A stretch of 59,226 nucleotides of DNA from an uncultured virus (IMG/VR IMGVR_UViG_3300031133_000403). Its lineage: Duplodnaviria; Heunggongvirae; Uroviricota; Caudoviricetes. A model generated the notes under the pieces. That model was not told the DNA's origin. It did no database searches and saw only the letters and a program-made list of their open reading frames with translations. The stretch lies in IMG/VR virus record IMGVR_UViG_3300031133_000403; one strand, 5' to 3'. Both the position numbers and the translations under genes were made by a program. The number at the start of each line of letters is the position of its first letter. Position 1 is the first letter of the stretch. This document shows, in pieces, positions 1 to 59,226 of the stretch.

Positions 1-350
1 GTGTCCCCGAGCATGTTCTGCAGCGCCATCACATGCGCGTGCGCCTTGTGGCCGAACATGCCGGTCATGCACGTGCTGCGCTGCTGCACGACAAGCGCCG
101 CCTCCGACAGTTCGGCGCCGGACATGTCCTTCGACAGCGTCTGTGCCAGGCCGTTGCCGTAGGATCGCAGCGCCGGAAGCCTGCTGTCGTCGGGGCTGAG
201 ATCGGTATTCTCGATGTATTCCTCCACGCGTCCGATGCCGGACGCCGCGTGCTCGTGCCTGTGGCAGGCCGACGTCAGAAGGAGAAGCGTCGTGGCGACG
301 AGGCGCATCGTCGCATTGGCCGGAAGCGTTCCGGAATCACGCCTCTTCAT
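1..350 (-). CDS. Putative lipoprotein, partial (runs off the left edge)
   Basis: Hand translation MKRRDSGTLPANATMRLVATTLLLLTSAC...; lipobox-like LTSAC; GGAGG RBS upstream; absent from ORF track because there is no stop in the window. Confidence 0.6.
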   Translation of the reverse strand, partial: MKRRDSGTLPANATMRLVATTLLLLTSACHRHEHAASGIGRVEEYIENTDLSPDDSRLPALRSYGNGLAQTLSKDMSGAELSEAALVVQQRSTCMTGMFGHKAHAHVMALQNMLGD

Positions 351-410
351 AAGTCTCTTTTCCTCCAGATGTGCCGTTCAACGAGCACGCCCGGAGCGTT
401 CACCCATCGC

Positions 411-815
411 TCACGCCGAGCGCATGGCCTCCTCGGCCGCCGCGATCCTCACTCCCACCGTCGGCCGGCCCCGTCGCGCGTAGCATATGCCGAGATCGCG
501 TTCGACCAGACGAAGGGGACCGTCGAGTCCTTCGCGCAGGGAGACGTGTTCGTCGATGCACAGCGCCTCCATCAGCGCGATGACCCGGTTTGACGACAGC
601 GCCGGATGTCCCTGGATGCGCGGACGGCGTCGGCCCGGGAGGCCGCGGCGAGATGCCGCCTCCACCTTGGCGGCCTCCGCCTGCAGCCGCCATGCGGCCT
701 GTTCCGCGGCTTCCGCCTGCTGGCGCAGATCCTCGGCCCGTTCCAGCAGACGTGCGGCTTCGGCCCGCAGATCGCGCGCCTGGTCCTGGGGGTCTGCGGT
801 TGCGACGACGTCCAT
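411..815 (-). CDS. Hypothetical protein with Ala/Glu/Gln-rich coiled coil
   Basis: ORF 411..1067; start re-called at MDVVATAD after AAAGGA; helical heptad-like stretch. Confidence 0.55.
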   Translation of the reverse strand: MDVVATADPQDQARDLRAEAARLLERAEDLRQQAEAAEQAAWRLQAEAAKVEAASRRGLPGRRRPRIQGHPALSSNRVIALMEALCIDEHVSLREGLDGPLRLVERDLGICYARRGRPTVGVRIAAAEEAMRSA

Positions 816-839
816 GATCGGTCCTTTGGCCAAAACGTT

Positions 840-873
840 TCCTGAAAGCGACGAATGACGATTTTCAGGATGG
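840..873. promoter_or_regulatory. Inverted pair of box B (TCCTGAAA-N15-TTTCAGGATGG)
   Basis: Inverted repeat in AT-richer intergenic DNA; the same box recurs in many intergenic regions. Confidence 0.5.
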
Positions 874-1067
874 ACTTCAACCCCGAATCGGACGATTATG
901 ACCTCGTTCCCTAGTTGCATGCGGCGCCTCGCATCGTCGCATGCCTCACTCGCCCACCGGTGGACTGCGCGGCCCGCCGGTGGGTGTTTTACCGTCGTTA
1001 CCAGACGTGGAAAAGGGAGACTCGCGAGGGCCGCCCTTTCCGTTTCCGATCTCTTCGCGGTCCGCAT

Positions 1068-1502
1068 TCAGGCGGCGAGCGCCATGTCCTGTTCCGTCAG
1101 GGTCTTCCGGGCGGTCAGCGTGTGCATGGTGGCCGTGCGGGGCGCGTTGACGTCGATGTAGTCGCGGATGCGTCCGCTCATGTCCGCGGCGACGACCTCG
1201 GCGCCCATCACCCTGAACATCTGCACGACGTAGTCGGTGTCCGGCGCCCCGCTGTGCGCGGCCGCGTCTATGCCGCACGCCGTGATGGGCGTGGTGGCCA
1301 CCCGGAACCGGTCGACGATGTCGCAGGGGACTTCGATGGCGACGATCTCGCTTGCACCCTCGAGAATCCTCCTGTGCGCGATGGCCTGCTGAAGATCGCT
1401 CGTGAACCAGCGTCCGGCCACGCGCACAGCGGCGTCGTTGCCCTGGTACTGGGTGCGTCGTGCGGGTCGCGAGGCGATCGTGCGGGCGCGGTAGAGTATC
1501 AT
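1068..1502 (-). CDS. Hypothetical protein
   Basis: Start MILYRART after GGAG RBS within ORF 1068..1676. Confidence 0.6.
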   Translation of the reverse strand: MILYRARTIASRPARRTQYQGNDAAVRVAGRWFTSDLQQAIAHRRILEGASEIVAIEVPCDIVDRFRVATTPITACGIDAAAHSGAPDTDYVVQMFRVMGAEVVAADMSGRIRDYIDVNAPRTATMHTLTARKTLTEQDMALAA

Positions 1503-1848
1503 GTGCAATCTCCAAGGACGTTGGGCGACATCAGCCCTTGGGAAGAAATTGTCCCACTTTGCGGATGGGAACGAAAGCGGAAAATCGACGCGTCGCGCAT
1601 GTTTTCGCAGTCCGCCTAGACGCTTTCGATCTTGTCTTTCGAATAGATCGGTGAATTTGCGGGCTGGCCCGGACATTCTTCCGGTGTTATGATCCCCACC
1701 ATGGTCCGCAGCATGTCAGCAATCTTTGCCGTCGATACGGCTTATCTCCCGGAAGGGGGATGGTTGCGCGCAACGGCGTGATGTCCGGCCCTTTCGGCCG
1801 GCGGGTCGGAAGGGGAATTGGTCCCCGGGAGGTTGAAGGGGATCGGCG

Positions 1849-2259
1849 ATGGTGTTTCTGACGGACGAGCTCAGGCGAAGACAGGCGAAGGATCAGAGGG
1901 GACTCTGCTTCTACTGCCATCTGCGCATGCACGAGGACATGACCTGGGAGCACATGGTCGCCAGGCACCACGGCGGCGACAACCGGCTGTCCAATCTGCG
2001 TGTCGCGCACTCCGTCTGCAACTCGCTGGTCGGCGTCCACGATGTGAGGATGAAGCATGCACTCTCCGACGTCGGCGCCCTCTACGGCTCCGACGCCTTC
2101 TTCCTGCTCGCCGACCGTCTGAAGGCCGACGCCAATCCGCACGGCCGGCACAGGGTCGTGGTCAAGAGGCCCAAGAAGCCCTCGCCGCGCATCCACCGCG
2201 ACAACGTCGAGCGCCTCATCTCCTTCCTGCCCGAGGACATGCTTCTCCTGGCGGCGTGA
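1849..2259 (+). CDS. HNH endonuclease
   Basis: CFYC...TWEHMVARHHGGDNRLSNLRVAHSVCN matches the HNH pattern (CxxC, EH, GG.N, N, C-N). Confidence 0.85.
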   Translation: MVFLTDELRRRQAKDQRGLCFYCHLRMHEDMTWEHMVARHHGGDNRLSNLRVAHSVCNSLVGVHDVRMKHALSDVGALYGSDAFFLLADRLKADANPHGRHRVVVKRPKKPSPRIHRDNVERLISFLPEDMLLLAA

Positions 2260-2334
2260 CGGCGGGACGATTTCTTCTCGGAGTCGTCCCGTTCCATTGA
2301 TTCCGATCCCGGTCACGGTGGCGACCGTGTTGGT

Positions 2335-2811
2335 TCAGCTCCAGCACGTCGTTTCGACGTCGAGGACGATCTCGACATGGTCCTCGTGTTCGACGATCCG
2401 CTCCATGCGCATCGTCGACATCGCCGCGATGAATGCGTCTTCTGCATGTGCGATCTCGCCAAGCCGACGGCCCGGCATGGCCGCCATGACGATGTCGGGC
2501 AGATTCGCGAAGGCGTCGCGCTTCAGCATGAGGGATCGCCCCACGAAGCTCGGCAGTGATCGCGTCCCCGCACCCATCGGACCCATGAGCAGGGACGCGA
2601 TCACCCGCGGCGCGCGTCGCGGCCAGGCCAGTCGCACCATTCCCTCCGAGGTGTGCACGTAGGTCGTCTGCGTCACGTCCGGATCTCGTGACGACTGCAT
2701 GTGGCAGAGCGACATCTCGACCTGTCGGCGGTTCCGGTCCAGAAGCGCCGCCAAGGTCGTGCATACGCGGTCCAGTGGAGGCCGCGTCTCAGGGGAACTC
2801 AAACCCGCCAT
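2335..2811 (-). CDS. Expanded paralogue family member 1
   Basis: LPDIVMAAMPGRRLGEIAH. Confidence 0.7.
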   Translation of the reverse strand: MAGLSSPETRPPLDRVCTTLAALLDRNRRQVEMSLCHMQSSRDPDVTQTTYVHTSEGMVRLAWPRRAPRVIASLLMGPMGAGTRSLPSFVGRSLMLKRDAFANLPDIVMAAMPGRRLGEIAHAEDAFIAAMSTMRMERIVEHEDHVEIVLDVETTCWS

Positions 2812-3272
2812 CCCGCTGGAAGCGTGAATACCGGGTTGATGATCGGATATCCCGGCGCCTTCATCGGCACGTCCACCAGGATGGTCGCCATCTCGCCTCC
2901 GGTCATGCGCTCTATGACGATGTCCGCCAGCATTTCGAAGTCCGTCCCCGCGACGTGCATCACTTCCGAAAGGCGTCGCCCCTTCGCCGCGATCGCGACC
3001 GTCTCCGCCACGTCGTCGAGCAGCTGTATCGTCCGTCCGTAGAGGCTGGCCGTGTCAGACGTGAGCGTGAATCTGATGCATTCGCGCGGCTTGCCCTCGT
3101 ACTGCAGTTCGATCGGGCTTCCCCATTTCGACATGGACGCCTCGTGGTAGCCGGCGCGCGTGCTCCGTGCCATCGACGACATCTCGTCGAGTGCCTGCCG
3201 GAATTGCACCGGGATCGCCTCCAGATGCCGCACCAGAGGCATTGGAGCGGGGGCCAGTTCGATCGGCGTCAT
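2799..3272 (-). CDS. Expanded paralogue family member 2
   Basis: VAETVAIAAKGRRLSEVMH; start MTPIELAP after GAGGAAG. Confidence 0.7.
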   Translation of the reverse strand: MTPIELAPAPMPLVRHLEAIPVQFRQALDEMSSMARSTRAGYHEASMSKWGSPIELQYEGKPRECIRFTLTSDTASLYGRTIQLLDDVAETVAIAAKGRRLSEVMHVAGTDFEMLADIVIERMTGGEMATILVDVPMKAPGYPIINPVFTLPAGWRV

Positions 3273-3297
3273 TTCTTCTTCCTCGTGTAGCCCGCGA

Positions 3298-3795
3298 TCA
3301 GCCCGTGCCGACCGCCAGTTCCGCATCCCTGCGTTTGGCCGGCGGCGGCGGGTCCGCGGCCTTGCAGTACAGCGTCGCGTCGAATGCGACGACGGAGAGC
3401 ATGAACAGCAGATCGCTCATCGTGTGCGTAGGCACGGACAGCACCGCGAGGCACATCATGATCACGATGTTGGTCTGTCTCAGGCCTGCTTCCGTGACGC
3501 GGGCCTGCATGGCGCCCGTCCCGGACGACGACAGCGCGTCTATCGACCGCTTCTCGCGACCACGCAGGAACCCGAATATGAAGAAGAGGAGTGCGTAGCC
3601 GAACTGCGGGGATGTCCCGGCCTCGTCGTCCTCCCAGATCCCGACGACGAAGCTGGCGATCAGGATGGCGAGCGATACGTCCAGGCAGCAGTGTGCGAAC
3701 TGCCACTGGTCGGCGCTGCCGCGATCGCGGCTCCAGGCCATCAGGCGGTCGAACCGCAGCAGGACGGCCTCGTCTATGCGTTCCATCAGCGACAT
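3298..3795 (-). CDS. Hypothetical multi-pass membrane protein
   Basis: About four hydrophobic segments. Confidence 0.65.
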   Translation of the reverse strand: MSLMERIDEAVLLRFDRLMAWSRDRGSADQWQFAHCCLDVSLAILIASFVVGIWEDDEAGTSPQFGYALLFFIFGFLRGREKRSIDALSSSGTGAMQARVTEAGLRQTNIVIMMCLAVLSVPTHTMSDLLFMLSVVAFDATLYCKAADPPPPAKRRDAELAVGTG

Positions 3796-3841
3796 GTGAT
3801 CGTTCTAGGATGGTGGGCGACGCTTGTCTCGCGTCGCGATC

Positions 3842-4366
3842 TCATCGGCGCGCGGATGCGTGCGCGCTGGGATCCGCGCCACGCGCCGACGCCGTGTCCC
3901 TGATCGCGGCGATGGCCTCGTCGGCGTCGAGCGACGTCGGTTGCAGCTTCACCACGAGTACGTGCCTGATCCCGTCGCCGGTGCCGCTGGTCCTGGGTTC
4001 CGCCGATTCTATGACGAGACCCGGATGCGCCAGCCAGCCGCCGACTAGCCTTGCGAGCGGCGACCCCTCCAACGCGCCCGACACGGTGTCCGCGAGCATC
4101 AGACCTTCGATGGTGATGTTGGGCTTCCACATCCGGCATCCCGCCCTCACGTCCGCCCGTATCGTGATGTGCAGCCCGTCGACGGCAACGGCGGTGCTGT
4201 TGCTGCATGTGGCGGCCATGTCCCTGGCGAAATGCGTCACCAGATCGATGGCCGCCTGATCCGACACGAAGGCGTGCGCCGTCGTCAGCACTCCCAGCAG
4301 TTCGAAGCGCGCCTCGTCGGTCGTCCGCGACGGTGCCTCCATGACGGCGGCGTCGGAGGCGCTCAC
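3842..4366 (-). CDS. Expanded paralogue family member 3
   Basis: LADTVSGALEGSPLARLVGGWLAHP; GTG start overlaps the upstream TGA. Confidence 0.65.
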   Translation of the reverse strand: MSASDAAVMEAPSRTTDEARFELLGVLTTAHAFVSDQAAIDLVTHFARDMAATCSNSTAVAVDGLHITIRADVRAGCRMWKPNITIEGLMLADTVSGALEGSPLARLVGGWLAHPGLVIESAEPRTSGTGDGIRHVLVVKLQPTSLDADEAIAAIRDTASARGADPSAHASARR

Positions 4367-5019
4367 GCCTTCACCGCGCGCAGCGAGCGGAATGCGGCCA
4401 TGTCCACCACGCCCTCGGGCTGCCGATCCTGGCGGCGCTTGGCGGCCACCGCCACCTTGGTGTTGTCCCAGCGCCTGAATTGGATCTGCGAATCCGTCAT
4501 GGCCTCGTCGATCTGGTCCGGTTCGACCGGCCCGGTCGAATACCGTCCGTTGTCGTTCCAGTACACCACCGGCGGACTCGTCATGTCGCCGCAACCGCAG
4601 AACATCGTCAGCACGATCTCGTGCACCGTCGCGTTCATGACGATCAGCTTGCCGCCGCCATGGCCATTGTCGTCTGGTCGCGAGTCGATCTTCAGGCTGA
4701 AGGCGACCGTGGCCTGCCGCAGTGTGCCGTCGCGCACCAGCGACGTGGCGTCGATCCACTGGCGCGACAGTTTGCCGAGCTGCACGTGGTCGACGTGCGG
4801 AGCCAGCAGCGACACCACCTCGATGAAGCCCGCGTCGTGCAGGTCGTGGGCGGTCTCCAGGCGACTGTCGAAGTCGTCGGGATGGAGCGCGTCGTAGCGC
4901 TCCGCGCCGAAGATGGACCGGATGACTTCGGATCGTCCGAAGTCGCCCCATTCGGGTGCCGTGAACGGCACCATGTCGATGCGTCCCGTGTCCGGATCGC
5001 GTACGGGCCTGAAGTCCAT
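4363..5019 (-). CDS. Hypothetical protein
   Basis: Start MDFRPVRD after GAGGGAG; globular composition. Confidence 0.7.
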   Translation of the reverse strand: MDFRPVRDPDTGRIDMVPFTAPEWGDFGRSEVIRSIFGAERYDALHPDDFDSRLETAHDLHDAGFIEVVSLLAPHVDHVQLGKLSRQWIDATSLVRDGTLRQATVAFSLKIDSRPDDNGHGGGKLIVMNATVHEIVLTMFCGCGDMTSPPVVYWNDNGRYSTGPVEPDQIDEAMTDSQIQFRRWDNTKVAVAAKRRQDRQPEGVVDMAAFRSLRAVKA

Positions 5020-5104
5020 GTTCTTCTCCCTCGTCAACTGAACGATTTTCCCAGATTCCCATCCGGATTGCAAAGAATCCCGTCCGCCATCCAAACTTCC
5101 GGTA

Positions 5105-5305
5105 TCAGTCCCGCAAACCCGCCGCCCTTTCGCGCGCGGTGGCGACGATCGAGTCCGTGCATCCCCCGTCGGCCTCGATCCTTCCGACGCACTCCCAGCA
5201 GTCTCCGCCGCAGTCGGTCGACATGGCGTCTCCCGTCAGGTCCATCGCGCGGCCGCACATTGCGCATGGCTTGGGGCGTGCCGGAACGTCATGCCGTCTC
5301 GACAT
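5105..5305 (-). CDS. Small Cys-rich putative zinc-binding protein
   Basis: CAMC...DCGGDCWEC. Confidence 0.55.
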   Translation of the reverse strand: MSRRHDVPARPKPCAMCGRAMDLTGDAMSTDCGGDCWECVGRIEADGGCTDSIVATARERAAGLRD

Positions 5306-6527
5306 CGTCGTCCTTCCGGAGTTCGTCGACGAAGTCCGCGATGGACTTGGATGGAGCCCGCTCGACCACGATCTCGCCGCCTTTGGACCGTAGCATCCAA
5401 CCCGGCTTTCCGAACGGCTCGAGATCCAGGACCGTCTGCACCTCGAGCAGCGACAGGACTGCCGCCAGATGACCACGGTCCATCGACTTCAGCAACGGGA
5501 TCGCGGCATGCGACACCTCCCTGTCGGGATCCGCCTCTGCGATGCGCACGAGCTGCGCCGTGGCTTCCTCGTCCGTCGGCGCGTCGGCGACCGGGATCTG
5601 GAATCCGGCGCCCTCCGAAAATGCGCGCAGCCTGAGCGAGAGTTCGTCCCCCCGCACCGTGCGTATCCGAAGATGCCGCGCCCACGGTGCGTCCAGCACT
5701 TCGCCGAACGTCCTGCCCGCCAGCGAGGCTCTGATGGCCTCGGGCAGACTGGCGGACAGGGCGATCTCCGTTCCCGTGGCGTCGTCGTGCAGCGTGTGGC
5801 CGTCGTGCAGACGCACGGATGCGTGCACGTCGCGCCCACCGGGTCCCATGGTAAGGATGATGTTGGCGATCGTCTCGTCGCCCACGACCATTCCTGACAG
5901 CGTCAATGGTGCGATCCGCGTCGCATCCTCGTTGCGATGTCTCTCCACCCATGCTTCGATCGCCCGTCTGCCGTGAGCGCCCACCCGTGTCAGCATGGCC
6001 GCCAGATGCGCTCCGCAGGTGAATTCCGGCTGACCCTCCTCGACACGCGGGCAGTTTCTCACCAGGTACGGCAGGTGGTCCGCCAACGCCTCGTCCAGAG
6101 GCACGTCGGTGCGCAGCTTCCGGCTGATTGTCACGCGTCGCCCGTTCTTCATGGTGCGCGCCAGCACGTGCATGGTGTTCTTGTACTGGTCCATGACGAA
6201 GCGGAGCGACACGGTGGCCGGCACGTCGAGATGTTCGGACGCCCATCGGTTCACGTCCTCGTCGTCGAAGGTGTTGCGCATGTACGCCACCGTCCGCCCG
6301 GGCATCTCGGCCGCCGTGTCGAAGGGCATGAACGGGAATGCCGTCGTCAGATAGTTGTACTTCGACGAGCAGGTCAGCATCGCATGCTCGATCGCGTCGG
6401 AGGGCAGGTCGCCCAGTGGAGACAGCACTGTCACGGGACCCTTCGGCCTCGTGGCGGATTGCAGGTTCGCCGACGGGACTTCGAACCAGGTCAGGCCCCG
6501 TACGGTGCCGTGCACGAGTTTCGTCAT
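5289..6527 (-). CDS. Expanded paralogue family member 4, with C-terminal extension
   Basis: LPEAIRASLAGRTFGEVLDAPW; C-terminal extension resembles that of 10694..11941. Confidence 0.8.
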   Translation of the reverse strand: MTKLVHGTVRGLTWFEVPSANLQSATRPKGPVTVLSPLGDLPSDAIEHAMLTCSSKYNYLTTAFPFMPFDTAAEMPGRTVAYMRNTFDDEDVNRWASEHLDVPATVSLRFVMDQYKNTMHVLARTMKNGRRVTISRKLRTDVPLDEALADHLPYLVRNCPRVEEGQPEFTCGAHLAAMLTRVGAHGRRAIEAWVERHRNEDATRIAPLTLSGMVVGDETIANIILTMGPGGRDVHASVRLHDGHTLHDDATGTEIALSASLPEAIRASLAGRTFGEVLDAPWARHLRIRTVRGDELSLRLRAFSEGAGFQIPVADAPTDEEATAQLVRIAEADPDREVSHAAIPLLKSMDRGHLAAVLSLLEVQTVLDLEPFGKPGWMLRSKGGEIVVERAPSKSIADFVDELRKDDDVETA

Positions 6528-6660
6528 GGCGGTCTCCTTCGATTGTCTCGATACGCCAGGAGGGCGCCCACCTCGCGGTGGACGCCCTCCTCGTCTTTCG
6601 TTCGCCGGCCATCTCGAGGCCGGCGGTCTGTCGTGAGGATCACCCCTGCGGGTGCGGTCC

Positions 6661-7170
6661 TCAGCGATCCTGTTCGATGTAGGCCTGGTTCACCGCCGGT
6701 GCGGCCAGCGCCGACGGGACAGGCGCGGGCTGCGGAAGGGTGATCGACGGTGCGTCGCCGCGGTTCATGAGACCCAGCACCTCCTGCACGCCGACGCCGT
6801 TGGTGACGTTGGCCACCGTCTCGCCGCCCTCGATGAGGTGGATGGTGAAGGCCGGGGCGTAGGTCCACTGGAACACCATCGGATCCTTGCCCTTCTCGAC
6901 GATCACGCCGATGTCGACGGGGTCGTTGCCGTTGGTCGGGTAGATGAACGCCATCGTGTCGACCTGGTCCGAGGTGTACAGACCGATCGCCCCCTGCAGC
7001 ACCGCGGTCCACTGATCGTCGGTGTCGACTTCGTAGCGCTGCGACCGCACGCCCTTGTCGTGCTGCGCGGCGACGGTGACGTGACGCGTGCCCTTGCGGA
7101 GCTGCGAGCGCTCCTTGCTGATCTCGGCGAGGAACGTGACGAGTGCGAAGGGCAGGACGGGATAGGTCAA
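6661..7170 (-). CDS. Hypothetical protein
   Basis: 169-aa ORF, TTG start after CAGGAG; CCTATAAG element upstream. Confidence 0.65.
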   Translation of the reverse strand: MTYPVLPFALVTFLAEISKERSQLRKGTRHVTVAAQHDKGVRSQRYEVDTDDQWTAVLQGAIGLYTSDQVDTMAFIYPTNGNDPVDIGVIVEKGKDPMVFQWTYAPAFTIHLIEGGETVANVTNGVGVQEVLGLMNRGDAPSITLPQPAPVPSALAAPAVNQAYIEQDR

Positions 7171-7196
7171 TTACTGTCTCCTGGAGTGTTCGCGTC

Positions 7197-7204
7197 CTTA
7201 TAGG
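7197..7204 (-). promoter_or_regulatory. CCTATAAG putative -10-like promoter element
   Basis: Same octamer just upstream of, and co-oriented with, genes at 18558, 33970 and 45794. Confidence 0.45.
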
Positions 7205-7240
7205 AGGACGTCGATTGAAACGGAAACGCGCTCCGGCGCG

Positions 7241-7828
7241 CTACGCCCACCACGTGGCCCGCAACGGGCGCAGACGGGCGACGCCCTCGAGGTCGAGCAG
7301 ACCGCTGGCGAGCGTCCAATGCCGCAGCGTCATCGGGACGCCGGGCACCAGCGTGTGGTCGCGCTCCCACTCGTATGCGGCATCGTCGTCACGCGGCCGC
7401 TCCACCTCCCGGCCCGATGCGTCCATTCTGATGTTGCCGTAGGGATGCAGCCCCGTCGTCAGATACTCCACCGTGTTCTCGGGGAAGTTGGTGTCGTCGG
7501 GACCTCGCGGGCCCCAGATCATGGCGTAGTCGATGTCGTCGTCTCGTCTGCGCCATCGACGCGCCATGTCGATCGAGGGATACAGGATCACGTCGCTGTA
7601 CTCGTCGAATCCGACCAGATCGATCAGATCGAAGCACGTGTCGTCCGGCCCCGTGGTCTCGAGCGGCCAGCGCGGTGGTTTAAGGCTCGCGGTGCCGGCC
7701 AGCGCCTCTTCGAGCACTTCGTTCCAGCCGTCGCCGATCCTCTTGGGCAGGCCCGGTATGCGGCACAGACGCTGGAATTCTCCGCTCGGCATGCCCCAGC
7801 CGATCGCGGTGTTGATGCGCATTCCCAT
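7241..7828 (-). CDS. Hypothetical protein
   Basis: Start MGMRINTA after GAGAGG. Confidence 0.65.
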   Translation of the reverse strand: MGMRINTAIGWGMPSGEFQRLCRIPGLPKRIGDGWNEVLEEALAGTASLKPPRWPLETTGPDDTCFDLIDLVGFDEYSDVILYPSIDMARRWRRRDDDIDYAMIWGPRGPDDTNFPENTVEYLTTGLHPYGNIRMDASGREVERPRDDDAAYEWERDHTLVPGVPMTLRHWTLASGLLDLEGVARLRPLRATWWA

Positions 7829-8016
7829 TTCTTGTTTTCCTCTCCGGTTCCACGGTCGGGTCCCCCCTTCCAGTCGGGTTCGCGTTTCCCGGCGTTCTCG
7901 GGGCGTCGCGACCGCCATGCGCCAATGCGTCCGTGCTCCGGCTTCACGGCGCTTGGCGAGCGGCGGCGTTTCGTACGCGGTGTCGGGGATGACGTGGTGC
8001 CTTCCCCGACCCTTCG

Positions 8017-10557
8017 TCAGAGCGCGGGTTCCTGCAGCCCGCCGTGCCTGGTCTCGATGAAGTCCTCGTGTTCCGACATCCTGGCCACGTCGCGGGTCGA
8101 TTGCGTGCCGAGCAGGGCCCGCAGGCGGTCGGCCAGCGTGTCCGCCGTGCGTCGCATGCTGGTCTCCAGATCCGCGACGTGCGCATGCGTCGCCCGACGC
8201 CTGGCCGCGACGTACTCGTCCAGGAAGGTGGGTGCGTGACGCGTCACGATGGTCTCCACCTCGTCCGCGATGTCGCCGTCGACGGCGGCGGCGTCGACGG
8301 CGATCTCCGCGGCCAGTTCGAGACTGGCCAGCGATGCCACCGTCTCCGTCGTGCTGCTCACCCTTGCCGCATGCACGGCCTTGTCGAACTGCGTTGTTGA
8401 GATTCGCGGACGCGTGAACGCCGGGATCGCGGGGGAGCCACCGCCAGTCGCGTAAGGTCCGCCGATCGCGGGACGGTCGCCTGTATCGTCATCCTCCATC
8501 CGGCGGATGACCCGGTCGAGCACGCCGAGCCATATCGCCAGGAGACCCGACGTCAGCAAAAGCCACCAGGCCAGGGAGATGAGCGGTGGTTGATCCGAAA
8601 CCCAGACCCGCTCCGTCGCTACCGGCGCGGGTCTGGGGATGGTCTGCACTTGTACCGGCATTGGCGTCAGGACCTGCTCGGGTGGTGCCTGCGTCTGCAG
8701 CACGGACGCTCCGCGCTCCCTCACCATGTCGATGAACTCGGTGCGTTGCGCATTGGTCTGCGATCCCGCCAGGGCCACCATGGCGTCGGCGTTCCAATCG
8801 GGTCTTGCAGGGATCGTGCCGGTGAGAGCGAGACCGAAACCCGCGACTGCGGCCGCGAACGCCGTGTCGCCCTGCGGCGCCGAGGCGGTCGTCAGCTGGC
8901 CGACGGGCACGACGGTCTGGAGCAGACGCGACGTCGTGCCGTCGGGCTCCTTGTAGCGCAGCTTCACCGAGAGCGCCTCGTCTCCGGCGGAGGTGGCCGA
9001 AGGCATCGCCTGGCCGCCCGAGGTTTCGCTGCGCACGCGGTTCGCGGCGTATCGGCGCTTCGACGCCACGTCGACGACGCCCAGGCCGGGCGTCGGGAAG
9101 ACCTCGTAGATCGCGGTGACCTGGTGTCCGGAGCCGATCTCGCCGGCGTCCACCTCGTCGTCGTCGAACGAGCGCTCGGCGAGGCGCCTGTTCTGGTAGC
9201 CGACCAGTCTGTACGACGAGACGGCGGCCGGATTGAACTCGACCTGCGCCTTCACGTCCTTGGCGATCATGTGGATGCTCGACTCGAGTTCGTCGCGCAG
9301 GACCTTGCGCGCCTCGAGGTCGTCGTCGAGGAACGCCGCGCTGCCGTTGCCCGCGTCCGCCAGGGTCTCCATCAGGTTGTCGTTGAAGCGGCCGCCGACT
9401 CCGAGCGTCGTCAGGGTTACGCCGTCGTCGCGCTCCTTCTCGATGTAGGCCTTCAGCGATGCCGTGTCGCTCATGCCGACGTTGAAGTCGCCGTCGCTGG
9501 CGATCATGACGCGATTGATGCCGCCGGGCATGCGCGCGCTCCGGGCCTGGGCGTACGCCAGACGAAGCCCCTCGCCACCAGCCGTGCCTCCACCCGTCGA
9601 AAGCGACTGCAGCGCGGCTTTGATCCGGCCGCGGTTGGACGTCGATGCGAGGTGCACGGCGGCGCCGTCGGCGTACGTGACGATCGACACGCGGTCGCGC
9701 GGTCCGAGATGATCGACCATGTCCGAGAACGAGCGCTTCACGAGTTCGATGCGGTCGTCTCCCGCCATCGATCCGGACACGTCGACGAGCAGCACGATGT
9801 TGGCGGGCGGCCTGGCCCCCTTGGGAACGACGCGCCCGTTGAGCGCGACGCGCATCAGCAGCGACGAGCTGTTCCAGGGCGTCGTGGTCACGTCCGTCGT
9901 CACCGAGAACGGCGCGCCCACCGCGGGTGCCGCCGGAAGCGAATAGCGGAAGTAGTTGACCATCTCCTCCACGCGCACGGCGTCTGGCTGCGGCCTACCC
10001 CCTTCCAGGATGGTCTTGCGCAGATTGGAGTAGGACGACGTGTCGACGTCCGCGGCGAAGGTTGAAACGGGTTGCGACGCCACCTGGACGACGCCCGCCG
10101 AGCTCTCCGCGATGTTGGGCTGATCCTGCACCGTCGAGGGCGCAGGCGGCATCGCCATTGGTGGCGCGACGGCCTGCTGCATCGGAGCCGTCGGGGCGGA
10201 CGGTGCCGGCAGGGGTTGCATCGGCGGCTCGACGTCCATCGTTGTCGTATAGTCCGTGAGCGCATCCGCCGGCGCTTGCCCCGGATATCCTCCGCCGTCC
10301 GTTGCCGTCGCCTTTTGTTCGTAATGGCCCTTCATCCCAAACACGTTCGACAGCACACCGCTGGAGCGTCCAGTCTGCGTGGTGAGGGTTGACGTGACGG
10401 TAGTCCACGCTGCGTCCCCGTTCTGCTCATAGTGCTTCCCTGGAACGAGGGCCGGCGCCAACGCGCCGCCGATGATCAGCGCGCCCGCCGAGGCGGTCCC
10501 GACGATCGTCCACTTGACGCGTTTGCGCATCACCCGAATATCGTGCATGTCGTCCAT
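8017..10557 (-). CDS. YfbK-like von Willebrand factor A protein with N-terminal TM, second TM and C-terminal helical domain
   Basis: STFAADVDTSSY and VRVEEMVNYF (vWF_A N-terminal domain), MIDAS DVSGSM, ASDGDFNVG, AKDVKAQVEFNP...YRLVGY.NR...DAGEIGSGHQVTAIYE (YfbK C-terminal/DUF3520-like). Confidence 0.9.
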   Translation of the reverse strand: MDDMHDIRVMRKRVKWTIVGTASAGALIIGGALAPALVPGKHYEQNGDAAWTTVTSTLTTQTGRSSGVLSNVFGMKGHYEQKATATDGGGYPGQAPADALTDYTTTMDVEPPMQPLPAPSAPTAPMQQAVAPPMAMPPAPSTVQDQPNIAESSAGVVQVASQPVSTFAADVDTSSYSNLRKTILEGGRPQPDAVRVEEMVNYFRYSLPAAPAVGAPFSVTTDVTTTPWNSSSLLMRVALNGRVVPKGARPPANIVLLVDVSGSMAGDDRIELVKRSFSDMVDHLGPRDRVSIVTYADGAAVHLASTSNRGRIKAALQSLSTGGGTAGGEGLRLAYAQARSARMPGGINRVMIASDGDFNVGMSDTASLKAYIEKERDDGVTLTTLGVGGRFNDNLMETLADAGNGSAAFLDDDLEARKVLRDELESSIHMIAKDVKAQVEFNPAAVSSYRLVGYQNRRLAERSFDDDEVDAGEIGSGHQVTAIYEVFPTPGLGVVDVASKRRYAANRVRSETSGGQAMPSATSAGDEALSVKLRYKEPDGTTSRLLQTVVPVGQLTTASAPQGDTAFAAAVAGFGLALTGTIPARPDWNADAMVALAGSQTNAQRTEFIDMVRERGASVLQTQAPPEQVLTPMPVQVQTIPRPAPVATERVWVSDQPPLISLAWWLLLTSGLLAIWLGVLDRVIRRMEDDDTGDRPAIGGPYATGGGSPAIPAFTRPRISTTQFDKAVHAARVSSTTETVASLASLELAAEIAVDAAAVDGDIADEVETIVTRHAPTFLDEYVAARRRATHAHVADLETSMRRTADTLADRLRALLGTQSTRDVARMSEHEDFIETRHGGLQEPAL

Positions 10558-10668
10558 CTGGCCGGTCTCCCTGTTGTCGTGCGGCAGGGTGTGCCATTTA
10601 CAGGATGACCGTCAAGCCGGGATCTTCCTCCGGTCTCCATTCGCGATGCCGATCCCCGCAGGAACGTG

Positions 10669-10694
10669 AAAAAGGGGTGGGCCTCCGCCCACCC
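10669..10694 (-). terminator. Intrinsic terminator
   Basis: Minus strand GGGTGGGC-GGAG-GCCCACCC-C-TTTTT directly at the TAG of the upstream gene. Confidence 0.85.
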
Positions 10695-11941
10695 TATCCG
10701 TTTTCCCCGAGCACCTTGTCCAGCACCTCCGACAGATCTCCCGTCGGGCGCGTCATGATCTGGATGGTCACACCGAAACGCCGCAGCTCCCATCCCGCCA
10801 TGCCGTGATCGCCGAGATCTACGGTGCCGTCGCGCTCCAGCACGAGAAGCACGGCGAGCAGCGTCGTCGGCGTCATCGCCTCCAGCAGCGGCCTGGCGTC
10901 CTCGTCGAACTGCGCGAGGCGTTTCTCGTCGACGACGCACCTCCGCAGATGCGCTGCCACCGTGACGGGGTCGTCGATGGCGTCCCGCGGCAGCGCCAAG
11001 GGCTCCTGCTTCGCGAATGCGCGTATCACGGCGTTCGGCCCGTCCTGCTTGGCGGTGCGGATGGTCAGTCCCTCGAGCCATGGGATGTCGACGATCTCGC
11101 GCACGTCCCGTCCGCGCAGCGCTGCCATGACCGTGTCCGGGAGGATTGTGTCGAGCGTGATCGTGATGCCGATCTCGTCGTCGACGATGCGGTGTCCGCC
11201 CTCCATTCTGATGTCGGTGAGAGCGGCGTTGGTGTTCGCCCCGGATTTCAGCGACATCTGGAGGATGCCGGCCGGCACCGTGAACATCTCCGGAGTGATG
11301 CTGAGCGTCTGCTTGCGCGTCTCGTCGTTGCGGACCAGCATGCGGTGCGCCCACCGCGAGGTGTGCTCCACGCCGAGCCTCGTCATGCCCGCCAGCAACG
11401 AATTGACGTGAGGCCAGCAGGTCACCGCCTCCGCTTCGCCCGGCTTCACCGGAGGACAGTTGCGCTGGAAGTACCTGAACACCGGCTTCAGCGCGTCCTC
11501 CAGCACCCGTTCCGATTCCACGCGGCGCTTGACTCTGGTGACGGTGCCGTTGCGCATCGTGGTCGCGTACGCGTTCACCTTCATGCCCGCATATTCGATC
11601 TCGAGGTCGATGTCGTCCGGCAGTCCGAGGTGCTCCTGGACCCACGCCTTGATGTCGAAGTCGTTGAAGCCGTACTGGTAGTAGGCCACCGGACTGTCCG
11701 GAAACGCCGCCGCCTCGTCGAACGGGCGAAAGCCGATCGCGCATGCCAGTGAATGGATTGAATCCTGCCTCTGCAGCCAGTTCGAGATCATCCGGTCGCC
11801 CGGCTCGTGTCCCTTGGCGAACAGCACCCGCAGAGGCCCCTTGCGGCCCCTCGTGTCCGCCGTCATCCGGTAGTCCTTCATGCCGGGCAGGTCGAGGTCG
11901 ATCCATCCGAGCCCCATGTGCTCGCCTCGCGCGATGATCAT
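10694..11941 (-). CDS. Expanded paralogue family member 5, with C-terminal extension
   Basis: LPDTVMAALRGRDVREIVDIPWLEGLTI. Confidence 0.8.
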   Translation of the reverse strand: MIIARGEHMGLGWIDLDLPGMKDYRMTADTRGRKGPLRVLFAKGHEPGDRMISNWLQRQDSIHSLACAIGFRPFDEAAAFPDSPVAYYQYGFNDFDIKAWVQEHLGLPDDIDLEIEYAGMKVNAYATTMRNGTVTRVKRRVESERVLEDALKPVFRYFQRNCPPVKPGEAEAVTCWPHVNSLLAGMTRLGVEHTSRWAHRMLVRNDETRKQTLSITPEMFTVPAGILQMSLKSGANTNAALTDIRMEGGHRIVDDEIGITITLDTILPDTVMAALRGRDVREIVDIPWLEGLTIRTAKQDGPNAVIRAFAKQEPLALPRDAIDDPVTVAAHLRRCVVDEKRLAQFDEDARPLLEAMTPTTLLAVLLVLERDGTVDLGDHGMAGWELRRFGVTIQIMTRPTGDLSEVLDKVLGENG

Positions 11942-11951
11942 GCTGGTCTCC

Positions 11952-12752
11952 TCAGGCGTCCGGATGCGGTTTGAAGGGCACGCTGCGCCAGCGTCGGTCC
12001 ACGCCCTTGGGTGGTCTTCTCACGAAGTCCTGGATGTCCTCCAGGACGAGCGTCGTGTAGGTGTCGCCGTGTATCGCCTCCTCTATGCGAAGCGGCCCCG
12101 CCCTTCTCACGGCGGGATGATCGAGGACGTCTCGCAACTGCCTGCCTGCCATCGTTGTGACCACCGTGGCCGGCAGGACGTCGTCCAGTATCACGGCGGG
12201 CCTGCCGTGCCCTATTATCTCCATGCCCTCGACGATCAGCGCGGCGGGATCGATGCGGCCGTCCTCGACGACGATCGCACCCAGGGTGATCCTCGCCTCT
12301 TCGCACATGTAGCGCAGCACGACGCCGCCCAGTCTCTCCCATCCGTCGCTCAGAAGCAGCGGATCGATGTCCTTCTCGCGCAGAACCGCCATTACCAGGC
12401 GGTGCATCGTGTATGACCATCTCGGTGGTTCCGTCTGGTCGAAGTCCTGCTGCTCGATTGCGCGGTTTCGCAGCGACCGTCGTGCGCATCTATGCACTTC
12501 GCGGTCCAGCGTCTCCAGACCGGTCGTGTCGATGGGAGCGTCGGGATCCTCCGTGGTCTGTAGATGGACCATCTCGCGGGTTTCTCCGGAAGTCGTCCTT
12601 CGCACCCGCACGACGGCTATGCTGCCGTCCTCAGCGACGTGGGCCGACAGTTCGCGTTCGCAGTCGACGGCACCAAGAGCGGTGACGCCATCCCTCATCC
12701 TCGCGCGTACATGTGCCAGCGCTAGGTCGGCGATCGTCCGGTCGTCCGACAT
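11952..12752 (-). CDS. Expanded paralogue family member 6
   Basis: LPATVVTTMAGRQLRDVLDHP; PPRWSYTMHRL resembles APLWSYNMHPL in 42343..43245. Confidence 0.8.
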   Translation of the reverse strand: MSDDRTIADLALAHVRARMRDGVTALGAVDCERELSAHVAEDGSIAVVRVRRTTSGETREMVHLQTTEDPDAPIDTTGLETLDREVHRCARRSLRNRAIEQQDFDQTEPPRWSYTMHRLVMAVLREKDIDPLLLSDGWERLGGVVLRYMCEEARITLGAIVVEDGRIDPAALIVEGMEIIGHGRPAVILDDVLPATVVTTMAGRQLRDVLDHPAVRRAGPLRIEEAIHGDTYTTLVLEDIQDFVRRPPKGVDRRWRSVPFKPHPDA

Positions 12753-12768
12753 GGGCGTGCTCCTGTGG

Positions 12769-13224
12769 TTACGATTTCAGCAAGGCCGGGATGACGCCGT
12801 TCCTGATGCTGTCGGCGATGAGGACGTCGGGCGCGCGCATGTCGATCCAGCGCATCTCGTCGATCTCCGCCTGCGCTTGCGGATTGCCGTGGATCTGTCC
12901 GTGATACGCCCGCACCATGACGGTGCTTCCCGCGATGTCCGCGGCCGGTGCGCCGAACGTCCCGATGTAGGCGGGAGCGCCGTGTATGTTCACGTCCAGC
13001 TCCTCCATCAGTTCGCGCGCCAGGCACGACAGGTCGCTCTCGTCGCCTTCGGGCTTGCCGCCCGGCAGGATGAACGTCCGACCGCCGCGCTTCCGCACCA
13101 CCAGCAGGCGATCCTCGTCGTCCAGGACGATCAGCCCGATCTTCAATATGGTTTCCACTTGTCGTTCTCCGAACCCGTTCGAGTGCCTGGGCGCGAATCC
13201 GGTTTCGTCCTCCATCTTCGCCAT
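12769..13224 (-). CDS. NUDIX hydrolase
   Basis: Nudix box LPGGKPEGDESDLSCLARELMEEL. Confidence 0.9.
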   Translation of the reverse strand: MAKMEDETGFAPRHSNGFGERQVETILKIGLIVLDDEDRLLVVRKRGGRTFILPGGKPEGDESDLSCLARELMEELDVNIHGAPAYIGTFGAPAADIAGSTVMVRAYHGQIHGNPQAQAEIDEMRWIDMRAPDVLIADSIRNGVIPALLKS

Positions 13225-13240
13225 GCCCTGCCGATCCTTC

Positions 13241-13789
13241 TCAGAACAGGATGTAGGGCATGCTGCCTTCTATGTCGCGGACATGCTCCTCGTCCATTTC
13301 GTTGTCGGTCATGTCGATCGGCCAGATGACGCCGCCGCGCGCTTCGAGCACCATGCGGTGCGTCGAGTATCCGCGCATCGCCTGGAGGTCGTCGAGGCCG
13401 TCGATCGTCTCCATGCCGTGCTCCAGCACCTCCATGTCGGTCGCCGACAGTTCCCGCGGATCCGCCTTCCGCAGTTCGATCGGCCGGGTGTGTGCAGCGA
13501 GCATCTCCGCGTCCTGCGGTGAGAGCATGCCCAGCATGAAGGGGTCGCCTGCGAGCAGGCCGGTCATGACCTCCGGGCACGGGCCCATCCAGCCTGAGCG
13601 CCAATGCTCGCCGTAGACGGGACGTCTGTAGAGGCGGATGCCGCGGAGATCAGCTTCGAACAGCGCGTACGCCAGCCGTATCGGCGTAGCGCCTGTCTCG
13701 CGTCGGCGCCCGATCTCGCTCAGGTGGCACAGCGTCTCGAACCCCTTCTTGACGCTCGGGACCCAGTTGCAGCGTAGCTGATCGGTCAA
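13241..13789 (-). CDS. Divergent Panacea (DUF4065/SocA-like) domain protein
   Basis: RLAYALFEAD...LYRRPVYGEHWRSGWMGPCP resembles KLLYFAD...YGRPI.G..Y.A..YGPVP; TTG start after AAGGAG overlaps the upstream stop. Confidence 0.55.
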   Translation of the reverse strand: MTDQLRCNWVPSVKKGFETLCHLSEIGRRRETGATPIRLAYALFEADLRGIRLYRRPVYGEHWRSGWMGPCPEVMTGLLAGDPFMLGMLSPQDAEMLAAHTRPIELRKADPRELSATDMEVLEHGMETIDGLDDLQAMRGYSTHRMVLEARGGVIWPIDMTDNEMDEEHVRDIEGSMPYILF

Positions 13790-14169
13790 TTCGCGGTCTC
13801 CTTGAGCTCGTCCATCTCGCGCAACGCCCTCTCGGTGCGTTGCGCGTAGTACTCCGCCTTGGCGCTCGACAGGTCGCCTCTGCGCAACCAGAACAGCATG
13901 TCGCGCAGCAGCACCTCGGTGTTCTGCGTCACGGTGGTCCGGGCTTCTACGGATTTGGCCGCGAGATGCGCAGCCAGCTGGATGTTGTCGGCTGCGCAGA
14001 GCGTCGAACCGGCCATCGGCTCGTTCCAGTCCTCGGTCGCGTGATGCGACTTGCCCGCCTGCGCGACCGCGCCCAGGATCAGGTCCACGGGTGCGCAGCC
14101 GGTCGCCTCGAATCCGTAGTAGTATGCATCCAGATCCTTGCGCACCAGCGGCGTTTGTCCGTCCGACAT
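13786..14169 (-). CDS. Hypothetical protein
   Basis: 127-aa ORF after GGGGAG RBS. Confidence 0.65.
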   Translation of the reverse strand: MSDGQTPLVRKDLDAYYYGFEATGCAPVDLILGAVAQAGKSHHATEDWNEPMAGSTLCAADNIQLAAHLAAKSVEARTTVTQNTEVLLRDMLFWLRRGDLSSAKAEYYAQRTERALREMDELKETAN

Positions 14170-14215
14170 GGCCCGTCTCCCTTTGCGGGGGCGGCACGCG
14201 CCGCCCCCCGTCGTC

Positions 14216-15574
14216 TCACACCAGAGTCGCTCGAGCTTCGCCGATGCCGGCGACGCCGAACACCCGCTTGTAGCGGTCGATCTCGGCGGCGCTCGGCGAG
14301 CTCGCCTTCGATGGATTGTCCGACAGCTTGACCGCGGGGTGGCCGTTGACCGAGTGCACCTTGCATACCAGGCTCAGCGGCTTCAGCAGGTCGCCGTTGC
14401 CCATCGTGCACCCACGGAAGTCGTTGGTCAGGCTCGTGCCCCAGCCGTAGGTGTCGATCGTGCGGCCCTTGAAGTGCTCGTGCACCTCGATGATGTCGGT
14501 GCCGTTGGGCTCGTAGCCGGGAATGCGCACGTCCATGCCGTCCGAGAAGATCGTCAGTTTCTTCGCCGGATCCTGACCCACCTTCTTCCAGAACGCGATC
14601 AGCTCCTCGCCTGCCTCGACGGGCTCCTTGGAGTCGGGGCGAGCACCCGTCCACCACTGCACCCAGTTCGGCGCGTTCTCGAGGAACTGGCTCGTGCCGT
14701 AGGCGTCCGGAAGCATCACCCGCAGGCGGTCGTGATACTCGTTCTGCCAGTCCTTCAGCACGACGTACTGGCTGTCGCGGATCGCCTGGTCGGCCTTCTC
14801 GTCGTCGCCGGTCGCGGCCGCCAGCGCTGCGTAGACCATGGCCAGTTCGTGCGCGTTGGTGCCCTTGGCGTCGCAGCCCGTCTCCATCGCCATGTAGGCG
14901 TTCGACGTGCCGACGTACTGCTTGCCCAGCATGTCCGCGACCAGGTCGATGCACCAGCGCTGCCACAGGAAGCCGTGACGGCGGCGCGTGCCGAAGTCCG
15001 AGATCGTGATCTCGGGATGCTCCTTGAGCCGTTCGAGCTTGGCGGCGAGCTTCGCCTTGGCGCGCGCGTACATGATGTCGAGCTCGTACGGAGCCATGGC
15101 CGCCATGACGGCGCGGTTGCGCATCTCGTTGACGATCGACAGGGCGTGGATCTCCCAGTCCGACACGTCGCCCCAGTTCCCTTCCGTCTCGAAGACGAAC
15201 TGTCCGCTCTCCTTGTCGATGGTCAACTCGTAGTCGGGCAGCTGCGACCGCCTGAGCGTGTCGATGAAGCCCGGCTTGAAGATGTCGTCCTCGCCGTAGA
15301 ACGAGTTGCCCTTCAGCCAGATCAGCTCGTTGGGCTTGTAGCGCAGCTTCTGCGCGTGATCCAACTGGGCGCGCATCGCCTCGATGGGCACGAAGTCGGC
15401 AAGCCGGACGTCGCTGGTGCGGTTCTTGAGCGCGATGCGGACCTGCGCCAGCGGGTGCCTGCTCGCGATCACCTGGCGCATCAGAATCTTGTAGAAGTCG
15501 GTGTCCATTCGGCTGCGCACGATGGGATCGATGTCGTAGTGCAGGTGGTCGGATGCTCGCTTGGCGAAGTCCAT
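14216..15574 (-). CDS. pncB: Nicotinate phosphoribosyltransferase
   Basis: MDTDFYKILM, SDFGTRRRH, GTSN, GTNAHE, RPDS, IFSDG, GWGTSLTND, AVKLSDNPSKA; alphaproteobacterial type. Confidence 0.95.
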   Translation of the reverse strand: MDFAKRASDHLHYDIDPIVRSRMDTDFYKILMRQVIASRHPLAQVRIALKNRTSDVRLADFVPIEAMRAQLDHAQKLRYKPNELIWLKGNSFYGEDDIFKPGFIDTLRRSQLPDYELTIDKESGQFVFETEGNWGDVSDWEIHALSIVNEMRNRAVMAAMAPYELDIMYARAKAKLAAKLERLKEHPEITISDFGTRRRHGFLWQRWCIDLVADMLGKQYVGTSNAYMAMETGCDAKGTNAHELAMVYAALAAATGDDEKADQAIRDSQYVVLKDWQNEYHDRLRVMLPDAYGTSQFLENAPNWVQWWTGARPDSKEPVEAGEELIAFWKKVGQDPAKKLTIFSDGMDVRIPGYEPNGTDIIEVHEHFKGRTIDTYGWGTSLTNDFRGCTMGNGDLLKPLSLVCKVHSVNGHPAVKLSDNPSKASSPSAAEIDRYKRVFGVAGIGEARATLV

Positions 15575-15633
15575 GTCGGTTTTCCTCTTCATCGTTTCGT
15601 CTGGATCGGTCACCCCCTTCGGGGTCTATCTCG

Positions 15634-15951
15634 TCACGCCAGTTCGGCGGATGCGCGCATCTCGCACCAGAACGCGTAGCCCTCCACGCCGTCGTCGCGC
15701 TTCACCTTGATCGCGTTCCCGCATTCGCGTCTGACGCGTGGCGGCTCCACCACCTCGCAGAAGTCGCCCGGATGCAGAGCGGCATGGCCGTCGAGATACG
15801 ATCCGGGTTCCTTCGTGATCGTCACGTAGGAGATCGTCCGGTTCATGATGTTCGTGTCGCCGAACATGGCCTTGGGCAGACCGGTCGAGGGCTTGTCGTG
15901 GATGCGCAGGCGCAGACCCGGAACCATGTCCCGCTTCTTCAGCAATGCCAT
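15634..15951 (-). CDS. Hypothetical small beta-rich protein
   Basis: Start MALLKKRD after GGAG; C-terminal end of the 790-aa shadow ORF. Confidence 0.55.
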   Translation of the reverse strand: MALLKKRDMVPGLRLRIHDKPSTGLPKAMFGDTNIMNRTISYVTITKEPGSYLDGHAALHPGDFCEVVEPPRVRRECGNAIKVKRDDGVEGYAFWCEMRASAELA

Positions 15952-16014
15952 TTTCAATCTCCATCCGCATCTCGGGAACGACTGTGTCCCGCCGTATTCG
16001 CTTGGCGCAACGCG

Positions 16015-16050
16015 AAAGGGCCTCCGCATCGCATGCGGAGGCCCTTTCTT
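16015..16050. terminator. Intrinsic terminator, probably bidirectional
   Basis: AAAGGGCCTCCGCAT-CGC-ATGCGGAGGCCCTTT, a 15-bp perfect stem just downstream of TSP1-like gene A. Confidence 0.85.
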
Positions 16051-16070
16051 CGTGTCGCGGCGTCGAACGG

Positions 16071-17963
16071 TCAGTTGCGACCGATCGTGCGCCTCATGAT
16101 GATGACGTCGCCCGGTCTCGACCCCGTCTCCTGGATGACCTTCCACGCCTTGTACATCTCTGGCGAATCCCAGTAGGTGTTGGTCGCACCGTCGTAGTAT
16201 CCACCCTCGAGCACCTGTCCGCTGGGCGTCGTGTAGGCTCCGGTCGACGCGTTGTAGCTGCCGCCCGAGTACGATCCGGCGGGTACGCCACCTTCCGTCG
16301 GGGTTTGCGACGTGCCGGTGGTCGTGCCGCTGCCGGAGTAGGTCCCCGTCGGAGCGGCGTCGCCGGGCCGCGCGTCTGCGTAGGGGTCGTTTGCGTGGGC
16401 CTGCCAGTATGTGCAGCTCTGCGTCGAGACACGCGTCGGCTGGCGTCCCGTGCAGTAGTCGGAGGCGACGTAGTCTCCATTCGAGCGCCGACAGGAATAG
16501 GAAGCCGTGTAGGTCTGCTGGCCGTTCGTGCAGGCTCCAAGCGTGTATCCCGACTGCCGCCAGTCGTAGTTGCAGCCCGACAGGCTGTACGCGGTGCCGG
16601 TCGTGTACGGCCTCTGGTCGATGTTGCACTGCGTCGCGGTCGCCGGCGCACCATCGCTGCGCGTGCATGACGTCGTTCTGGTGCGGTTGAAGTATCCGCA
16701 CGTGCCCGACGGGACCGCGCTCCACGCGCTTGAAAGCCACGAGAACGTGCAGCCCGAATAGCTGGTCGTCCCGGCCGGCGCCGCGCGATTCGTGTCCGGC
16801 TTCTGCGCGGTGCACGACGCGTCGGCCACCGTGTATCCGTCCGACCTCAGGCATGAGACGCGGCGGCTCTCGTCGGTCGCGCCGCACGCGGGCGTCGTCG
16901 CCCACGCGCCCGTGTCCCAACGCGTCGTGCAGCTGGTGACGGTGTGCTGCGAGTCCGTGGTCTGGCGGCTGGTTCCCGAACAGAAGCCGTCGGCCACCGT
17001 CGTGCCGTTCGAACGCAGGCACGTCGAAGGACGCGTGCGCGTCGCGTCGCCGCACGTGGTCGACCAGTCCCCGTAGGCGCCGTAGTTCCATGAATACGTG
17101 CACGAATCGTAGTTCGGGGTCGCGCTCGTCTGCGACGTCGCGGGTTTGGCCGCGGTGCAGTTGGCGTCGATTGACGTGGTTCCGTCCGACCGACCGCAGG
17201 TGACGGATCGCGTCTCGGTCGTCGCGCCGCAGGCCGACACCTGCGCGTAGGCACCGGTCTTCCATGCGTACGTGCATCCGGACAATTGCTGCGAGGTCTC
17301 CGTCGTATCCGGCTTCGGCACCGAGAAGCAGGCGGCATCCTCGTAGGTCTTGCCGTCCGATCCGCCGCAGGTGACCGTGCGCGCCCGCGTCGCGGTTCCG
17401 CAGGTCTTCGACCATGCGCCGTAGGAGCCCTGCTGCCACGAGAAGGATGTCGGCCCGTTGTAGTAGATCGTCAGGCCCCAACTTGCCATCGAGCCGGTGT
17501 CGCGCGTCGCCTGATCGGCGATCGTCAGCGTCCACGTGCCGGCGGCGCTCATGCCGCTGAACGCCGACAGCGGCGTGTTGGGCTTCAGCGTGTAGCTGCC
17601 CGATTTCGGACACGTGACCGTCGTCTGCGTGTCGTCGAAGCTCATGACGATCCCCGACGCGGGGGTTCCTGGGCATTGCTGCGCCAACAGCGTCGCCGAT
17701 TTGCCGTTGTGCGATACCGTTACCCGGAGGTCGCTTATGTAGGTGTGCGAGAAGCCGTTCAGACTTATGACGATCTTGGTCGGGTTGACGCCGAAGTTCG
17801 GTATGTTGATGTTGGTGGACGTCGTGGCGTTGTCGTTGATCGTCTGCCCCGGCCCCGTGAACGTCGACACCGACCCGTTTGACTGGGCGTCGGCCGAGAC
17901 CGGCATGCACGCCGCCATCACGGCCAGCGCCGCACCTTGCATCATCCGTTTCGCGTAGCGCAT
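16071..17963 (-). CDS. Secreted protein A: proprotein-convertase P-domain, 6 TSP1-like repeats and conserved tail
   Basis: Signal peptide; HTYISDLRVTVSH and LSAFSGMSAAGTWTLTIADQATRDTGSMASWGL (P-domain); repeats W..G.W..WS.TCG..TR.R.V.C.RSDG...C; tail DVIIMRRTIGRN. Confidence 0.85.
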   Translation of the reverse strand: MRYAKRMMQGAALAVMAACMPVSADAQSNGSVSTFTGPGQTINDNATTSTNINIPNFGVNPTKIVISLNGFSHTYISDLRVTVSHNGKSATLLAQQCPGTPASGIVMSFDDTQTTVTCPKSGSYTLKPNTPLSAFSGMSAAGTWTLTIADQATRDTGSMASWGLTIYYNGPTSFSWQQGSYGAWSKTCGTATRARTVTCGGSDGKTYEDAACFSVPKPDTTETSQQLSGCTYAWKTGAYAQVSACGATTETRSVTCGRSDGTTSIDANCTAAKPATSQTSATPNYDSCTYSWNYGAYGDWSTTCGDATRTRPSTCLRSNGTTVADGFCSGTSRQTTDSQHTVTSCTTRWDTGAWATTPACGATDESRRVSCLRSDGYTVADASCTAQKPDTNRAAPAGTTSYSGCTFSWLSSAWSAVPSGTCGYFNRTRTTSCTRSDGAPATATQCNIDQRPYTTGTAYSLSGCNYDWRQSGYTLGACTNGQQTYTASYSCRRSNGDYVASDYCTGRQPTRVSTQSCTYWQAHANDPYADARPGDAAPTGTYSGSGTTTGTSQTPTEGGVPAGSYSGGSYNASTGAYTTPSGQVLEGGYYDGATNTYWDSPEMYKAWKVIQETGSRPGDVIIMRRTIGRN

Positions 17964-18014
17964 CGATTCCACCCTCGGCGCCAGGCCCATGATTTCGTGA
18001 AATCAATCGTTATT

Positions 18015-18075
18015 CCATCCTGAAACCCACTTCAAGGACGGCATCGACCCGATCCTGTTGTTTCCGCATGCGCAA
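18015..18075. promoter_or_regulatory. Box B (CCATCCTGAAA, 18015-18025) and box A (TTCCGCATGCGCAA, 18062-18075)
   Basis: Both boxes recur upstream of all four large secreted-protein genes. Confidence 0.65.
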
Positions 18076-18540
18076 TCATGGCGTCCGCCGCAGCTCCACG
18101 TCGCCCTTGGACGTGCGCACCGTCATGACGCTTTGCGCCGGGAATCCGGCCCTCCACGAGGCGTAATGTCCGATCGCGTCGTCGGCGGTCCCGCGGCCCG
18201 TCAGCACGTCGTCCCCTCCCCAGCTCAGCTTTCCGCGTCCCGAGGCGTAGATCGCCTCGCGTCCACCCTCCATGCCCTTCAGGTCGATGGTGTATTCCGA
18301 CGTCCCGGCGAGGTCCATGACGATGAACTGGTGCCTGGCGGACTTGTCCGGTTGGCCCTGCCACTGCCCCTGGATGGCCAGTCGGCGCTTGACCGTGGCG
18401 TTCTGATCCTTCGCGTCGAGCGGCATCCCCACCAGCTTGGCGGGAGCCGAGGGCGGCGGCGGCGCATCGTTCTTCTTGTCGCAGGCGGCGAGCGCAGTCG
18501 CCAGGATGATCATCGTGATGTGCCTAGTCGTCATGTCCAA
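18076..18540 (-). CDS. Putative lipoprotein
   Basis: Lipobox ALAAC followed by a Pro-rich linker. Confidence 0.75.
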   Translation of the reverse strand: MDMTTRHITMIILATALAACDKKNDAPPPPSAPAKLVGMPLDAKDQNATVKRRLAIQGQWQGQPDKSARHQFIVMDLAGTSEYTIDLKGMEGGREAIYASGRGKLSWGGDDVLTGRGTADDAIGHYASWRAGFPAQSVMTVRTSKGDVELRRTP

Positions 18541-18557
18541 CTCTCGCTCCTGCGGTG

Positions 18558-18573
18558 CTTATAGGTCGGGATG
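18558..18573 (-). promoter_or_regulatory. CATCCCGACCTATAAG putative promoter element
   Basis: Near-identical to 45794-45810; about 18 nt upstream of the lipoprotein start. Confidence 0.5.
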
Positions 18574-18618
18574 GCCTTGTCGACCAACGACCATGCCGTT
18601 CCGCCGCCTTTCCGATGG

Positions 18619-18891
18619 TCAGGCGGCCATCGCCGCGTTGCGTGTCCGCAGCCAGACGACGGCGGCGCGCATCGCTTCCAGACGGGTGCCTGCGCGCCCC
18701 ATCGCCAGTCCGCGGTCGTAGATCCGTTCCGCGACGCCCTGCGTGCGCGCGGGGTGGATCGAGCAGGTGAACTCGCCCTCGTCGGGTCCGGAGAGGAAGA
18801 CGCGCCAGTCTTCTGGGATTGCGTCGAACGCCGTGCCGGCCGTTGGCGACTGCTCGACGGCCTTCAGAATGTCTGTGATGCTGTCGGTCAT
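18619..18891 (-). CDS. Hypothetical protein
   Basis: 90-aa ORF after AAGGA RBS. Confidence 0.6.
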   Translation of the reverse strand: MTDSITDILKAVEQSPTAGTAFDAIPEDWRVFLSGPDEGEFTCSIHPARTQGVAERIYDRGLAMGRAGTRLEAMRAAVVWLRTRNAAMAA

Positions 18892-18895
18892 GTGG

Positions 18896-19444
18896 TCAGT
18901 CCTTCTTTGTCGTTAAGTGGATGGTCTGTCCGGACGCCCTGTCCGTGAAGCCGGTGATGACGAGGTCCTCGGGCAGCATGGGCGATTCGACGAGGCGCGT
19001 CGCCGGACCATCCAGGAGGTCGATGCGCAGGCTTTCGGGAATGTGGGTTCGTTCGATGTCGATCGTGGACAGGGCCCGTCGCCACGTCGCCTGGCCGCCC
19101 AGAGGGACGTCCGTGGTCAACTCGAGCTCCATGTCCCCCGTCAGGCCACCTCTGCGTCTGCTCGTCATGGCGCTGTGGCACGCCACCGCCTCGTCCAGGT
19201 CGGGAGCGTGGAAGTACACCGCCTCGAGCGCCGTCATGCCGTTCATGAGGTGGAACTGCGCGTTCAGGATCCTCTCCGCCAGCGCCAGCACCGCCGTGCA
19301 CTCGTTCAGATCGCCACGCACGGCCAGCCCCGTGATCGCGCAGACGTCCACCGATGGAAGGTCGTCCTCCATGTCGCGCGCCGTCGGGTATCCCGTCCAC
19401 CCCGATGGCGCGGGGCGCAGCGGGTCCACCATCAGTCCCGCCAT
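18896..19444 (-). CDS. Expanded paralogue family member 7 (divergent)
   Basis: IPESLRIDLLDGPATRLVESPMLPEDLVI; start MAGLMVD after GGAG. Confidence 0.65.
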   Translation of the reverse strand: MAGLMVDPLRPAPSGWTGYPTARDMEDDLPSVDVCAITGLAVRGDLNECTAVLALAERILNAQFHLMNGMTALEAVYFHAPDLDEAVACHSAMTSRRRGGLTGDMELELTTDVPLGGQATWRRALSTIDIERTHIPESLRIDLLDGPATRLVESPMLPEDLVITGFTDRASGQTIHLTTKKD

Positions 19445-19497
19445 GGCTTTTTCTCCAACATGCCGCTTCCACGAGGATCGGCCCGCCGAAGTCAGCC

Positions 19498-21411
19498 TTA
19501 TGGTTTCGTCGAGGGTCCGATCACGCGACGCATGATCACCACGTCGGCGCTCGCCTTCTGCTTCCACTGGGCATAGAACTCGGGCGAGTCCCAGTAGGTG
19601 TTGGTGAGCGCGTCCCAGTATCCGTCGCTCAGCACCTCTCCCTGCGGCGTCGTGTACTTGCCCGTGGTCGGATCGTACGAGCCACCGGTGTTGGCTCCCG
19701 GCTTTCCCTCCGTGGCGGAGGGAGCGACGGTCACCGGCTGCTGCGACGTGCCGCTGGTGGATCCGGTGGACGAGTACGCCGTGGTCGGGGCCGGATCGCC
19801 CGGTCTGACATCCGGGTACGGGTCGTTGGCGTGCTGCTGCCAATAGCCGCAATCGCGCGTGTCCGTCCGCTGCGGCTGCCTGTCCGTGCAGTACGCCGCA
19901 TCCACCCACATGCCGTTCGATCGGCGGCACGAGTACGTCGCCGTGTACGTCTGCAGCTGCGACGTGCATCGTCCCAGCGTGTATCCCGATTGCGCCCACG
20001 CGTAACCGCATCCGACGTAGGACGTCGACAGGGTCGATGTCGCCGGCCGGGCGGACGTGCACGACGATGCGGCCGCGTCGACACCGTCGCTCCGCGTGCA
20101 GCTGATCGAGCGCGTGCGCGACGTCAGGCCGCACGTCGTCGTCGGGATGGGCGACCAGGGCGTGGTCTTCCATGAATACGTGCACGCGCGGTAGTCGTTC
20201 GTGGCCGTGGCGGCGGGTCTGTTGGTGTCGGGCTTCGCGCCGGTGCACGACGCGTCGGCGACCGTCGTGCCATCCGACCGTCGGCACGAGACGTATCGGC
20301 TCTCGTCGGTCCTTCCGCATGACGGCGTGGTCGCCCACGCGCCCGTGTTCCACTGGTACGTGCAGCTGGACACGTCCGTCTGCGTCTGCGTCACGGCTTC
20401 GCTCGCGCCGCATTTGCCGGAATCTCCCGTCGTGGTCGTCACGCCGTCCGATCTCAGACACGTCCTGGCACGCGTCCGGGTGGCGGAGCCGCACGTGGTC
20501 GACCACGGCGTCCATGCTCCGTACTGCCACGTGTAGCTGCACGATGCGTAGTTCGTCGTCTGGTAGGACGCGGCCGGCTTCGTGGATTGATCGCACATCG
20601 CCAGATCGGCTTCGTGATTGCCGCTGAACGTCGTCCCGTCCGTGGTTGCCAGATGACAATGCAGCGTCCGCGTTCCCGTCGATGGTCCGCAGGCGTCGGG
20701 CACGGTGTCCGAGAAGACGTACCAGGACTTGCTGCATCCCGACGTCTGCAACTGCGCCTCGCTGGTGGCGGGTTTCGTGCCCGTGCAGAACGAGTCGGCC
20801 GCGGTAGCGCCATCGCTCCTCTGGCAGAATGGCGTGCGGGTCCTCGTCGCGTCGCCGCACGTGGCGCTCCATGCACCCCACGTCCCGTCCTTCCAGTCGT
20901 ACGTGAACTGCTGCCCCCCGGAGTACTCTATGTTCAATGCCCAGCTGTTGATCGTTCCGGGGCTGTTGACGATGTAGTCCGACACTTCGAGCGTCCACAT
21001 CCCGGCGGCACTCGTCGAATGGAAGGCGCTCAACGCCTTTTCCGGTTTGATCTCGCGCGTCGCACCCCCGGTCACGCAGTTCGAGGTGGCGGGCGGTACG
21101 TACGTGGCCGTGTCGATGAACCGGATGATTCCGACGTCTACCGCGCACTTCTTGGTCATCATCGTGACGGCGATGCCGTTGTGCTTCAGGATGAACGTGA
21201 GGTCGTTCGTGTCGGTGTGGTTTATGTTGACGTCGATCCAGATGCGCGTCGGCGTCACGTTGAAGTTGGGGATGTCGATGTTGCTGGTCCGCGGGATCGA
21301 CGTCGACGCCGCGGGGAAGGTCATCTTGGGACCCGTGAAGCTCGATGCCTCCGCCGTGGTCGACAGGCCCGCCAGCATGGTCGCCGCGAGCGCCAATCCC
21401 CTGATATCCAT
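19498..21411 (-). CDS. Secreted protein B: P-domain, 6 TSP1-like repeats and conserved tail (paralogue of A)
   Basis: Signal peptide MDIRGLALAATMLAG; HTDTNDLTFILKH; SAAGMWTLEVSD...WAL; six Cys/Trp repeats; tail DVVIMRRVIG. Confidence 0.85.
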   Translation of the reverse strand: MDIRGLALAATMLAGLSTTAEASSFTGPKMTFPAASTSIPRTSNIDIPNFNVTPTRIWIDVNINHTDTNDLTFILKHNGIAVTMMTKKCAVDVGIIRFIDTATYVPPATSNCVTGGATREIKPEKALSAFHSTSAAGMWTLEVSDYIVNSPGTINSWALNIEYSGGQQFTYDWKDGTWGAWSATCGDATRTRTPFCQRSDGATAADSFCTGTKPATSEAQLQTSGCSKSWYVFSDTVPDACGPSTGTRTLHCHLATTDGTTFSGNHEADLAMCDQSTKPAASYQTTNYASCSYTWQYGAWTPWSTTCGSATRTRARTCLRSDGVTTTTGDSGKCGASEAVTQTQTDVSSCTYQWNTGAWATTPSCGRTDESRYVSCRRSDGTTVADASCTGAKPDTNRPAATATNDYRACTYSWKTTPWSPIPTTTCGLTSRTRSISCTRSDGVDAAASSCTSARPATSTLSTSYVGCGYAWAQSGYTLGRCTSQLQTYTATYSCRRSNGMWVDAAYCTDRQPQRTDTRDCGYWQQHANDPYPDVRPGDPAPTTAYSSTGSTSGTSQQPVTVAPSATEGKPGANTGGSYDPTTGKYTTPQGEVLSDGYWDALTNTYWDSPEFYAQWKQKASADVVIMRRVIGPSTKP

Positions 21412-21477
21412 GCGCCATCCCCTCTCGCCCATCATGGCGTCGCGATCAGCGCTACGCCATGATGCCACCCCGGTCAA

Positions 21478-21530
21478 TTTCAGGATGGCACCATTGTGGT
21501 CTCGCGGCGTATGTTTCCGCATGCGCAATC
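21478..21530. promoter_or_regulatory. Box B (TTTCAGGATGG, 21478-21488) and box A (TTCCGCATGCGCAA, 21515-21528)
   Basis: The 19-mer TGTTTCCGCATGCGCAATC is identical to 18059-18077. Confidence 0.65.
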
Positions 21531-21559
21531 GTCGTGGGGTCGCGCCCGGCCCTGCGTCT

Positions 21560-22126
21560 TCAGGCCTTATCGGCGCTCGGGACGGCGATGGCTTCCAGCA
21601 GCTGCGCGGTGGGATCGAGGAGGCTTTCCGGGCGTCCCCCCTCCTGCGTCCATTCGAACGCGTCGCGCACGCCTGGCGTGTGCAGCTCGAGATGAAGCAT
21701 GGTCATCGGGCGGCCCTTGTCCTTCTTCAGCACCGGCACGACGCTGGCGATCGTCTCGCCGGCTCCGACCCGCACGCCTTCGACGATGCCGCTGCCGACC
21801 TCGACTTCGCCGTAGACCACGACGCCGCTCGCGCCTTCGATCAGGATGGCGCTCGTGTCGTGCCACCACGGGCTGGAAGGCTCGGCCGAAGGACCGGTGA
21901 ACGGGATCACGGCGACCACGACGCCTTCCTCGACCGCCCTCACCGGCGTTCCTTCCGGACAGTACAGATCCACGCCCTCATGGATGTGGTTGCGCCTGAC
22001 GAACCCGAACGCGCCGGGATGGGCATCGCCGACGGGAAGCCCCGTCGTGCCGTCGGGATGGTTGCGGAACCCTTCCGAATCCGGATCGGGAACCACGGTC
22101 ATGTCTATCGGGAGTGTCCACGTCAT
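21560..22126 (-). CDS. M23 family metallopeptidase
   Basis: HEGVDL...GTPVRAVEEGVV and HLHLE-like MLHLEL. Confidence 0.85.
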   Translation of the reverse strand: MTWTLPIDMTVVPDPDSEGFRNHPDGTTGLPVGDAHPGAFGFVRRNHIHEGVDLYCPEGTPVRAVEEGVVVAVIPFTGPSAEPSSPWWHDTSAILIEGASGVVVYGEVEVGSGIVEGVRVGAGETIASVVPVLKKDKGRPMTMLHLELHTPGVRDAFEWTQEGGRPESLLDPTAQLLEAIAVPSADKA

Positions 22127-22383
22127 CGTTCCTGGTCCTCTTTCCGAGCCTGTCGTTCGCCGTCGCGTATGATCGCCATGGTCTCCTCCATGACGTCGTC
22201 CTCCGTCCTGCCTTCGAACAGCAGGCCGTAGGGGTACTTGTTGAGCAGATCCCACTGGATCTGCTGCCAGTCGATGCCGTCCTGCGCCGCGATCGTGGCG
22301 TATTCGACCGCGCAGCGTCGCGTGTAGGCGTGGTCGGTCAGCGTCGGCCCCCGAACCGCTGCGGGTTTGATCCAAGGAGTCAT
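22123..22383 (-). CDS. Hypothetical protein
   Basis: Start MTPWIKPA after GGAG; stop overlaps the next start. Confidence 0.55.
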   Translation of the reverse strand: MTPWIKPAAVRGPTLTDHAYTRRCAVEYATIAAQDGIDWQQIQWDLLNKYPYGLLFEGRTEDDVMEETMAIIRDGERQARKEDQER

Positions 22384-22397
22384 TTGGTCTTCTCCGT

Positions 22398-23144
22398 TCA
22401 GGCCGCCCTGGCCAATTCCTTCGTCTGCAGCGTGGCTGCCTGCGTCATGGTGACGAGATCGCCTGCGAACGTCATGCCGAGGCGGTTCGACGCGCACCAC
22501 GCCTTGGCGATCCTTAGACCCATTCCCGACATGATCGATCCGCCAACGACGTCGTCGAGCGGCTTCCCGACCATGCCCGCGACGATCTGCTGCGGCAGCT
22601 GATGCCTGTTCTCCACGGTGAGGGTTCGCGTCCCCCAGGACTGCGTGGCCGTCGTCACGCGGACGGCCGCGCGTCCGCCGGTCCGCGTGATGACCCCGCC
22701 TGGCATTTTGGTTTCCAGCGTCGGGATGACGACGTGGTCCGCCTGTCTCCCCTCGGCTCCATGTATCTCCAGAGGGAGCGCATATGGCCGCGCCGCCATC
22801 AGCAGCTGCCGCGTTCCCCATCTCCTCGTCGCCAGCAACGCGTCGGCACGGTCGATCATCGCCTCGGCCGCGCGTGCCCGGACGTGGTCGCGTATCCGCG
22901 ACGCCTGCCGCTTCGCGACCTCCGCCAGATGCTCCGGACGATGATCGGAGTGGATCGTGATCGTCGCCGCGTCGCCGCGCAGCACGTAGGCGATGGTCGG
23001 AGCGCCGTAGCCGATCTGCCTGGCGTCCACCGATGCGACGTCGACTCCGCTCGTCTCCAGGGTGGCTTTCACGATGTCCATCAGCGCCTGCCTTCGGGAA
23101 TCCCGGCAGTCCAGTCGGATCTCGACCTCGTCCGTCTTGATCAT
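22398..23144 (-). CDS. Expanded paralogue family member 8
   Basis: LPQQIVAGMVGKPLDDVV. Confidence 0.75.
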   Translation of the reverse strand: MIKTDEVEIRLDCRDSRRQALMDIVKATLETSGVDVASVDARQIGYGAPTIAYVLRGDAATITIHSDHRPEHLAEVAKRQASRIRDHVRARAAEAMIDRADALLATRRWGTRQLLMAARPYALPLEIHGAEGRQADHVVIPTLETKMPGGVITRTGGRAAVRVTTATQSWGTRTLTVENRHQLPQQIVAGMVGKPLDDVVGGSIMSGMGLRIAKAWCASNRLGMTFAGDLVTMTQAATLQTKELARAA

Positions 23145-23167
23145 GCCATTTTCCTCCAGCCCTGAGA

Positions 23168-23779
23168 TCACGGCTTCTCGGAGATCTCCACCAATGGTGC
23201 CTGCACCTCCACGTCGAAGCCCGCCTCGTTCCGCCCCGGCATGCCGATGCGCGACGTCGTCGACGTGTCCATGTCGTGGAACGCCGATATGGTCACCAGC
23301 CTGCCCGTCTCCGTCTCGAGGCCCGGATGTCCCACCAGATCGCAAAGCGGCCTGCCGACGAGCGATCCGAGTCCCGCCAGGACCACGTCCGGGAACCGCT
23401 GGCGCACCTGGACGCGCAAGGAGCTTCCGCGTTGGGTCATGAGCTTCAGGTGCCCGTCCAGGCCCATTTCCGAGGTGTCGAAGACGACTTGGCCGTTGCG
23501 GCGCGAGAGTTGGCCGATGTATCTGACCTCCTTCAGGCCGTCGCGGGGCTGAAGCTTCACGTCGACGGTGTAGGTTCCCTGATCCCCGCCACGGATCACG
23601 GGGTCGCCCCGTCCCGACCATCCCTTGATGGTGACGCGTACGCCGTGGCGGGAGATCTGCGCGCCCTCGACCGCCGCCTCCATCAGCATCTGCGCGATGA
23701 GGCCGCGTGGATGTCGTCTCGTCTCGATGTGGTGGATGGTCACCGCGGCGGTGAGCGCGTCGAATCCGATCGTCGTCAT
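23168..23779 (-). CDS. Expanded paralogue family member 9
   Basis: FPDVVLAGLGSLVGRPLCDLVGHPGL. Confidence 0.75.
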   Translation of the reverse strand: MTTIGFDALTAAVTIHHIETRRHPRGLIAQMLMEAAVEGAQISRHGVRVTIKGWSGRGDPVIRGGDQGTYTVDVKLQPRDGLKEVRYIGQLSRRNGQVVFDTSEMGLDGHLKLMTQRGSSLRVQVRQRFPDVVLAGLGSLVGRPLCDLVGHPGLETETGRLVTISAFHDMDTSTTSRIGMPGRNEAGFDVEVQAPLVEISEKP

Positions 23780-24336
23780 GTCGACCCCCTTTCCATTCCG
23801 GCGTCCTTGTTCTCGTGGAGACCTCGCATGATCTCGAGATCCTCGTGCGAAGGTTGCACGTACGGCGTGTCGAGATGCACCCTCAGCCCCCATTTCCATG
23901 GTTCCAGGCGGCCCACCCGTTCCATGCCGATTCCATCGCCCAGCGTCGCCACGTCCACCACCTCGTGGACCCGTCTTCCCGCGCCGGCCGCCAGCATCGT
24001 CTCCGGCATCGTTTCCATGCGCGGTCGCACCAGATCCAGCTTCTTGTCGCGCAGCATGCTGGGACCGTACATCTTCCTGGCGGACCAGAAGTGAAGCGCG
24101 ACCCGGATCTCGTTCCTGGCGTTCACCTTCATCTCGAGATGGCCGGCGTCGGTCCCCGGTCCCCACTGCAACCCCTTGACCGCGTCCTCGGCGTACTTCC
24201 GGACCGACAGCGTCAAGGCGATGTCGGCTAGCGTCAGCCACGTCCAGGCGCTGGTCCGCATCTGAGCCAGGATGGGCGCGGTCAGATTTGCGAAGCGAAT
24301 CGAGCGCACCTTCTCCATCTCGAGCTCGCGGCTCAA
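23776..24336 (-). CDS. Expanded paralogue family member 10
   Basis: MPETMLAAGAGRRVHEVVDV. Confidence 0.75.
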   Translation of the reverse strand: MSRELEMEKVRSIRFANLTAPILAQMRTSAWTWLTLADIALTLSVRKYAEDAVKGLQWGPGTDAGHLEMKVNARNEIRVALHFWSARKMYGPSMLRDKKLDLVRPRMETMPETMLAAGAGRRVHEVVDVATLGDGIGMERVGRLEPWKWGLRVHLDTPYVQPSHEDLEIMRGLHENKDAGMERGST

Positions 24337-24620
24337 AGCCAGAGCACCCCGTCCGGAGCGTGGTCCTTGGACCGCGGCAGGATCACGTCGATTTCGAAGT
24401 CGTCCAGGACGGCTATCGCGATGGTCCCGTGCAGCACGTCGAGCGCGGCCTCCACCAGGGGGTCGTCTCCATCCTCCACATCCCCCTTGGGAGTCGTCGG
24501 ATGCTCTCCCACGCCTTTGCCCAGGACGACGCCGTACACGGCCTCCACGCCACGATCCTGCGGATCGAGTTCCCGGCGTTCGACGACGGCCTTGACCGTG
24601 ATCAGCGCTGTGACGCCCAT
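24333..24620 (-). CDS. Hypothetical protein
   Basis: Start MGVTALIT after GGGAG. Confidence 0.55.
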   Translation of the reverse strand: MGVTALITVKAVVERRELDPQDRGVEAVYGVVLGKGVGEHPTTPKGDVEDGDDPLVEAALDVLHGTIAIAVLDDFEIDVILPRSKDHAPDGVLWL

Positions 24621-24664
24621 TTCGAATCTCCCGTTTTTTCCACCTATTCCCCGCCGGCCGCGGA

Positions 24665-25060
24665 TCAGCGCGGCGTCGAAGCGCGCAACCGTCGGATGCG
24701 CTCTTCGGTCAGGTCGATGGTGCACCGCCCGATGGCGATGGCCCAGTCCTGACCCCTGGGGCGGTTGTCGCGTCTCGTGGCGCATTCCGCGTCGCGGTAC
24801 CCGAGCCATGCCCGCTCGGCCCCGACCACGCCGTCCTTCAGCGACGCCGGCGTCGAGTCCAGGAGGTCGCGATATGCGGCGTTCAGGTCTTCGTCCAGCC
24901 TGTGCTCCGCCACCGCGATGCAGGTCCGCGCCCATGACGCGCTGCCGGCGTTCCGGTCGATGCAGGCCGTGACGCTCTCGATTTCGGGGCTGGCGGTCCG
25001 AGTCGGTGCAGCGGGAACCGCCAGGGCCAGAAGCGCCGTCGCCAGCGTGAAGCCGATCAC
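24665..25060 (-). CDS. LprI/DUF1311 family secreted protein (lysozyme inhibitor-like)
   Basis: Signal peptide; C...C...LDEDLNAAYRDL...AERAWLGYRDAEC...C...T.ER. Confidence 0.85.
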   Translation of the reverse strand: MIGFTLATALLALAVPAAPTRTASPEIESVTACIDRNAGSASWARTCIAVAEHRLDEDLNAAYRDLLDSTPASLKDGVVGAERAWLGYRDAECATRRDNRPRGQDWAIAIGRCTIDLTEERIRRLRASTPR

Positions 25061-26292
25061 GACGTCACGATGCGTACGTGACGCTTCCGACCCGCCGACA
25101 GCGTGGCCGGCAGGACGCCCAGCGTTTCCACGGCGCCTGCATTGGCGTCGTTGACCGCCTCTCCGTTCACGCGGAGCCCCCCCTGCTGCGCCAGACGCCG
25201 CGCGCCGCCCTTGGATTCCGCGAGCCTGGCCTTCACGATCAGATCGGCGAGCGTCATCGTCGACAGGGCTTCCGCGTCGATCGCCACGGTGGGCATGTCC
25301 TCGTCCGCACCGGACCCCGAGAACACCTCGCGCGATGCTGCTGCGGCCGTCTCCGCCGCAGCGCGCCCGTGTGCGATCGCGACGGCCTCGGTCGCCAGCG
25401 CGATCTTGGCCTCGTTGATGGCCGCGCCCTCCAGCGCGCGCAGCCGTCGCACCTCGTCCATGGGCAGATCGGTGAACAGTCCCAGGAACTCGCCGACCTT
25501 GGCGTCCGGCACGTTCCGCCAGAACTGCCACAGGTCGAAGCTCGACAGCCGGTCGGGCGAAAGCCACACCGCGCGTCCGTCGGCCGTCTTGCCCATCTTG
25601 CGTCCCGTCTCGTCCGTCATCAGCGGCGTGGTCAGACCGAACAGCGTGCTGCCGTCGTCGCGACGACCCAGTTCCATCCCGGCGAGTATGTTCGACCACT
25701 GATCGGAACCGCCGACCTGCAGAGACACCCCGAAGCGTCGTCCCAGTTCGGCGAAGTCCATGCCCTGCATCATGTTGTACATCAGCTCGGCGATGGTGAG
25801 TGGCAGCTGCTGATCGAGACGCCGCGAGACGATGTCCAGCGTCAGCATGCGGTTGAGCGTGAACTTGCGCGCCGGTCCCTGGAGGAAGTCCGTGAACGTC
25901 AGATCGTCCAGCCAGTCGGAATTGTGCACGTGCCGGCACGGTCCGACGATGCGGTCCACCACGCTGACGATGCCGATGCGGTTTTCCTCGATCCGTTCCG
26001 CCGTCAGCATCGGGCGGGCGCCGTTCTTGTCGGATGGATCCCCGACGCGCGTCGTCGCGTCGCCGAACAGCACGAAGGCCTCGTGCCCGTGCGCCTTGAG
26101 GATGCGCAGCACCATCAGCTGGATCATCGAGCCGACATGCAGGCTCGACGCCGTCAGGTCGAAACCGATGTAGGCCGAGATCGGACCTGCCGCCGCGAGT
26201 TCGTCCAGTCCTTCGATGTCAGTCGCCTGGTTGACGTAGCCGCGCTCGGCCAGCGTTCGCATCAGCGGCGACTTGAGCTTGTCCACGTTCAT
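25057..26292 (-). CDS. tyrS: Tyrosine--tRNA ligase
   Basis: YIGFDLTASSLHVGS (HIGH), QVGGSDQW, KMGKT (KMSKS), C-terminal S4 domain. Confidence 0.95.
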   Translation of the reverse strand: MNVDKLKSPLMRTLAERGYVNQATDIEGLDELAAAGPISAYIGFDLTASSLHVGSMIQLMVLRILKAHGHEAFVLFGDATTRVGDPSDKNGARPMLTAERIEENRIGIVSVVDRIVGPCRHVHNSDWLDDLTFTDFLQGPARKFTLNRMLTLDIVSRRLDQQLPLTIAELMYNMMQGMDFAELGRRFGVSLQVGGSDQWSNILAGMELGRRDDGSTLFGLTTPLMTDETGRKMGKTADGRAVWLSPDRLSSFDLWQFWRNVPDAKVGEFLGLFTDLPMDEVRRLRALEGAAINEAKIALATEAVAIAHGRAAAETAAAASREVFSGSGADEDMPTVAIDAEALSTMTLADLIVKARLAESKGGARRLAQQGGLRVNGEAVNDANAGAVETLGVLPATLSAGRKRHVRIVTS

Positions 26293-26312
26293 CTCTTTTC
26301 CCTTCGGGTTGG

Positions 26313-26687
26313 TCAACGACAGGGCCTCCTTGAAGCCCCGTCTATTTCGATCCTGTGACCGGTTGGTGCCGGCGTCTCCGTCCAGCCGAGCGTGCAGCAC
26401 AGCCACCACTCCTCGCGTCCATCCTCGTCGACCACGCGCGCCATGTCTCCGGTCATCAGCGATCGTCCGCCGTCGACGGTCCTGCGCACCGCGTCCACGT
26501 TCTGATACGATGCCCACAGCCTTTCGCACGCCTCGGCCGGGTTCCGCGCGTCGATCTCCAACGCCACCCGCTCATCGAATCCGGCAAGCGGGAGCACGAC
26601 CTTCCGCCTCCGCAGCGCCAGGACGATCAGGGGATCCCCGTCGAGGGTGGCGTTCGTAAGGGTGAACGGCGTGACGACGTACTTCAT
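26313..26687 (-). CDS. Hypothetical protein
   Basis: Start MKYVVTP after GGAG; RSLMTGD...W.C...GW. Confidence 0.6.
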   Translation of the reverse strand: MKYVVTPFTLTNATLDGDPLIVLALRRRKVVLPLAGFDERVALEIDARNPAEACERLWASYQNVDAVRRTVDGGRSLMTGDMARVVDEDGREEWWLCCTLGWTETPAPTGHRIEIDGASRRPCR

Positions 26688-26706
26688 GGCGTGGGAATCT
26701 CCGTTT

Positions 26707-27441
26707 CTATCGTCCGGCGTCGATCGACGCCAAGGCATCGGCGAAACCCACCGTGTCGGCATGCAGGGTGATCTTCAGCGTCCCGAGCGGCGTGGTCCGC
26801 ATCGCGCGGATGCGCAGTCCCGCGCCTTCGAATGCCGTCCCCGTCATCACGGCGTCGAGTGGCTGGTCGCCGGCGGCGAGCATGATGGCTGCCGGAATCA
26901 CGGGCGGGTCGTAGACCGTCAGCACGTTTCCCGACAACCATATCCACCCCTTGCGCAGCGACGCCGCGAAGCATCCGCGTTCGTAGTGGATGTGGCCCTG
27001 TCCGCACTCCTGCGCCAAGGGTTGGCACGACGTCGCGGGCGACGGCCCGTCGACGCCGAACACCTGCACCCTGTCGATGCTGCCCATGGCGGCCGCAAGC
27101 ACTTCGCGCGCATCGTCCATGCCGCGCAGCAGTCCAACGAGCGCCAGGCTGACCCTGGGCGCGCGCATCCAGGCGACTTCGCGCTCCACCGCCGTTCTCG
27201 TCGCCCCGACGCCCTCCACGATGCGTCGCGCGGCTTCGGCGTCCGTGCCTTCGTGCACGCTTCGCGCGACGTAGTCGACGGGCATGTCGCGCAACGTGAA
27301 GCGGATCGAGCCGCCGGTCGCCTCGTGGTGCTCGACCGGAAGGTGCATGCCGACCAGGGGCATGACGCGGTCCGTCCGTTTGTTCCAGGCCCGCGTCATC
27401 GAGGCATTGCGGCGGCGCGCGGCACCGGTTGCGTCCGTCAC
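26707..27441 (-). CDS. Expanded paralogue family member 11
   Basis: IPAAIMLAAGDQPLDAVMTG; GTG start overlaps the upstream TGA. Confidence 0.7.
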   Translation of the reverse strand: MTDATGAARRRNASMTRAWNKRTDRVMPLVGMHLPVEHHEATGGSIRFTLRDMPVDYVARSVHEGTDAEAARRIVEGVGATRTAVEREVAWMRAPRVSLALVGLLRGMDDAREVLAAAMGSIDRVQVFGVDGPSPATSCQPLAQECGQGHIHYERGCFAASLRKGWIWLSGNVLTVYDPPVIPAAIMLAAGDQPLDAVMTGTAFEGAGLRIRAMRTTPLGTLKITLHADTVGFADALASIDAGR

Positions 27442-28070
27442 GTCCGGTACACCGGTTCGAAGTCGATGCCGATCCACTCCGGGAGCGAGGTCTCGATCGC
27501 GATGCCTTCGCGCCAATCCTGCCCCAGCACCATCTTCATCTCGTCGGCGCCCGCCGTGCGCACCTGCTCGACGATCATGTCCCCGCATGCGCCCACGTCG
27601 ACGATCTGCGACAGCCTCCTTCCCGTCGCCGCCATCATCACGACGTCCGGCAGGCTTCCTTCGCTCAGGTAGAACACGGTGCGCGCGCGATCGCGCTCGA
27701 TCACGGCGTGCATGTCCACGGTGATTCGCAGCATGGCCGTCGACAGTCTGTAGTCCTGATCCTCGCGCGCGATCTCCGCGCACAGGAACGGGCTTCCCTT
27801 CAGCCAGCGCTCCGAAAGCGGTCTGTCCTCCGCTCGAACCGGATTCGGTCGGATGAGAGCCGTGTGGGTGTAGGTTAGGCCGGTCGGCGGCACGTTCTGC
27901 CGCGTGCGCATGGTGGTGACCAGGTGTCGCGTGCCCGTCCTGGGATCGACCGCGAAGCGCCGCCAGTCCTCGTCGAGCGCCTGCGCCAGGACCTTCAGGT
28001 CGGAACCGTTCCGTTCGAGGTCGACCAGCGCGATCGATGCGGTGAGCGCGTCCATGTGGAGCGTCTTCAT
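27438..28070 (-). CDS. Expanded paralogue family member 12
   Basis: LPDVVMMAATGRRLSQIVDV; N-terminus MDALTASI resembles FDALTAAV of member 9. Confidence 0.75.
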   Translation of the reverse strand: MKTLHMDALTASIALVDLERNGSDLKVLAQALDEDWRRFAVDPRTGTRHLVTTMRTRQNVPPTGLTYTHTALIRPNPVRAEDRPLSERWLKGSPFLCAEIAREDQDYRLSTAMLRITVDMHAVIERDRARTVFYLSEGSLPDVVMMAATGRRLSQIVDVGACGDMIVEQVRTAGADEMKMVLGQDWREGIAIETSLPEWIGIDFEPVYRT

Positions 28071-28191
28071 GCTTTTTCCCCTTCCGTTGCGTTTCATGGC
28101 CTTCAGGCGCATCATTCGGGAATGCGCATCGATCCCCCTCCCATCACGATGGTCCCGGCATCCCGCCGGGCCTCGTCATGCGGAGGTCAAC

Positions 28192-28416
28192 ATGAGGGAT
28201 CGGAACTGGAGGCGGGGGCGCAGGGCGCGTGCCATCGCGCAGGCGCGGGATCGTGCGCGCATCATCGGCGTAACCCCCGGGTACGTCGACCACTGGGTCA
28301 GCCGGTCGGCGGGCACGCCGCATCCGTGCAGCGCATATTGCTGCGGCAATCCCCGCGCCCACGGCCAGGGCGCTCGCGCGTGCGAGGCATGGCCGCGCGC
28401 CGACGAGGAATGGTAG
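28192..28416 (+). CDS. Small basic Cys-motif protein of the phage-type CSxxxCGNPR kind
   Basis: GGAGG RBS; Arg-rich N-terminus; TPHPCSAYCCGNPR. Confidence 0.65.
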   Translation: MRDRNWRRGRRARAIAQARDRARIIGVTPGYVDHWVSRSAGTPHPCSAYCCGNPRAHGQGARACEAWPRADEEW

Positions 28417-28449
28417 CGTCCTTTGCCGCCCGCGAGGGCGGCCCGTTCC

Positions 28450-29862
28450 TCACGCCGCCTTGGCCATCGTCTCGCGATAGTCGCCGATGCGCAGACTTGG
28501 CACGTCGGTCTTGATGGCCAGATGCGTGAACCCCTGCAGGTACTGCCCGTTCTTGTCCTTGGCGTAGTTGCCCGTGGCGTCCTTCTGGTAGCCGTACACC
28601 CGCTTGGCCGCGGTGATGCGCGTGCCTTCGCCGAAGTGCGGATGCTGGACGATCTCGGCCAGCAGCCGGCCCTGCAGCTGCATGAGCACGGTGTCCGGAA
28701 GGTCGGTTGGAATCCAGAGCGTGCCGTGCTCCCACCTCACCTTGTCCGTCAGCTGGAATCCGCCCCTCAGCACGCCCTGCGCGAGCCTGGCCGTCCAGCC
28801 GGCCTCCTTGTCGGCCGCCCCGGTGCGGCTCGCCAGGATGCCGTCCACCTTCTCCACCCAGCCATCGCCGTGTCGCGCCATCAGGAGACGGGCGAACGGT
28901 TCCTCGATCAGCACGTTGTCCGGGTCGCAGCCGTCCATGCGCGAGCGTAGTTGCCGCTGGGCGTTGATGATGCCCGGCAGCACGTGCGCTACGTAGTGGT
29001 CCAGATCCTTCTTCATGACCGATTCGATCGGTGCCGGGCGGAAGTTGAAGCCCGTGCCTTCGTACGCGATGTGCACCCGCACGTTGCCGTAGTAGTCGCG
29101 CATCTCGAGACCGACCAGATTGAACGGAAGGTCCGGCGCATGCTTCGCGATCGCGGTCTCCATGGCGGCCCGCATCTCGTTGGCCCGCGCGTGCAGCTCC
29201 GCGGTCTGATCGCGTCTCTGCACGGCGGCGTCGATCACGCGTCCGATGTTCCTGCGCACGTCGGACAGCCTGCCATGCGCATACGGTCTCGCCTGGATGC
29301 CCATGCGGCATTCCTCGAAGATGCACTTCTCGCTCCACCCGGGATACGCGACCGCATGCTCGTTCTTCTCCGTCATGCAATGGCCGATCCGCGAGCGGTC
29401 GATGTCCGGCATGCGCGCCTCCATCTCCTCCAGGAAGATCCGCACGATGTCGTCGATCCGCGATCGGCACGGCACCCGGTTCGTCCATTCCTCGACGAGC
29501 GAATCCTCCGCATGCGACGGCACGTAGTTGTCGTAGGCCCCGGGCAGCGAGACGCGGTGCGACACCTCGACGTCGTGCCCGGCCAGGGAGATTGTCCGCA
29601 CCGTCTTGGAACCACCCGTTTCGTAGATCTCGCCGGCTCGCTGGATGACCAGTGGGAATTCCGGATGCTCCACGGCCTTCCGCGCCTCGGCGACCGCGTC
29701 GTCGCCCTTCCTGTGCGCCCTGACGATGGAGGCGGCGATCAGGCTGCGCGCCACGGTCGCCAGTCGCGTGCGGGTGTCCTGCACGCGGCCGTCGGCGCCG
29801 GGTAGAGCGTCGCAGGCGTCCGACAGGGTTGCCAGCATGGCGTCGCGCATCTTGTGCTTCAT
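28450..29862 (-). CDS. Expanded paralogue family member 13 (long)
   Basis: LPDTVLMQLQGRLLAEIVQHPHF; start MKHKMRDA after AAGGA. Confidence 0.8.
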   Translation of the reverse strand: MKHKMRDAMLATLSDACDALPGADGRVQDTRTRLATVARSLIAASIVRAHRKGDDAVAEARKAVEHPEFPLVIQRAGEIYETGGSKTVRTISLAGHDVEVSHRVSLPGAYDNYVPSHAEDSLVEEWTNRVPCRSRIDDIVRIFLEEMEARMPDIDRSRIGHCMTEKNEHAVAYPGWSEKCIFEECRMGIQARPYAHGRLSDVRRNIGRVIDAAVQRRDQTAELHARANEMRAAMETAIAKHAPDLPFNLVGLEMRDYYGNVRVHIAYEGTGFNFRPAPIESVMKKDLDHYVAHVLPGIINAQRQLRSRMDGCDPDNVLIEEPFARLLMARHGDGWVEKVDGILASRTGAADKEAGWTARLAQGVLRGGFQLTDKVRWEHGTLWIPTDLPDTVLMQLQGRLLAEIVQHPHFGEGTRITAAKRVYGYQKDATGNYAKDKNGQYLQGFTHLAIKTDVPSLRIGDYRETMAKAA

Positions 29863-29948
29863 CGGTGTTCCTTCGGCATGCGGACGCGGTCCGTACCGCT
29901 GATGCGGTCGGTCTCGAGCGTCCTGAATTGTTGCGTGTCGGTCCGGGT

Positions 29949-30269
29949 TCAGGCCCGGAAGATCTGCGGCTCGCCGAACGAGAAGCGCGGACGCTGTTCG
30001 TCGAGACGGACGGCCACGTCGTCCTGCTCCGCGCAATACGCCGACAGCATGTCGCGCAGGGCCTGGTCGCGGCTGAGCGCACGTGGATGCGGATCGCCGG
30101 TCGGAGTCCGCGTGGTCATGCGCCAGCGCCAGCTCCCGTCCTCCTGCATCCAGGACGTCGCGACGTCCCTGTGGCCTTCGGCGCGCGTCGGATCGACGAG
30201 CACGAGGCATTCGCGGCGGTCCTCGTAGCGGATGTCGTCGTCGAGCACCGTGATGTTCGGATCAGCCAC
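29949..30269 (-). CDS. Hypothetical protein
   Basis: 106-aa ORF coupled to the upstream small ORF. Confidence 0.55.
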   Translation of the reverse strand: MADPNITVLDDDIRYEDRRECLVLVDPTRAEGHRDVATSWMQEDGSWRWRMTTRTPTGDPHPRALSRDQALRDMLSAYCAEQDDVAVRLDEQRPRFSFGEPQIFRA

Positions 30270-30450
30270 GGCCGTTCTGCCCGTCCGAAGGGCATGGGCA
30301 TGGGAAGACGGCGTACGGATTGCACGGCGTGCGCCTTTCGATCAGCCATACGCAGCCGATGCCGAAGCCGCCCAGCGAGCCGACGGCCAGGACCATGTTG
30401 GCCAGATAGTGCGCGCCCACGGCGGCGGCTGTCGCGAAGGTGTCGATCAT
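30262..30450 (-). CDS. Small membrane protein
   Basis: Start MIDTFATA after AAGGGG; one hydrophobic segment. Confidence 0.5.
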   Translation of the reverse strand: MIDTFATAAAVGAHYLANMVLAVGSLGGFGIGCVWLIERRTPCNPYAVFPCPCPSDGQNGRG

Positions 30451-30541
30451 CTCTTTTCCCCTTCCGGAATGCTGTTCCCGGTGGGTTCCATTTTCGTCAG
30501 GCGCATCATGGGGGAATGCGCAACCATCCCCTCCTCCGTCG

Positions 30542-33500
30542 TCACTTGTAGAAGACGTTGTACGTCTTCGTTCCATCCGTCCCCTGCAGCGTGAAGTTCT
30601 TCGAACCGGTGGTCGTGATGTACTTGGCGACCGTCGCCGCGGTGGCGTCGGGGTATGCCTTCTGTATGTCGGCGAGCGATATGTAGACCTTGCCGGCCAC
30701 GTTGGCCGCCGCGCCGGGAGAGAACGTCGCCGCCACCGGCCTGCTCGACTGTTCGGCGGTCGTCGGGGTCGACTTGTATGCGCATGGGCCCACGACGCCC
30801 GGGCCGACGATCTGTCCGGTCTCCGTGCTGATGCAGCTCCAGTAGATCGACGAGTTGGCGACTAGCTGCAGCGTGGCGTCGAAGTCCGCGCCCGTCTTGA
30901 TGACCCTGTTCATCACCGGTTGCGTGTTCACGTTGGGCGACGTTATCGCGTTGCGGTGGTTCGGGTTCAGGTTCTCGTTCGCGTCGCATGTCGTCGTCCA
31001 CGTCTCGTCGTAGCTGCTGTCCCGCACCCCGCGCGTGTACACGGTGAGGTTGCGGTTGCAGATCTGGTTGTCCGCCAGCGTTCCGTACGGGAACGCGTCA
31101 CGTGCCTTCTGCGCGTTGATCAGCACCTTCCGGTAGGCCGGATGGAATGTCGCCGTGATGGTCTTGACCGCGGGATTCGGCATGTACTGGCACATCGTCG
31201 GATCGGCCGACGCCTTCGTGGTGTCGGTGTCGATGCACGTGTAGGAGGTGTTGTAGAACTCGACGGGCGCTTCCACGGGAGCCGCGTCGGTGGTGGGGTA
31301 CGGCAGACTCGTGAGACCGTAGTTGGCCGCTGCCGATCCGACCTCGTAGCTGTAGTGGTTTCGGATCGCTTCGGACGTGCAGCGGAACTTGAACGTCTTG
31401 TCGATCGTGCTGCCCGAGGCCGACCTGCTGGTGTAGGACGAGTTGCACAGGGTCGCCATGGACGCATCCGTGATCTCGGGCACCTTGGCGCGCACGTCGG
31501 CGGGGTTGATGTACGCGTACTGCAGGGTGAAGTTCAGCTGCGCGGTGATGGCTATGCTGGCGTTCACGCTGGCGGGATTCGCCATGTACTGGCAGTTCGA
31601 GGCGTCGACGGTCGCGCCGTTGGCGCTTGGATCCGTATCCCGGCACAGCACGGCGTCGGTGGTGTTCAGGTTCACCTGGCGCGTCTGGGTGCCGTTGTCG
31701 GAATAGCCGAATACGAAACCCGAGACCCTGGCCGTGGTCGGCACCTTGGCGTAGTGCAGCCGCACCGAGTTGGCGTCGCAGCTTGTCCGCCACGTCTGAT
31801 AGGTGGTTCCGCCCTGGTAGATCCGGATCTGCAGATCCTGGTTGCACATGGCATCGACGTTGGTGATGCTCTTCGACTGCGCCAGTACGGCCGCTCGATC
31901 GAAATAGATCTTCCGGAGGTCGAAGGCGAGCTTGGCCGGCACGTGGTAGGTGCCGTAGCCGTCCTGGTTCACCAGATAGTCGCACTTCCCGGCCTGCGCC
32001 GCCGACACGGGCTGTCCGGTGTTCGTATCCATGCAGACGACGCCGCCGGCGGTGGTCGAGAATTCGATCTGGTCGTCGAGGACCTTGCCCGCCTGGTAGG
32101 AGATGTCGCTGTACCCACCATACATGTAGTACTTCGATAGCAGCGTTCCGGTCGTCGAGACGCGCTTGTAGTGGTTGACGATCTCGGCCGGATCGCAGGT
32201 GGTCTTCCAGCTTTCGCTTCCGTAGAAATCCTGCAGGCGGAAGCTGAAGGTCTGGCCTGCGCAGAGCGCGGTCGTGCTGGCCTCGGGTGCGATCGCCTGG
32301 ATCTTCGCGGGATCGATGAGCGCCAGGCGGAAATCCGGCGCGAAGGTCGTGGCCTGCGGCAGCGTGCCTATGCCGGCCGGGTTGGCGAGGTTGGAGCAGA
32401 AGGACGCCGCCACCTCGCTGTTGCTCTGCGTATCGCGGCAGATGACGCCGGTCGTCGTGAGCACGTCGAACGAGTCCTGGAACGACGGCTGTCCCGCGCT
32501 GGTCTGCACGAACTTGGTGCGGCCGCTGCGATCATAGGCGTAGTAGTAGGAGGCGGGCGTGGCCAGCTTCGCCACCTTGGCGTAGCGCCCGGAGACCAGG
32601 CTCGCGTCGCAGCGGACCGACCAGTATTCGCCCGGTCCACCCGTGACGCGGAACGTCTGCGCCTGCGCGCACTGCTCCGCCATGTTCGTCACGTCCGGCG
32701 ACTTGGCCAGCACGTCGGCCGGATTGAATATCAGCGTGCGGTAGCCGGTCGCGTATGTGGCCGCCACCGTCACGGTGCCGACGCCGTCCGTCGCGGGCAG
32801 GAAGTCGCATGCCCCGCCGTCGACGGCTAGCGCATTGGTGTCGGTGTCGATGCACTGGACCCCGCCGCCGTTCGTGGAGAACGAGGCTGCGCCCTGATAG
32901 GGGGCCAGACCGGTGCTCGACTGACCCAGTGTCGGCACCTGCAGCGTGGCGCGAGTCGCCTTTCTCCTGTAGTGCACGCGCAGCGCCTCGGCATCGCACC
33001 TGATCTTCCATCCCTTCCCGCCTATGGAGACGGTGCCGCCGGTGCATAGTGACTGCAGTCCCGACGCCCCGAGCGTGGGAGCCTGGGCCAGGAGGTCGTT
33101 GGGATCGATCACCGCTACCTGCAGCAGCGGCTCGGTGCGCGCGCTGGCCTTGATGATGCCCAGACCCTGTGCCGCTTTGGCCGTCGACGGGCAGCTCTGC
33201 GCGGTCTGACCGGTCGCCATGTCGATGCAGCGCGTGGAGCCGTTGTCGGTGTTGAAGGTCAGTCGGCCATCCGCCACGTCCGCGATGCTTACCGGCGATG
33301 CGTAGGTCGGGATGCGGACGTAGTCGCCCGAGATCTCGGCGTCGTCGCAGGTCAGGCGCCACGTCTGCCCGTCGACCGTGATGCGCGACGAGCACAGCGC
33401 ATCGACGTTCTCGAGGGTCGGCGCCTTGGAGACCAGCTCCGCCCGACTGATGGAGATCGTGTGAAGTGCGGCGTTGGCCTTGGCCGGCACCGATATGAGA

Positions 33501-33814
33501 CCGATGGAGGCAGGCAGCGGCGCTGATGCGCAACTCGAGGCCGGCGCCTGTTCGCCCTGGCCATTGCGGCACTCCACCCTGGACGTGGTGTCGATGACGA
33601 CGACGTTGCCCGGCAGCGGATAGGTCGTGGCTTTGGGTTCCGCGGCGGTCGGGACGTTCTGGAACGCCGCGGGGGCGGCCGGGCGTGTGTTGGCGCGGGT
33701 GATCACCCGTCGCATGACGACGACGTCATCGGTCCCCGTGGTGGCCTGTTGCGCCTGCACGGTGCCCGGAAGCGAGACGCCGCACAGCAGCGCGAGGATG
33801 ACGATGTTCTTCAT
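30542..33814 (-). CDS. Secreted protein C: 1090 aa with about 8 diverged Cys-containing ~125-aa repeats
   Basis: Signal peptide MKNIVILALLCGVSLPGTVQA; DDVVVMRRVI after the predicted cleavage site; recurring C.DT.T...C...LC...W...CD units. Confidence 0.85.
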   Translation of the reverse strand: MKNIVILALLCGVSLPGTVQAQQATTGTDDVVVMRRVITRANTRPAAPAAFQNVPTAAEPKATTYPLPGNVVVIDTTSRVECRNGQGEQAPASSCASAPLPASIGLISVPAKANAALHTISISRAELVSKAPTLENVDALCSSRITVDGQTWRLTCDDAEISGDYVRIPTYASPVSIADVADGRLTFNTDNGSTRCIDMATGQTAQSCPSTAKAAQGLGIIKASARTEPLLQVAVIDPNDLLAQAPTLGASGLQSLCTGGTVSIGGKGWKIRCDAEALRVHYRRKATRATLQVPTLGQSSTGLAPYQGAASFSTNGGGVQCIDTDTNALAVDGGACDFLPATDGVGTVTVAATYATGYRTLIFNPADVLAKSPDVTNMAEQCAQAQTFRVTGGPGEYWSVRCDASLVSGRYAKVAKLATPASYYYAYDRSGRTKFVQTSAGQPSFQDSFDVLTTTGVICRDTQSNSEVAASFCSNLANPAGIGTLPQATTFAPDFRLALIDPAKIQAIAPEASTTALCAGQTFSFRLQDFYGSESWKTTCDPAEIVNHYKRVSTTGTLLSKYYMYGGYSDISYQAGKVLDDQIEFSTTAGGVVCMDTNTGQPVSAAQAGKCDYLVNQDGYGTYHVPAKLAFDLRKIYFDRAAVLAQSKSITNVDAMCNQDLQIRIYQGGTTYQTWRTSCDANSVRLHYAKVPTTARVSGFVFGYSDNGTQTRQVNLNTTDAVLCRDTDPSANGATVDASNCQYMANPASVNASIAITAQLNFTLQYAYINPADVRAKVPEITDASMATLCNSSYTSRSASGSTIDKTFKFRCTSEAIRNHYSYEVGSAAANYGLTSLPYPTTDAAPVEAPVEFYNTSYTCIDTDTTKASADPTMCQYMPNPAVKTITATFHPAYRKVLINAQKARDAFPYGTLADNQICNRNLTVYTRGVRDSSYDETWTTTCDANENLNPNHRNAITSPNVNTQPVMNRVIKTGADFDATLQLVANSSIYWSCISTETGQIVGPGVVGPCAYKSTPTTAEQSSRPVAATFSPGAAANVAGKVYISLADIQKAYPDATAATVAKYITTTGSKNFTLQGTDGTKTYNVFYK

Positions 33815-33885
33815 GCGAGACGGCTTCCTGTGCGTGCCGGGACGGCTCCCTTCGATCGGGATTTGGCTCCGTCACTATTCGTGAT

Positions 33886-33927
33886 TCATCCTGAAAACAA
33901 CCATCTCCATCTGTTGCGCATGTGGAA
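33886..33927. promoter_or_regulatory. Box B (TCATCCTGAAAA, 33886-33897) and box A in reverse orientation (TTGCGCATGTGGAA, 33914-33927)
   Basis: Reverse complement TTCCACATGCGCAA matches box A with one change. Confidence 0.6.
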
Positions 33928-33969
33928 ACGTGTGATTTCGACATGGGATTGGGCCTGGTGACATGCCGT

Positions 33970-33977
33970 CCTATAAG
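33970..33977 (+). promoter_or_regulatory. CCTATAAG putative promoter element
   Basis: On the plus strand ahead of a plus-strand lipoprotein gene, so orientation follows the gene. Confidence 0.45.
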
Positions 33978-34012
33978 TGTCCCGCACCCGTACCATTCAG
34001 GAGTTATTCGTT

Positions 34013-34327
34013 TTGCTGAGGATCGTTCTGAGCGCAGGAGCCCTGCTTGCACTGTCCGGCTGCGGCAGCGAGGAGCCCAGGCGACCGGCCAAGCCGGCGG
34101 CTCCGAACTACAAGACCATGACCTCGGTCGTCCAGGTCGAGAAGGTCGTTCCAGAGGGTCTCAAGGTGCCGTACCAGCAGCTCTTCGGCTGCACGTTCGA
34201 TCTCGCCATCAAGCGCAAGCAGCCTGCTCCCGCGATCGACCCCGTTCTGGCCGGCCGCATCCTGGAGACGGTCCGCAAGGATCCCTCGGCGGGCGAGAAG
34301 TGCCTGAAGGAGCTGCGGGAGTCCTGA
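34013..34327 (+). CDS. Putative lipoprotein
   Basis: CAGGAG RBS, TTG start, lipobox LSGC. Confidence 0.7.
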   Translation: MLRIVLSAGALLALSGCGSEEPRRPAKPAAPNYKTMTSVVQVEKVVPEGLKVPYQQLFGCTFDLAIKRKQPAPAIDPVLAGRILETVRKDPSAGEKCLKELRES

Positions 34328-34532
34328 CCCGCTTCCAGCGTCGGCGACTGGCGTCTTTCCCAACGGGAGACGCGGACGTTGATCCTCGAGCGGTGCCCTG
34401 ACGCACATCCCGGCGTCCGCGTGTGTTCCGAGCAGGCGCGTAGCCCATTGCGCCTCGATGTCGAGGGCGGCATGGACTGGATTTCGACCCCATCATCTCC
34501 GCGTTGACCGCATGGGGTCTCCGGCCTGGGCC

Positions 34533-35474
34533 TCAGAGCCTGGTCCCCATAAGCCGGAACAGCGGCGCCATCGGCACTGGCGTGGCGTCGGTCCGGATGT
34601 ATATCTGCCCGTCCCCCCGTCGCTGCGCGCTGCCCGTTATCGCGATGTCCCCGGGGATCAGGTCGTGGTCGACGATTTCGCCCAGCCGACGTCCCACCAT
34701 CGCCGCCCGCACCGCCTCGGGGAATTCGCCGTCCGCCATGAGCGTGTCTCCCCGCCAGCGCGCCCCCTTCAGGTGGATGTACGGGCGGTAGACGCCGTCG
34801 CGGAAGCCGTTCGTCGTGCAGCCCTGCGCGAGATCCTCCGTCACGCGCGCATGCCACTTCGCAGGGTCGGCGACGATCGCGCGTGCGGCCACCGGACAGC
34901 ACAGAAGCGCTTCCGCGCGGTCGCCCGTCGCTGCGTCCAGCATCTCCGCGCGCAGCGTCTGCTCCTTGATGAGACGCTCCGCCGTCTTCGCCACGCTTCG
35001 GTGCCCGATGCGCTGTATGCAGATCGTGCGCCAGGCGAGCTTGTGGTCGATGACGGTCGCGAAGACGGCGAAGGGTTCGCCCGTGTGGTCGTCGCCGTTC
35101 AGCGCCAGCGTCACCGGTGCGGGAAGCAGGCCGGCGAATTCGCGCAATCCCGTCATTACGGCGTCGTGCTCGTCGTCCATGGCGCCGCGGACCAGTTCGT
35201 CGTGCACGAGCTGGTCCGCCACCGTCTCCGCGATGCCTGGAGGCAGGATCTCCCGGTCGACCGCCGGATGCACCATGCGGGGATATCGCGCGTCCGCCGT
35301 CGTCACGAGGAACACCTCGCACCCAAGGACCGGCGTCGGGGCCTCCGCCACCGTGACGGGCGACAGGCTCCTGCGTCGATGGTGCTTGCCCTCGGCGATG
35401 ATCGGCCCCCGTCCGCCGCGACGCGTCAGGGCCGCGTCGATCGCGGCCGCAATCTGGATCGGATCGCCCTTCAT
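34533..35474 (-). CDS. Expanded paralogue family member 14
   Basis: FPEAVRAAMVGRRLGEIVDH. Confidence 0.8.
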   Translation of the reverse strand: MKGDPIQIAAAIDAALTRRGGRGPIIAEGKHHRRRSLSPVTVAEAPTPVLGCEVFLVTTADARYPRMVHPAVDREILPPGIAETVADQLVHDELVRGAMDDEHDAVMTGLREFAGLLPAPVTLALNGDDHTGEPFAVFATVIDHKLAWRTICIQRIGHRSVAKTAERLIKEQTLRAEMLDAATGDRAEALLCCPVAARAIVADPAKWHARVTEDLAQGCTTNGFRDGVYRPYIHLKGARWRGDTLMADGEFPEAVRAAMVGRRLGEIVDHDLIPGDIAITGSAQRRGDGQIYIRTDATPVPMAPLFRLMGTRL

Positions 35475-35941
35475 CGTGCATTCCCCTTCGCCGACGGCGC
35501 GATCGACAGAGACATCGTGCCACCCTCCTCGTGCATGCCGACCATCAGCCAGTCCCGCAGACCCGGAACTTCGACGACGTCGTGGATCGGGCGTCCGATC
35601 AGGGCCTGTCCGATGGTCGACGGTATCGAGTCCGCATCCACGTGCACCCACGCCCGATGGGCCAGACGACCATAGCGTGGTGTCGACCGCGACCCCTCGG
35701 TCGGCAGGTCGATCACCAGCGACCCGCCGACGTCCTTCGAGGGGCTCGTGAAGACGAAGCTCGGCATGTCTTCGGGAATTCCTTCGCGTTCGTCCGAGTG
35801 GTGCAGACCGTTCCACCCCGTCTTTCCCACGTCGGCCGGCATCGCCGAGCGTTCCATGCCGTGCAACGCCGCATAGGCCGAGAACACCGCGTCGTCGAAG
35901 GGTTCGCGCATGGTCGGGACCCGGATCGTCCGTTTCTTCAT
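35471..35941 (-). CDS. Expanded paralogue family member 15
   Basis: IPSTIGQALIGRPIHDVVEVPGL. Confidence 0.75.
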   Translation of the reverse strand: MKKRTIRVPTMREPFDDAVFSAYAALHGMERSAMPADVGKTGWNGLHHSDEREGIPEDMPSFVFTSPSKDVGGSLVIDLPTEGSRSTPRYGRLAHRAWVHVDADSIPSTIGQALIGRPIHDVVEVPGLRDWLMVGMHEEGGTMSLSIAPSAKGNAR

Positions 35942-36086
35942 GATGTTTTCCTCAGACTCTTCCGATGCTTGCCGTTTCCGGTCCGATCGGGGACGATCAA
36001 CCTCGCGTTTTTCGACTTGGAGATGTCATGATTGTGTTGCAGGATGACGCCGCTTACGCATCAACGTCGTAAGGGGGGAGTCTGCG

Positions 36087-36947
36087 ATGGAGTTCCGTCT
36101 CGGTCAGCGTCTGATCTCAACGCCTTCGCCGGGGGTCGACTTCTCGTCGCCACGCAGGATCAGCTTCGCCGCCCAGGTTCCGACCCTGGGTCTGAACGGC
36201 GTCGACCGCCTGGCCAAGCCCGTTCGTCTGAGGCGCGTCGACGACGAAGCCGCCGAATCGTACGTCCAGGCGTACGGCGCGCGTCGCGAAGGGCCGTTCT
36301 GGGTGGTCGACCGTCGCGATCCCTTCCCCTTCGATCTCGGCGAGCATCTCCCCAGGATGGCGCGCAGATCCGTGGTGCCCGACGTGCCCTCCATGATGCC
36401 CGACTTCTCGTGGTTCTCGTCCATCGCGCGCATGGTCCAGGAGGATTCGTGGAACCGCGTGGTCGCCGATGCTTGGCGCAGCGAGCGGGTCTGCCACGAT
36501 TGCGGATCCGTGCCCTTCCGCCCCGCCCGTCTCGAAGGATGGGAGCAGTGGTCGCAGCACGAACCGTCGTCGCGTCGCCTCGATGCCATCCGCATTCTCT
36601 GTCCCGCGTGCCTGGAGACCCGCGACATGGGGCTCGCCCGGCGCGAGGGACGCTTCGATCGCGTGTTCGCCAGACTGATGGTCCTGAACCGCATCGACCC
36701 TCGTCAGGAGGGTGGACATTATCTCGCCGCCATCGAGGCCGCCCGACCCGTCGCCTCGTCCTCGAGCGTGCGGATCGACCTGTCCGCGCTCGCGGGCGCC
36801 GTGCTGCACATGCGCGAGGGCATCACGTCCCCGGCGCCCGGCCGGTTGATCGATCGCGGCTCGGCGGGCACGGTCGAACTCGGCCGCGAGGCCCATGTCT
36901 CCGAGGATAGGGGACGCGTGGTCGTCAGGATCGCCGGTCGCGACTAG
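36087..36947 (+). CDS. Zn-binding, degenerate HNH-like protein (DUF5710-associated-like architecture)
   Basis: W..V...CHDCG...LEGWEQW...LDAIRILCPAC; YGARREGPFWVV. Confidence 0.5.
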   Translation: MEFRLGQRLISTPSPGVDFSSPRRISFAAQVPTLGLNGVDRLAKPVRLRRVDDEAAESYVQAYGARREGPFWVVDRRDPFPFDLGEHLPRMARRSVVPDVPSMMPDFSWFSSIARMVQEDSWNRVVADAWRSERVCHDCGSVPFRPARLEGWEQWSQHEPSSRRLDAIRILCPACLETRDMGLARREGRFDRVFARLMVLNRIDPRQEGGHYLAAIEAARPVASSSSVRIDLSALAGAVLHMREGITSPAPGRLIDRGSAGTVELGREAHVSEDRGRVVVRIAGRD

Positions 36948-37579
36948 CCGGCATCCGGCACGGCGCATGCCGTCGCCAGATTGCGTCGCGCGCGCTCCTC
37001 CCAGCGTTTCGACCCCCAGTCGGTGACGTAGAGCCGGTCCCTTTCCAGGAAGGTCCGCAGCACGCCCGGCCGGCGGGCTTGCCACACCTCCTCGGGCACG
37101 TGCGCGTATTCAACCCTGATCGCCGCGTCGTACGTCGCGAAGCGCTCCGGACTCGATCCCAGGATCGCCAGGTCGCAGTCGAGCAGCAGCCCGGCGTCCG
37201 GCGACGTCTCCAATGTCGGCGCGCGGTGGCCGATCGTGGCCAGGATCGCCTCGCAGGCGCGCCCGACGCTAGCCGGATGCGCGATCGTCGCGAACTCGGA
37301 CGCGCAGAGCTGCGCCGAGAGCTGCTCGTTGCGTCCATGCGTCGATTGCGGATCGTAGATCGCGTCATGCCAGAGGATGAAGGCGAGCGCCGCCGCTCCG
37401 TCGACGAGCCGGACGCCGTCGCGCTCGGCGGCCAGCACGTGGTCCTTCAGTTCCGACAGGTGCAGCTCGTCGTGATACGCGCGCCACGGTTCCCGCCAGC
37501 GCGCCAGGACGCCCCGCACGACGTCGTGCGTCGCCATCTCGGCCATGGCTTCCGAGAACGATAGGTCGGCTCCGAGCAT
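36944..37579 (-). CDS. HD-superfamily metal-dependent phosphohydrolase
   Basis: REPWRAYH...HL, WHDAIYDP...NEQLSA, LLDCDLAILG, YDAAIRVEY. Confidence 0.85.
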   Translation of the reverse strand: MLGADLSFSEAMAEMATHDVVRGVLARWREPWRAYHDELHLSELKDHVLAAERDGVRLVDGAAALAFILWHDAIYDPQSTHGRNEQLSAQLCASEFATIAHPASVGRACEAILATIGHRAPTLETSPDAGLLLDCDLAILGSSPERFATYDAAIRVEYAHVPEEVWQARRPGVLRTFLERDRLYVTDWGSKRWEERARRNLATACAVPDAG

Positions 37580-37620
37580 CTTGGTCCTGCCTTCCAGTGA
37601 GTGTAGGATGAGGTCCGTCG

Positions 37621-37875
37621 TCAGGCGGCTCCCGTCGACAGGCTGTACAGTCTGGTGCGCGGGGTCGGCCCGTCCCTCCATCTGCTGCGGATCTCGCCCG
37701 CCTCCTCCATCGCCATGAGCGTCGGATAGAGCCGGTCCGTTCCCATGCCGGTCGTCTTCGATAACCGGTGGCCGGATTGCTCCTCGCCATCGGCCAGCGC
37801 GGCGGCGACGCGCAGCTTGGCGGCCTCGCGTCTCCGCGCCGACCAGGCCTGGATTCCTCCGAGCACGCCGGTCAT
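37621..37875 (-). CDS. PadR-like winged-helix regulator
   Basis: GHRLSKTTGMGTDRLYPTLMAMEEAGEIRSRW...RTRLYSL. Confidence 0.75.
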   Translation of the reverse strand: MTGVLGGIQAWSARRREAAKLRVAAALADGEEQSGHRLSKTTGMGTDRLYPTLMAMEEAGEIRSRWRDGPTPRTRLYSLSTGAA

Positions 37876-38087
37876 CGACGCCAGGGCCGTGCGGGGGGAA
37901 GCTGCATGTCCTCGCGCTTCCGCCTGGAAGCGGGACGCCTTGCGAAGCTGCGTCGCACGGCTTCGCGCTGCTTCGGCGTCTTCGGCTTCGGGAACCGGGT
38001 GTTGGGTATGACGTCGCCCATTTCTGCTCCTTGCTTTTCCGTTTCGAGGATACCCTCATCCTCCAAGGCCTGCAATCGGGTCGGCCT

Positions 38088-39485
38088 TCAGGCCGCCACT
38101 TCGCCCGTCTCGGCGTCGAACGTCGTCCACGAGGCGTCGACGTTGAACACCATCCAGCGCGCGTCGCCGTACTGACCCGTTCTGACCGATCTGATGACGT
38201 CCTGCGGCTGAAGGAACGGGTGCTCGATCAGAGCGGAGATCGGCTTGCCCGGCAGCGTGTCGAGGACCGCCTGCGGGAACTGCGTCTTGTTGACGATGAG
38301 CGATCCCTGCTTCCAGCTCACGTCCTTGTTGAACAGGAACGTGGACTGCACTCGGCCATCCTTCCACGTGAGCCGCAACGGATCGGTCTTCCGCCCGCCG
38401 CGTCCCGTCTTGATCGTCACGCGCCTTTCGCGTGCGATCCTGCGCAGAGTCTCGGTCGGATCGGGCGCCAGGTTCCGTATCGCGGCCAGGGTCACCCTTT
38501 CGATCCTTCCCCTGAGACCGTTCGCCGACATCTCGTCCAGGATCCGCTTGCGCCGCCGCAGGACTCCGATCTGCTTTCCGAGTTGGTCCGGCAGCGTGTC
38601 GCGCTTCCAGTCGAATGCGCTCCATTCCTCGCGCTTCAGGTCGTTTCCCAGCATCGAGAACACCGGAATCGTTTCTCCGTAGCCCCCGCCGTACCTCAAC
38701 CGCGAGTCGTCTAACTTCATCCCGAGCAGCGCGAGCGGAAGGCCTTCACGTCTGGCCGCAACCAGGATCGGCTCCACCAGCTCGGCCACCTCGGCGCCCG
38801 AAGCGTCGATGCGCTCGCGCTGCTTCCAGACGTCCCTTGCCATCTCGGCGACCTCCGCGGCGATCCCATCGATCTCCGCGTCGAGCAGCGTCTCGGCGGC
38901 TTCGATGCGCCGCGAGTGCCGGTACGTCGTTCCCGGCCCGCTCCGCAGAGGTACCGAGATCATCTCGCTGTAGTATTGATCCAACGTGATCGTCACGTCG
39001 TCGACGGATGGCACCGGGACGTCCATGGCGGGCAGCTTCGAGAGCCGTTTCACGATCGCCTCCCGCAGCAGTCGCGAACCCTCGCCCGCACGCATCGCAC
39101 CGCGGTCCTCCGGCACGTGCAGTCCGGGAACACCGCGCATCGGAACGAACATGGTTCTCGATATGGCGACGCCGCTTCTGAAACCCGGCGCCATCTCGGT
39201 GCCGTGCGGCAGAGTCCTCAACAGCGTCTTGTCGTTGCCCGTCTCTCCCACGATCGCCGCGACGTCCTCCGCCACGGACAGCAGTTGACCGTCGGTCATG
39301 GCGGCGACGCTTCCGGCCGGATCCTTGGCGGTGCGCGATCCGGTCTTCGTCAGATCGATCGCGGCGACGACGGCCGCCGCATCCGCCAGCGGCGTCCCGT
39401 TGCCGAGATCGCGTCCCTTCGTCAGAGCGTGCAGCCGCGCCTTGAGATGCGGTTCGAGCAGAGCTCGGATCTCCACCTGCTTCAT
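38088..39485 (-). CDS. Expanded paralogue family member 16 (long)
   Basis: FPQAVLDTLPGKPISALIEHPFL. Confidence 0.8.
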   Translation of the reverse strand: MKQVEIRALLEPHLKARLHALTKGRDLGNGTPLADAAAVVAAIDLTKTGSRTAKDPAGSVAAMTDGQLLSVAEDVAAIVGETGNDKTLLRTLPHGTEMAPGFRSGVAISRTMFVPMRGVPGLHVPEDRGAMRAGEGSRLLREAIVKRLSKLPAMDVPVPSVDDVTITLDQYYSEMISVPLRSGPGTTYRHSRRIEAAETLLDAEIDGIAAEVAEMARDVWKQRERIDASGAEVAELVEPILVAARREGLPLALLGMKLDDSRLRYGGGYGETIPVFSMLGNDLKREEWSAFDWKRDTLPDQLGKQIGVLRRRKRILDEMSANGLRGRIERVTLAAIRNLAPDPTETLRRIARERRVTIKTGRGGRKTDPLRLTWKDGRVQSTFLFNKDVSWKQGSLIVNKTQFPQAVLDTLPGKPISALIEHPFLQPQDVIRSVRTGQYGDARWMVFNVDASWTTFDAETGEVAA

Positions 39486-39501
39486 GCCCGTCTCCTTCTT
39501 G

Positions 39502-40830
39502 TCAGATGGTGTCCACGGTCCCGAATCGCGACCGGAGTTCGTCGAGCAGCGGTTGCAGCGGCTCGGGTGCGTAGTCCGGTCGCAGGCACAGCCCCTTGCT
39601 GTTGAGGATGGCGGTCCGCACCGTCAGTCCCTTGAGCCATGGATGTTCGACGATGCTCGACAGGGGCTGACCCGGTATCGCGTTCATGATGGTCGAAGGC
39701 AGATCCTTCACCCGGCGTACGACGACCCTGTCCTTCTCGAACTTGAGGTTCTTGGCGAGCACGACCGGCACCTGCAGCTCCCCGGCGACCATCCGGAACG
39801 TCGTCATCCCCCGCTTGACCGGGTCGACGGGATGCACGTCGCCACGACCTTCCAGCACGGCCTCGATCTCCTTCAGGATGTCGGCGCCGTACTCGTCCAT
39901 CTTCGCCCGCACGGCGGCGGCCACCAGCGGGTGCACGGTGCGCGATTCCACGGGCGCGCCGTTCTTCATCTTCCTCGTCGCCCGGCGGTGTCCGGCCACG
40001 ATTGACCTGAAGCCGTCCATGTCGTGTCCGGTGCAGGTGACCTCCTGTTCCATAAGGCGATCGCCGAGCGCTCTGAACACGCAGGTGCAGGTCACGCTGC
40101 TTATCGTTTCGCGGTCCTTGTTGTACTGGTAGTAGCTGACCTCAGTGCGTTCGTACTCCACGCCGTCGATGGTGGAGGCGACGTGCCTCGCCCATTCCTC
40201 CGCACCGTGACGCGCCCCCATCAGGTGGAACCGCGCCTTGTGTCGTGTCACGGCGTTGTCCGCGATCTTGGCGATCTCCCGTTCGAACTCGTCGGGCGTC
40301 CTGTGCTCGAGCGATGCGTACTCCATGTACGCGCCCCCGCCTTCGGGCCTGGTCATGTGCACCTTGGCGGAATCGAAGCCGTACCTCCTGATCTTCTGCT
40401 GCACGACCGAATGCACGATGCCGTCGTCGTGCTTCATCTGCCGCAGATGCCGACGCAACGCTTCGATCGCGCGCTCCTCGAGGCCCGGGTCCTGGGGAAT
40501 GTCCGCGCTTCCGTGGAGACCGGGGGTCCTCGGCGTGTGGTAGAGCACCAGACCTTCGAAGTTGATTTCGCGGTTGCGCAGATGGATGTCGACTCCGCCC
40601 ACCTCGACCTTGGCCATCCGGTGTTCGATGCTGTCGAGCGATGCCATGACGCGAACGAGTTCGATGACCTCCTCGGGCTTGATCCGGTACTTCTTGGGGT
40701 GTCGCTCGAGCGCGGCTGCCGCCAGGTCGCCGGCGTCGTCGCTCATCCACGGCGTGCGCCGGCGTGCGTCCGGCGCATTGCGAGCCACCGATGCGATGTC
40801 GAACGTGGCCTGCCTCGGTCCCCTCGCCAT
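39502..40830 (-). CDS. Expanded paralogue family member 17 (long)
   Basis: LPSTIMNAIPGQPLSSIVEHPWLKGLTV. Confidence 0.8.
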   Translation of the reverse strand: MARGPRQATFDIASVARNAPDARRRTPWMSDDAGDLAAAALERHPKKYRIKPEEVIELVRVMASLDSIEHRMAKVEVGGVDIHLRNREINFEGLVLYHTPRTPGLHGSADIPQDPGLEERAIEALRRHLRQMKHDDGIVHSVVQQKIRRYGFDSAKVHMTRPEGGGAYMEYASLEHRTPDEFEREIAKIADNAVTRHKARFHLMGARHGAEEWARHVASTIDGVEYERTEVSYYQYNKDRETISSVTCTCVFRALGDRLMEQEVTCTGHDMDGFRSIVAGHRRATRKMKNGAPVESRTVHPLVAAAVRAKMDEYGADILKEIEAVLEGRGDVHPVDPVKRGMTTFRMVAGELQVPVVLAKNLKFEKDRVVVRRVKDLPSTIMNAIPGQPLSSIVEHPWLKGLTVRTAILNSKGLCLRPDYAPEPLQPLLDELRSRFGTVDTI

Positions 40831-41030
40831 CAGCGCTTCCGGAGCAGCAGGAGTGCGACCGCCCCGATCGTCAAGACGAGCGCGCCTTTGATGAGGAGTC
40901 CGATGACGAAGGACGCGATCGTCATCGCGGCCAGTGCCACCTGAATGAGCATGCAGCCCCCCACCGCGTAGATCGACCAGCGCAGAGGCTTTGGAAGCCG
41001 TGATGCCGTCGTGATTATGGAATTGCGCAT
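40830..41030 (-). CDS. Small membrane protein
   Basis: 66 aa with two hydrophobic segments. Confidence 0.6.
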   Translation of the reverse strand: MRNSIITTASRLPKPLRWSIYAVGGCMLIQVALAAMTIASFVIGLLIKGALVLTIGAVALLLLRKR

Positions 41031-41058
41031 TGCCGATCCTTGTTCTTCGATCCGTGAC

Positions 41059-41781
41059 CTACCGGTCCAGCTCCGGGCTGGTCCTCTTGGATATGTATCT
41101 CGCGTGGCTCTCCAGATCCCCGGTCCGTCTGGCGACGTGCGCCGCCCGCACGAGGTCGGCGTGCCGGCCTATCTCGATCACCGAGGTCAGGGCGCGGTCC
41201 GCCAGCGTCCGCACCTCCTCCTCGGTGGCGCCCGCGCACGCATCGACGTAGCGCGTCATGAGATCGGGCAGCCGTCCGTCCGCGAGCGCCAGCGCGTCGA
41301 TGGTCTCTTGGTCGGTCGATCCGCCGGCGGCGTCCCTGAGCGCTCCGATGCGCGCCATTGCCTGGTCGACGCCCTCCTGGAGATGAGGTGCCCGCGTTCT
41401 CGCCACGTATGACGGATCGCGTTTGAGACGACCCATCGCGATCTCCATGCTCTTGGCGTGGACCCGCCGTCGTCCCCTGGTGATCAACTTCGCGACCGCG
41501 ATGCCGAGCGCGATCCCGACCGCGATGATCGCCACGGTGGGCAGCACGGTGCCCATCCAGTCGATCGGGACCGCGGTGGCCGCTCTTCTCGCCTCCGCCG
41601 CCTTTTCCTCATCCGTGGCCATGGAGCGCACGAACTCCAACGAAGCTTCCGCCATCGCCATGGTCACGAGCCCCTTGATTATCCTTAGGTAGTCGATGAT
41701 GCCCCGCCGCAGCGGCGCCGCCATGTAGACCAGGCTCAGCACCATGATCACGCCCATTATCGTCGCGTGCAGGTGTATCAT
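41059..41781 (-). CDS. Membrane protein with C-terminal helical domain resembling that of the vWA protein
   Basis: Two TM segments; RLPDLMTRY...DLESHARYISKR vs HAPTFLDEY...RMSEHEDFIETR. Confidence 0.65.
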   Translation of the reverse strand: MIHLHATIMGVIMVLSLVYMAAPLRRGIIDYLRIIKGLVTMAMAEASLEFVRSMATDEEKAAEARRAATAVPIDWMGTVLPTVAIIAVGIALGIAVAKLITRGRRRVHAKSMEIAMGRLKRDPSYVARTRAPHLQEGVDQAMARIGALRDAAGGSTDQETIDALALADGRLPDLMTRYVDACAGATEEEVRTLADRALTSVIEIGRHADLVRAAHVARRTGDLESHARYISKRTSPELDR

Positions 41782-41803
41782 CCGGCGTCCCCCCGTCCTT
41801 TGG

Positions 41804-42268
41804 TCATAGTCCTGCCAGAGCGGCTGCCACGCCGTCCCACGGGAGCGGCAGCGAGAGATGTCTCATCGCCTTCTCCGCGAAACCGGGTTCCTGCAGGCGT
41901 AGTCGCGATCGCAGCCTCTGGAGCAGCGCCTCGTCCAGCACCAGCGCTTCGCCGGGGCGATGCGTCGCCATCAGGACGTCTGCGGCCTCGGGGTGGCGCT
42001 GGTGCAGCACCGCCATCGTGAACGCGCCCTCGTCGAGGCCGACCACCGCGGCGATGCGTTCGGCGTTGCCGATGGGGATGGGCGCCATGCCCGACGCCAT
42101 GTGGCTGAGCGAGGACCGGTTGTTGTATCCCATCGCCAGGCCCAGCTCGGTCATGGACTTGGAACTCGCGTCGACCGCCGCGGCGAGCATGACGCTGGCG
42201 GTCGTATGCTCGAGGGGATGCGCGTGGACGGTGGCGCTGCGTGCGCGTGGTTTCGATGGCATGGTCAT
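41804..42268 (-). CDS. XRE-like helix-turn-helix protein
   Basis: KSMTELGLAMGYNNRSSLSHMASGMAPIPIGNAERIAAVVG. Confidence 0.7.
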   Translation of the reverse strand: MTMPSKPRARSATVHAHPLEHTTASVMLAAAVDASSKSMTELGLAMGYNNRSSLSHMASGMAPIPIGNAERIAAVVGLDEGAFTMAVLHQRHPEAADVLMATHRPGEALVLDEALLQRLRSRLRLQEPGFAEKAMRHLSLPLPWDGVAAALAGL

Positions 42269-42342
42269 TTCCTTCTTGCGTGTACGTCGTCGTGCGTTGC
42301 CACACGCGACCCCCGCAGGGGAAACGACATACAGCATCGCGT

Positions 42343-43245
42343 TCAATCGGGTTTGCGTGCGGTCCTGAAGCGTTCCGCCACGTCCGCGTGCCGTCGCTCA
42401 AGCCAAGGCCGCTCGACGCCGGCGGGTGGTTCCTCGACGGGGACGAGGACGTCTTCCAGGATGATCCGGTCCCCGCGCACTCCTGGAACGATCGATTCGA
42501 TCAGCACGTCGTCCGCGCGCGCGTTCCCCGTGCTCAGCAGGTCGCCGATGCGGCGGCCGACCAGCATCGTCCTCATGGTGTCCGGCAGGGGTTTCAGCAG
42601 GCGCAGCCACGGCGCCGAGTTGGCTCCACCGATCTCGATGTCCACGCCTCCGACGGTCAGCGCGGCGGCCTCGACGCCGAGCACGCCCCGCACGTGCATG
42701 ATCGTCGCGCCGCGCACCATGTCGCCGCGGGCGCCGTGCTGCTGGGTGATGCCGTTCATCGTGGTGCGATGCGACCCCGTCGAGACCGGGTGCAGCATGT
42801 GCGGGTCGGGCAGCCGCTTTCCGAGCAGCACCAGGTGCAGGGGATGCATGTTGTAGGACCACAGAGGGGCGTGTCTGCATCCCTGCGCACGCCACGCGGC
42901 CCTCCTCGTCGCCGGCTTGACCGCGCGTTCGACCTTCGCGCGGATCATGTCCCTCGCCTTGGCGAGGGTCTCCGCCGTTCCGATCTCCCCGGTGCATATC
43001 GCGACCTCGCTCGTTTCGGCGATGCGTTCCTCCTCGTCGTACATGATGCGCTTCACGACGAGACGCGCGCCGAACGCAGCCTCGTGCACCGAGACCTCGA
43101 CGTCGGACTGGCATCTGCCCAAGCCGAACGACCTCTCGATGTCCTCGACCGACCTGCAGGCCTCGCGCCGCAAGCGGTCGGTCGCTTCCCCCCTCGTGCG
43201 CTTCTCCACGAGCTCGTGTGTCTGGTCGCGCACCTTCCGGTTCAA
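42343..43245 (-). CDS. Expanded paralogue family member 18
   Basis: LPDTMRTMLVGRRIGDLL. Confidence 0.8.
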   Translation of the reverse strand: MNRKVRDQTHELVEKRTRGEATDRLRREACRSVEDIERSFGLGRCQSDVEVSVHEAAFGARLVVKRIMYDEEERIAETSEVAICTGEIGTAETLAKARDMIRAKVERAVKPATRRAAWRAQGCRHAPLWSYNMHPLHLVLLGKRLPDPHMLHPVSTGSHRTTMNGITQQHGARGDMVRGATIMHVRGVLGVEAAALTVGGVDIEIGGANSAPWLRLLKPLPDTMRTMLVGRRIGDLLSTGNARADDVLIESIVPGVRGDRIILEDVLVPVEEPPAGVERPWLERRHADVAERFRTARKPD

Positions 43246-44552
43246 GTCGCGTCCTCCATGCGTTCCAGCAAGGCCCGCAGCGGGATGGGCGTCGTGGGAT
43301 TGGCCGTGACGATCAGACGACCCTTCTTGTCGAGGCGCGCGGCGCTCACGGTCAGGCCTTCGAGCAGCGGGTTCGGGACGACGTCCGTCATCGGCCTGCC
43401 CGGAAGGGCTGTGAGCACCGTCTGCGGCGGCGTCAGGTTCTGCGCCATCAGCGACCGCCCCCGGAACGTGACCTTGTCCGCGAGCCGCACCGTGTCGAAC
43501 AGCGTGCCGTCGGCGAATTCCGCGCCGTTGCCGCTTCGCGCGTCGTGCGTCGACTGCCGCTCCATCGCACGCCGCACCGCCTCCGCCCGCTCCCTGGCCT
43601 CGGCCGGCGGCAGACTTCCGTAGAATCGCGCCGTCACCGGGCAGATGGTGAACGCGTCTATGGGCTGGCGCCCGGCCAGCGTCTTCAACCTTCGCCGCAT
43701 GGTCCGCGAGTGGTCTCGCAGACCGTCGAATTCTCCCTTGGGCACCTGATGCGGGTCGACCATGTTGACCATGACGTCGACGTGATCGTACGTGTGGCCC
43801 AGGATGGTGACCGCCGTCGTCGTGCGGACCTCCTTTAGGTCGCCCTTGTCGGTCGTCACCGATATCAGGACGGTGTCCGAGATCCGCGATCCGAGCGGCG
43901 CGAAGCGCTGCACGACGAGGTTACGCATGTCGTGCGTCCGGCGCATGATCTCGTCGGCGTGCACGTGGTGGGCCACGATGGTCTCGGCCGCGGCCTGCAG
44001 GTTGCCGTCGCCCGTCGGGGTCCATGGTGCGGCGTTGTGGCTGAAGTGACCGTGGAACACGTCCTCTCCGCTCGCCGTCGCCGGCGAGGCGAAAGTCACC
44101 GTGTCGCCGTCTCCGAACACCGACTTCCCGTGCGCCAGCAGCGAGACGATGTCCGGGTCGATTCCCATCGCGGCGACCCTCCGTCGCAGATCGTCCGTCA
44201 GGCGCGCGAGCAGCGTCGTGTCGCGCGGCACGTCGCCCTGCGGATAGACCAGCGGCATGGTGGCGCTCAGGCCCAGCATGATGCTCTTCTTGCCCGTCGA
44301 TATCCAGGTGCCCGGCCCGCCGATGTTTCCGGCCGGCTCGCCGCCGATCTGGTATGGACGGTGACTGGGATGCGCGACGTCGGCCATCTCCTCGACCAGG
44401 ACCTCCACGTCCTCCATGCTCGCCTGCTGGGCCATGGGGTGGTATGCCAGCAGCTGCAGCACGACCTCCCCCGCCGTCATGGGCGAATGGCAGTGCGGCT
44501 CCTGCGCACCGGGCATGCTCGGTATCGACGCCAGGATGTGGTCGATGCTCAA
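43242..44552 (-). CDS. Expanded paralogue family member 19 (long)
   Basis: PPQTVLTALPGRPMTDVVPNPLLEGLTV. Confidence 0.8.
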   Translation of the reverse strand: MSIDHILASIPSMPGAQEPHCHSPMTAGEVVLQLLAYHPMAQQASMEDVEVLVEEMADVAHPSHRPYQIGGEPAGNIGGPGTWISTGKKSIMLGLSATMPLVYPQGDVPRDTTLLARLTDDLRRRVAAMGIDPDIVSLLAHGKSVFGDGDTVTFASPATASGEDVFHGHFSHNAAPWTPTGDGNLQAAAETIVAHHVHADEIMRRTHDMRNLVVQRFAPLGSRISDTVLISVTTDKGDLKEVRTTTAVTILGHTYDHVDVMVNMVDPHQVPKGEFDGLRDHSRTMRRRLKTLAGRQPIDAFTICPVTARFYGSLPPAEARERAEAVRRAMERQSTHDARSGNGAEFADGTLFDTVRLADKVTFRGRSLMAQNLTPPQTVLTALPGRPMTDVVPNPLLEGLTVSAARLDKKGRLIVTANPTTPIPLRALLERMEDAT

Positions 44553-44612
44553 TGCCTGTCTCCTTTTTTCCGCCCCGTCCGTCGGGACGCTTCGTTCCCC
44601 CCGGATTCGGGA

Positions 44613-45155
44613 TCACAACGCCCGGATGGTCGTCTCGACGCCCATGCCGTGCGCGATGGCCTCCACGAACCCCTGCGCGTCGGGTCCCGCCCGGTGCGGT
44701 GCGGGATTGCGCTTGACGTGGTCGACGATGCGCTCGCGCATCTCGGGATCGATGGCCTCGAGGCGAGCGCGTACCCCGTCCACGGCGAATGCGGGTTTCA
44801 TACCGGCCGCGATGGACAGGCGGGTCAGCCACCCGCTCTCCCATTGCGGATTGTCGCTGATCGCCGATCCCACCGGACCGAGCAGATCGTTCAGCCGAGC
44901 CATGATGGTCGCCGCGCAGGGAGCTCCCACGAGGTCCCCGGGGGCTATGCCGTGGATCTTTTGCGCCTCCCAGAACCACACCCCGTCCCGCACCCATTCG
45001 CGCGTCGGTTCTATGAGGCTCGACCATGTGCCTATCGGCGATTGCGGGTCCGTCCAGATCGCGATGCCGGCCTCGATCGGATAGCTTTCGTCGTCGAGCG
45101 CGCTTGCCTCGAAGTCGAGAACGGCGATCGGCCATCTCATGCCGTGGCAGATCAT
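44613..45155 (-). CDS. DEDD/DnaQ-like 3'-5' exonuclease family protein
   Basis: VLDFEASAL...YPIEAG, IHGI, SDN..WE..WL, HRAGPDA. Confidence 0.8.
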   Translation of the reverse strand: MICHGMRWPIAVLDFEASALDDESYPIEAGIAIWTDPQSPIGTWSSLIEPTREWVRDGVWFWEAQKIHGIAPGDLVGAPCAATIMARLNDLLGPVGSAISDNPQWESGWLTRLSIAAGMKPAFAVDGVRARLEAIDPEMRERIVDHVKRNPAPHRAGPDAQGFVEAIAHGMGVETTIRAL

Positions 45156-45164
45156 CCGCTTCCC

Positions 45165-45476
45165 CTATATGGTCACGATGCGCGTCACGCTCGCCCGTCG
45201 CCCGTCCGACAGGGTCGTCTCCCGCGTCACCGGTTGTCCCGGCACCCGTTCGATCTCCTCGAGGCTCGCGAGGATCGCCCCTGCCAGATCCGCATGGCGT
45301 TCCGCGTCCCTCGTCGGATGATGCGCCACGCCGGCGATCCGGCTGGCGGCTTCCGCCAGATCCTCGTCGACGTCGTCGAGATCCACCCGGGCGATCTCCG
45401 CCGAAGCCCGGCCCGAGCGGCTCACGACCGACACCACGTGCACGAGACTGGCCTGCGGGGCCGGCACTTCGTTCAC
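45165..45476 (-). CDS. Hypothetical protein
   Basis: GTG start overlapping the upstream TGA. Confidence 0.5.
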   Translation of the reverse strand: MNEVPAPQASLVHVVSVVSRSGRASAEIARVDLDDVDEDLAEAASRIAGVAHHPTRDAERHADLAGAILASLEEIERVPGQPVTRETTLSDGRRASVTRIVTI

Positions 45477-45787
45477 GGCAGGCGCGGCAGTGCGATGAGC
45501 AGCAGGGACACGATGACGTTGATGGTGCACATGATGCGGATCTTGCTGCCCCAGAACGCCAGACGCGGACCGCCGTCGTCCTTGGCCTGCAGCTTCGACC
45601 CGGCGTACCACATGGCGGCGACGCTGACCACGAGACCCGCCACGCCGACCGGCGTCGACAGCGTGTCCGGACCTCCGGTCATCATGGGCACGAGCACCCA
45701 GAGCATCGCCGCGGCGACGACGACCATCATCCAGTGGACGGTGGTCAGGATGCGGTGGTCGTGATGGATGTCGGGTCGCTGTGCCAT
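45473..45787 (-). CDS. Small three-TM membrane protein
   Basis: Three hydrophobic segments; CCTATAAG element directly upstream. Confidence 0.65.
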   Translation of the reverse strand: MAQRPDIHHDHRILTTVHWMMVVVAAAMLWVLVPMMTGGPDTLSTPVGVAGLVVSVAAMWYAGSKLQAKDDGGPRLAFWGSKIRIMCTINVIVSLLLIALPRLP

Positions 45788-45793
45788 GCCGCC

Positions 45794-45810
45794 CTTATAG
45801 GTCGGGGATG
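45794..45810 (-). promoter_or_regulatory. CATCCCCGACCTATAAG putative promoter element
   Basis: Near-identical to 18558-18573. Confidence 0.5.
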
Positions 45811-45826
45811 CCACGCGGCCTAGTCG

Positions 45827-46039
45827 TCATGCGGCGCGTGACGTCAGCGATCGCAGGCCCCAGCTACGGCATTTCATCTCGTTGGTCTGCTCGACGCCGT
45901 CCGGGCAGTCGCCGTTCATCTCGCACGCCATCTCCTCGGCCCGCGCCTCGGCGTCCTCGCGGCTTTCCGCCTCGATGTCGATCGTGTAGCGGTCGATCGT
46001 CACGACCTCGCGCGTCATCTCGAGCGTGAACTTTCCCAT
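45827..46039 (-). CDS. Small acidic hypothetical protein
   Basis: 70 aa; AAGGAG RBS; IEAESREDAEARA. Confidence 0.6.
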   Translation of the reverse strand: MGKFTLEMTREVVTIDRYTIDIEAESREDAEARAEEMACEMNGDCPDGVEQTNEMKCRSWGLRSLTSRAA

Positions 46040-46040
46040 G

Positions 46041-46631
46041 TCAGTCTCCTTCGTGGTCCCGGTACTGCAGTCGGGGAACGTCGAGCTTCGCCTCGATCGA
46101 TCCCGGGGTGTGCTGGCCTCTGAACGTGGTCGGTTCGTAGCTCGCCACGTCCCTGATGACGATCCGTTCGTCGTTGAGGAGTGGATGCTGCACCAGATCC
46201 GAAAGTGGCCGTCCCGGCAGCATGGAGCGCACCGATTCGGGCAGCACCGCCCCTTCTATGCGGATCTGGGCGTCTCCCGCGCTCCGCGGCGTCATTTCCC
46301 ACCAGCGTATGGCGCCATCGAACGTGGCGGTCTTCACGTCGAGGCTGAACATGCCGGTCGCGCGACGCCCGGTTATGACGCCTTCCATGTCGGGAAGACC
46401 GTCGGGTATGTCGCGTCCGTGGCGTTCGCGCAGCGTCCGGCGCTCGCTTTCGCCGCTGCAGTTGAACCTGTCGCTTCGCCTCGCCGTGTCCAGCAGGCCC
46501 AGACGCACCAGGCGTATGAAGCCCGTGACGCCTATGCCGCTCGCGTCGAGGAGCGCGGCGATGGGAACGCTGACCATCACCGGGGCGTCCCCCGGTCGTC
46601 GGGGCGTCGGCCGTCTCTGCCCGTTTATCAT
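46041..46631 (-). CDS. Expanded paralogue family member 20
   Basis: LPESVRSMLPGRPLSDLVQHPLL. Confidence 0.8.
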   Translation of the reverse strand: MINGQRRPTPRRPGDAPVMVSVPIAALLDASGIGVTGFIRLVRLGLLDTARRSDRFNCSGESERRTLRERHGRDIPDGLPDMEGVITGRRATGMFSLDVKTATFDGAIRWWEMTPRSAGDAQIRIEGAVLPESVRSMLPGRPLSDLVQHPLLNDERIVIRDVASYEPTTFRGQHTPGSIEAKLDVPRLQYRDHEGD

Positions 46632-47524
46632 CGCGGCTCTCCTGCAGGCGTGGTGGTCGACAAGGTGGCCAGAGCCAGATCCCGGCCTTCGATCGTGATC
46701 CTGGTGTGATCGTCTACAACTTCCGCGTGCGTCACCAGCCGTCCGTCGAGCGGGGTGCCCGTTCGCATCAGTTCGCCCAGGGGTCTTCCGACGATGGCGT
46801 TCAGCAGCGTTTCGGGTACGATCCCGAAGTGCGCCAGCGTGCGCCCGTCGAACACGTCCTCTCCGTCCGGATGGAATGGATGCGCGATGCGCAGATGGCA
46901 TGACGCACGTCTCTCCTCGAATGCGGTCGTCCTGGCGGAAGGGTGCGAGGGCTGTCTTCCATCGTCCAGATGAGGAACGCCGTGCAGCAGTCGCATCCTC
47001 CCCAGCATCCATGTGCGGGCGGCTTCGGGAGTGGCATCGTTTCCGCAGGCCTGCAGATGGGCCATGGTGAGCTGCAGGGTCATCTCGTCGATGAGCACGG
47101 GGCCGGGGGTCATTTCGGCATCGTCCGCCCCCTTTGCGGGCACGTCGATCGGCATCTCGATTCCGCATTCCCGCGCCCGCTCGATGCGCGCCGTCTGCCT
47201 GAACACGGGGGCCATGAGGTCGAACAACGCCATCAGCTGACCATGCCTGCGGTCGACCTGGAACAGTTCGGCCATCAGCGACGGGTCGCGACGATGCAGA
47301 CGGTCGGCATGGTCGGGCATGGACTCGCGTCCGCATATCTCCACCAGGTCGAACCGCCATCGCATGTCCATGCGGTGCAGCGTCGGGCTCCAGCCCCGAC
47401 CTTCGACCACGAGCGTCCGTCCGTTCTCCAGCCGACCTCCCTCCACCGTGACGCCCGCCAGATCCCTCATGGTGGAGCGCACCTGTTCGACGCCCGCGTC
47501 GATGAACTCCGCGCCCTCGGTCAA
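46628..47524 (-). CDS. Expanded paralogue family member 21
   Basis: VPETLLNAIVGRPLGELMRTG; GWSPTLH shared with the next gene. Confidence 0.75.
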   Translation of the reverse strand: MTEGAEFIDAGVEQVRSTMRDLAGVTVEGGRLENGRTLVVEGRGWSPTLHRMDMRWRFDLVEICGRESMPDHADRLHRRDPSLMAELFQVDRRHGQLMALFDLMAPVFRQTARIERARECGIEMPIDVPAKGADDAEMTPGPVLIDEMTLQLTMAHLQACGNDATPEAARTWMLGRMRLLHGVPHLDDGRQPSHPSARTTAFEERRASCHLRIAHPFHPDGEDVFDGRTLAHFGIVPETLLNAIVGRPLGELMRTGTPLDGRLVTHAEVVDDHTRITIEGRDLALATLSTTTPAGEPR

Positions 47525-48432
47525 TTCAGATGCTCCTGGATGGAGGCCAGGCTCACGTCGTCGTGTTCCAGCCTGATCTTCGTATCCATGTGCCCGCGTT
47601 CGCAGCTCGCGATCGTCCTCGCGTCCAGAACCGTCCCCGTCGATACGACGTCGGCCAGTGGTCTGCCCGTCATCGCGGTCATGACGCTCGCGGGGAGCGT
47701 TTCCGCGATGACGACGTCGCGACCATCGAAGGTGGCGTCGCCATCGATGATGGCCTCCATGCGCATGCGTGGCACGCCGTCGCCGTCGTCGAGCTCGGTC
47801 GTCATCTCGCCCATCCACATTGCGTCGTCGGCATCGACCATTTCGCCGGCGTGCGCCTCGCACAGCAGGCGCAGGATCCCGTGTGCCGCGTCTTCCGCGT
47901 TTCCGGCGCCTGCGCGGATCAGCGAGATCAGCGCCCGGTCCACCATGACGTGCCCCACCGCCATCCGCTTCAGATCCGCGATGGTCGGCTCCGCCGTGCC
48001 GTTCGGCAGCGCGACCTCGTGTCCCAGCCGCGACGCCGCGTCGGCACGTCGCCATTGCCGTGCCGCCATGACGGCCACCTCGCCGGCGCCGTTCCGCACA
48101 TGCATCGACGGCGCGATCATCGTTTCGGGTCTGAGCAGGTCCGCCACCACGGACGGGTCCCGCGCGTTCACCCTCGCCACTGCGTTCGGCACGAGGCATT
48201 GCGGGTGTCTGGCCATGACGCCGACGTCGAAGTCCCATATGGTCTTGATCATGTGAAGGGTCGGACTCCATCCCGTGCCCCACACCGTGATCAGCGTGCT
48301 CGACGGATCCGCGTCCGCGCTGGTCACCCGCACGCCGGGAATGCCTTCGAAGCGGCGCGACAGGTAGGCGACGGCCTCCGTGGCGAATTCGTCCTGGTGC
48401 ATCATCCGATCCTCGTGTCGTGCTGCGCCCAT
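47521..48432 (-). CDS. Expanded paralogue family member 22
   Basis: LPASVMTAMTGRPLADVVSTG; GWSPTLH. Confidence 0.8.
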   Translation of the reverse strand: MGAARHEDRMMHQDEFATEAVAYLSRRFEGIPGVRVTSADADPSSTLITVWGTGWSPTLHMIKTIWDFDVGVMARHPQCLVPNAVARVNARDPSVVADLLRPETMIAPSMHVRNGAGEVAVMAARQWRRADAASRLGHEVALPNGTAEPTIADLKRMAVGHVMVDRALISLIRAGAGNAEDAAHGILRLLCEAHAGEMVDADDAMWMGEMTTELDDGDGVPRMRMEAIIDGDATFDGRDVVIAETLPASVMTAMTGRPLADVVSTGTVLDARTIASCERGHMDTKIRLEHDDVSLASIQEHLN

Positions 48433-48436
48433 GTGC

Positions 48437-48910
48437 TCATTCGGACGGCCTGAGCGTCAGGCGGGTCGTTCCCCCCGATGCCACCGAACCAGGCAGACCC
48501 TGGAGCATGTGATGCACGCTCGCTATGGTCATGCGTTCGGCGCCGGGCATGGACACCACTTCCCGGAGCCCCATGCCCGTCAGCGACGTCGCGATGGTCT
48601 CGGGCAGGCCGTAGAGCGTCAGCGTGCGGTAGTCGTGTCTTCCGGCGTAGCGTCTGACCTCGTACGACGTGTGCGTGGGGGCGCCCCAGAACACCTCGCA
48701 GCGATCTCCTTCCGACATCTCCATGCTGGGCATGCCGTCTATTGCGATCAGCCTGCCCTTCAGACGATTGCGGTCCCGCGACCAGCAGCCGATGCGCATG
48801 TCCACCGCGTGGGTCGCGTATGCGGCGGCCACGATCGGGTCGTCCCAGCCGGGAACCGCCGCTGGGAAGGCGCCATCGTCACCGACCTGGTGGGAGGCTG
48901 GATCGATCAT
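48437..48910 (-). CDS. Expanded paralogue family member 23
   Basis: LPETIATSLTGMGLREVVSMPG; start MIDPASH after GGAGGG. Confidence 0.75.
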   Translation of the reverse strand: MIDPASHQVGDDGAFPAAVPGWDDPIVAAAYATHAVDMRIGCWSRDRNRLKGRLIAIDGMPSMEMSEGDRCEVFWGAPTHTSYEVRRYAGRHDYRTLTLYGLPETIATSLTGMGLREVVSMPGAERMTIASVHHMLQGLPGSVASGGTTRLTLRPSE

Positions 48911-48932
48911 GTCATCCCTCCGTCGAGTCGCG

Positions 48933-48961
48933 AAAAAAAGGGGCCGCCCGAAGACGACCCC
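48933..48961 (-). terminator. Intrinsic terminator
   Basis: GGGGTCGTC-TTCG-GGCGGCCCC-TTTTTTT. Confidence 0.9.
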
Positions 48962-48993
48962 TGAAGGTTTTAGGAGAGGATGCCTGAAAGACC
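48933..48993 (-). ncRNA. Candidate ~60-nt small RNA with UCCUCUCC anti-SD-like loop
   Basis: Lies between a sigma70-like promoter and a strong terminator, with no ORF between them. Confidence 0.55.
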
Positions 48994-48998
48994 CGCTC

Positions 48999-49026
48999 AT
49001 TATACGCTGCCGTTTGTGCAGTGCAA
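48999..49026 (-). promoter_or_regulatory. Sigma70-like promoter TTGCAC-N16-TATAAT
   Basis: Perfect -10 hexamer, rare in this GC-rich DNA, with a plausible -35. Confidence 0.65.
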
Positions 49027-49038
49027 CATGGATCTGTG

Positions 49039-49368
49039 TCAGGCTGATGCCGACCGGCGTGGGCGACCACCCTCGAGAAGCCTGCGGGTGAATGCCGCCA
49101 GGCTGGCGACGCCGTCGTCGCCCAGGTCGAGATTGTCGCATACGGGATCCAGCAGGGCCGCGATTGCCACGTCCTGGACGTTGGCCGTGCTCGCGGGCGG
49201 CGCGCAGGGTTGTTCGCGCGCAACGGGCGTTCCGGGTCGCACCGCCTCGCGGTCGCGGGCGCGTTCGATGCCCTGTTCGATGCGCGGATGCGGCACGATG
49301 CCAGCGGTCCCGCCGATCGGCCTCGTGATGCTCAACTTCTCTCGCGGCGCGCGCGCTGTGTCTGTCAT
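49039..49368 (-). CDS. Hypothetical protein
   Basis: Start MTDTARAP after CAGGA; weak support. Confidence 0.45.
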   Translation of the reverse strand: MTDTARAPREKLSITRPIGGTAGIVPHPRIEQGIERARDREAVRPGTPVAREQPCAPPASTANVQDVAIAALLDPVCDNLDLGDDGVASLAAFTRRLLEGGRPRRSASA

Positions 49369-49419
49369 GTGTAGGTCCTGTGGGGTGTCTTGCCGTGAGT
49401 CGTGCGACCGCTTCGGTGG

Positions 49420-49461
49420 TTGTAGGATGGATTGATGCGAGATCCGCATCCATCCTGAAAA
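49420..49461. promoter_or_regulatory. Palindromic arrangement of two box B copies
   Basis: AGGATGG...ATGCG-AGATC-CGCAT-CCATCCTGAAAA. Confidence 0.5.
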
Positions 49462-49480
49462 ATGTTTGGTTGTTCCAGGC

Positions 49481-49858
49481 TCAGCCCGGCGCCCTCGTCA
49501 TCCAGTCCGGCGTGTGACCCTCGGGATGCATCGCGCGGATCTGCGCGATCGCCATGCTGATTGTGCCCTCGGGATCCGGGCCGCCGGCCAGGAAGTGCCT
49601 CACGACGCCGAGCGCGGTCTCGGTGCGCGTGACGCGCTCCACGTCCTGTCGGCATTCGAGGATCACCGCCTTGTCGCCGGTGTTGGCCCATGAGTCAACC
49701 AGGCCCTCGCGCCAGATGCGCGCGTGTCGGCATGCGGTGGCCAGCAGATCCTTGTCGGCTTCGCTCAACGCGGGTGCGGTGTCGGCGAGTCTCGGCAGCA
49801 GATCGTGGTAGGCCTGGATGATCGCCTTGGTGCGATCGCGTATCGTATCGTCGCTCAT
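49481..49858 (-). CDS. Hypothetical protein
   Basis: Start MSDDTIRD after GAGGAG. Confidence 0.6.
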   Translation of the reverse strand: MSDDTIRDRTKAIIQAYHDLLPRLADTAPALSEADKDLLATACRHARIWREGLVDSWANTGDKAVILECRQDVERVTRTETALGVVRHFLAGGPDPEGTISMAIAQIRAMHPEGHTPDWMTRAPG

Positions 49859-49920
49859 CTCCTCGCGGTCGAGGATGGCGTCCTGCACGATCGAGCGCAG
49901 GACGCGTCTGGGGGGAAGGC

Positions 49921-50460
49921 TCACCGATTTTCTCCTTCGTGGTCGCATTCGCCGTCACGCCACCGCCGCACCCGTGGTCCGAACCGGGCAGGCAACGGAG
50001 CCTTCTTCTGGTAGGGGATCGTCTCGTGCCGTCCCTCGTCGCACGCCAGTCTCAGCGTCGTGCCCTTGGACGAGTGGTCCTGCACCGCCCGCCTGATGCG
50101 CAGGCCCGCCACCGGGGCTCCATGCACCACCTCCTCGATCAACCGGCCGCGCACTGCGACCGCCACGGTCTCGGGGATCGTCGCGCGGGGCATGCTGAGC
50201 GTGCCCCGCTTCCAGCGCGCACCCGAGGCGAACTCGATCGTCGTCACGATCTCCCGGTGCGTGGCGCTCCATTTGCGCTCCATCCGCATCGAGACGACGT
50301 CCGCGCGGGTGAAGTGTATCCCGCCCCAGGTCTGCGTCTCGGTCAGCCCGTACGGCTGCTGCGATCTGCAGTATCTCAGGAACCCGTCGAGCATGTTCCG
50401 CCCGGCCTGCGTCAGCGTCTCCATGACGCCGAGGCTGACCACGTCGGTCTGAAAGTCCAT
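49921..50460 (-). CDS. Expanded paralogue family member 24
   Basis: IPETVAVAVRGRLIEEVVHG. Confidence 0.75.
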   Translation of the reverse strand: MDFQTDVVSLGVMETLTQAGRNMLDGFLRYCRSQQPYGLTETQTWGGIHFTRADVVSMRMERKWSATHREIVTTIEFASGARWKRGTLSMPRATIPETVAVAVRGRLIEEVVHGAPVAGLRIRRAVQDHSSKGTTLRLACDEGRHETIPYQKKAPLPARFGPRVRRWRDGECDHEGENR

Positions 50461-50514
50461 TACCTTTTCACCCTTCCGACATCGTTCGAAAGGGCGTTCC
50501 GAGACGGTCCTCCC

Positions 50515-52521
50515 TTACTTCCCTCGTGCCGCCGTCGGCAGCGGACGACGGAACACGACGACCTCGCCCTCCTGCGGGGCGGGGGTCGGCGTCGGCGTCG
50601 TCGTGGCGCACGACCGCGTCTCGCTCACCGCGGGACGAGCCGTGGTGCATGCCGCGTCCGATGCCTTGGCGCCGTCGTTGCGGCGGCATTCGACCGTGAC
50701 GGTGCGCGTCTCCACGCCCGCCGTGCATTCCGACCATGCACCCGTGCCCGTCTGCGCCCAGTCGTAGGTGCAGGTGGACGTGTCGGTCACCCGTTCGCTG
50801 TCGGTCGGACGCGAAGCGGCGTCGCAGCTCCCGATCGGAGCGGCATCGCCGTTGGAGCGCGTGCACGTCACCTGGCGGGTGCGCGTGACGTCGCCGCACG
50901 CCGCAGGCGTCGTCCAATCGCCGGTGCTCCAGGCGAAGGTGCAGGTCGAGTAGTCGGTCGTCGCTTCGCTCGACGCCGGCTTGTCCGACCCGCACGAGGA
51001 ATCCCCTACCGTCTGTCCGTCGGAACGGATGCAGCTGACGGTCCGCGAATGCGTGGTCGCGCCGCACGCCGGCACCGCGGCGCCGAAGGCCCCCGGACGC
51101 CACTCGTATCCGCAGCCCGACGTCTGGTAGCTCTCGCGCGTCGTGTCGGGTTTCGTCTCGGCGCACTGCGCGTCGGCGACCGTGGTGCCCTCCGAGCGAC
51201 GGCACGTGACCGTGCGTGATTCCGTGGCCGCACCGCAGGTCGCCGTCGGGGCGCTCCAGTCGTTCACCGTCCACGCGAACGTGCACGTCGCGTAGCTCGG
51301 AGCGGCCTCCTGCATCACCGGCTTCGTGCCGGCCGCCGAGCAGGCTCCGTCGTCCACGCGCCGTCCGTCGGAACGGAAGCACCAGACGTCCCGGTACTTG
51401 ACGGATGGTCCGCACGCGGCGGCGGGTTCCGCATATTCGCCCGTCTGCCATTCGGCGCCGCATCCCGACGTCTGGTACGACGTCTGCGTGGATTCCGGCT
51501 TCGTCGTCGCCGAGCATGCGGCGTCCTGCGCCGTCGCGCCATCCGAGCGCAGGCAGGTCACGCTCCGCGCCTGCGTCGCGTTCCCGCAGGTGGTCGAGGG
51601 ATCCGTGAAGGCTCCGACCGTCCATGCGTGCGTGCACGCCGAATAGTCGTTGGTCTGCTGGGTCGTCGAGGGCATGGTGGAGACGGCGCACATGTCGTTG
51701 ACGACGAGCTGCCCGTCCGAGCGTCGGCACGACAGGGTCCGCGTCTGCGTGGTCGCGCCGCACGACGGCGTGACCGGGCTGAACGCCGACGGCTCCCACG
51801 TGTAGCCGCAACCCGCCGTCTGGTACGAGCTCTCGGTCGCCGACGGCTTGGGCGCGGCGCATGCGAAGTCCTGCAGCGTCGCGCCGTTGTCCGGATTGAC
51901 GCACGTGACGGGACGCGACCTCGTCGCGTCGCCGCAGCTCGCCGACCAGTCGCCGTATCCACCCGTGATCCATACCGGCGGCGAAGACCTGTCCGCCGTG
52001 CCGGTCAGTCCGGTGACCACGAACGCGCTCGGTGGTCCAAGATCGGTGACCGTGAAGGTCAGCGTGTTGATGCCCTCCTTGAATCCGCTGGCGATGACGA
52101 AGGGCGTCAGATTGGTGAAGGCGAGGTTCTCCGCGACCGGGGGGCCGCCGTTCAGGCTCACCGTGCCTTCGTTGTCGATGGCGAAGGAGCCGCTGATCCG
52201 GGCGGTCGCCACGTTGTATCCCGTCAGGTCGAACGTGAGCGTGTACTGGACCGTCTGGCGTCCCTCCTGGTAGGAGCCGTCGCCGGACTGTCCGATCCAC
52301 TGCGCGTCCCCCTGCACCGGATAGGCGCCGTTGTAGTATGTGATTGCGGGACCGCCGTTGACGCGGTAGTGCGCATCCACGCCACCACTTCCCGCATGAA
52401 GCCTGCCTGCGGGATCGAGACCCGTGTTGTACAGTCCGGGGATCGGATCCGCCCATGCGGCCGCAGGCACCAGCATCGTGGCGGCGGCGAGTGCGAGGCG
52501 GAACCTCTTGTAGATGGACAT
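50515..52521 (-). CDS. Secreted protein D: beta-sandwich head, 8 TSP1-like repeats and Pro/Thr linker
   Basis: Signal peptide; GLYNTG...YTLTFDLTG...AIDN...LNG...F..GINTLTFTV head; eight W/C repeats; tail EVVVFRRPL. Confidence 0.85.
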   Translation of the reverse strand: MSIYKRFRLALAAATMLVPAAAWADPIPGLYNTGLDPAGRLHAGSGGVDAHYRVNGGPAITYYNGAYPVQGDAQWIGQSGDGSYQEGRQTVQYTLTFDLTGYNVATARISGSFAIDNEGTVSLNGGPPVAENLAFTNLTPFVIASGFKEGINTLTFTVTDLGPPSAFVVTGLTGTADRSSPPVWITGGYGDWSASCGDATRSRPVTCVNPDNGATLQDFACAAPKPSATESSYQTAGCGYTWEPSAFSPVTPSCGATTQTRTLSCRRSDGQLVVNDMCAVSTMPSTTQQTNDYSACTHAWTVGAFTDPSTTCGNATQARSVTCLRSDGATAQDAACSATTKPESTQTSYQTSGCGAEWQTGEYAEPAAACGPSVKYRDVWCFRSDGRRVDDGACSAAGTKPVMQEAAPSYATCTFAWTVNDWSAPTATCGAATESRTVTCRRSEGTTVADAQCAETKPDTTRESYQTSGCGYEWRPGAFGAAVPACGATTHSRTVSCIRSDGQTVGDSSCGSDKPASSEATTDYSTCTFAWSTGDWTTPAACGDVTRTRQVTCTRSNGDAAPIGSCDAASRPTDSERVTDTSTCTYDWAQTGTGAWSECTAGVETRTVTVECRRNDGAKASDAACTTARPAVSETRSCATTTPTPTPAPQEGEVVVFRRPLPTAARGK

Positions 52522-52571
52522 GGTCTGATCCCCGGTGCTCTTGGCGTACCGGTTGCATAGGATGATTCACA

Positions 52572-52621
52572 CCATCCTGCAAATCGTCAAGCGCATGGCT
52601 CGATCAATTCCACGTGCGCAA
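52572..52621. promoter_or_regulatory. Box B (CCATCCTGCAAA, 52572-52583) and box A (TTCCACGTGCGCAA, 52608-52621)
   Basis: Same pair of boxes as upstream of secreted proteins A, B and C. Confidence 0.6.
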
Positions 52622-52626
52622 GCGTC

Positions 52627-53169
52627 TCAGTCGATCGATGCGATCTCCTGCGGACGCACCCGGGCATCCTCGCCGTAGGGCTGTTCGCCGATGACGTTGC
52701 CGGCCGGCCAGTATCGACACACCAGCACTTCGTCGCTGCGATTGGCGCGCACCGCGCATCCGACCTTTCGCGTACCCGCCCACACCATCTGCGTGTAGTG
52801 GCCCACCTTCTCGTAGTCGTCCTCCCACGACGACATTCGGGCCAGATCGCGCTTTTCGCCGCTCCATCCGCCGATCATCTGCCGAAGGCCGAACGCACCC
52901 TTGGTGCCCAGCCACAGGTTTTCGCCCTGGCCGTTGTCGTCGTCGTTCTCCTCGCCCCAGTGGACCAGGTCGTCGATGTCCGCGAGATGCTCCGCCCACT
53001 GCGCGGCGTCGCGCGCGAGCGAGGCGTCCCATTCGATCGGCGGCGATCCCACGCGTGCCCGCTCCTCGTCGTGCATCTGCACTATCGATCGTTCGAACGC
53101 CGCGGGATCCCTCATGACGGGAGCGGTCGTCGCGACGGCGGCGGCGGCCAGCAGGAGCGATGTTAGCAT
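52627..53169 (-). CDS. CAP/SCP (PR-1-like) domain secreted protein
   Basis: H...R.RVGSPPIEWDASLARDA..WA..L, GENL, GHYTQMVW..T.KVGCA, VCRYWPAGN. Confidence 0.92.
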   Translation of the reverse strand: MLTSLLLAAAAVATTAPVMRDPAAFERSIVQMHDEERARVGSPPIEWDASLARDAAQWAEHLADIDDLVHWGEENDDDNGQGENLWLGTKGAFGLRQMIGGWSGEKRDLARMSSWEDDYEKVGHYTQMVWAGTRKVGCAVRANRSDEVLVCRYWPAGNVIGEQPYGEDARVRPQEIASID

Positions 53170-53278
53170 TTCGACCTCGCGGCTTGCAGGATGAAGGAGT
53201 TCGATCTCCATCATGCGCGCGACAGGTTACCGGAAGGTTGACGCACGCCGGCGATCTTCGCGGTTCTTCTCGATGGAG

Positions 53279-53352
53279 TGGGTGCCCCGCCTGGGATCGA
53301 ACCAGGGTTTCGGGAGGCAAAGGCCTGCGTCTTACCATTAGACGACGGGGCA
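53279..53352 (-). tRNA. Atypical tRNA-Gln(UUG) with distorted anticodon arm
   Basis: Acceptor TGCCCCG/CGGGGCA, D-arm GTCT/AGAC, T-arm CCTGG-TTCGATC-CCAGG, encoded CCA; anticodon stem CAGGC/TCCCG has 2 mismatches; loop CT-TTG-CC. Confidence 0.75.
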
Positions 53353-53374
53353 ACGGCCAGATGTCCTGAAGTGT

Positions 53375-53449
53375 TGGATGCCCCGCTTGGACTCGAACCA
53401 AGGTTCTACGGCCCAGAACCGCATGTCTTACCAGCTAGACGAAGGGGCA
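53375..53449 (-). tRNA. tRNA-Gln(CUG)
   Basis: Cloverleaf; anticodon arm TGCGG-TT-CTG-GG-CCGTA; T-loop TTCGAGT; CCA; U7-C66 mismatch. Confidence 0.9.
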
Positions 53450-53499
53450 CAACTTCACGAACACGTGAAACAATAAGCTAAACTATGGCTAGTTTGTTT

Positions 53500-53573
53500 T
53501 GGATGCCCCGTGAGGATTCGAACCTCAATAAACGGAGTCAGAATCCGTTGTCTTACCATTAGACGACGGGGCA
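53500..53573 (-). tRNA. tRNA-Gln(CUG)
   Basis: Clean cloverleaf; ACGGA-TT-CTG-AC-TCCGT; TGAGG-TTCGAAT-CCTCA; CCA. Confidence 0.95.
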
Positions 53574-53724
53574 TCATCGGCGCCCCGTGGTAGGGACGCT
53601 GTCAGCGTTGCTGTCGTTGCTGTCGCGTGGTCTTCGTCATGGTGCCGCATCCTATAATAACGACCGGACGGGGGTGCAAGCGTTTATTTCGCTCATGTCG
53701 CCCGCGGCGCCCGTCCGGTGGTCT

Positions 53725-54132
53725 TCAGCGCGTGCCCGCCGACCGCGTGTTCACGTCCATGCCGGCCCTGGCGCTTCCGGCGATGTCTCGTGCGTTCAGG
53801 TCCATTCCCGCCTTGGCGTCGCCACCGACGTTGCCGCAGGTGACGTTCATGGAGGCCTCGACGGCGCCGGTCACGTCGCCGCAGTGCGCTTCCATGCCCG
53901 CGGTCACGTCGCCCACGACCGAGCCCTCGACGCGCACGTCGCCGCCCGCGTCGATCGTCAATCGCCCGTCGCCGCCGGTGATGCGGATCTCGATCTCTTC
54001 GTCGATGCCGTCGACCACGACCCGGCCGTCGATCACGACCTTCCGCTTCCTCGTGGTGACGCGCTCGCCCGTCACGTCCCCTGCGATCAGGCGTCCCGCC
54101 TTGCCGAATATGCTGAAGATCCTCATGATCAT
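53725..54132 (-). CDS. Small beta-helix (bactofilin/polymer-forming-like) protein
   Basis: Repeating V.GDV.AG..A.CGDV.G units. Confidence 0.6.
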   Translation of the reverse strand: MIMRIFSIFGKAGRLIAGDVTGERVTTRKRKVVIDGRVVVDGIDEEIEIRITGGDGRLTIDAGGDVRVEGSVVGDVTAGMEAHCGDVTGAVEASMNVTCGNVGGDAKAGMDLNARDIAGSARAGMDVNTRSAGTR

Positions 54133-54166
54133 GTCTCCCTTTCGATTGTTTGCGTGCAGCGCGGCG

Positions 54167-55183
54167 TCAGAGCCGCATCAGTCCCATCGCGTCCTCGATC
54201 TCGCGGACGGTCTCCTCGGTCCGGGCCGCCGCGACGCGCGTTCCCGTGCGCAGCACGTCCATCAGGTCGTCGGGTCGCGCCGCCGCCTCGATCCGTCTTT
54301 CCCGGATCGGCGCCAGCACGGTCTCCATGACGCCTGCGAGACGACGCTTGAGCGCCATGTCGCCCAGGCCGCCGCGCTGGTAGTGCTCCTTCAGCGCGGC
54401 CACCGCCTCGACGTCCGGATCGAATGCGTCGAGATGCGCGAACACCACGTTTCCTTCGATCCGGCCGGGGTCGGCCACCCTGAGGTGATCGGGATCGGTG
54501 TACATCGACATGACGGCCGTCTTCAGCTCGTCCGCCGTGAAGGCGAGGTCGATGGCGTTGCCCATGCTCTTGGACGCCTTGGCCTTTCCGTCGATGCCCG
54601 GAAGCCGTCCGGTGGACGACAGCATCGCCTTCGCCATGGGTAGCAGATCGTAGCCCGCGATGCGGTTCACGCGCGCCGCGATCTCGTTGCTCTGTTCGAT
54701 CATGGGAAGCTGATCCTCGCCGACCGGGACGACGGTCGCCTTGAACGCGGTGATGTCGGCGGCCTGGGCGGCGGGGTAGCACAGGAAGCCCGCGGGAAGA
54801 TCCCGCTGCATGCTCTTCTGCGCGATCTCGGCGCGCACGGTCGGATTGCGCTCGAGACGCGCGACCGTGACCAGGTTCAGGTACGTCATCGACAGGCGGG
54901 CGAGGGCCGGTGCGGCCGACTGCAGGAACATGGTGGTCCGCGAAGGATCGATGCCCACCGCGAGATAGTCCGCGAGCACCTCCAGCACGTTGGCCTTCAG
55001 TCTTCCCGGATCCTTGCCGTTGTCCGTCATCGCCTGCGTGTCGGCGAGCATGATGGTGAGATCGTGCGTGTCCTGCATCCCGACCCTGCTGCGCAGCGAG
55101 CCGGCATAGTGTCCCAGATGCAGTCGTCCCGTGGTGCGGTCGCCGGTGAGTGCGATCGGGCGGGTGGTGTCGGTGGTGTTCAT
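54167..55183 (-). CDS. trpS: Tryptophan--tRNA ligase (TrpRS II type)
   Basis: LTGDRTTGRLHLGHYAGSL, YPAAQAADI, VPVGEDQ, KASKS, MYTDP. Confidence 0.95.
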   Translation of the reverse strand: MNTTDTTRPIALTGDRTTGRLHLGHYAGSLRSRVGMQDTHDLTIMLADTQAMTDNGKDPGRLKANVLEVLADYLAVGIDPSRTTMFLQSAAPALARLSMTYLNLVTVARLERNPTVRAEIAQKSMQRDLPAGFLCYPAAQAADITAFKATVVPVGEDQLPMIEQSNEIAARVNRIAGYDLLPMAKAMLSSTGRLPGIDGKAKASKSMGNAIDLAFTADELKTAVMSMYTDPDHLRVADPGRIEGNVVFAHLDAFDPDVEAVAALKEHYQRGGLGDMALKRRLAGVMETVLAPIRERRIEAAARPDDLMDVLRTGTRVAAARTEETVREIEDAMGLMRL

Positions 55184-55206
55184 GGTGGTGCTCCTCGTGT
55201 CATGGA

Positions 55207-55337
55207 GCGCCGCCGGTCCCGGGTGCGCGCGTGCTTTCGGCCCGAGGCCGGCGGCGCGTGCTTGAATCTCGTCCGCCTCAGCGGAGGATGGTGCGCGCCG
55301 CTACGTGCGAGCGACGCCAGCTGGATGTACTGGTCAT
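55207..55337 (-). promoter_or_regulatory. Candidate trpS leader: 19-aa uORF (55278-55337) and GC-rich hairpin (55207-55257)
   Basis: uORF MTSTSSWRRSHVAARTILR; perfect 10-bp inverted repeat GCGCCGCCGG/CCGGCGGCGC just before the GAGGAG RBS. Confidence 0.45.
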
Positions 55338-55479
55338 GTCGGTCCAATCCCTCTTTTCCGGACGTCTGTCCAGTATGCAAAACTCGTCTCGATCGGAATT
55401 TCAGGATGGTTGCCCGAATCGCAGTCATCGGCTATGAGGTCGTCACGTGCCGCATGCGCGGTCCGTCGGAGTCCCGTCC

Positions 55480-55926
55480 TTGACCACCATCATCCTGACG
55501 TCGATCTCGATCATGCTCGCCGCGCTGGCGGCGCTCATGGTCGTGTTCTACGGCGGCGACATGCTGCACGGCGGCGGCGAGACCGCGATGGCCGACACCT
55601 ACATGAACGCCGGACACAACGTGATCGCGGCGTCCGACCAGTTCAGGCTCGACAACCGCTACGACCCGCCCGACTTCTCCGCACTCGTCGAAGGCGGCTT
55701 CGTCAAGGGCTTCCCGTTCATGGGCAGGTCCGTCCTCACGCAGGAGGGCGGGGCGTCGCGTCTCACCATAGACGGCGTGCCGCCCGTGGTCTGCGCCAAG
55801 ATCAACGAGATCCTCAAGCGCCCCGCCGCCGAATGGAGCGACTCTTCGTCCAACGCGAACGACGGCAGCGGATCGATGGGATGCAGTATGTCGGGCGCGA
55901 CCGGCGTCTATTACGCCCTCACCTGA
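55480..55926 (+). CDS. Pilin-like protein
   Basis: N-terminal hydrophobic helix ending FYGG, amphipathic helix, LVEGGFVKGFP, C-terminal Cys pair; GGAG RBS before TTG. Confidence 0.6.
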   Translation: MTTIILTSISIMLAALAALMVVFYGGDMLHGGGETAMADTYMNAGHNVIAASDQFRLDNRYDPPDFSALVEGGFVKGFPFMGRSVLTQEGGASRLTIDGVPPVVCAKINEILKRPAAEWSDSSSNANDGSGSMGCSMSGATGVYYALT

Positions 55927-55962
55927 GTCTCCGCACCTCGGCATGCCGGGCGGCGGATGTCG

Positions 55963-56742
55963 CTAGAAGCTCGGCGCGTGGTCCACCCGCTGGCGGGGCG
56001 GCTGATGGACGGCCAGCGCCCGTCGATCGGGTCGCGTGGATTCCAGCGTCAAGGATCCCATGTCGATTGGCGCGTGCGCCGCGTCCGTCTCGATCAGCGT
56101 GTTCCGCGTGCCGATCGGCGTGCTCACCCGCACGATGCGCAGTTCCAGCGGATCGAGCACCGGATGCGAGACCACGTCGCTGAGCTTGCGCCCCTCCATC
56201 GCCAGGCAGACCGCATTCGGAAGCGGGCGCCTGATGATCAGCGAACCGGCCGCGCGGATCTCGGGATCCCCGCTCACCCAGAAGGTGTCCGCCGCCATCG
56301 GCGCCATGACGCCCACCTTGCCGCCGTCGACCGCCACGATGGCCTCCTCGCGGCGTGCGGGCCCGGCACTCAGCCGGAACGACGGCAGCGGCTTGACGCG
56401 TGCGGTGCCGTCCGGAGCCGTGGCGGCCGCATGCGCCACGTAGATCAGCACGGCCGCGTCCATGCCGGTCGCGCGCAGCATGTCGAGCGCGACGGCGTCG
56501 ATCGTCGCCTTGGATGCCGACAGCGCCGCGATCAGTTCGGAGCTCACGTCCTCGTGATGCCCGTCGATCAGGTCGGACACCCGGTCCTGGATCATGTCGC
56601 GCGTGGCGCGCTCGTCGTCCGCGGCCTCTCCCAGCCCCAGGGGAGCCAGAGAGGCGGCGCCCGCCTTGAGATCCCCTGCGAACAGCGTGAGCAGGTCCGC
56701 GTGGAGATGATCGTCCATCCAGGACAGTTGATGCCGTGCCAT
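55963..56742 (-). CDS. Expanded paralogue family member 25
   Basis: LPNAVCLAMEGRKLSDVVSHPVL. Confidence 0.8.
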   Translation of the reverse strand: MARHQLSWMDDHLHADLLTLFAGDLKAGAASLAPLGLGEAADDERATRDMIQDRVSDLIDGHHEDVSSELIAALSASKATIDAVALDMLRATGMDAAVLIYVAHAAATAPDGTARVKPLPSFRLSAGPARREEAIVAVDGGKVGVMAPMAADTFWVSGDPEIRAAGSLIIRRPLPNAVCLAMEGRKLSDVVSHPVLDPLELRIVRVSTPIGTRNTLIETDAAHAPIDMGSLTLESTRPDRRALAVHQPPRQRVDHAPSF

Positions 56743-57695
56743 CAGATATCTCCGTTGCTTCCGCCGTTGCGGCGAGGTTTGACAGGTTTGCGCGCCGGCT
56801 GCTGGCGTGCGGGTTTGCGCGGTGTGGTGGCGGTCGTCGGAACCTTGGCAAGCGTGCGGCGCACGCCCTCCACCGGATCCGAGATCACGGGAGGCTTGCT
56901 CGACCTTGCCGCCGGCCGAGCCGCGGGCTTGGTCGGCTTGGGCGATCTGGCCTGCTTCGACTTGATGCACCATTTGCGGTCCGGGAGGTGACGCACCTCG
57001 AACGCGCCCGTGCGTGCCGCGAGGTCGCCCATCCTCTGTTCGCCGTACGATCGCGGATCAAAGTCGGCGGCGATGTTGGCGACGAGTCTCTGGATGGTCC
57101 GGATGGGCACCCAACCGTCCGCGTGGTCGCCGACGTGCTTCTCGTAGGCCCTCGATATGATGGGCGTCGCATCCGAGGCGGGGCGTATGCCGACGTCGCC
57201 CGGCAGCGCCAGCTCCGGTTCGTCGGCGGGCTCGGCATCGCGGGCCTGCTCGCGCGCCAGGTTCTCGACGAAGAAGAAGCGTCGGCACGACTGGCGGAAG
57301 CTCTCCGGCGCCTTCATTTCGCCCAGCCCGTAGACTTCCGCGCCGCTTTCGCGTAGACGCTGTGCCAGACGGGTGAAGTCGCTGTCCGAGGAAACGATGC
57401 AGAAGGCGTCGTAGACCCCCTGGTGCATCAAATCCATTGCGTCAATTACCAATGCTATGTCGCTGGCATTCTTGCCTTTTGTCCAGGCCATCGCCTGGAT
57501 GGGCACGAGAGCGTGGCGCGCCAGCTTCTCGTTCCAGCCCTTCAGACCCGGACTGGCGAAGTCCCCGTAGACGCGACGCACGATCGCTTCGCCCAGTTTC
57601 GCTATTTCGACGAAGATCGCCTCGGCGTGACGCGGGGATGCGTTGTCCGCGTCAATCAGCACCGCGATGCGTGTGCGCTGGCCTTCTGCTGGCAT
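56742..57695 (-). CDS. NYN domain protein with OST-HTH/LOTUS domain (LabA/DUF88-like)
   Basis: AVLIDADN, RRVYGD, GKNASDIALVIDAMD, IVSSDSDF, DFDPRSYG. Confidence 0.92.
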   Translation of the reverse strand: MPAEGQRTRIAVLIDADNASPRHAEAIFVEIAKLGEAIVRRVYGDFASPGLKGWNEKLARHALVPIQAMAWTKGKNASDIALVIDAMDLMHQGVYDAFCIVSSDSDFTRLAQRLRESGAEVYGLGEMKAPESFRQSCRRFFFVENLAREQARDAEPADEPELALPGDVGIRPASDATPIISRAYEKHVGDHADGWVPIRTIQRLVANIAADFDPRSYGEQRMGDLAARTGAFEVRHLPDRKWCIKSKQARSPKPTKPAARPAARSSKPPVISDPVEGVRRTLAKVPTTATTPRKPARQQPARKPVKPRRNGGSNGDI

Positions 57696-57836
57696 GGTGT
57701 TTCCTCTTGGTTGTCGGTGGCGTCCATGGACGCCGATACAATTCGCGACCATTTTCCGGATGACGGAAAAACTCAATCATGGCTATCCTGCCCCCGTGCT
57801 TCGGCAATCGTCGACACTTCAGGAGGATCACGCAGC

Positions 57837-58133
57837 ATGTCGCTTATCATCATGACGATGGCCATGGCCATGGGCCAGGCCGCCCAGCCATCCCCGCCCG
57901 CGCAACGCCCGCGCATGGACCGCAGACAGCGCATGGAGCGCATGTTCACCGAAGCCGACACGGATCGCAACGGTCAGGTCAGCAGGGCTGAGATGATGGC
58001 GGCCGGCGACAGGATGCACGCCGGCAGGGAGAAGCGAATGGGCATGCGTCGCGGCGGCATGCGTCCCGACGGGATGCGAGGCCCCGGCATGCGCGGCGCT
58101 GACATGGAAGGTCGCCCCCACCGCCCGCAGTGA
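57837..58133 (+). CDS. Small secreted EF-hand protein
   Basis: AGGAGG RBS; signal-like N-terminus; FTEADTDRNGQVSRAE. Confidence 0.8.
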   Translation: MSLIIMTMAMAMGQAAQPSPPAQRPRMDRRQRMERMFTEADTDRNGQVSRAEMMAAGDRMHAGREKRMGMRRGGMRPDGMRGPGMRGADMEGRPHRPQ

Positions 58134-58159
58134 GGAGGAATCATCCCGCGCGTCGTGGT

Positions 58160-58651
58160 TCAGACGTGCGGGATGTCCACCCATTGCGTATCCACGGCGA
58201 GCTGAATCGCCGAGGCGTTGCCGTGGACGCCACGTATGACGCATCCGGCGTCGCGCAGGGCCGGATGGTCCACCAGCACGGTCGCGTCCTGCCCTAGCAG
58301 GGCGTTCCGCACCGCATCGGGCAGCTTGCCTCCGACCTTCTTCACGACCAGCGTCGCCGTGTCCGGACGATGGCCGTACCACAGCAGCCGCTGATCCAGG
58401 CACATCGCCGTCAGCACGAGACGGTCGTCCACGACGTTCCCCGCGATGTAGCCGAGCGCCGGCGGGAACGCGATCTGCCTCGCCCTCTCCTGGTTGAGAT
58501 GCGCACCCGACGGAGCTGTCCGCTCCGACCTGAACGAATTCACGGCATGTCCCGTCTCGGCCTCCGACGCCTTCAGCGCCGTCATGATCTGCTCCATCGT
58601 CACGCCGGATGCGTCAAGCATCCCGGCGAACAGCCGTGCGGCCATCGTCAC
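58160..58651 (-). CDS. Expanded paralogue family member 26
   Basis: LPDAVRNALLGQDATVLVDHPAL; IAFPPALGYIAG. Confidence 0.75.
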   Translation of the reverse strand: MTMAARLFAGMLDASGVTMEQIMTALKASEAETGHAVNSFRSERTAPSGAHLNQERARQIAFPPALGYIAGNVVDDRLVLTAMCLDQRLLWYGHRPDTATLVVKKVGGKLPDAVRNALLGQDATVLVDHPALRDAGCVIRGVHGNASAIQLAVDTQWVDIPHV

Positions 58652-59226
58652 GCCGCGATCTCCGCGTTGCGGTCCTGGATGCGCGCGTCCCCGGCGAGAT
58701 CGGCTTTCCACCCCGCGCGCTCGTCCGCCCATTCCAGCGGATCGTCCACTCCGACGTAGCCGTATCCGGCATGGATCGTCACGTTGCCGTTCGTCAGGTC
58801 CACGGGAGCGGTTATGATGGCGTCGAGACTTCGTAGCACGGGATGATCGACGACATCGCCCAGCCGCATGCCCATCAGGCCGCCGGCGATGGACAGCGGC
58901 AGCGTGGTTCCGCGCATGACCAGCTTGGCCGTCGTGAACTCGCCGTACCACGTGACCCCGGGCGCCAGGCCCACGCCCGTCAACCGCACGTTGCCCATGC
59001 ACCAGACGCCCGCGATGTAGGGCAGGGCTTCCGGAAACGCGATGCGCTTCTTGTCCGTCATCATGCTGCCGGCCGCCGTGGGCGCGTCCACGTCCGAACG
59101 GAAGTTCCGCGGCATGCCGCCCGTGCTCCGGAAGGCGATGAACAGGGGATGGAGTATGTCGCGCAGCGACACGCCCGCGTGGTCGGCCAGCGACAAGAGG
59201 ATCTCGGGGAGTTGCACCGTCTTCAC
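58648..59226 (-). CDS. Expanded paralogue family member 27 (start may lie at or beyond the right edge)
   Basis: LPLSIAGGLMGMRLGDVVDHPVL; IAFPEALPYIAG. Confidence 0.75.
   Translation of the reverse strand: MKTVQLPEILLSLADHAGVSLRDILHPLFIAFRSTGGMPRNFRSDVDAPTAAGSMMTDKKRIAFPEALPYIAGVWCMGNVRLTGVGLAPGVTWYGEFTTAKLVMRGTTLPLSIAGGLMGMRLGDVVDHPVLRSLDAIITAPVDLTNGNVTIHAGYGYVGVDDPLEWADERAGWKADLAGDARIQDRNAEIAA

Follow-up and report, generated by a model that had tools for sequence, protein, structure and literature searches.

Organization of the locus

The window, that is, the whole 59,226-nucleotide stretch of DNA that was analysed, carries 27 genes of one protein family, all on the minus strand. They encode proteins of 126-586 aa and occupy 21,897 bp, or 37% of the window. 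The initial annotation had counted 27 minus-strand ORFs covering about 21.6 kb, over a third of the window, and both figures agree with the final list, in which one copy is borderline. The family it described is real, but the size range is wider than the 155-470 aa first given. The results below establish that the family exists, how its proteins are built and that it is old; they also show that curated libraries lack it and that its expression signals are of prokaryotic type. Co-production of the family proteins is likely, because adjoining family genes meet at 11 junctions, six of which are 4-bp overlaps, and Shine-Dalgarno motifs stand upstream of many starts.

The rest of the window encodes TyrRS, TrpRS, three tRNA-Gln, an NAD salvage pair (NAPRTase and NUDIX) and an M23 peptidase. 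Over 59 kb almost all genes share one strand, the other strand carrying two HNH genes, and only about one fifth of the called genes have any Pfam domain. Judged by gene content and layout, the context is phage-like. Genes neighbouring the family encode Sec-type secreted adhesin-like proteins. No secretion-system genes were recognisable among the window genes, and no toxin-like partner genes were found. Virion, capsid, portal or terminase genes were not found in the window either, which runs counter to the docking role proposed below.

Delineation of the family

A regular-expression search of the window located 16 minus-strand ORFs with the motif. An HMM seeded on 12 of these and iterated on the window's six-frame ORFs alone converged on 25 minus-strand domains (i-E<1e-3), with one extra domain at 26746-27075 at a borderline E of 0.0098; on the plus strand it found no domain at E<1e-3 (best E 0.38). 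When the profile was extended with homologues from outside the window (the wider profile), all 26 domains at E<1e-3 lay on the minus strand, including a new member at 18908-19279 (E 2e-13), and the best plus-strand score was 0.11. The tally of 27 comprises the 25 domains of the window-only HMM, the one added by the wider profile and the borderline copy. In the shuffled controls proposed by the initial annotation, the best E among 2640 residue-shuffled or reversed minus-strand ORFs was 0.021, so that none fell below 0.02, while leave-one-out profiles regained 25 of 25 members with E from 1e-20 to 1.4e-4. The 27 genes are a real, so far uncatalogued protein-domain family.

The members are described in the order of their coordinates, all on the minus strand. 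The paired E-values are those of the window-only HMM and of the leave-one-out profile, and identities refer to full-length orthologues outside the window. The gene at 2335..2811 (domain 2344-2727; E 3e-25 and 1.6e-6) starts at 2811 in the ORF list or at 2715 in the database gene call. It is followed by 2799..3326 (175 aa; domain 2856-3206; 1.3e-15 and 1.8e-6; orthologue P0065, 85% identity) and 3842..4342 (166 aa; domain 3914-4360; 2.6e-23 and 8.4e-6). The members 5289..6527 (412 aa; domain 5613-5957; 1.5e-17 and 1.7e-8) and 10694..11941 (415 aa; domain 11000-11353; 7.2e-22 and 4.4e-13) have a common N-terminus (BLAST E 1.6e-26), and their domains are followed by about 107 and 101 residues, respectively. 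Next lies 11952..12752 (266 aa; domain 12021-12353; 6.5e-21 and 2.2e-10). The member at 18896..19444 (~182 aa; domain 18908-19279; wider profile E 2.1e-13) was delimited with its translation and a frame plot; the remainder of the 840-aa ORF listed there is an out-of-frame reading over the TSP1 gene at 19498-21528.

Further along are 22398..23144 (248 aa; domain 22482-22817; 1.6e-15 and 3.7e-6); 23168..23779 (203 aa; domain 23216-23539; 9.3e-9 and 1.4e-4), which is the weakest confident member; and 23776..24318 (180 aa; domain 23872-24234; 3.7e-10 and 3.8e-5). The borderline copy, 26707..27399 (~230 aa; domain-like stretch 26746-27075), is a probable divergent member, judged by its borderline score, motif and frame plot; its motif is IPAAIMLAAGDQPLDAVMTG, with GD instead of GR, and it was not regained by the wider profile. 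Beyond it, 27438..28112 (224 aa; domain 27471-27884; 2.2e-22 and 1.9e-9) precedes the longest member, 28450..30210 (586 aa; domain 28489-28911; 5.1e-27 and 3.7e-12; orthologue P0021, 77%). The members 34533..35474 (313 aa; domain 34572-35000; 1.8e-31 and 9.2e-16) and 35471..35941 (156 aa; domain 35480-35785; 2.6e-18 and 2.1e-7) overlap by 4 bp. They are followed by 38088..39485 (465 aa; domain 38136-38531; 1.3e-19 and 4.5e-11; orthologue P0015, 49%), 39502..40830 (442 aa; domain 39559-39942; 6.2e-21 and 2e-11; orthologue P0082, 42%), 42343..43245 (300 aa, with a TTG start; domain 42442-42822; 1.7e-18 and 3.2e-6) and 43242..44552 (436 aa; domain 43287-43709; 1.7e-23 and 6.3e-12; orthologue P0102, 48%), whose full-length predicted model has a pLDDT of 90.

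The first of four in tandem is 46041..46631 (196 aa; domain 46065-46415; 4.7e-17 and 1.8e-9), after which come 46628..47524 (298 aa; domain 46673-47083; 1.4e-28 and 2.1e-8), 47521..48432 (303 aa; domain 47551-47949, which was modelled; 1.2e-32 and 1e-20) and 48437..48910 (157 aa; domain 48497-48829; 2.1e-17 and 1.1e-6). The remaining members are 49921..50460 (179 aa; domain 50029-50400; 2.5e-29 and 3.3e-13), 55963..56742 (259 aa; domain 56068-56469; 2.5e-22 and 3e-9), 58160..58651 (163 aa; domain 58175-58411; 5.4e-13 and 6e-6) and 58648..59226 (domain 58759-59001; 1.8e-13 and 4.5e-8), which runs off the window end.

Structure and conservation of the shared domain

What the members have in common is a core, rich in beta strands and about 75-100 residues long, whose signature is LP[DE]TVxxALxGRPLxDVVDHP. 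In the predicted models, strands lead into the short helix LP[DE]TVxxAL, a near-invariant Gly (mostly Gly-Arg) and a beta-hairpin. Structure prediction, another check proposed at the outset, gave the same fold in two independent models, one of the domain and one of a full-length protein, with core pLDDT values of 85-95 or more. The helical lead-in upstream of the core, which is the short upstream helix of the initial annotation, is present but less conserved, and its predicted model is of lower confidence (pLDDT 58-65). The module lies at or near the C-terminus as originally claimed, within 40 residues of the protein end in 126 of 162 domains.

An alignment of 188 domains has just two near-invariant positions, G71 (99%) and P62 (97%); R72 reaches 79%, and H80, P81, W49 and hydrophobic positions 60-70%. 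Because only these two positions are near-invariant, the module carries no apparent catalytic signature, and we read it as a soluble, non-catalytic, beta-rich domain. The polar positions R72, D76, D79 and H80 are semi-conserved; they might just as well belong to a site that binds a ligand or nucleic acid, a point counter to a docking role. The domain pI spans 4.2 to 11.3 across members. A Kyte-Doolittle window detected no signal-peptide-like or transmembrane stretch in 27 of 27 members, whereas the neighbouring TSP1, CAP, VWA and 1090-aa proteins, which served as positive examples, do show such stretches.

N-terminal regions and age of the expansion

Comparison of N-terminal clusters with hhalign distinguished at least six unrelated types. 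Clusters 0, 4, 5, 8 and 9 are related to each other (probability 91-99%), clusters 1, 2, 3, 6 and 7 score below 35% to that group and to each other, and 30 of 109 N-termini are singletons. The earlier description of the N-termini as mostly unrelated therefore stands for these types, but not for five paralogue pairs with N-terminal similarity in BLAST, nor for the 430-470 aa members, which hhalign places in one N-terminal superfamily. Calling the N-termini effectors, as was also suggested, is unsupported: none of 15 full-length members matches any Pfam family, and no enzymatic or toxin domain is recognisable. Several members (126-180 aa) are little more than the domain itself; such proteins fit a 'handle plus cargo' arrangement poorly and count against it.

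Fourteen members have a full-length homologue outside the window. For 12 of them that homologue is closer (37-85% identity) than the best in-window paralogue (at most 34%), which argues that the expansion is old and that each copy has been maintained. Within orthologue groups the N-termini are under purifying selection; in five of seven groups they are less well conserved than the module, and in two the two parts are about equal. DNA repeats of at least 30 nt fall within the TSP1 gene and the gene of the 1090-aa repeat protein. There are 29 repeat families, and the 20 largest of them include a single pair between two family genes, a 42-nt match at 74% identity. This near-absence of DNA repeats, together with the closer outside orthologues, bears out the initial impression of an old expansion free of long DNA-level repeats.

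Relatives and genomic setting

The module is not an orphan: 1246 cluster representatives in metagenomes match its profile. Curated libraries (Pfam, NCBIfam, PHROGs, PADLOC) and PDB sequences gave no match, in line with the original failure to assign the motif to a known family. Pfam searches with 25 domain segments at E<=10 returned only four single-member matches (best E 0.069). Of the 149 profile matches listed, 18 of which are the window's own proteins, one showed a weak sub-threshold match in Pfam, to DUF7118. No member matched in NCBIfam (0 of 8) or PADLOC (0 of 14), or in PHROGs below E 0.02 (0 of 27), and the profile reached at best E 0.13 against PDB sequences. With a cutoff of E<=1e-3, Foldseek matched the domain model to nothing in PDB and BFVD, and the full-length model to nothing in PDB. 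In a wide fold search (VIA) the best Z was 4.6 for the domain and 6.2 for the full-length model, whereas noise in this tool is stated to reach about 7-8. Neck and hub proteins of phages recur among these matches, which may be taken as a hint only, because the best Z lies below the tool's noise level. Pattern scans of IMG/VR and of a genome-contig collection revealed no relatives, and 401 genomes of the order of G001 yielded only two marginal, unconfirmed matches.

Proteins identical to those of the window, among them that of 55963..56742 (P0153), are on record on a 1,270,031-bp contig, and relatives occur on contigs of 277,940 and 310,393 bp. Metagenome runs from leaf surfaces and plants, filed under 16 study codes, contain the window DNA again at 95-100% identity, as do contigs from three metatranscriptome libraries. 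The largest phage genome that we found named in print measures 841 kbp (bioRxiv 10.1101/2025.01.14.633092). Because the 1,270,031-bp contig exceeds this size, the genome carrying the family may be cellular, which also counts against a docking role on a phage-like element. The genome is best described as very large, uncultured, virus-like, of bacterial type and from leaves; we infer its status as a phage or other mobile element.

Possible functions of the family

The architecture that the initial annotation described, a constant module joined to variable N-termini, is supported; the docking or targeting role that it suggested, towards a host target, virion, compartment or secretion apparatus, may or may not apply. 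Tentatively, and with rather less than even confidence, we favour a module that is a non-catalytic docking or assembly handle. Such a handle would link a diverse set of proteins, each conserved in its own right, to a single partner or to one multi-subunit structure that a very large phage-like element builds; we infer both the shared binding by the module and the identity of what is bound. The closest analogy comes from giant phages, whose head-internal proteins form large families of paralogues. The head-protein paralogue family B of SPN3US provides a precedent because it has 20 members; between related phages the number is 2 to 20 (PMC5694885). Like the family here, SPN3US family B and the phiKZ inner-body paralogues are large sets of diverged, mostly tandem copies in a phage-type genome of great size. 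The number of copies differs among related genomes there, and the members have no known enzymatic function (PMC5694885); here 27 copies lie in 59 kb, and relatives seem to have several copies per contig. In contrast, the module here is C-terminal, while known capsid-targeting sequences are N-terminal propeptides, and a tblastn search of 50,697 phage records with one member came back empty, which, like the empty IMG/VR scans, tells against the phage analogy. Nor did the profile match the whole SPN3US record at E<=1, an empty answer that, as the tool warns, shows nothing. Furthermore, a virion location of the family proteins and the phage nature of this genome are both putative.

It is possible, though we think it improbable, that all members attach through the constant module to the same conserved host protein, such as a protease, polymerase or ribosome component, and that host targets differing from member to member are recruited or blocked by the variable N-termini. 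The ankyrin/PRANC proteins of poxviruses and the multigene families of ASFV follow this logic. Like the family here, they have expanded in one lineage and fill much of a large viral genome; in the poxvirus case a constant C-terminal adaptor is joined to a variable N-terminal part. A constant C-terminal module on variable N-termini would suit such adaptors, as would soluble, cytoplasmic proteins free of signal or transmembrane stretches and a phage-like context with auxiliary genes in the style of host takeover. However, the individual conservation of 12 paralogues and the purifying selection on N-termini imply a turnover below that expected of arms-race families, and none of the N-termini looks like a known binding repeat (15 full-length members reached 0 Pfam families). 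The eukaryotic virus families also differ in that the paralogues here are old and individually conserved and this genome has prokaryotic translation signals, and there is no sequence or fold relation.

We consider it unlikely that the family belongs to an uncatalogued small-genome bacterium, as an immunity-like or regulatory array in which the conserved domain is the functional unit. The low Pfam coverage of the called genes, the near-single-strand layout with HNH genes on the other strand and the clustering of TyrRS, TrpRS, the tRNA-Gln triplet and NAD salvage, as in huge phages, all speak against such a cell, as do the relatives on contigs of about 0.3 Mb, the lack of toxin-like partners and the empty scan of genome contigs. 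In its favour are the 1.27-Mb contig with identical proteins, the recurrence of the DNA in leaf and plant metagenomes and metatranscriptomes, the secreted adhesin-like proteins encoded next door and several short single-domain members in tandem.

An export or injection signal, recognised by a secretion or injection machine with the N-termini as cargo, is very unlikely. Sorting modules of this logic are familiar from the T9SS C-terminal domain and dockerin, where a single genome encodes dozens of proteins that are routed or anchored by the same small module at their C-terminus. T9SS cargo requires an N-terminal Sec signal, and the T9SS sorting domain was rejected on the finding that 27 of 27 members lack a signal-like hydrophobic N-terminus. 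Dockerin is a calcium-binding helical repeat, whereas the predicted model here is beta-rich; neither module had a Pfam match among members or domain segments. The absence of Sec signals is what one-step secretion substrates would show. The closest case of this kind is XVIPCD, the C-terminal VirD4-recognised domain of Xanthomonas T4SS effectors: it too is a folded C-terminal handle of about 100-120 residues with conserved motifs, borne by many proteins with unrelated N-termini (PMC8740702). XVIPCD is described as two helices on a three-stranded sheet with a Gln-rich tail, as opposed to the strands, helix and hairpin modelled here. Such a tail is absent here, where the final 30 residues of the 27 members have a median Q fraction of 0.03 and a maximum of 0.07, and no VirD4/T4SS genes were recognisable among the window genes. 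The N-termini, moreover, match no toxin or enzyme family, unlike those of XVIPCD effectors. The XVIPCD structure is absent among the fold matches listed for both models, an absence that does not exclude likeness.

Equally doubtful is a module that itself binds nucleic acid or a ligand, with the family acting as regulators or sensors: the conserved Gly-Arg after the short helix, the semi-conserved D/D/H cluster and two alpha-beta3-alpha modules in the full-length model, which resemble dsRNA-binding domains in tandem weakly and without significance (E 3e-3 in Foldseek, with a probability of 0.2-0.4), are offset by the inconsistent net charge across that pI range, by the lack of any match to a DNA- or RNA-binding family and by the fact that 27 regulators in 59 kb would be unusual.

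The docking or assembly handle can be taken a step further, to a proposal that is itself unlikely: the domain might be a loading tag. It would belong to giant phage-like elements that form a new clade in Alphaproteobacteria of the leaf surface and whose contigs measure 0.28-1.27 Mb. Dozens of tagged proteins per element would then be packed into, or assembled onto, one structure that the element builds. If this were true, the 1.27-Mb element would be larger than every phage genome so far named in print.

Size, controls and arrangement of the family

Twenty-seven minus-strand genes, encoding proteins of 126-586 residues, share a C-terminal module. Together they occupy 21,897 bp, or 37% of the window, with the gene starts for these sizes taken from database gene calls. 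The motif pointed out in the initial annotation, written as a regular expression, matched 16 minus-strand ORFs. Twelve of these seeded an HMM, which was iterated on the window's six-frame ORFs alone and converged on 25 minus-strand domains (i-E < 1e-3). With this model a borderline extra copy at 26746-27075 (minus strand), whose motif is IPAAIMLAAGDQPLDAVMTG, scored E 0.0098, and the best score on the plus strand was only E 0.38. When the profile was enlarged by outside homologues, all 26 domains detected were on the minus strand, and one of them, at 18908-19279, was new (E 2e-13). This copy was initially hidden because the 840-residue ORF listed there is mostly an out-of-frame reading over a thrombospondin-repeat gene. 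That ORF (18896-21418, minus strand) stood in a mechanical ORF list and is a high-G+C artefact: the real gene, the family member, comprises only its last ~182 codons, and the remainder overlaps the thrombospondin gene in another frame. The 26 domains and the borderline copy bring the family to the 27 members counted originally.

Leave-one-out profiles regained all 25 members, with E-values from 1e-20 to 1.4e-4. Shuffled controls, which had been named as a check on the alignments, gave a best E of 0.021 among 2640 shuffled or reversed minus-strand ORFs. Profiles and controls thus confirm the observation made in the initial annotation.

The G+C content of the window is 65-68% throughout and, in a frame plot, the coding signal is almost wholly on the minus strand. 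Six of the 11 junctions between adjacent family genes are 4-bp overlaps, and the family genes appear from this layout to form operon-like arrays with coupled translation. The 20 largest of 29 DNA repeat families consist of repeats in the thrombospondin type 1 (TSP1) genes and in the gene of a 1090-residue repeat protein, apart from one 42-nt pair with 74% identity, the only repeat among them that joins two family genes. A 54-nt stretch (80% identity, 28084-28137 versus 30478-30531) covers the start regions of two minus-strand genes, both of whose products begin with MMRL. Duplication of a 5' end could account for it, as could a common regulatory and start region.

Conservation and predicted fold of the module

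Over 188 aligned domains only two alignment columns are near-invariant, G71 (99%) and P62 (97%). R72 is conserved in 79%, and W49, L61, T64, V65, A68, L74, V78, H80 and P81 in 60-70% each. Conservation of this kind points to a fold with a binding surface rather than to an active site. The AlphaFold model of the isolated domain of 47521-48432 has a core pLDDT of 85-95 or more, and that of the whole 436-residue protein 43242-44552 has a mean pLDDT of 90 and a pTM of 0.79. The two independent models concur in predicting short strands, a helix bearing the LPxTVxxAL motif, a Gly-Arg turn and a β-hairpin. The helical lead-in described earlier upstream of the motif is present, but it is less conserved and is modeled with lower confidence. 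A homodimer prediction with two copies of residues 338-436 of 43242-44552 returned 'no answer' (score 0.00) and weighs neither way. None of the 27 members has a signal or membrane segment; the family proteins are soluble.

N-terminal variety and evolution

The N-terminal regions of the 430-470-residue proteins belong to one superfamily (hhalign probability 91-99%). Beside it stand at least five more N-terminal clusters with no relation to this superfamily or among themselves (hhalign < 35%), and 30 of the 109 N-termini join no cluster. Either the proteins are built in a modular way, then, or their N-termini have drifted too far apart for a common origin to be recognized. The C-terminal placement of the module and the clustering of the N-termini support the architecture proposed at the outset, a constant module joined to varied N-terminal regions. 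Of seven orthologue groups, five show stronger conservation in the module than in the N-terminus, and in the other two both parts are about equally conserved.

Fourteen window members have a full-length homologue outside the window. For 12 of these, identity to the outside homologue (37-85%) exceeds that to any paralogue within the window (at most 34%), which places the duplications before the split of the related genomes. Each family copy has been retained, and the N-termini, varied as they are, are conserved copy by copy.

Searches of curated libraries and fold databases

The domain is new to curated libraries. Pfam matched none of 15 full-length members and gave no consistent match to 25 domain segments at E ≤ 10; among 149 listed homologues there was one weak match below the cutoff. 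No match was found for eight members in NCBIfam or for 14 in PADLOC, nor for any of the 27 in PHROGs below E 0.02. The best match in a profile search of PDB sequences reached E 0.13.

Comparison of folds gave a similar picture. Foldseek found no match at E ≤ 1e-3 in the PDB or BFVD, and the ESM Atlas gave sub-threshold matches or none. In an exhaustive VIA search the domain scored at best Z 4.6 and the full-length model Z 6.2, both below the noise level of this tool (~7-8). Among the sub-noise rows for the C-terminal module, both searches repeatedly bring up phage neck, tail-completion, hub and Hcp-type proteins, which is only a hint. An AbrB-like or cradle-loop barrel, guessed from the look of the motif, was unsupported by every sequence and fold search.

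Distribution of relatives

The family is no orphan: in an exhaustive profile search 1246 cluster representatives reached E ≤ 1e-3, and 39 of them E ≤ 1e-10. Among the best 150 of the 1246 matches, 19 belong to the window itself and the other 131 to outside sources. All sources checked among the listed matches are metagenomic, and the proteins are nameless or 'hypothetical'. The module lies no more than 40 residues from the C-terminus in 126 of 162 domains, and two proteins contain two copies of it. The contigs of the relatives measure 277,940, 310,393, 87,143 and 73,360 bp. Several different members occur on contigs of the same size, and the related genomes therefore probably carry several family copies too.

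Other searches were almost empty. Neither the family members nor the 1090-residue neighbor had a tblastn match in phage and plasmid collections, and no relative turned up when IMG/VR was scanned with single proteins and with the family alignment A4. The first of two degenerate DNA patterns proved overly stringent and missed the window itself, so its empty IMG/VR outcome is uninformative. The other pattern matched once in the window and once in IMG/VR, where the locus, L084, matches by chance (profile E 0.0075). For pattern scans, alignments A1 and A3 diverge too much, and the closer A4 was substituted. With A4, the genome_contigs collection yielded no relative and the metagenomes one 1204-bp locus. 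Word-index searches returned almost solely the window's own proteins, or 11 orthologues. Two marginal matches among 401 genomes of the order to which genome G001 belongs were unconfirmed by the wider profile, and there were otherwise no relatives in that set.

Genomic surroundings

In its gene content the window resembles an accessory region of a huge phage. Genes for a bacterial-type TyrRS (25057-26529, minus strand, with an N-terminal extension of ~88 residues ahead of the Pfam match), a bacterial-type TrpRS (54167-55183, minus strand) and three tandem tRNA-Gln (53279-53573, minus strand; two CTG anticodons and one TTG) lie within 30 kb, amid genes with no assigned function, a grouping like that in huge phages. 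A nicotinate phosphoribosyltransferase of the PncB type (NAPRTase; 14216-15613, minus strand) is ~1 kb from a NUDIX hydrolase (12769-13224, minus strand; PADLOC candidate family PDC-S07, E 3.6e-10), which suggests an NAD salvage pair. Two HNH endonuclease genes (1849-2259 and 36087-36947) are on the plus strand, opposite to almost all other genes, and resemble the homing endonucleases of large phage genomes.

Several proteins with Sec signals have TSP1-repeat, CAP, VWA or Cys-repeat architectures. Three minus-strand genes (16071-17990, 19498-21528 and 50515-52521) encode TSP1 proteins with up to seven repeat stretches; two of the three also contain a proprotein-convertase P domain, and signal-like N-termini occur in two. 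The matching model, TSP1_ADAMTS, takes its name from animal ADAMTS proteins. The 1090-residue protein (30542-33814, minus strand) has a Sec-type signal peptide and ~8 Cys-containing repeats of ~130 residues, and is unmatched in Pfam, PHROGs, NCBIfam and the phage collection. Also on the minus strand are an 846-residue VWA/YfbK_C protein with a hydrophobic N-terminus (8017-10557), an M23 peptidase (21560-22375), a CAP-domain protein (52627-53214) and a NYN plus OST-HTH/LOTUS protein (56742-57776).

High G+C, the TyrRS and TrpRS pair and the TSP1 repeats had raised the idea of a Pandoravirus-like eukaryotic virus. It was dropped because AGGAG-type Shine-Dalgarno motifs precede many starts, genes overlap by 4 bp, and TyrRS, TrpRS and PncB are all of bacterial type.

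Nature, host and habitat of the genome

According to its database record, a contig of 1,270,031 bp carries proteins identical to those of the window. It exceeds the largest phage genome found named in print, 841 kbp in the available part of the source (bioRxiv 10.1101/2025.01.14.633092). The genome may be a phage, another giant element, an assembly (concatemer) artefact or an uncatalogued bacterium. In a pattern-biased sample, the NAPRTase genes nearest to that of the window come from Brevundimonas (51-54% identity), Beijerinckiaceae and Granulosicoccus, and give only a hint of a possible alphaproteobacterial host. Metagenome runs from leaf surfaces and plants, spread over 16 study codes, contain the window's DNA again. 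Contigs of three metatranscriptome libraries cover 20-28 of the 30 bins of 42000-50500; this is a weak hint of expression and no proof of it, because DNA can occur in such libraries.

Possible roles of the module

The module could be a common docking or assembly handle, a reading that we favor tentatively and at somewhat less than even odds. Its best precedent, by analogy, would be the head-protein paralogue families of giant phages. That of SPN3US has 20 members, and its relatives have from 2 to 20, according to the available part of PMC5694885. The targeting propeptides of those families are N-terminal, whereas the module described here is C-terminal, and no sequence similarity between them and this family was detectable in the phage collection or the SPN3US record.

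It is unlikely that the members are instead adaptors to a host hub, and somewhat less likely again that the family is a cellular, lineage-specific one, a reading that would go with the bacterial option for the genome. That the module is an XVIPCD-like secretion signal seems improbable: the C-terminal position would suit it, but the Gln-rich tail of XVIPCD, as described in the available part of PMC8740702, is unlike this module, and the XVIPCD fold described there appears to be so too. We give equally little credence to a ligand- or nucleic-acid-binding unit.

Significance

Large viral genomes are known for lineage-specific expansions of paralogues, and a big family of diverged paralogues in a virus-like genome of very large size is in itself an already known phenomenon. 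The module has 1246 representatives and its genes fill 37% of the window, yet it has no curated entry, and it is well suited to be defined as a new domain. The genome is of interest either way, as a phage-type element far beyond any described or as an uncatalogued bacterium with a small genome. Should the module prove to serve for docking or loading, it would reveal how a very large uncultured element organizes dozens of its own proteins.
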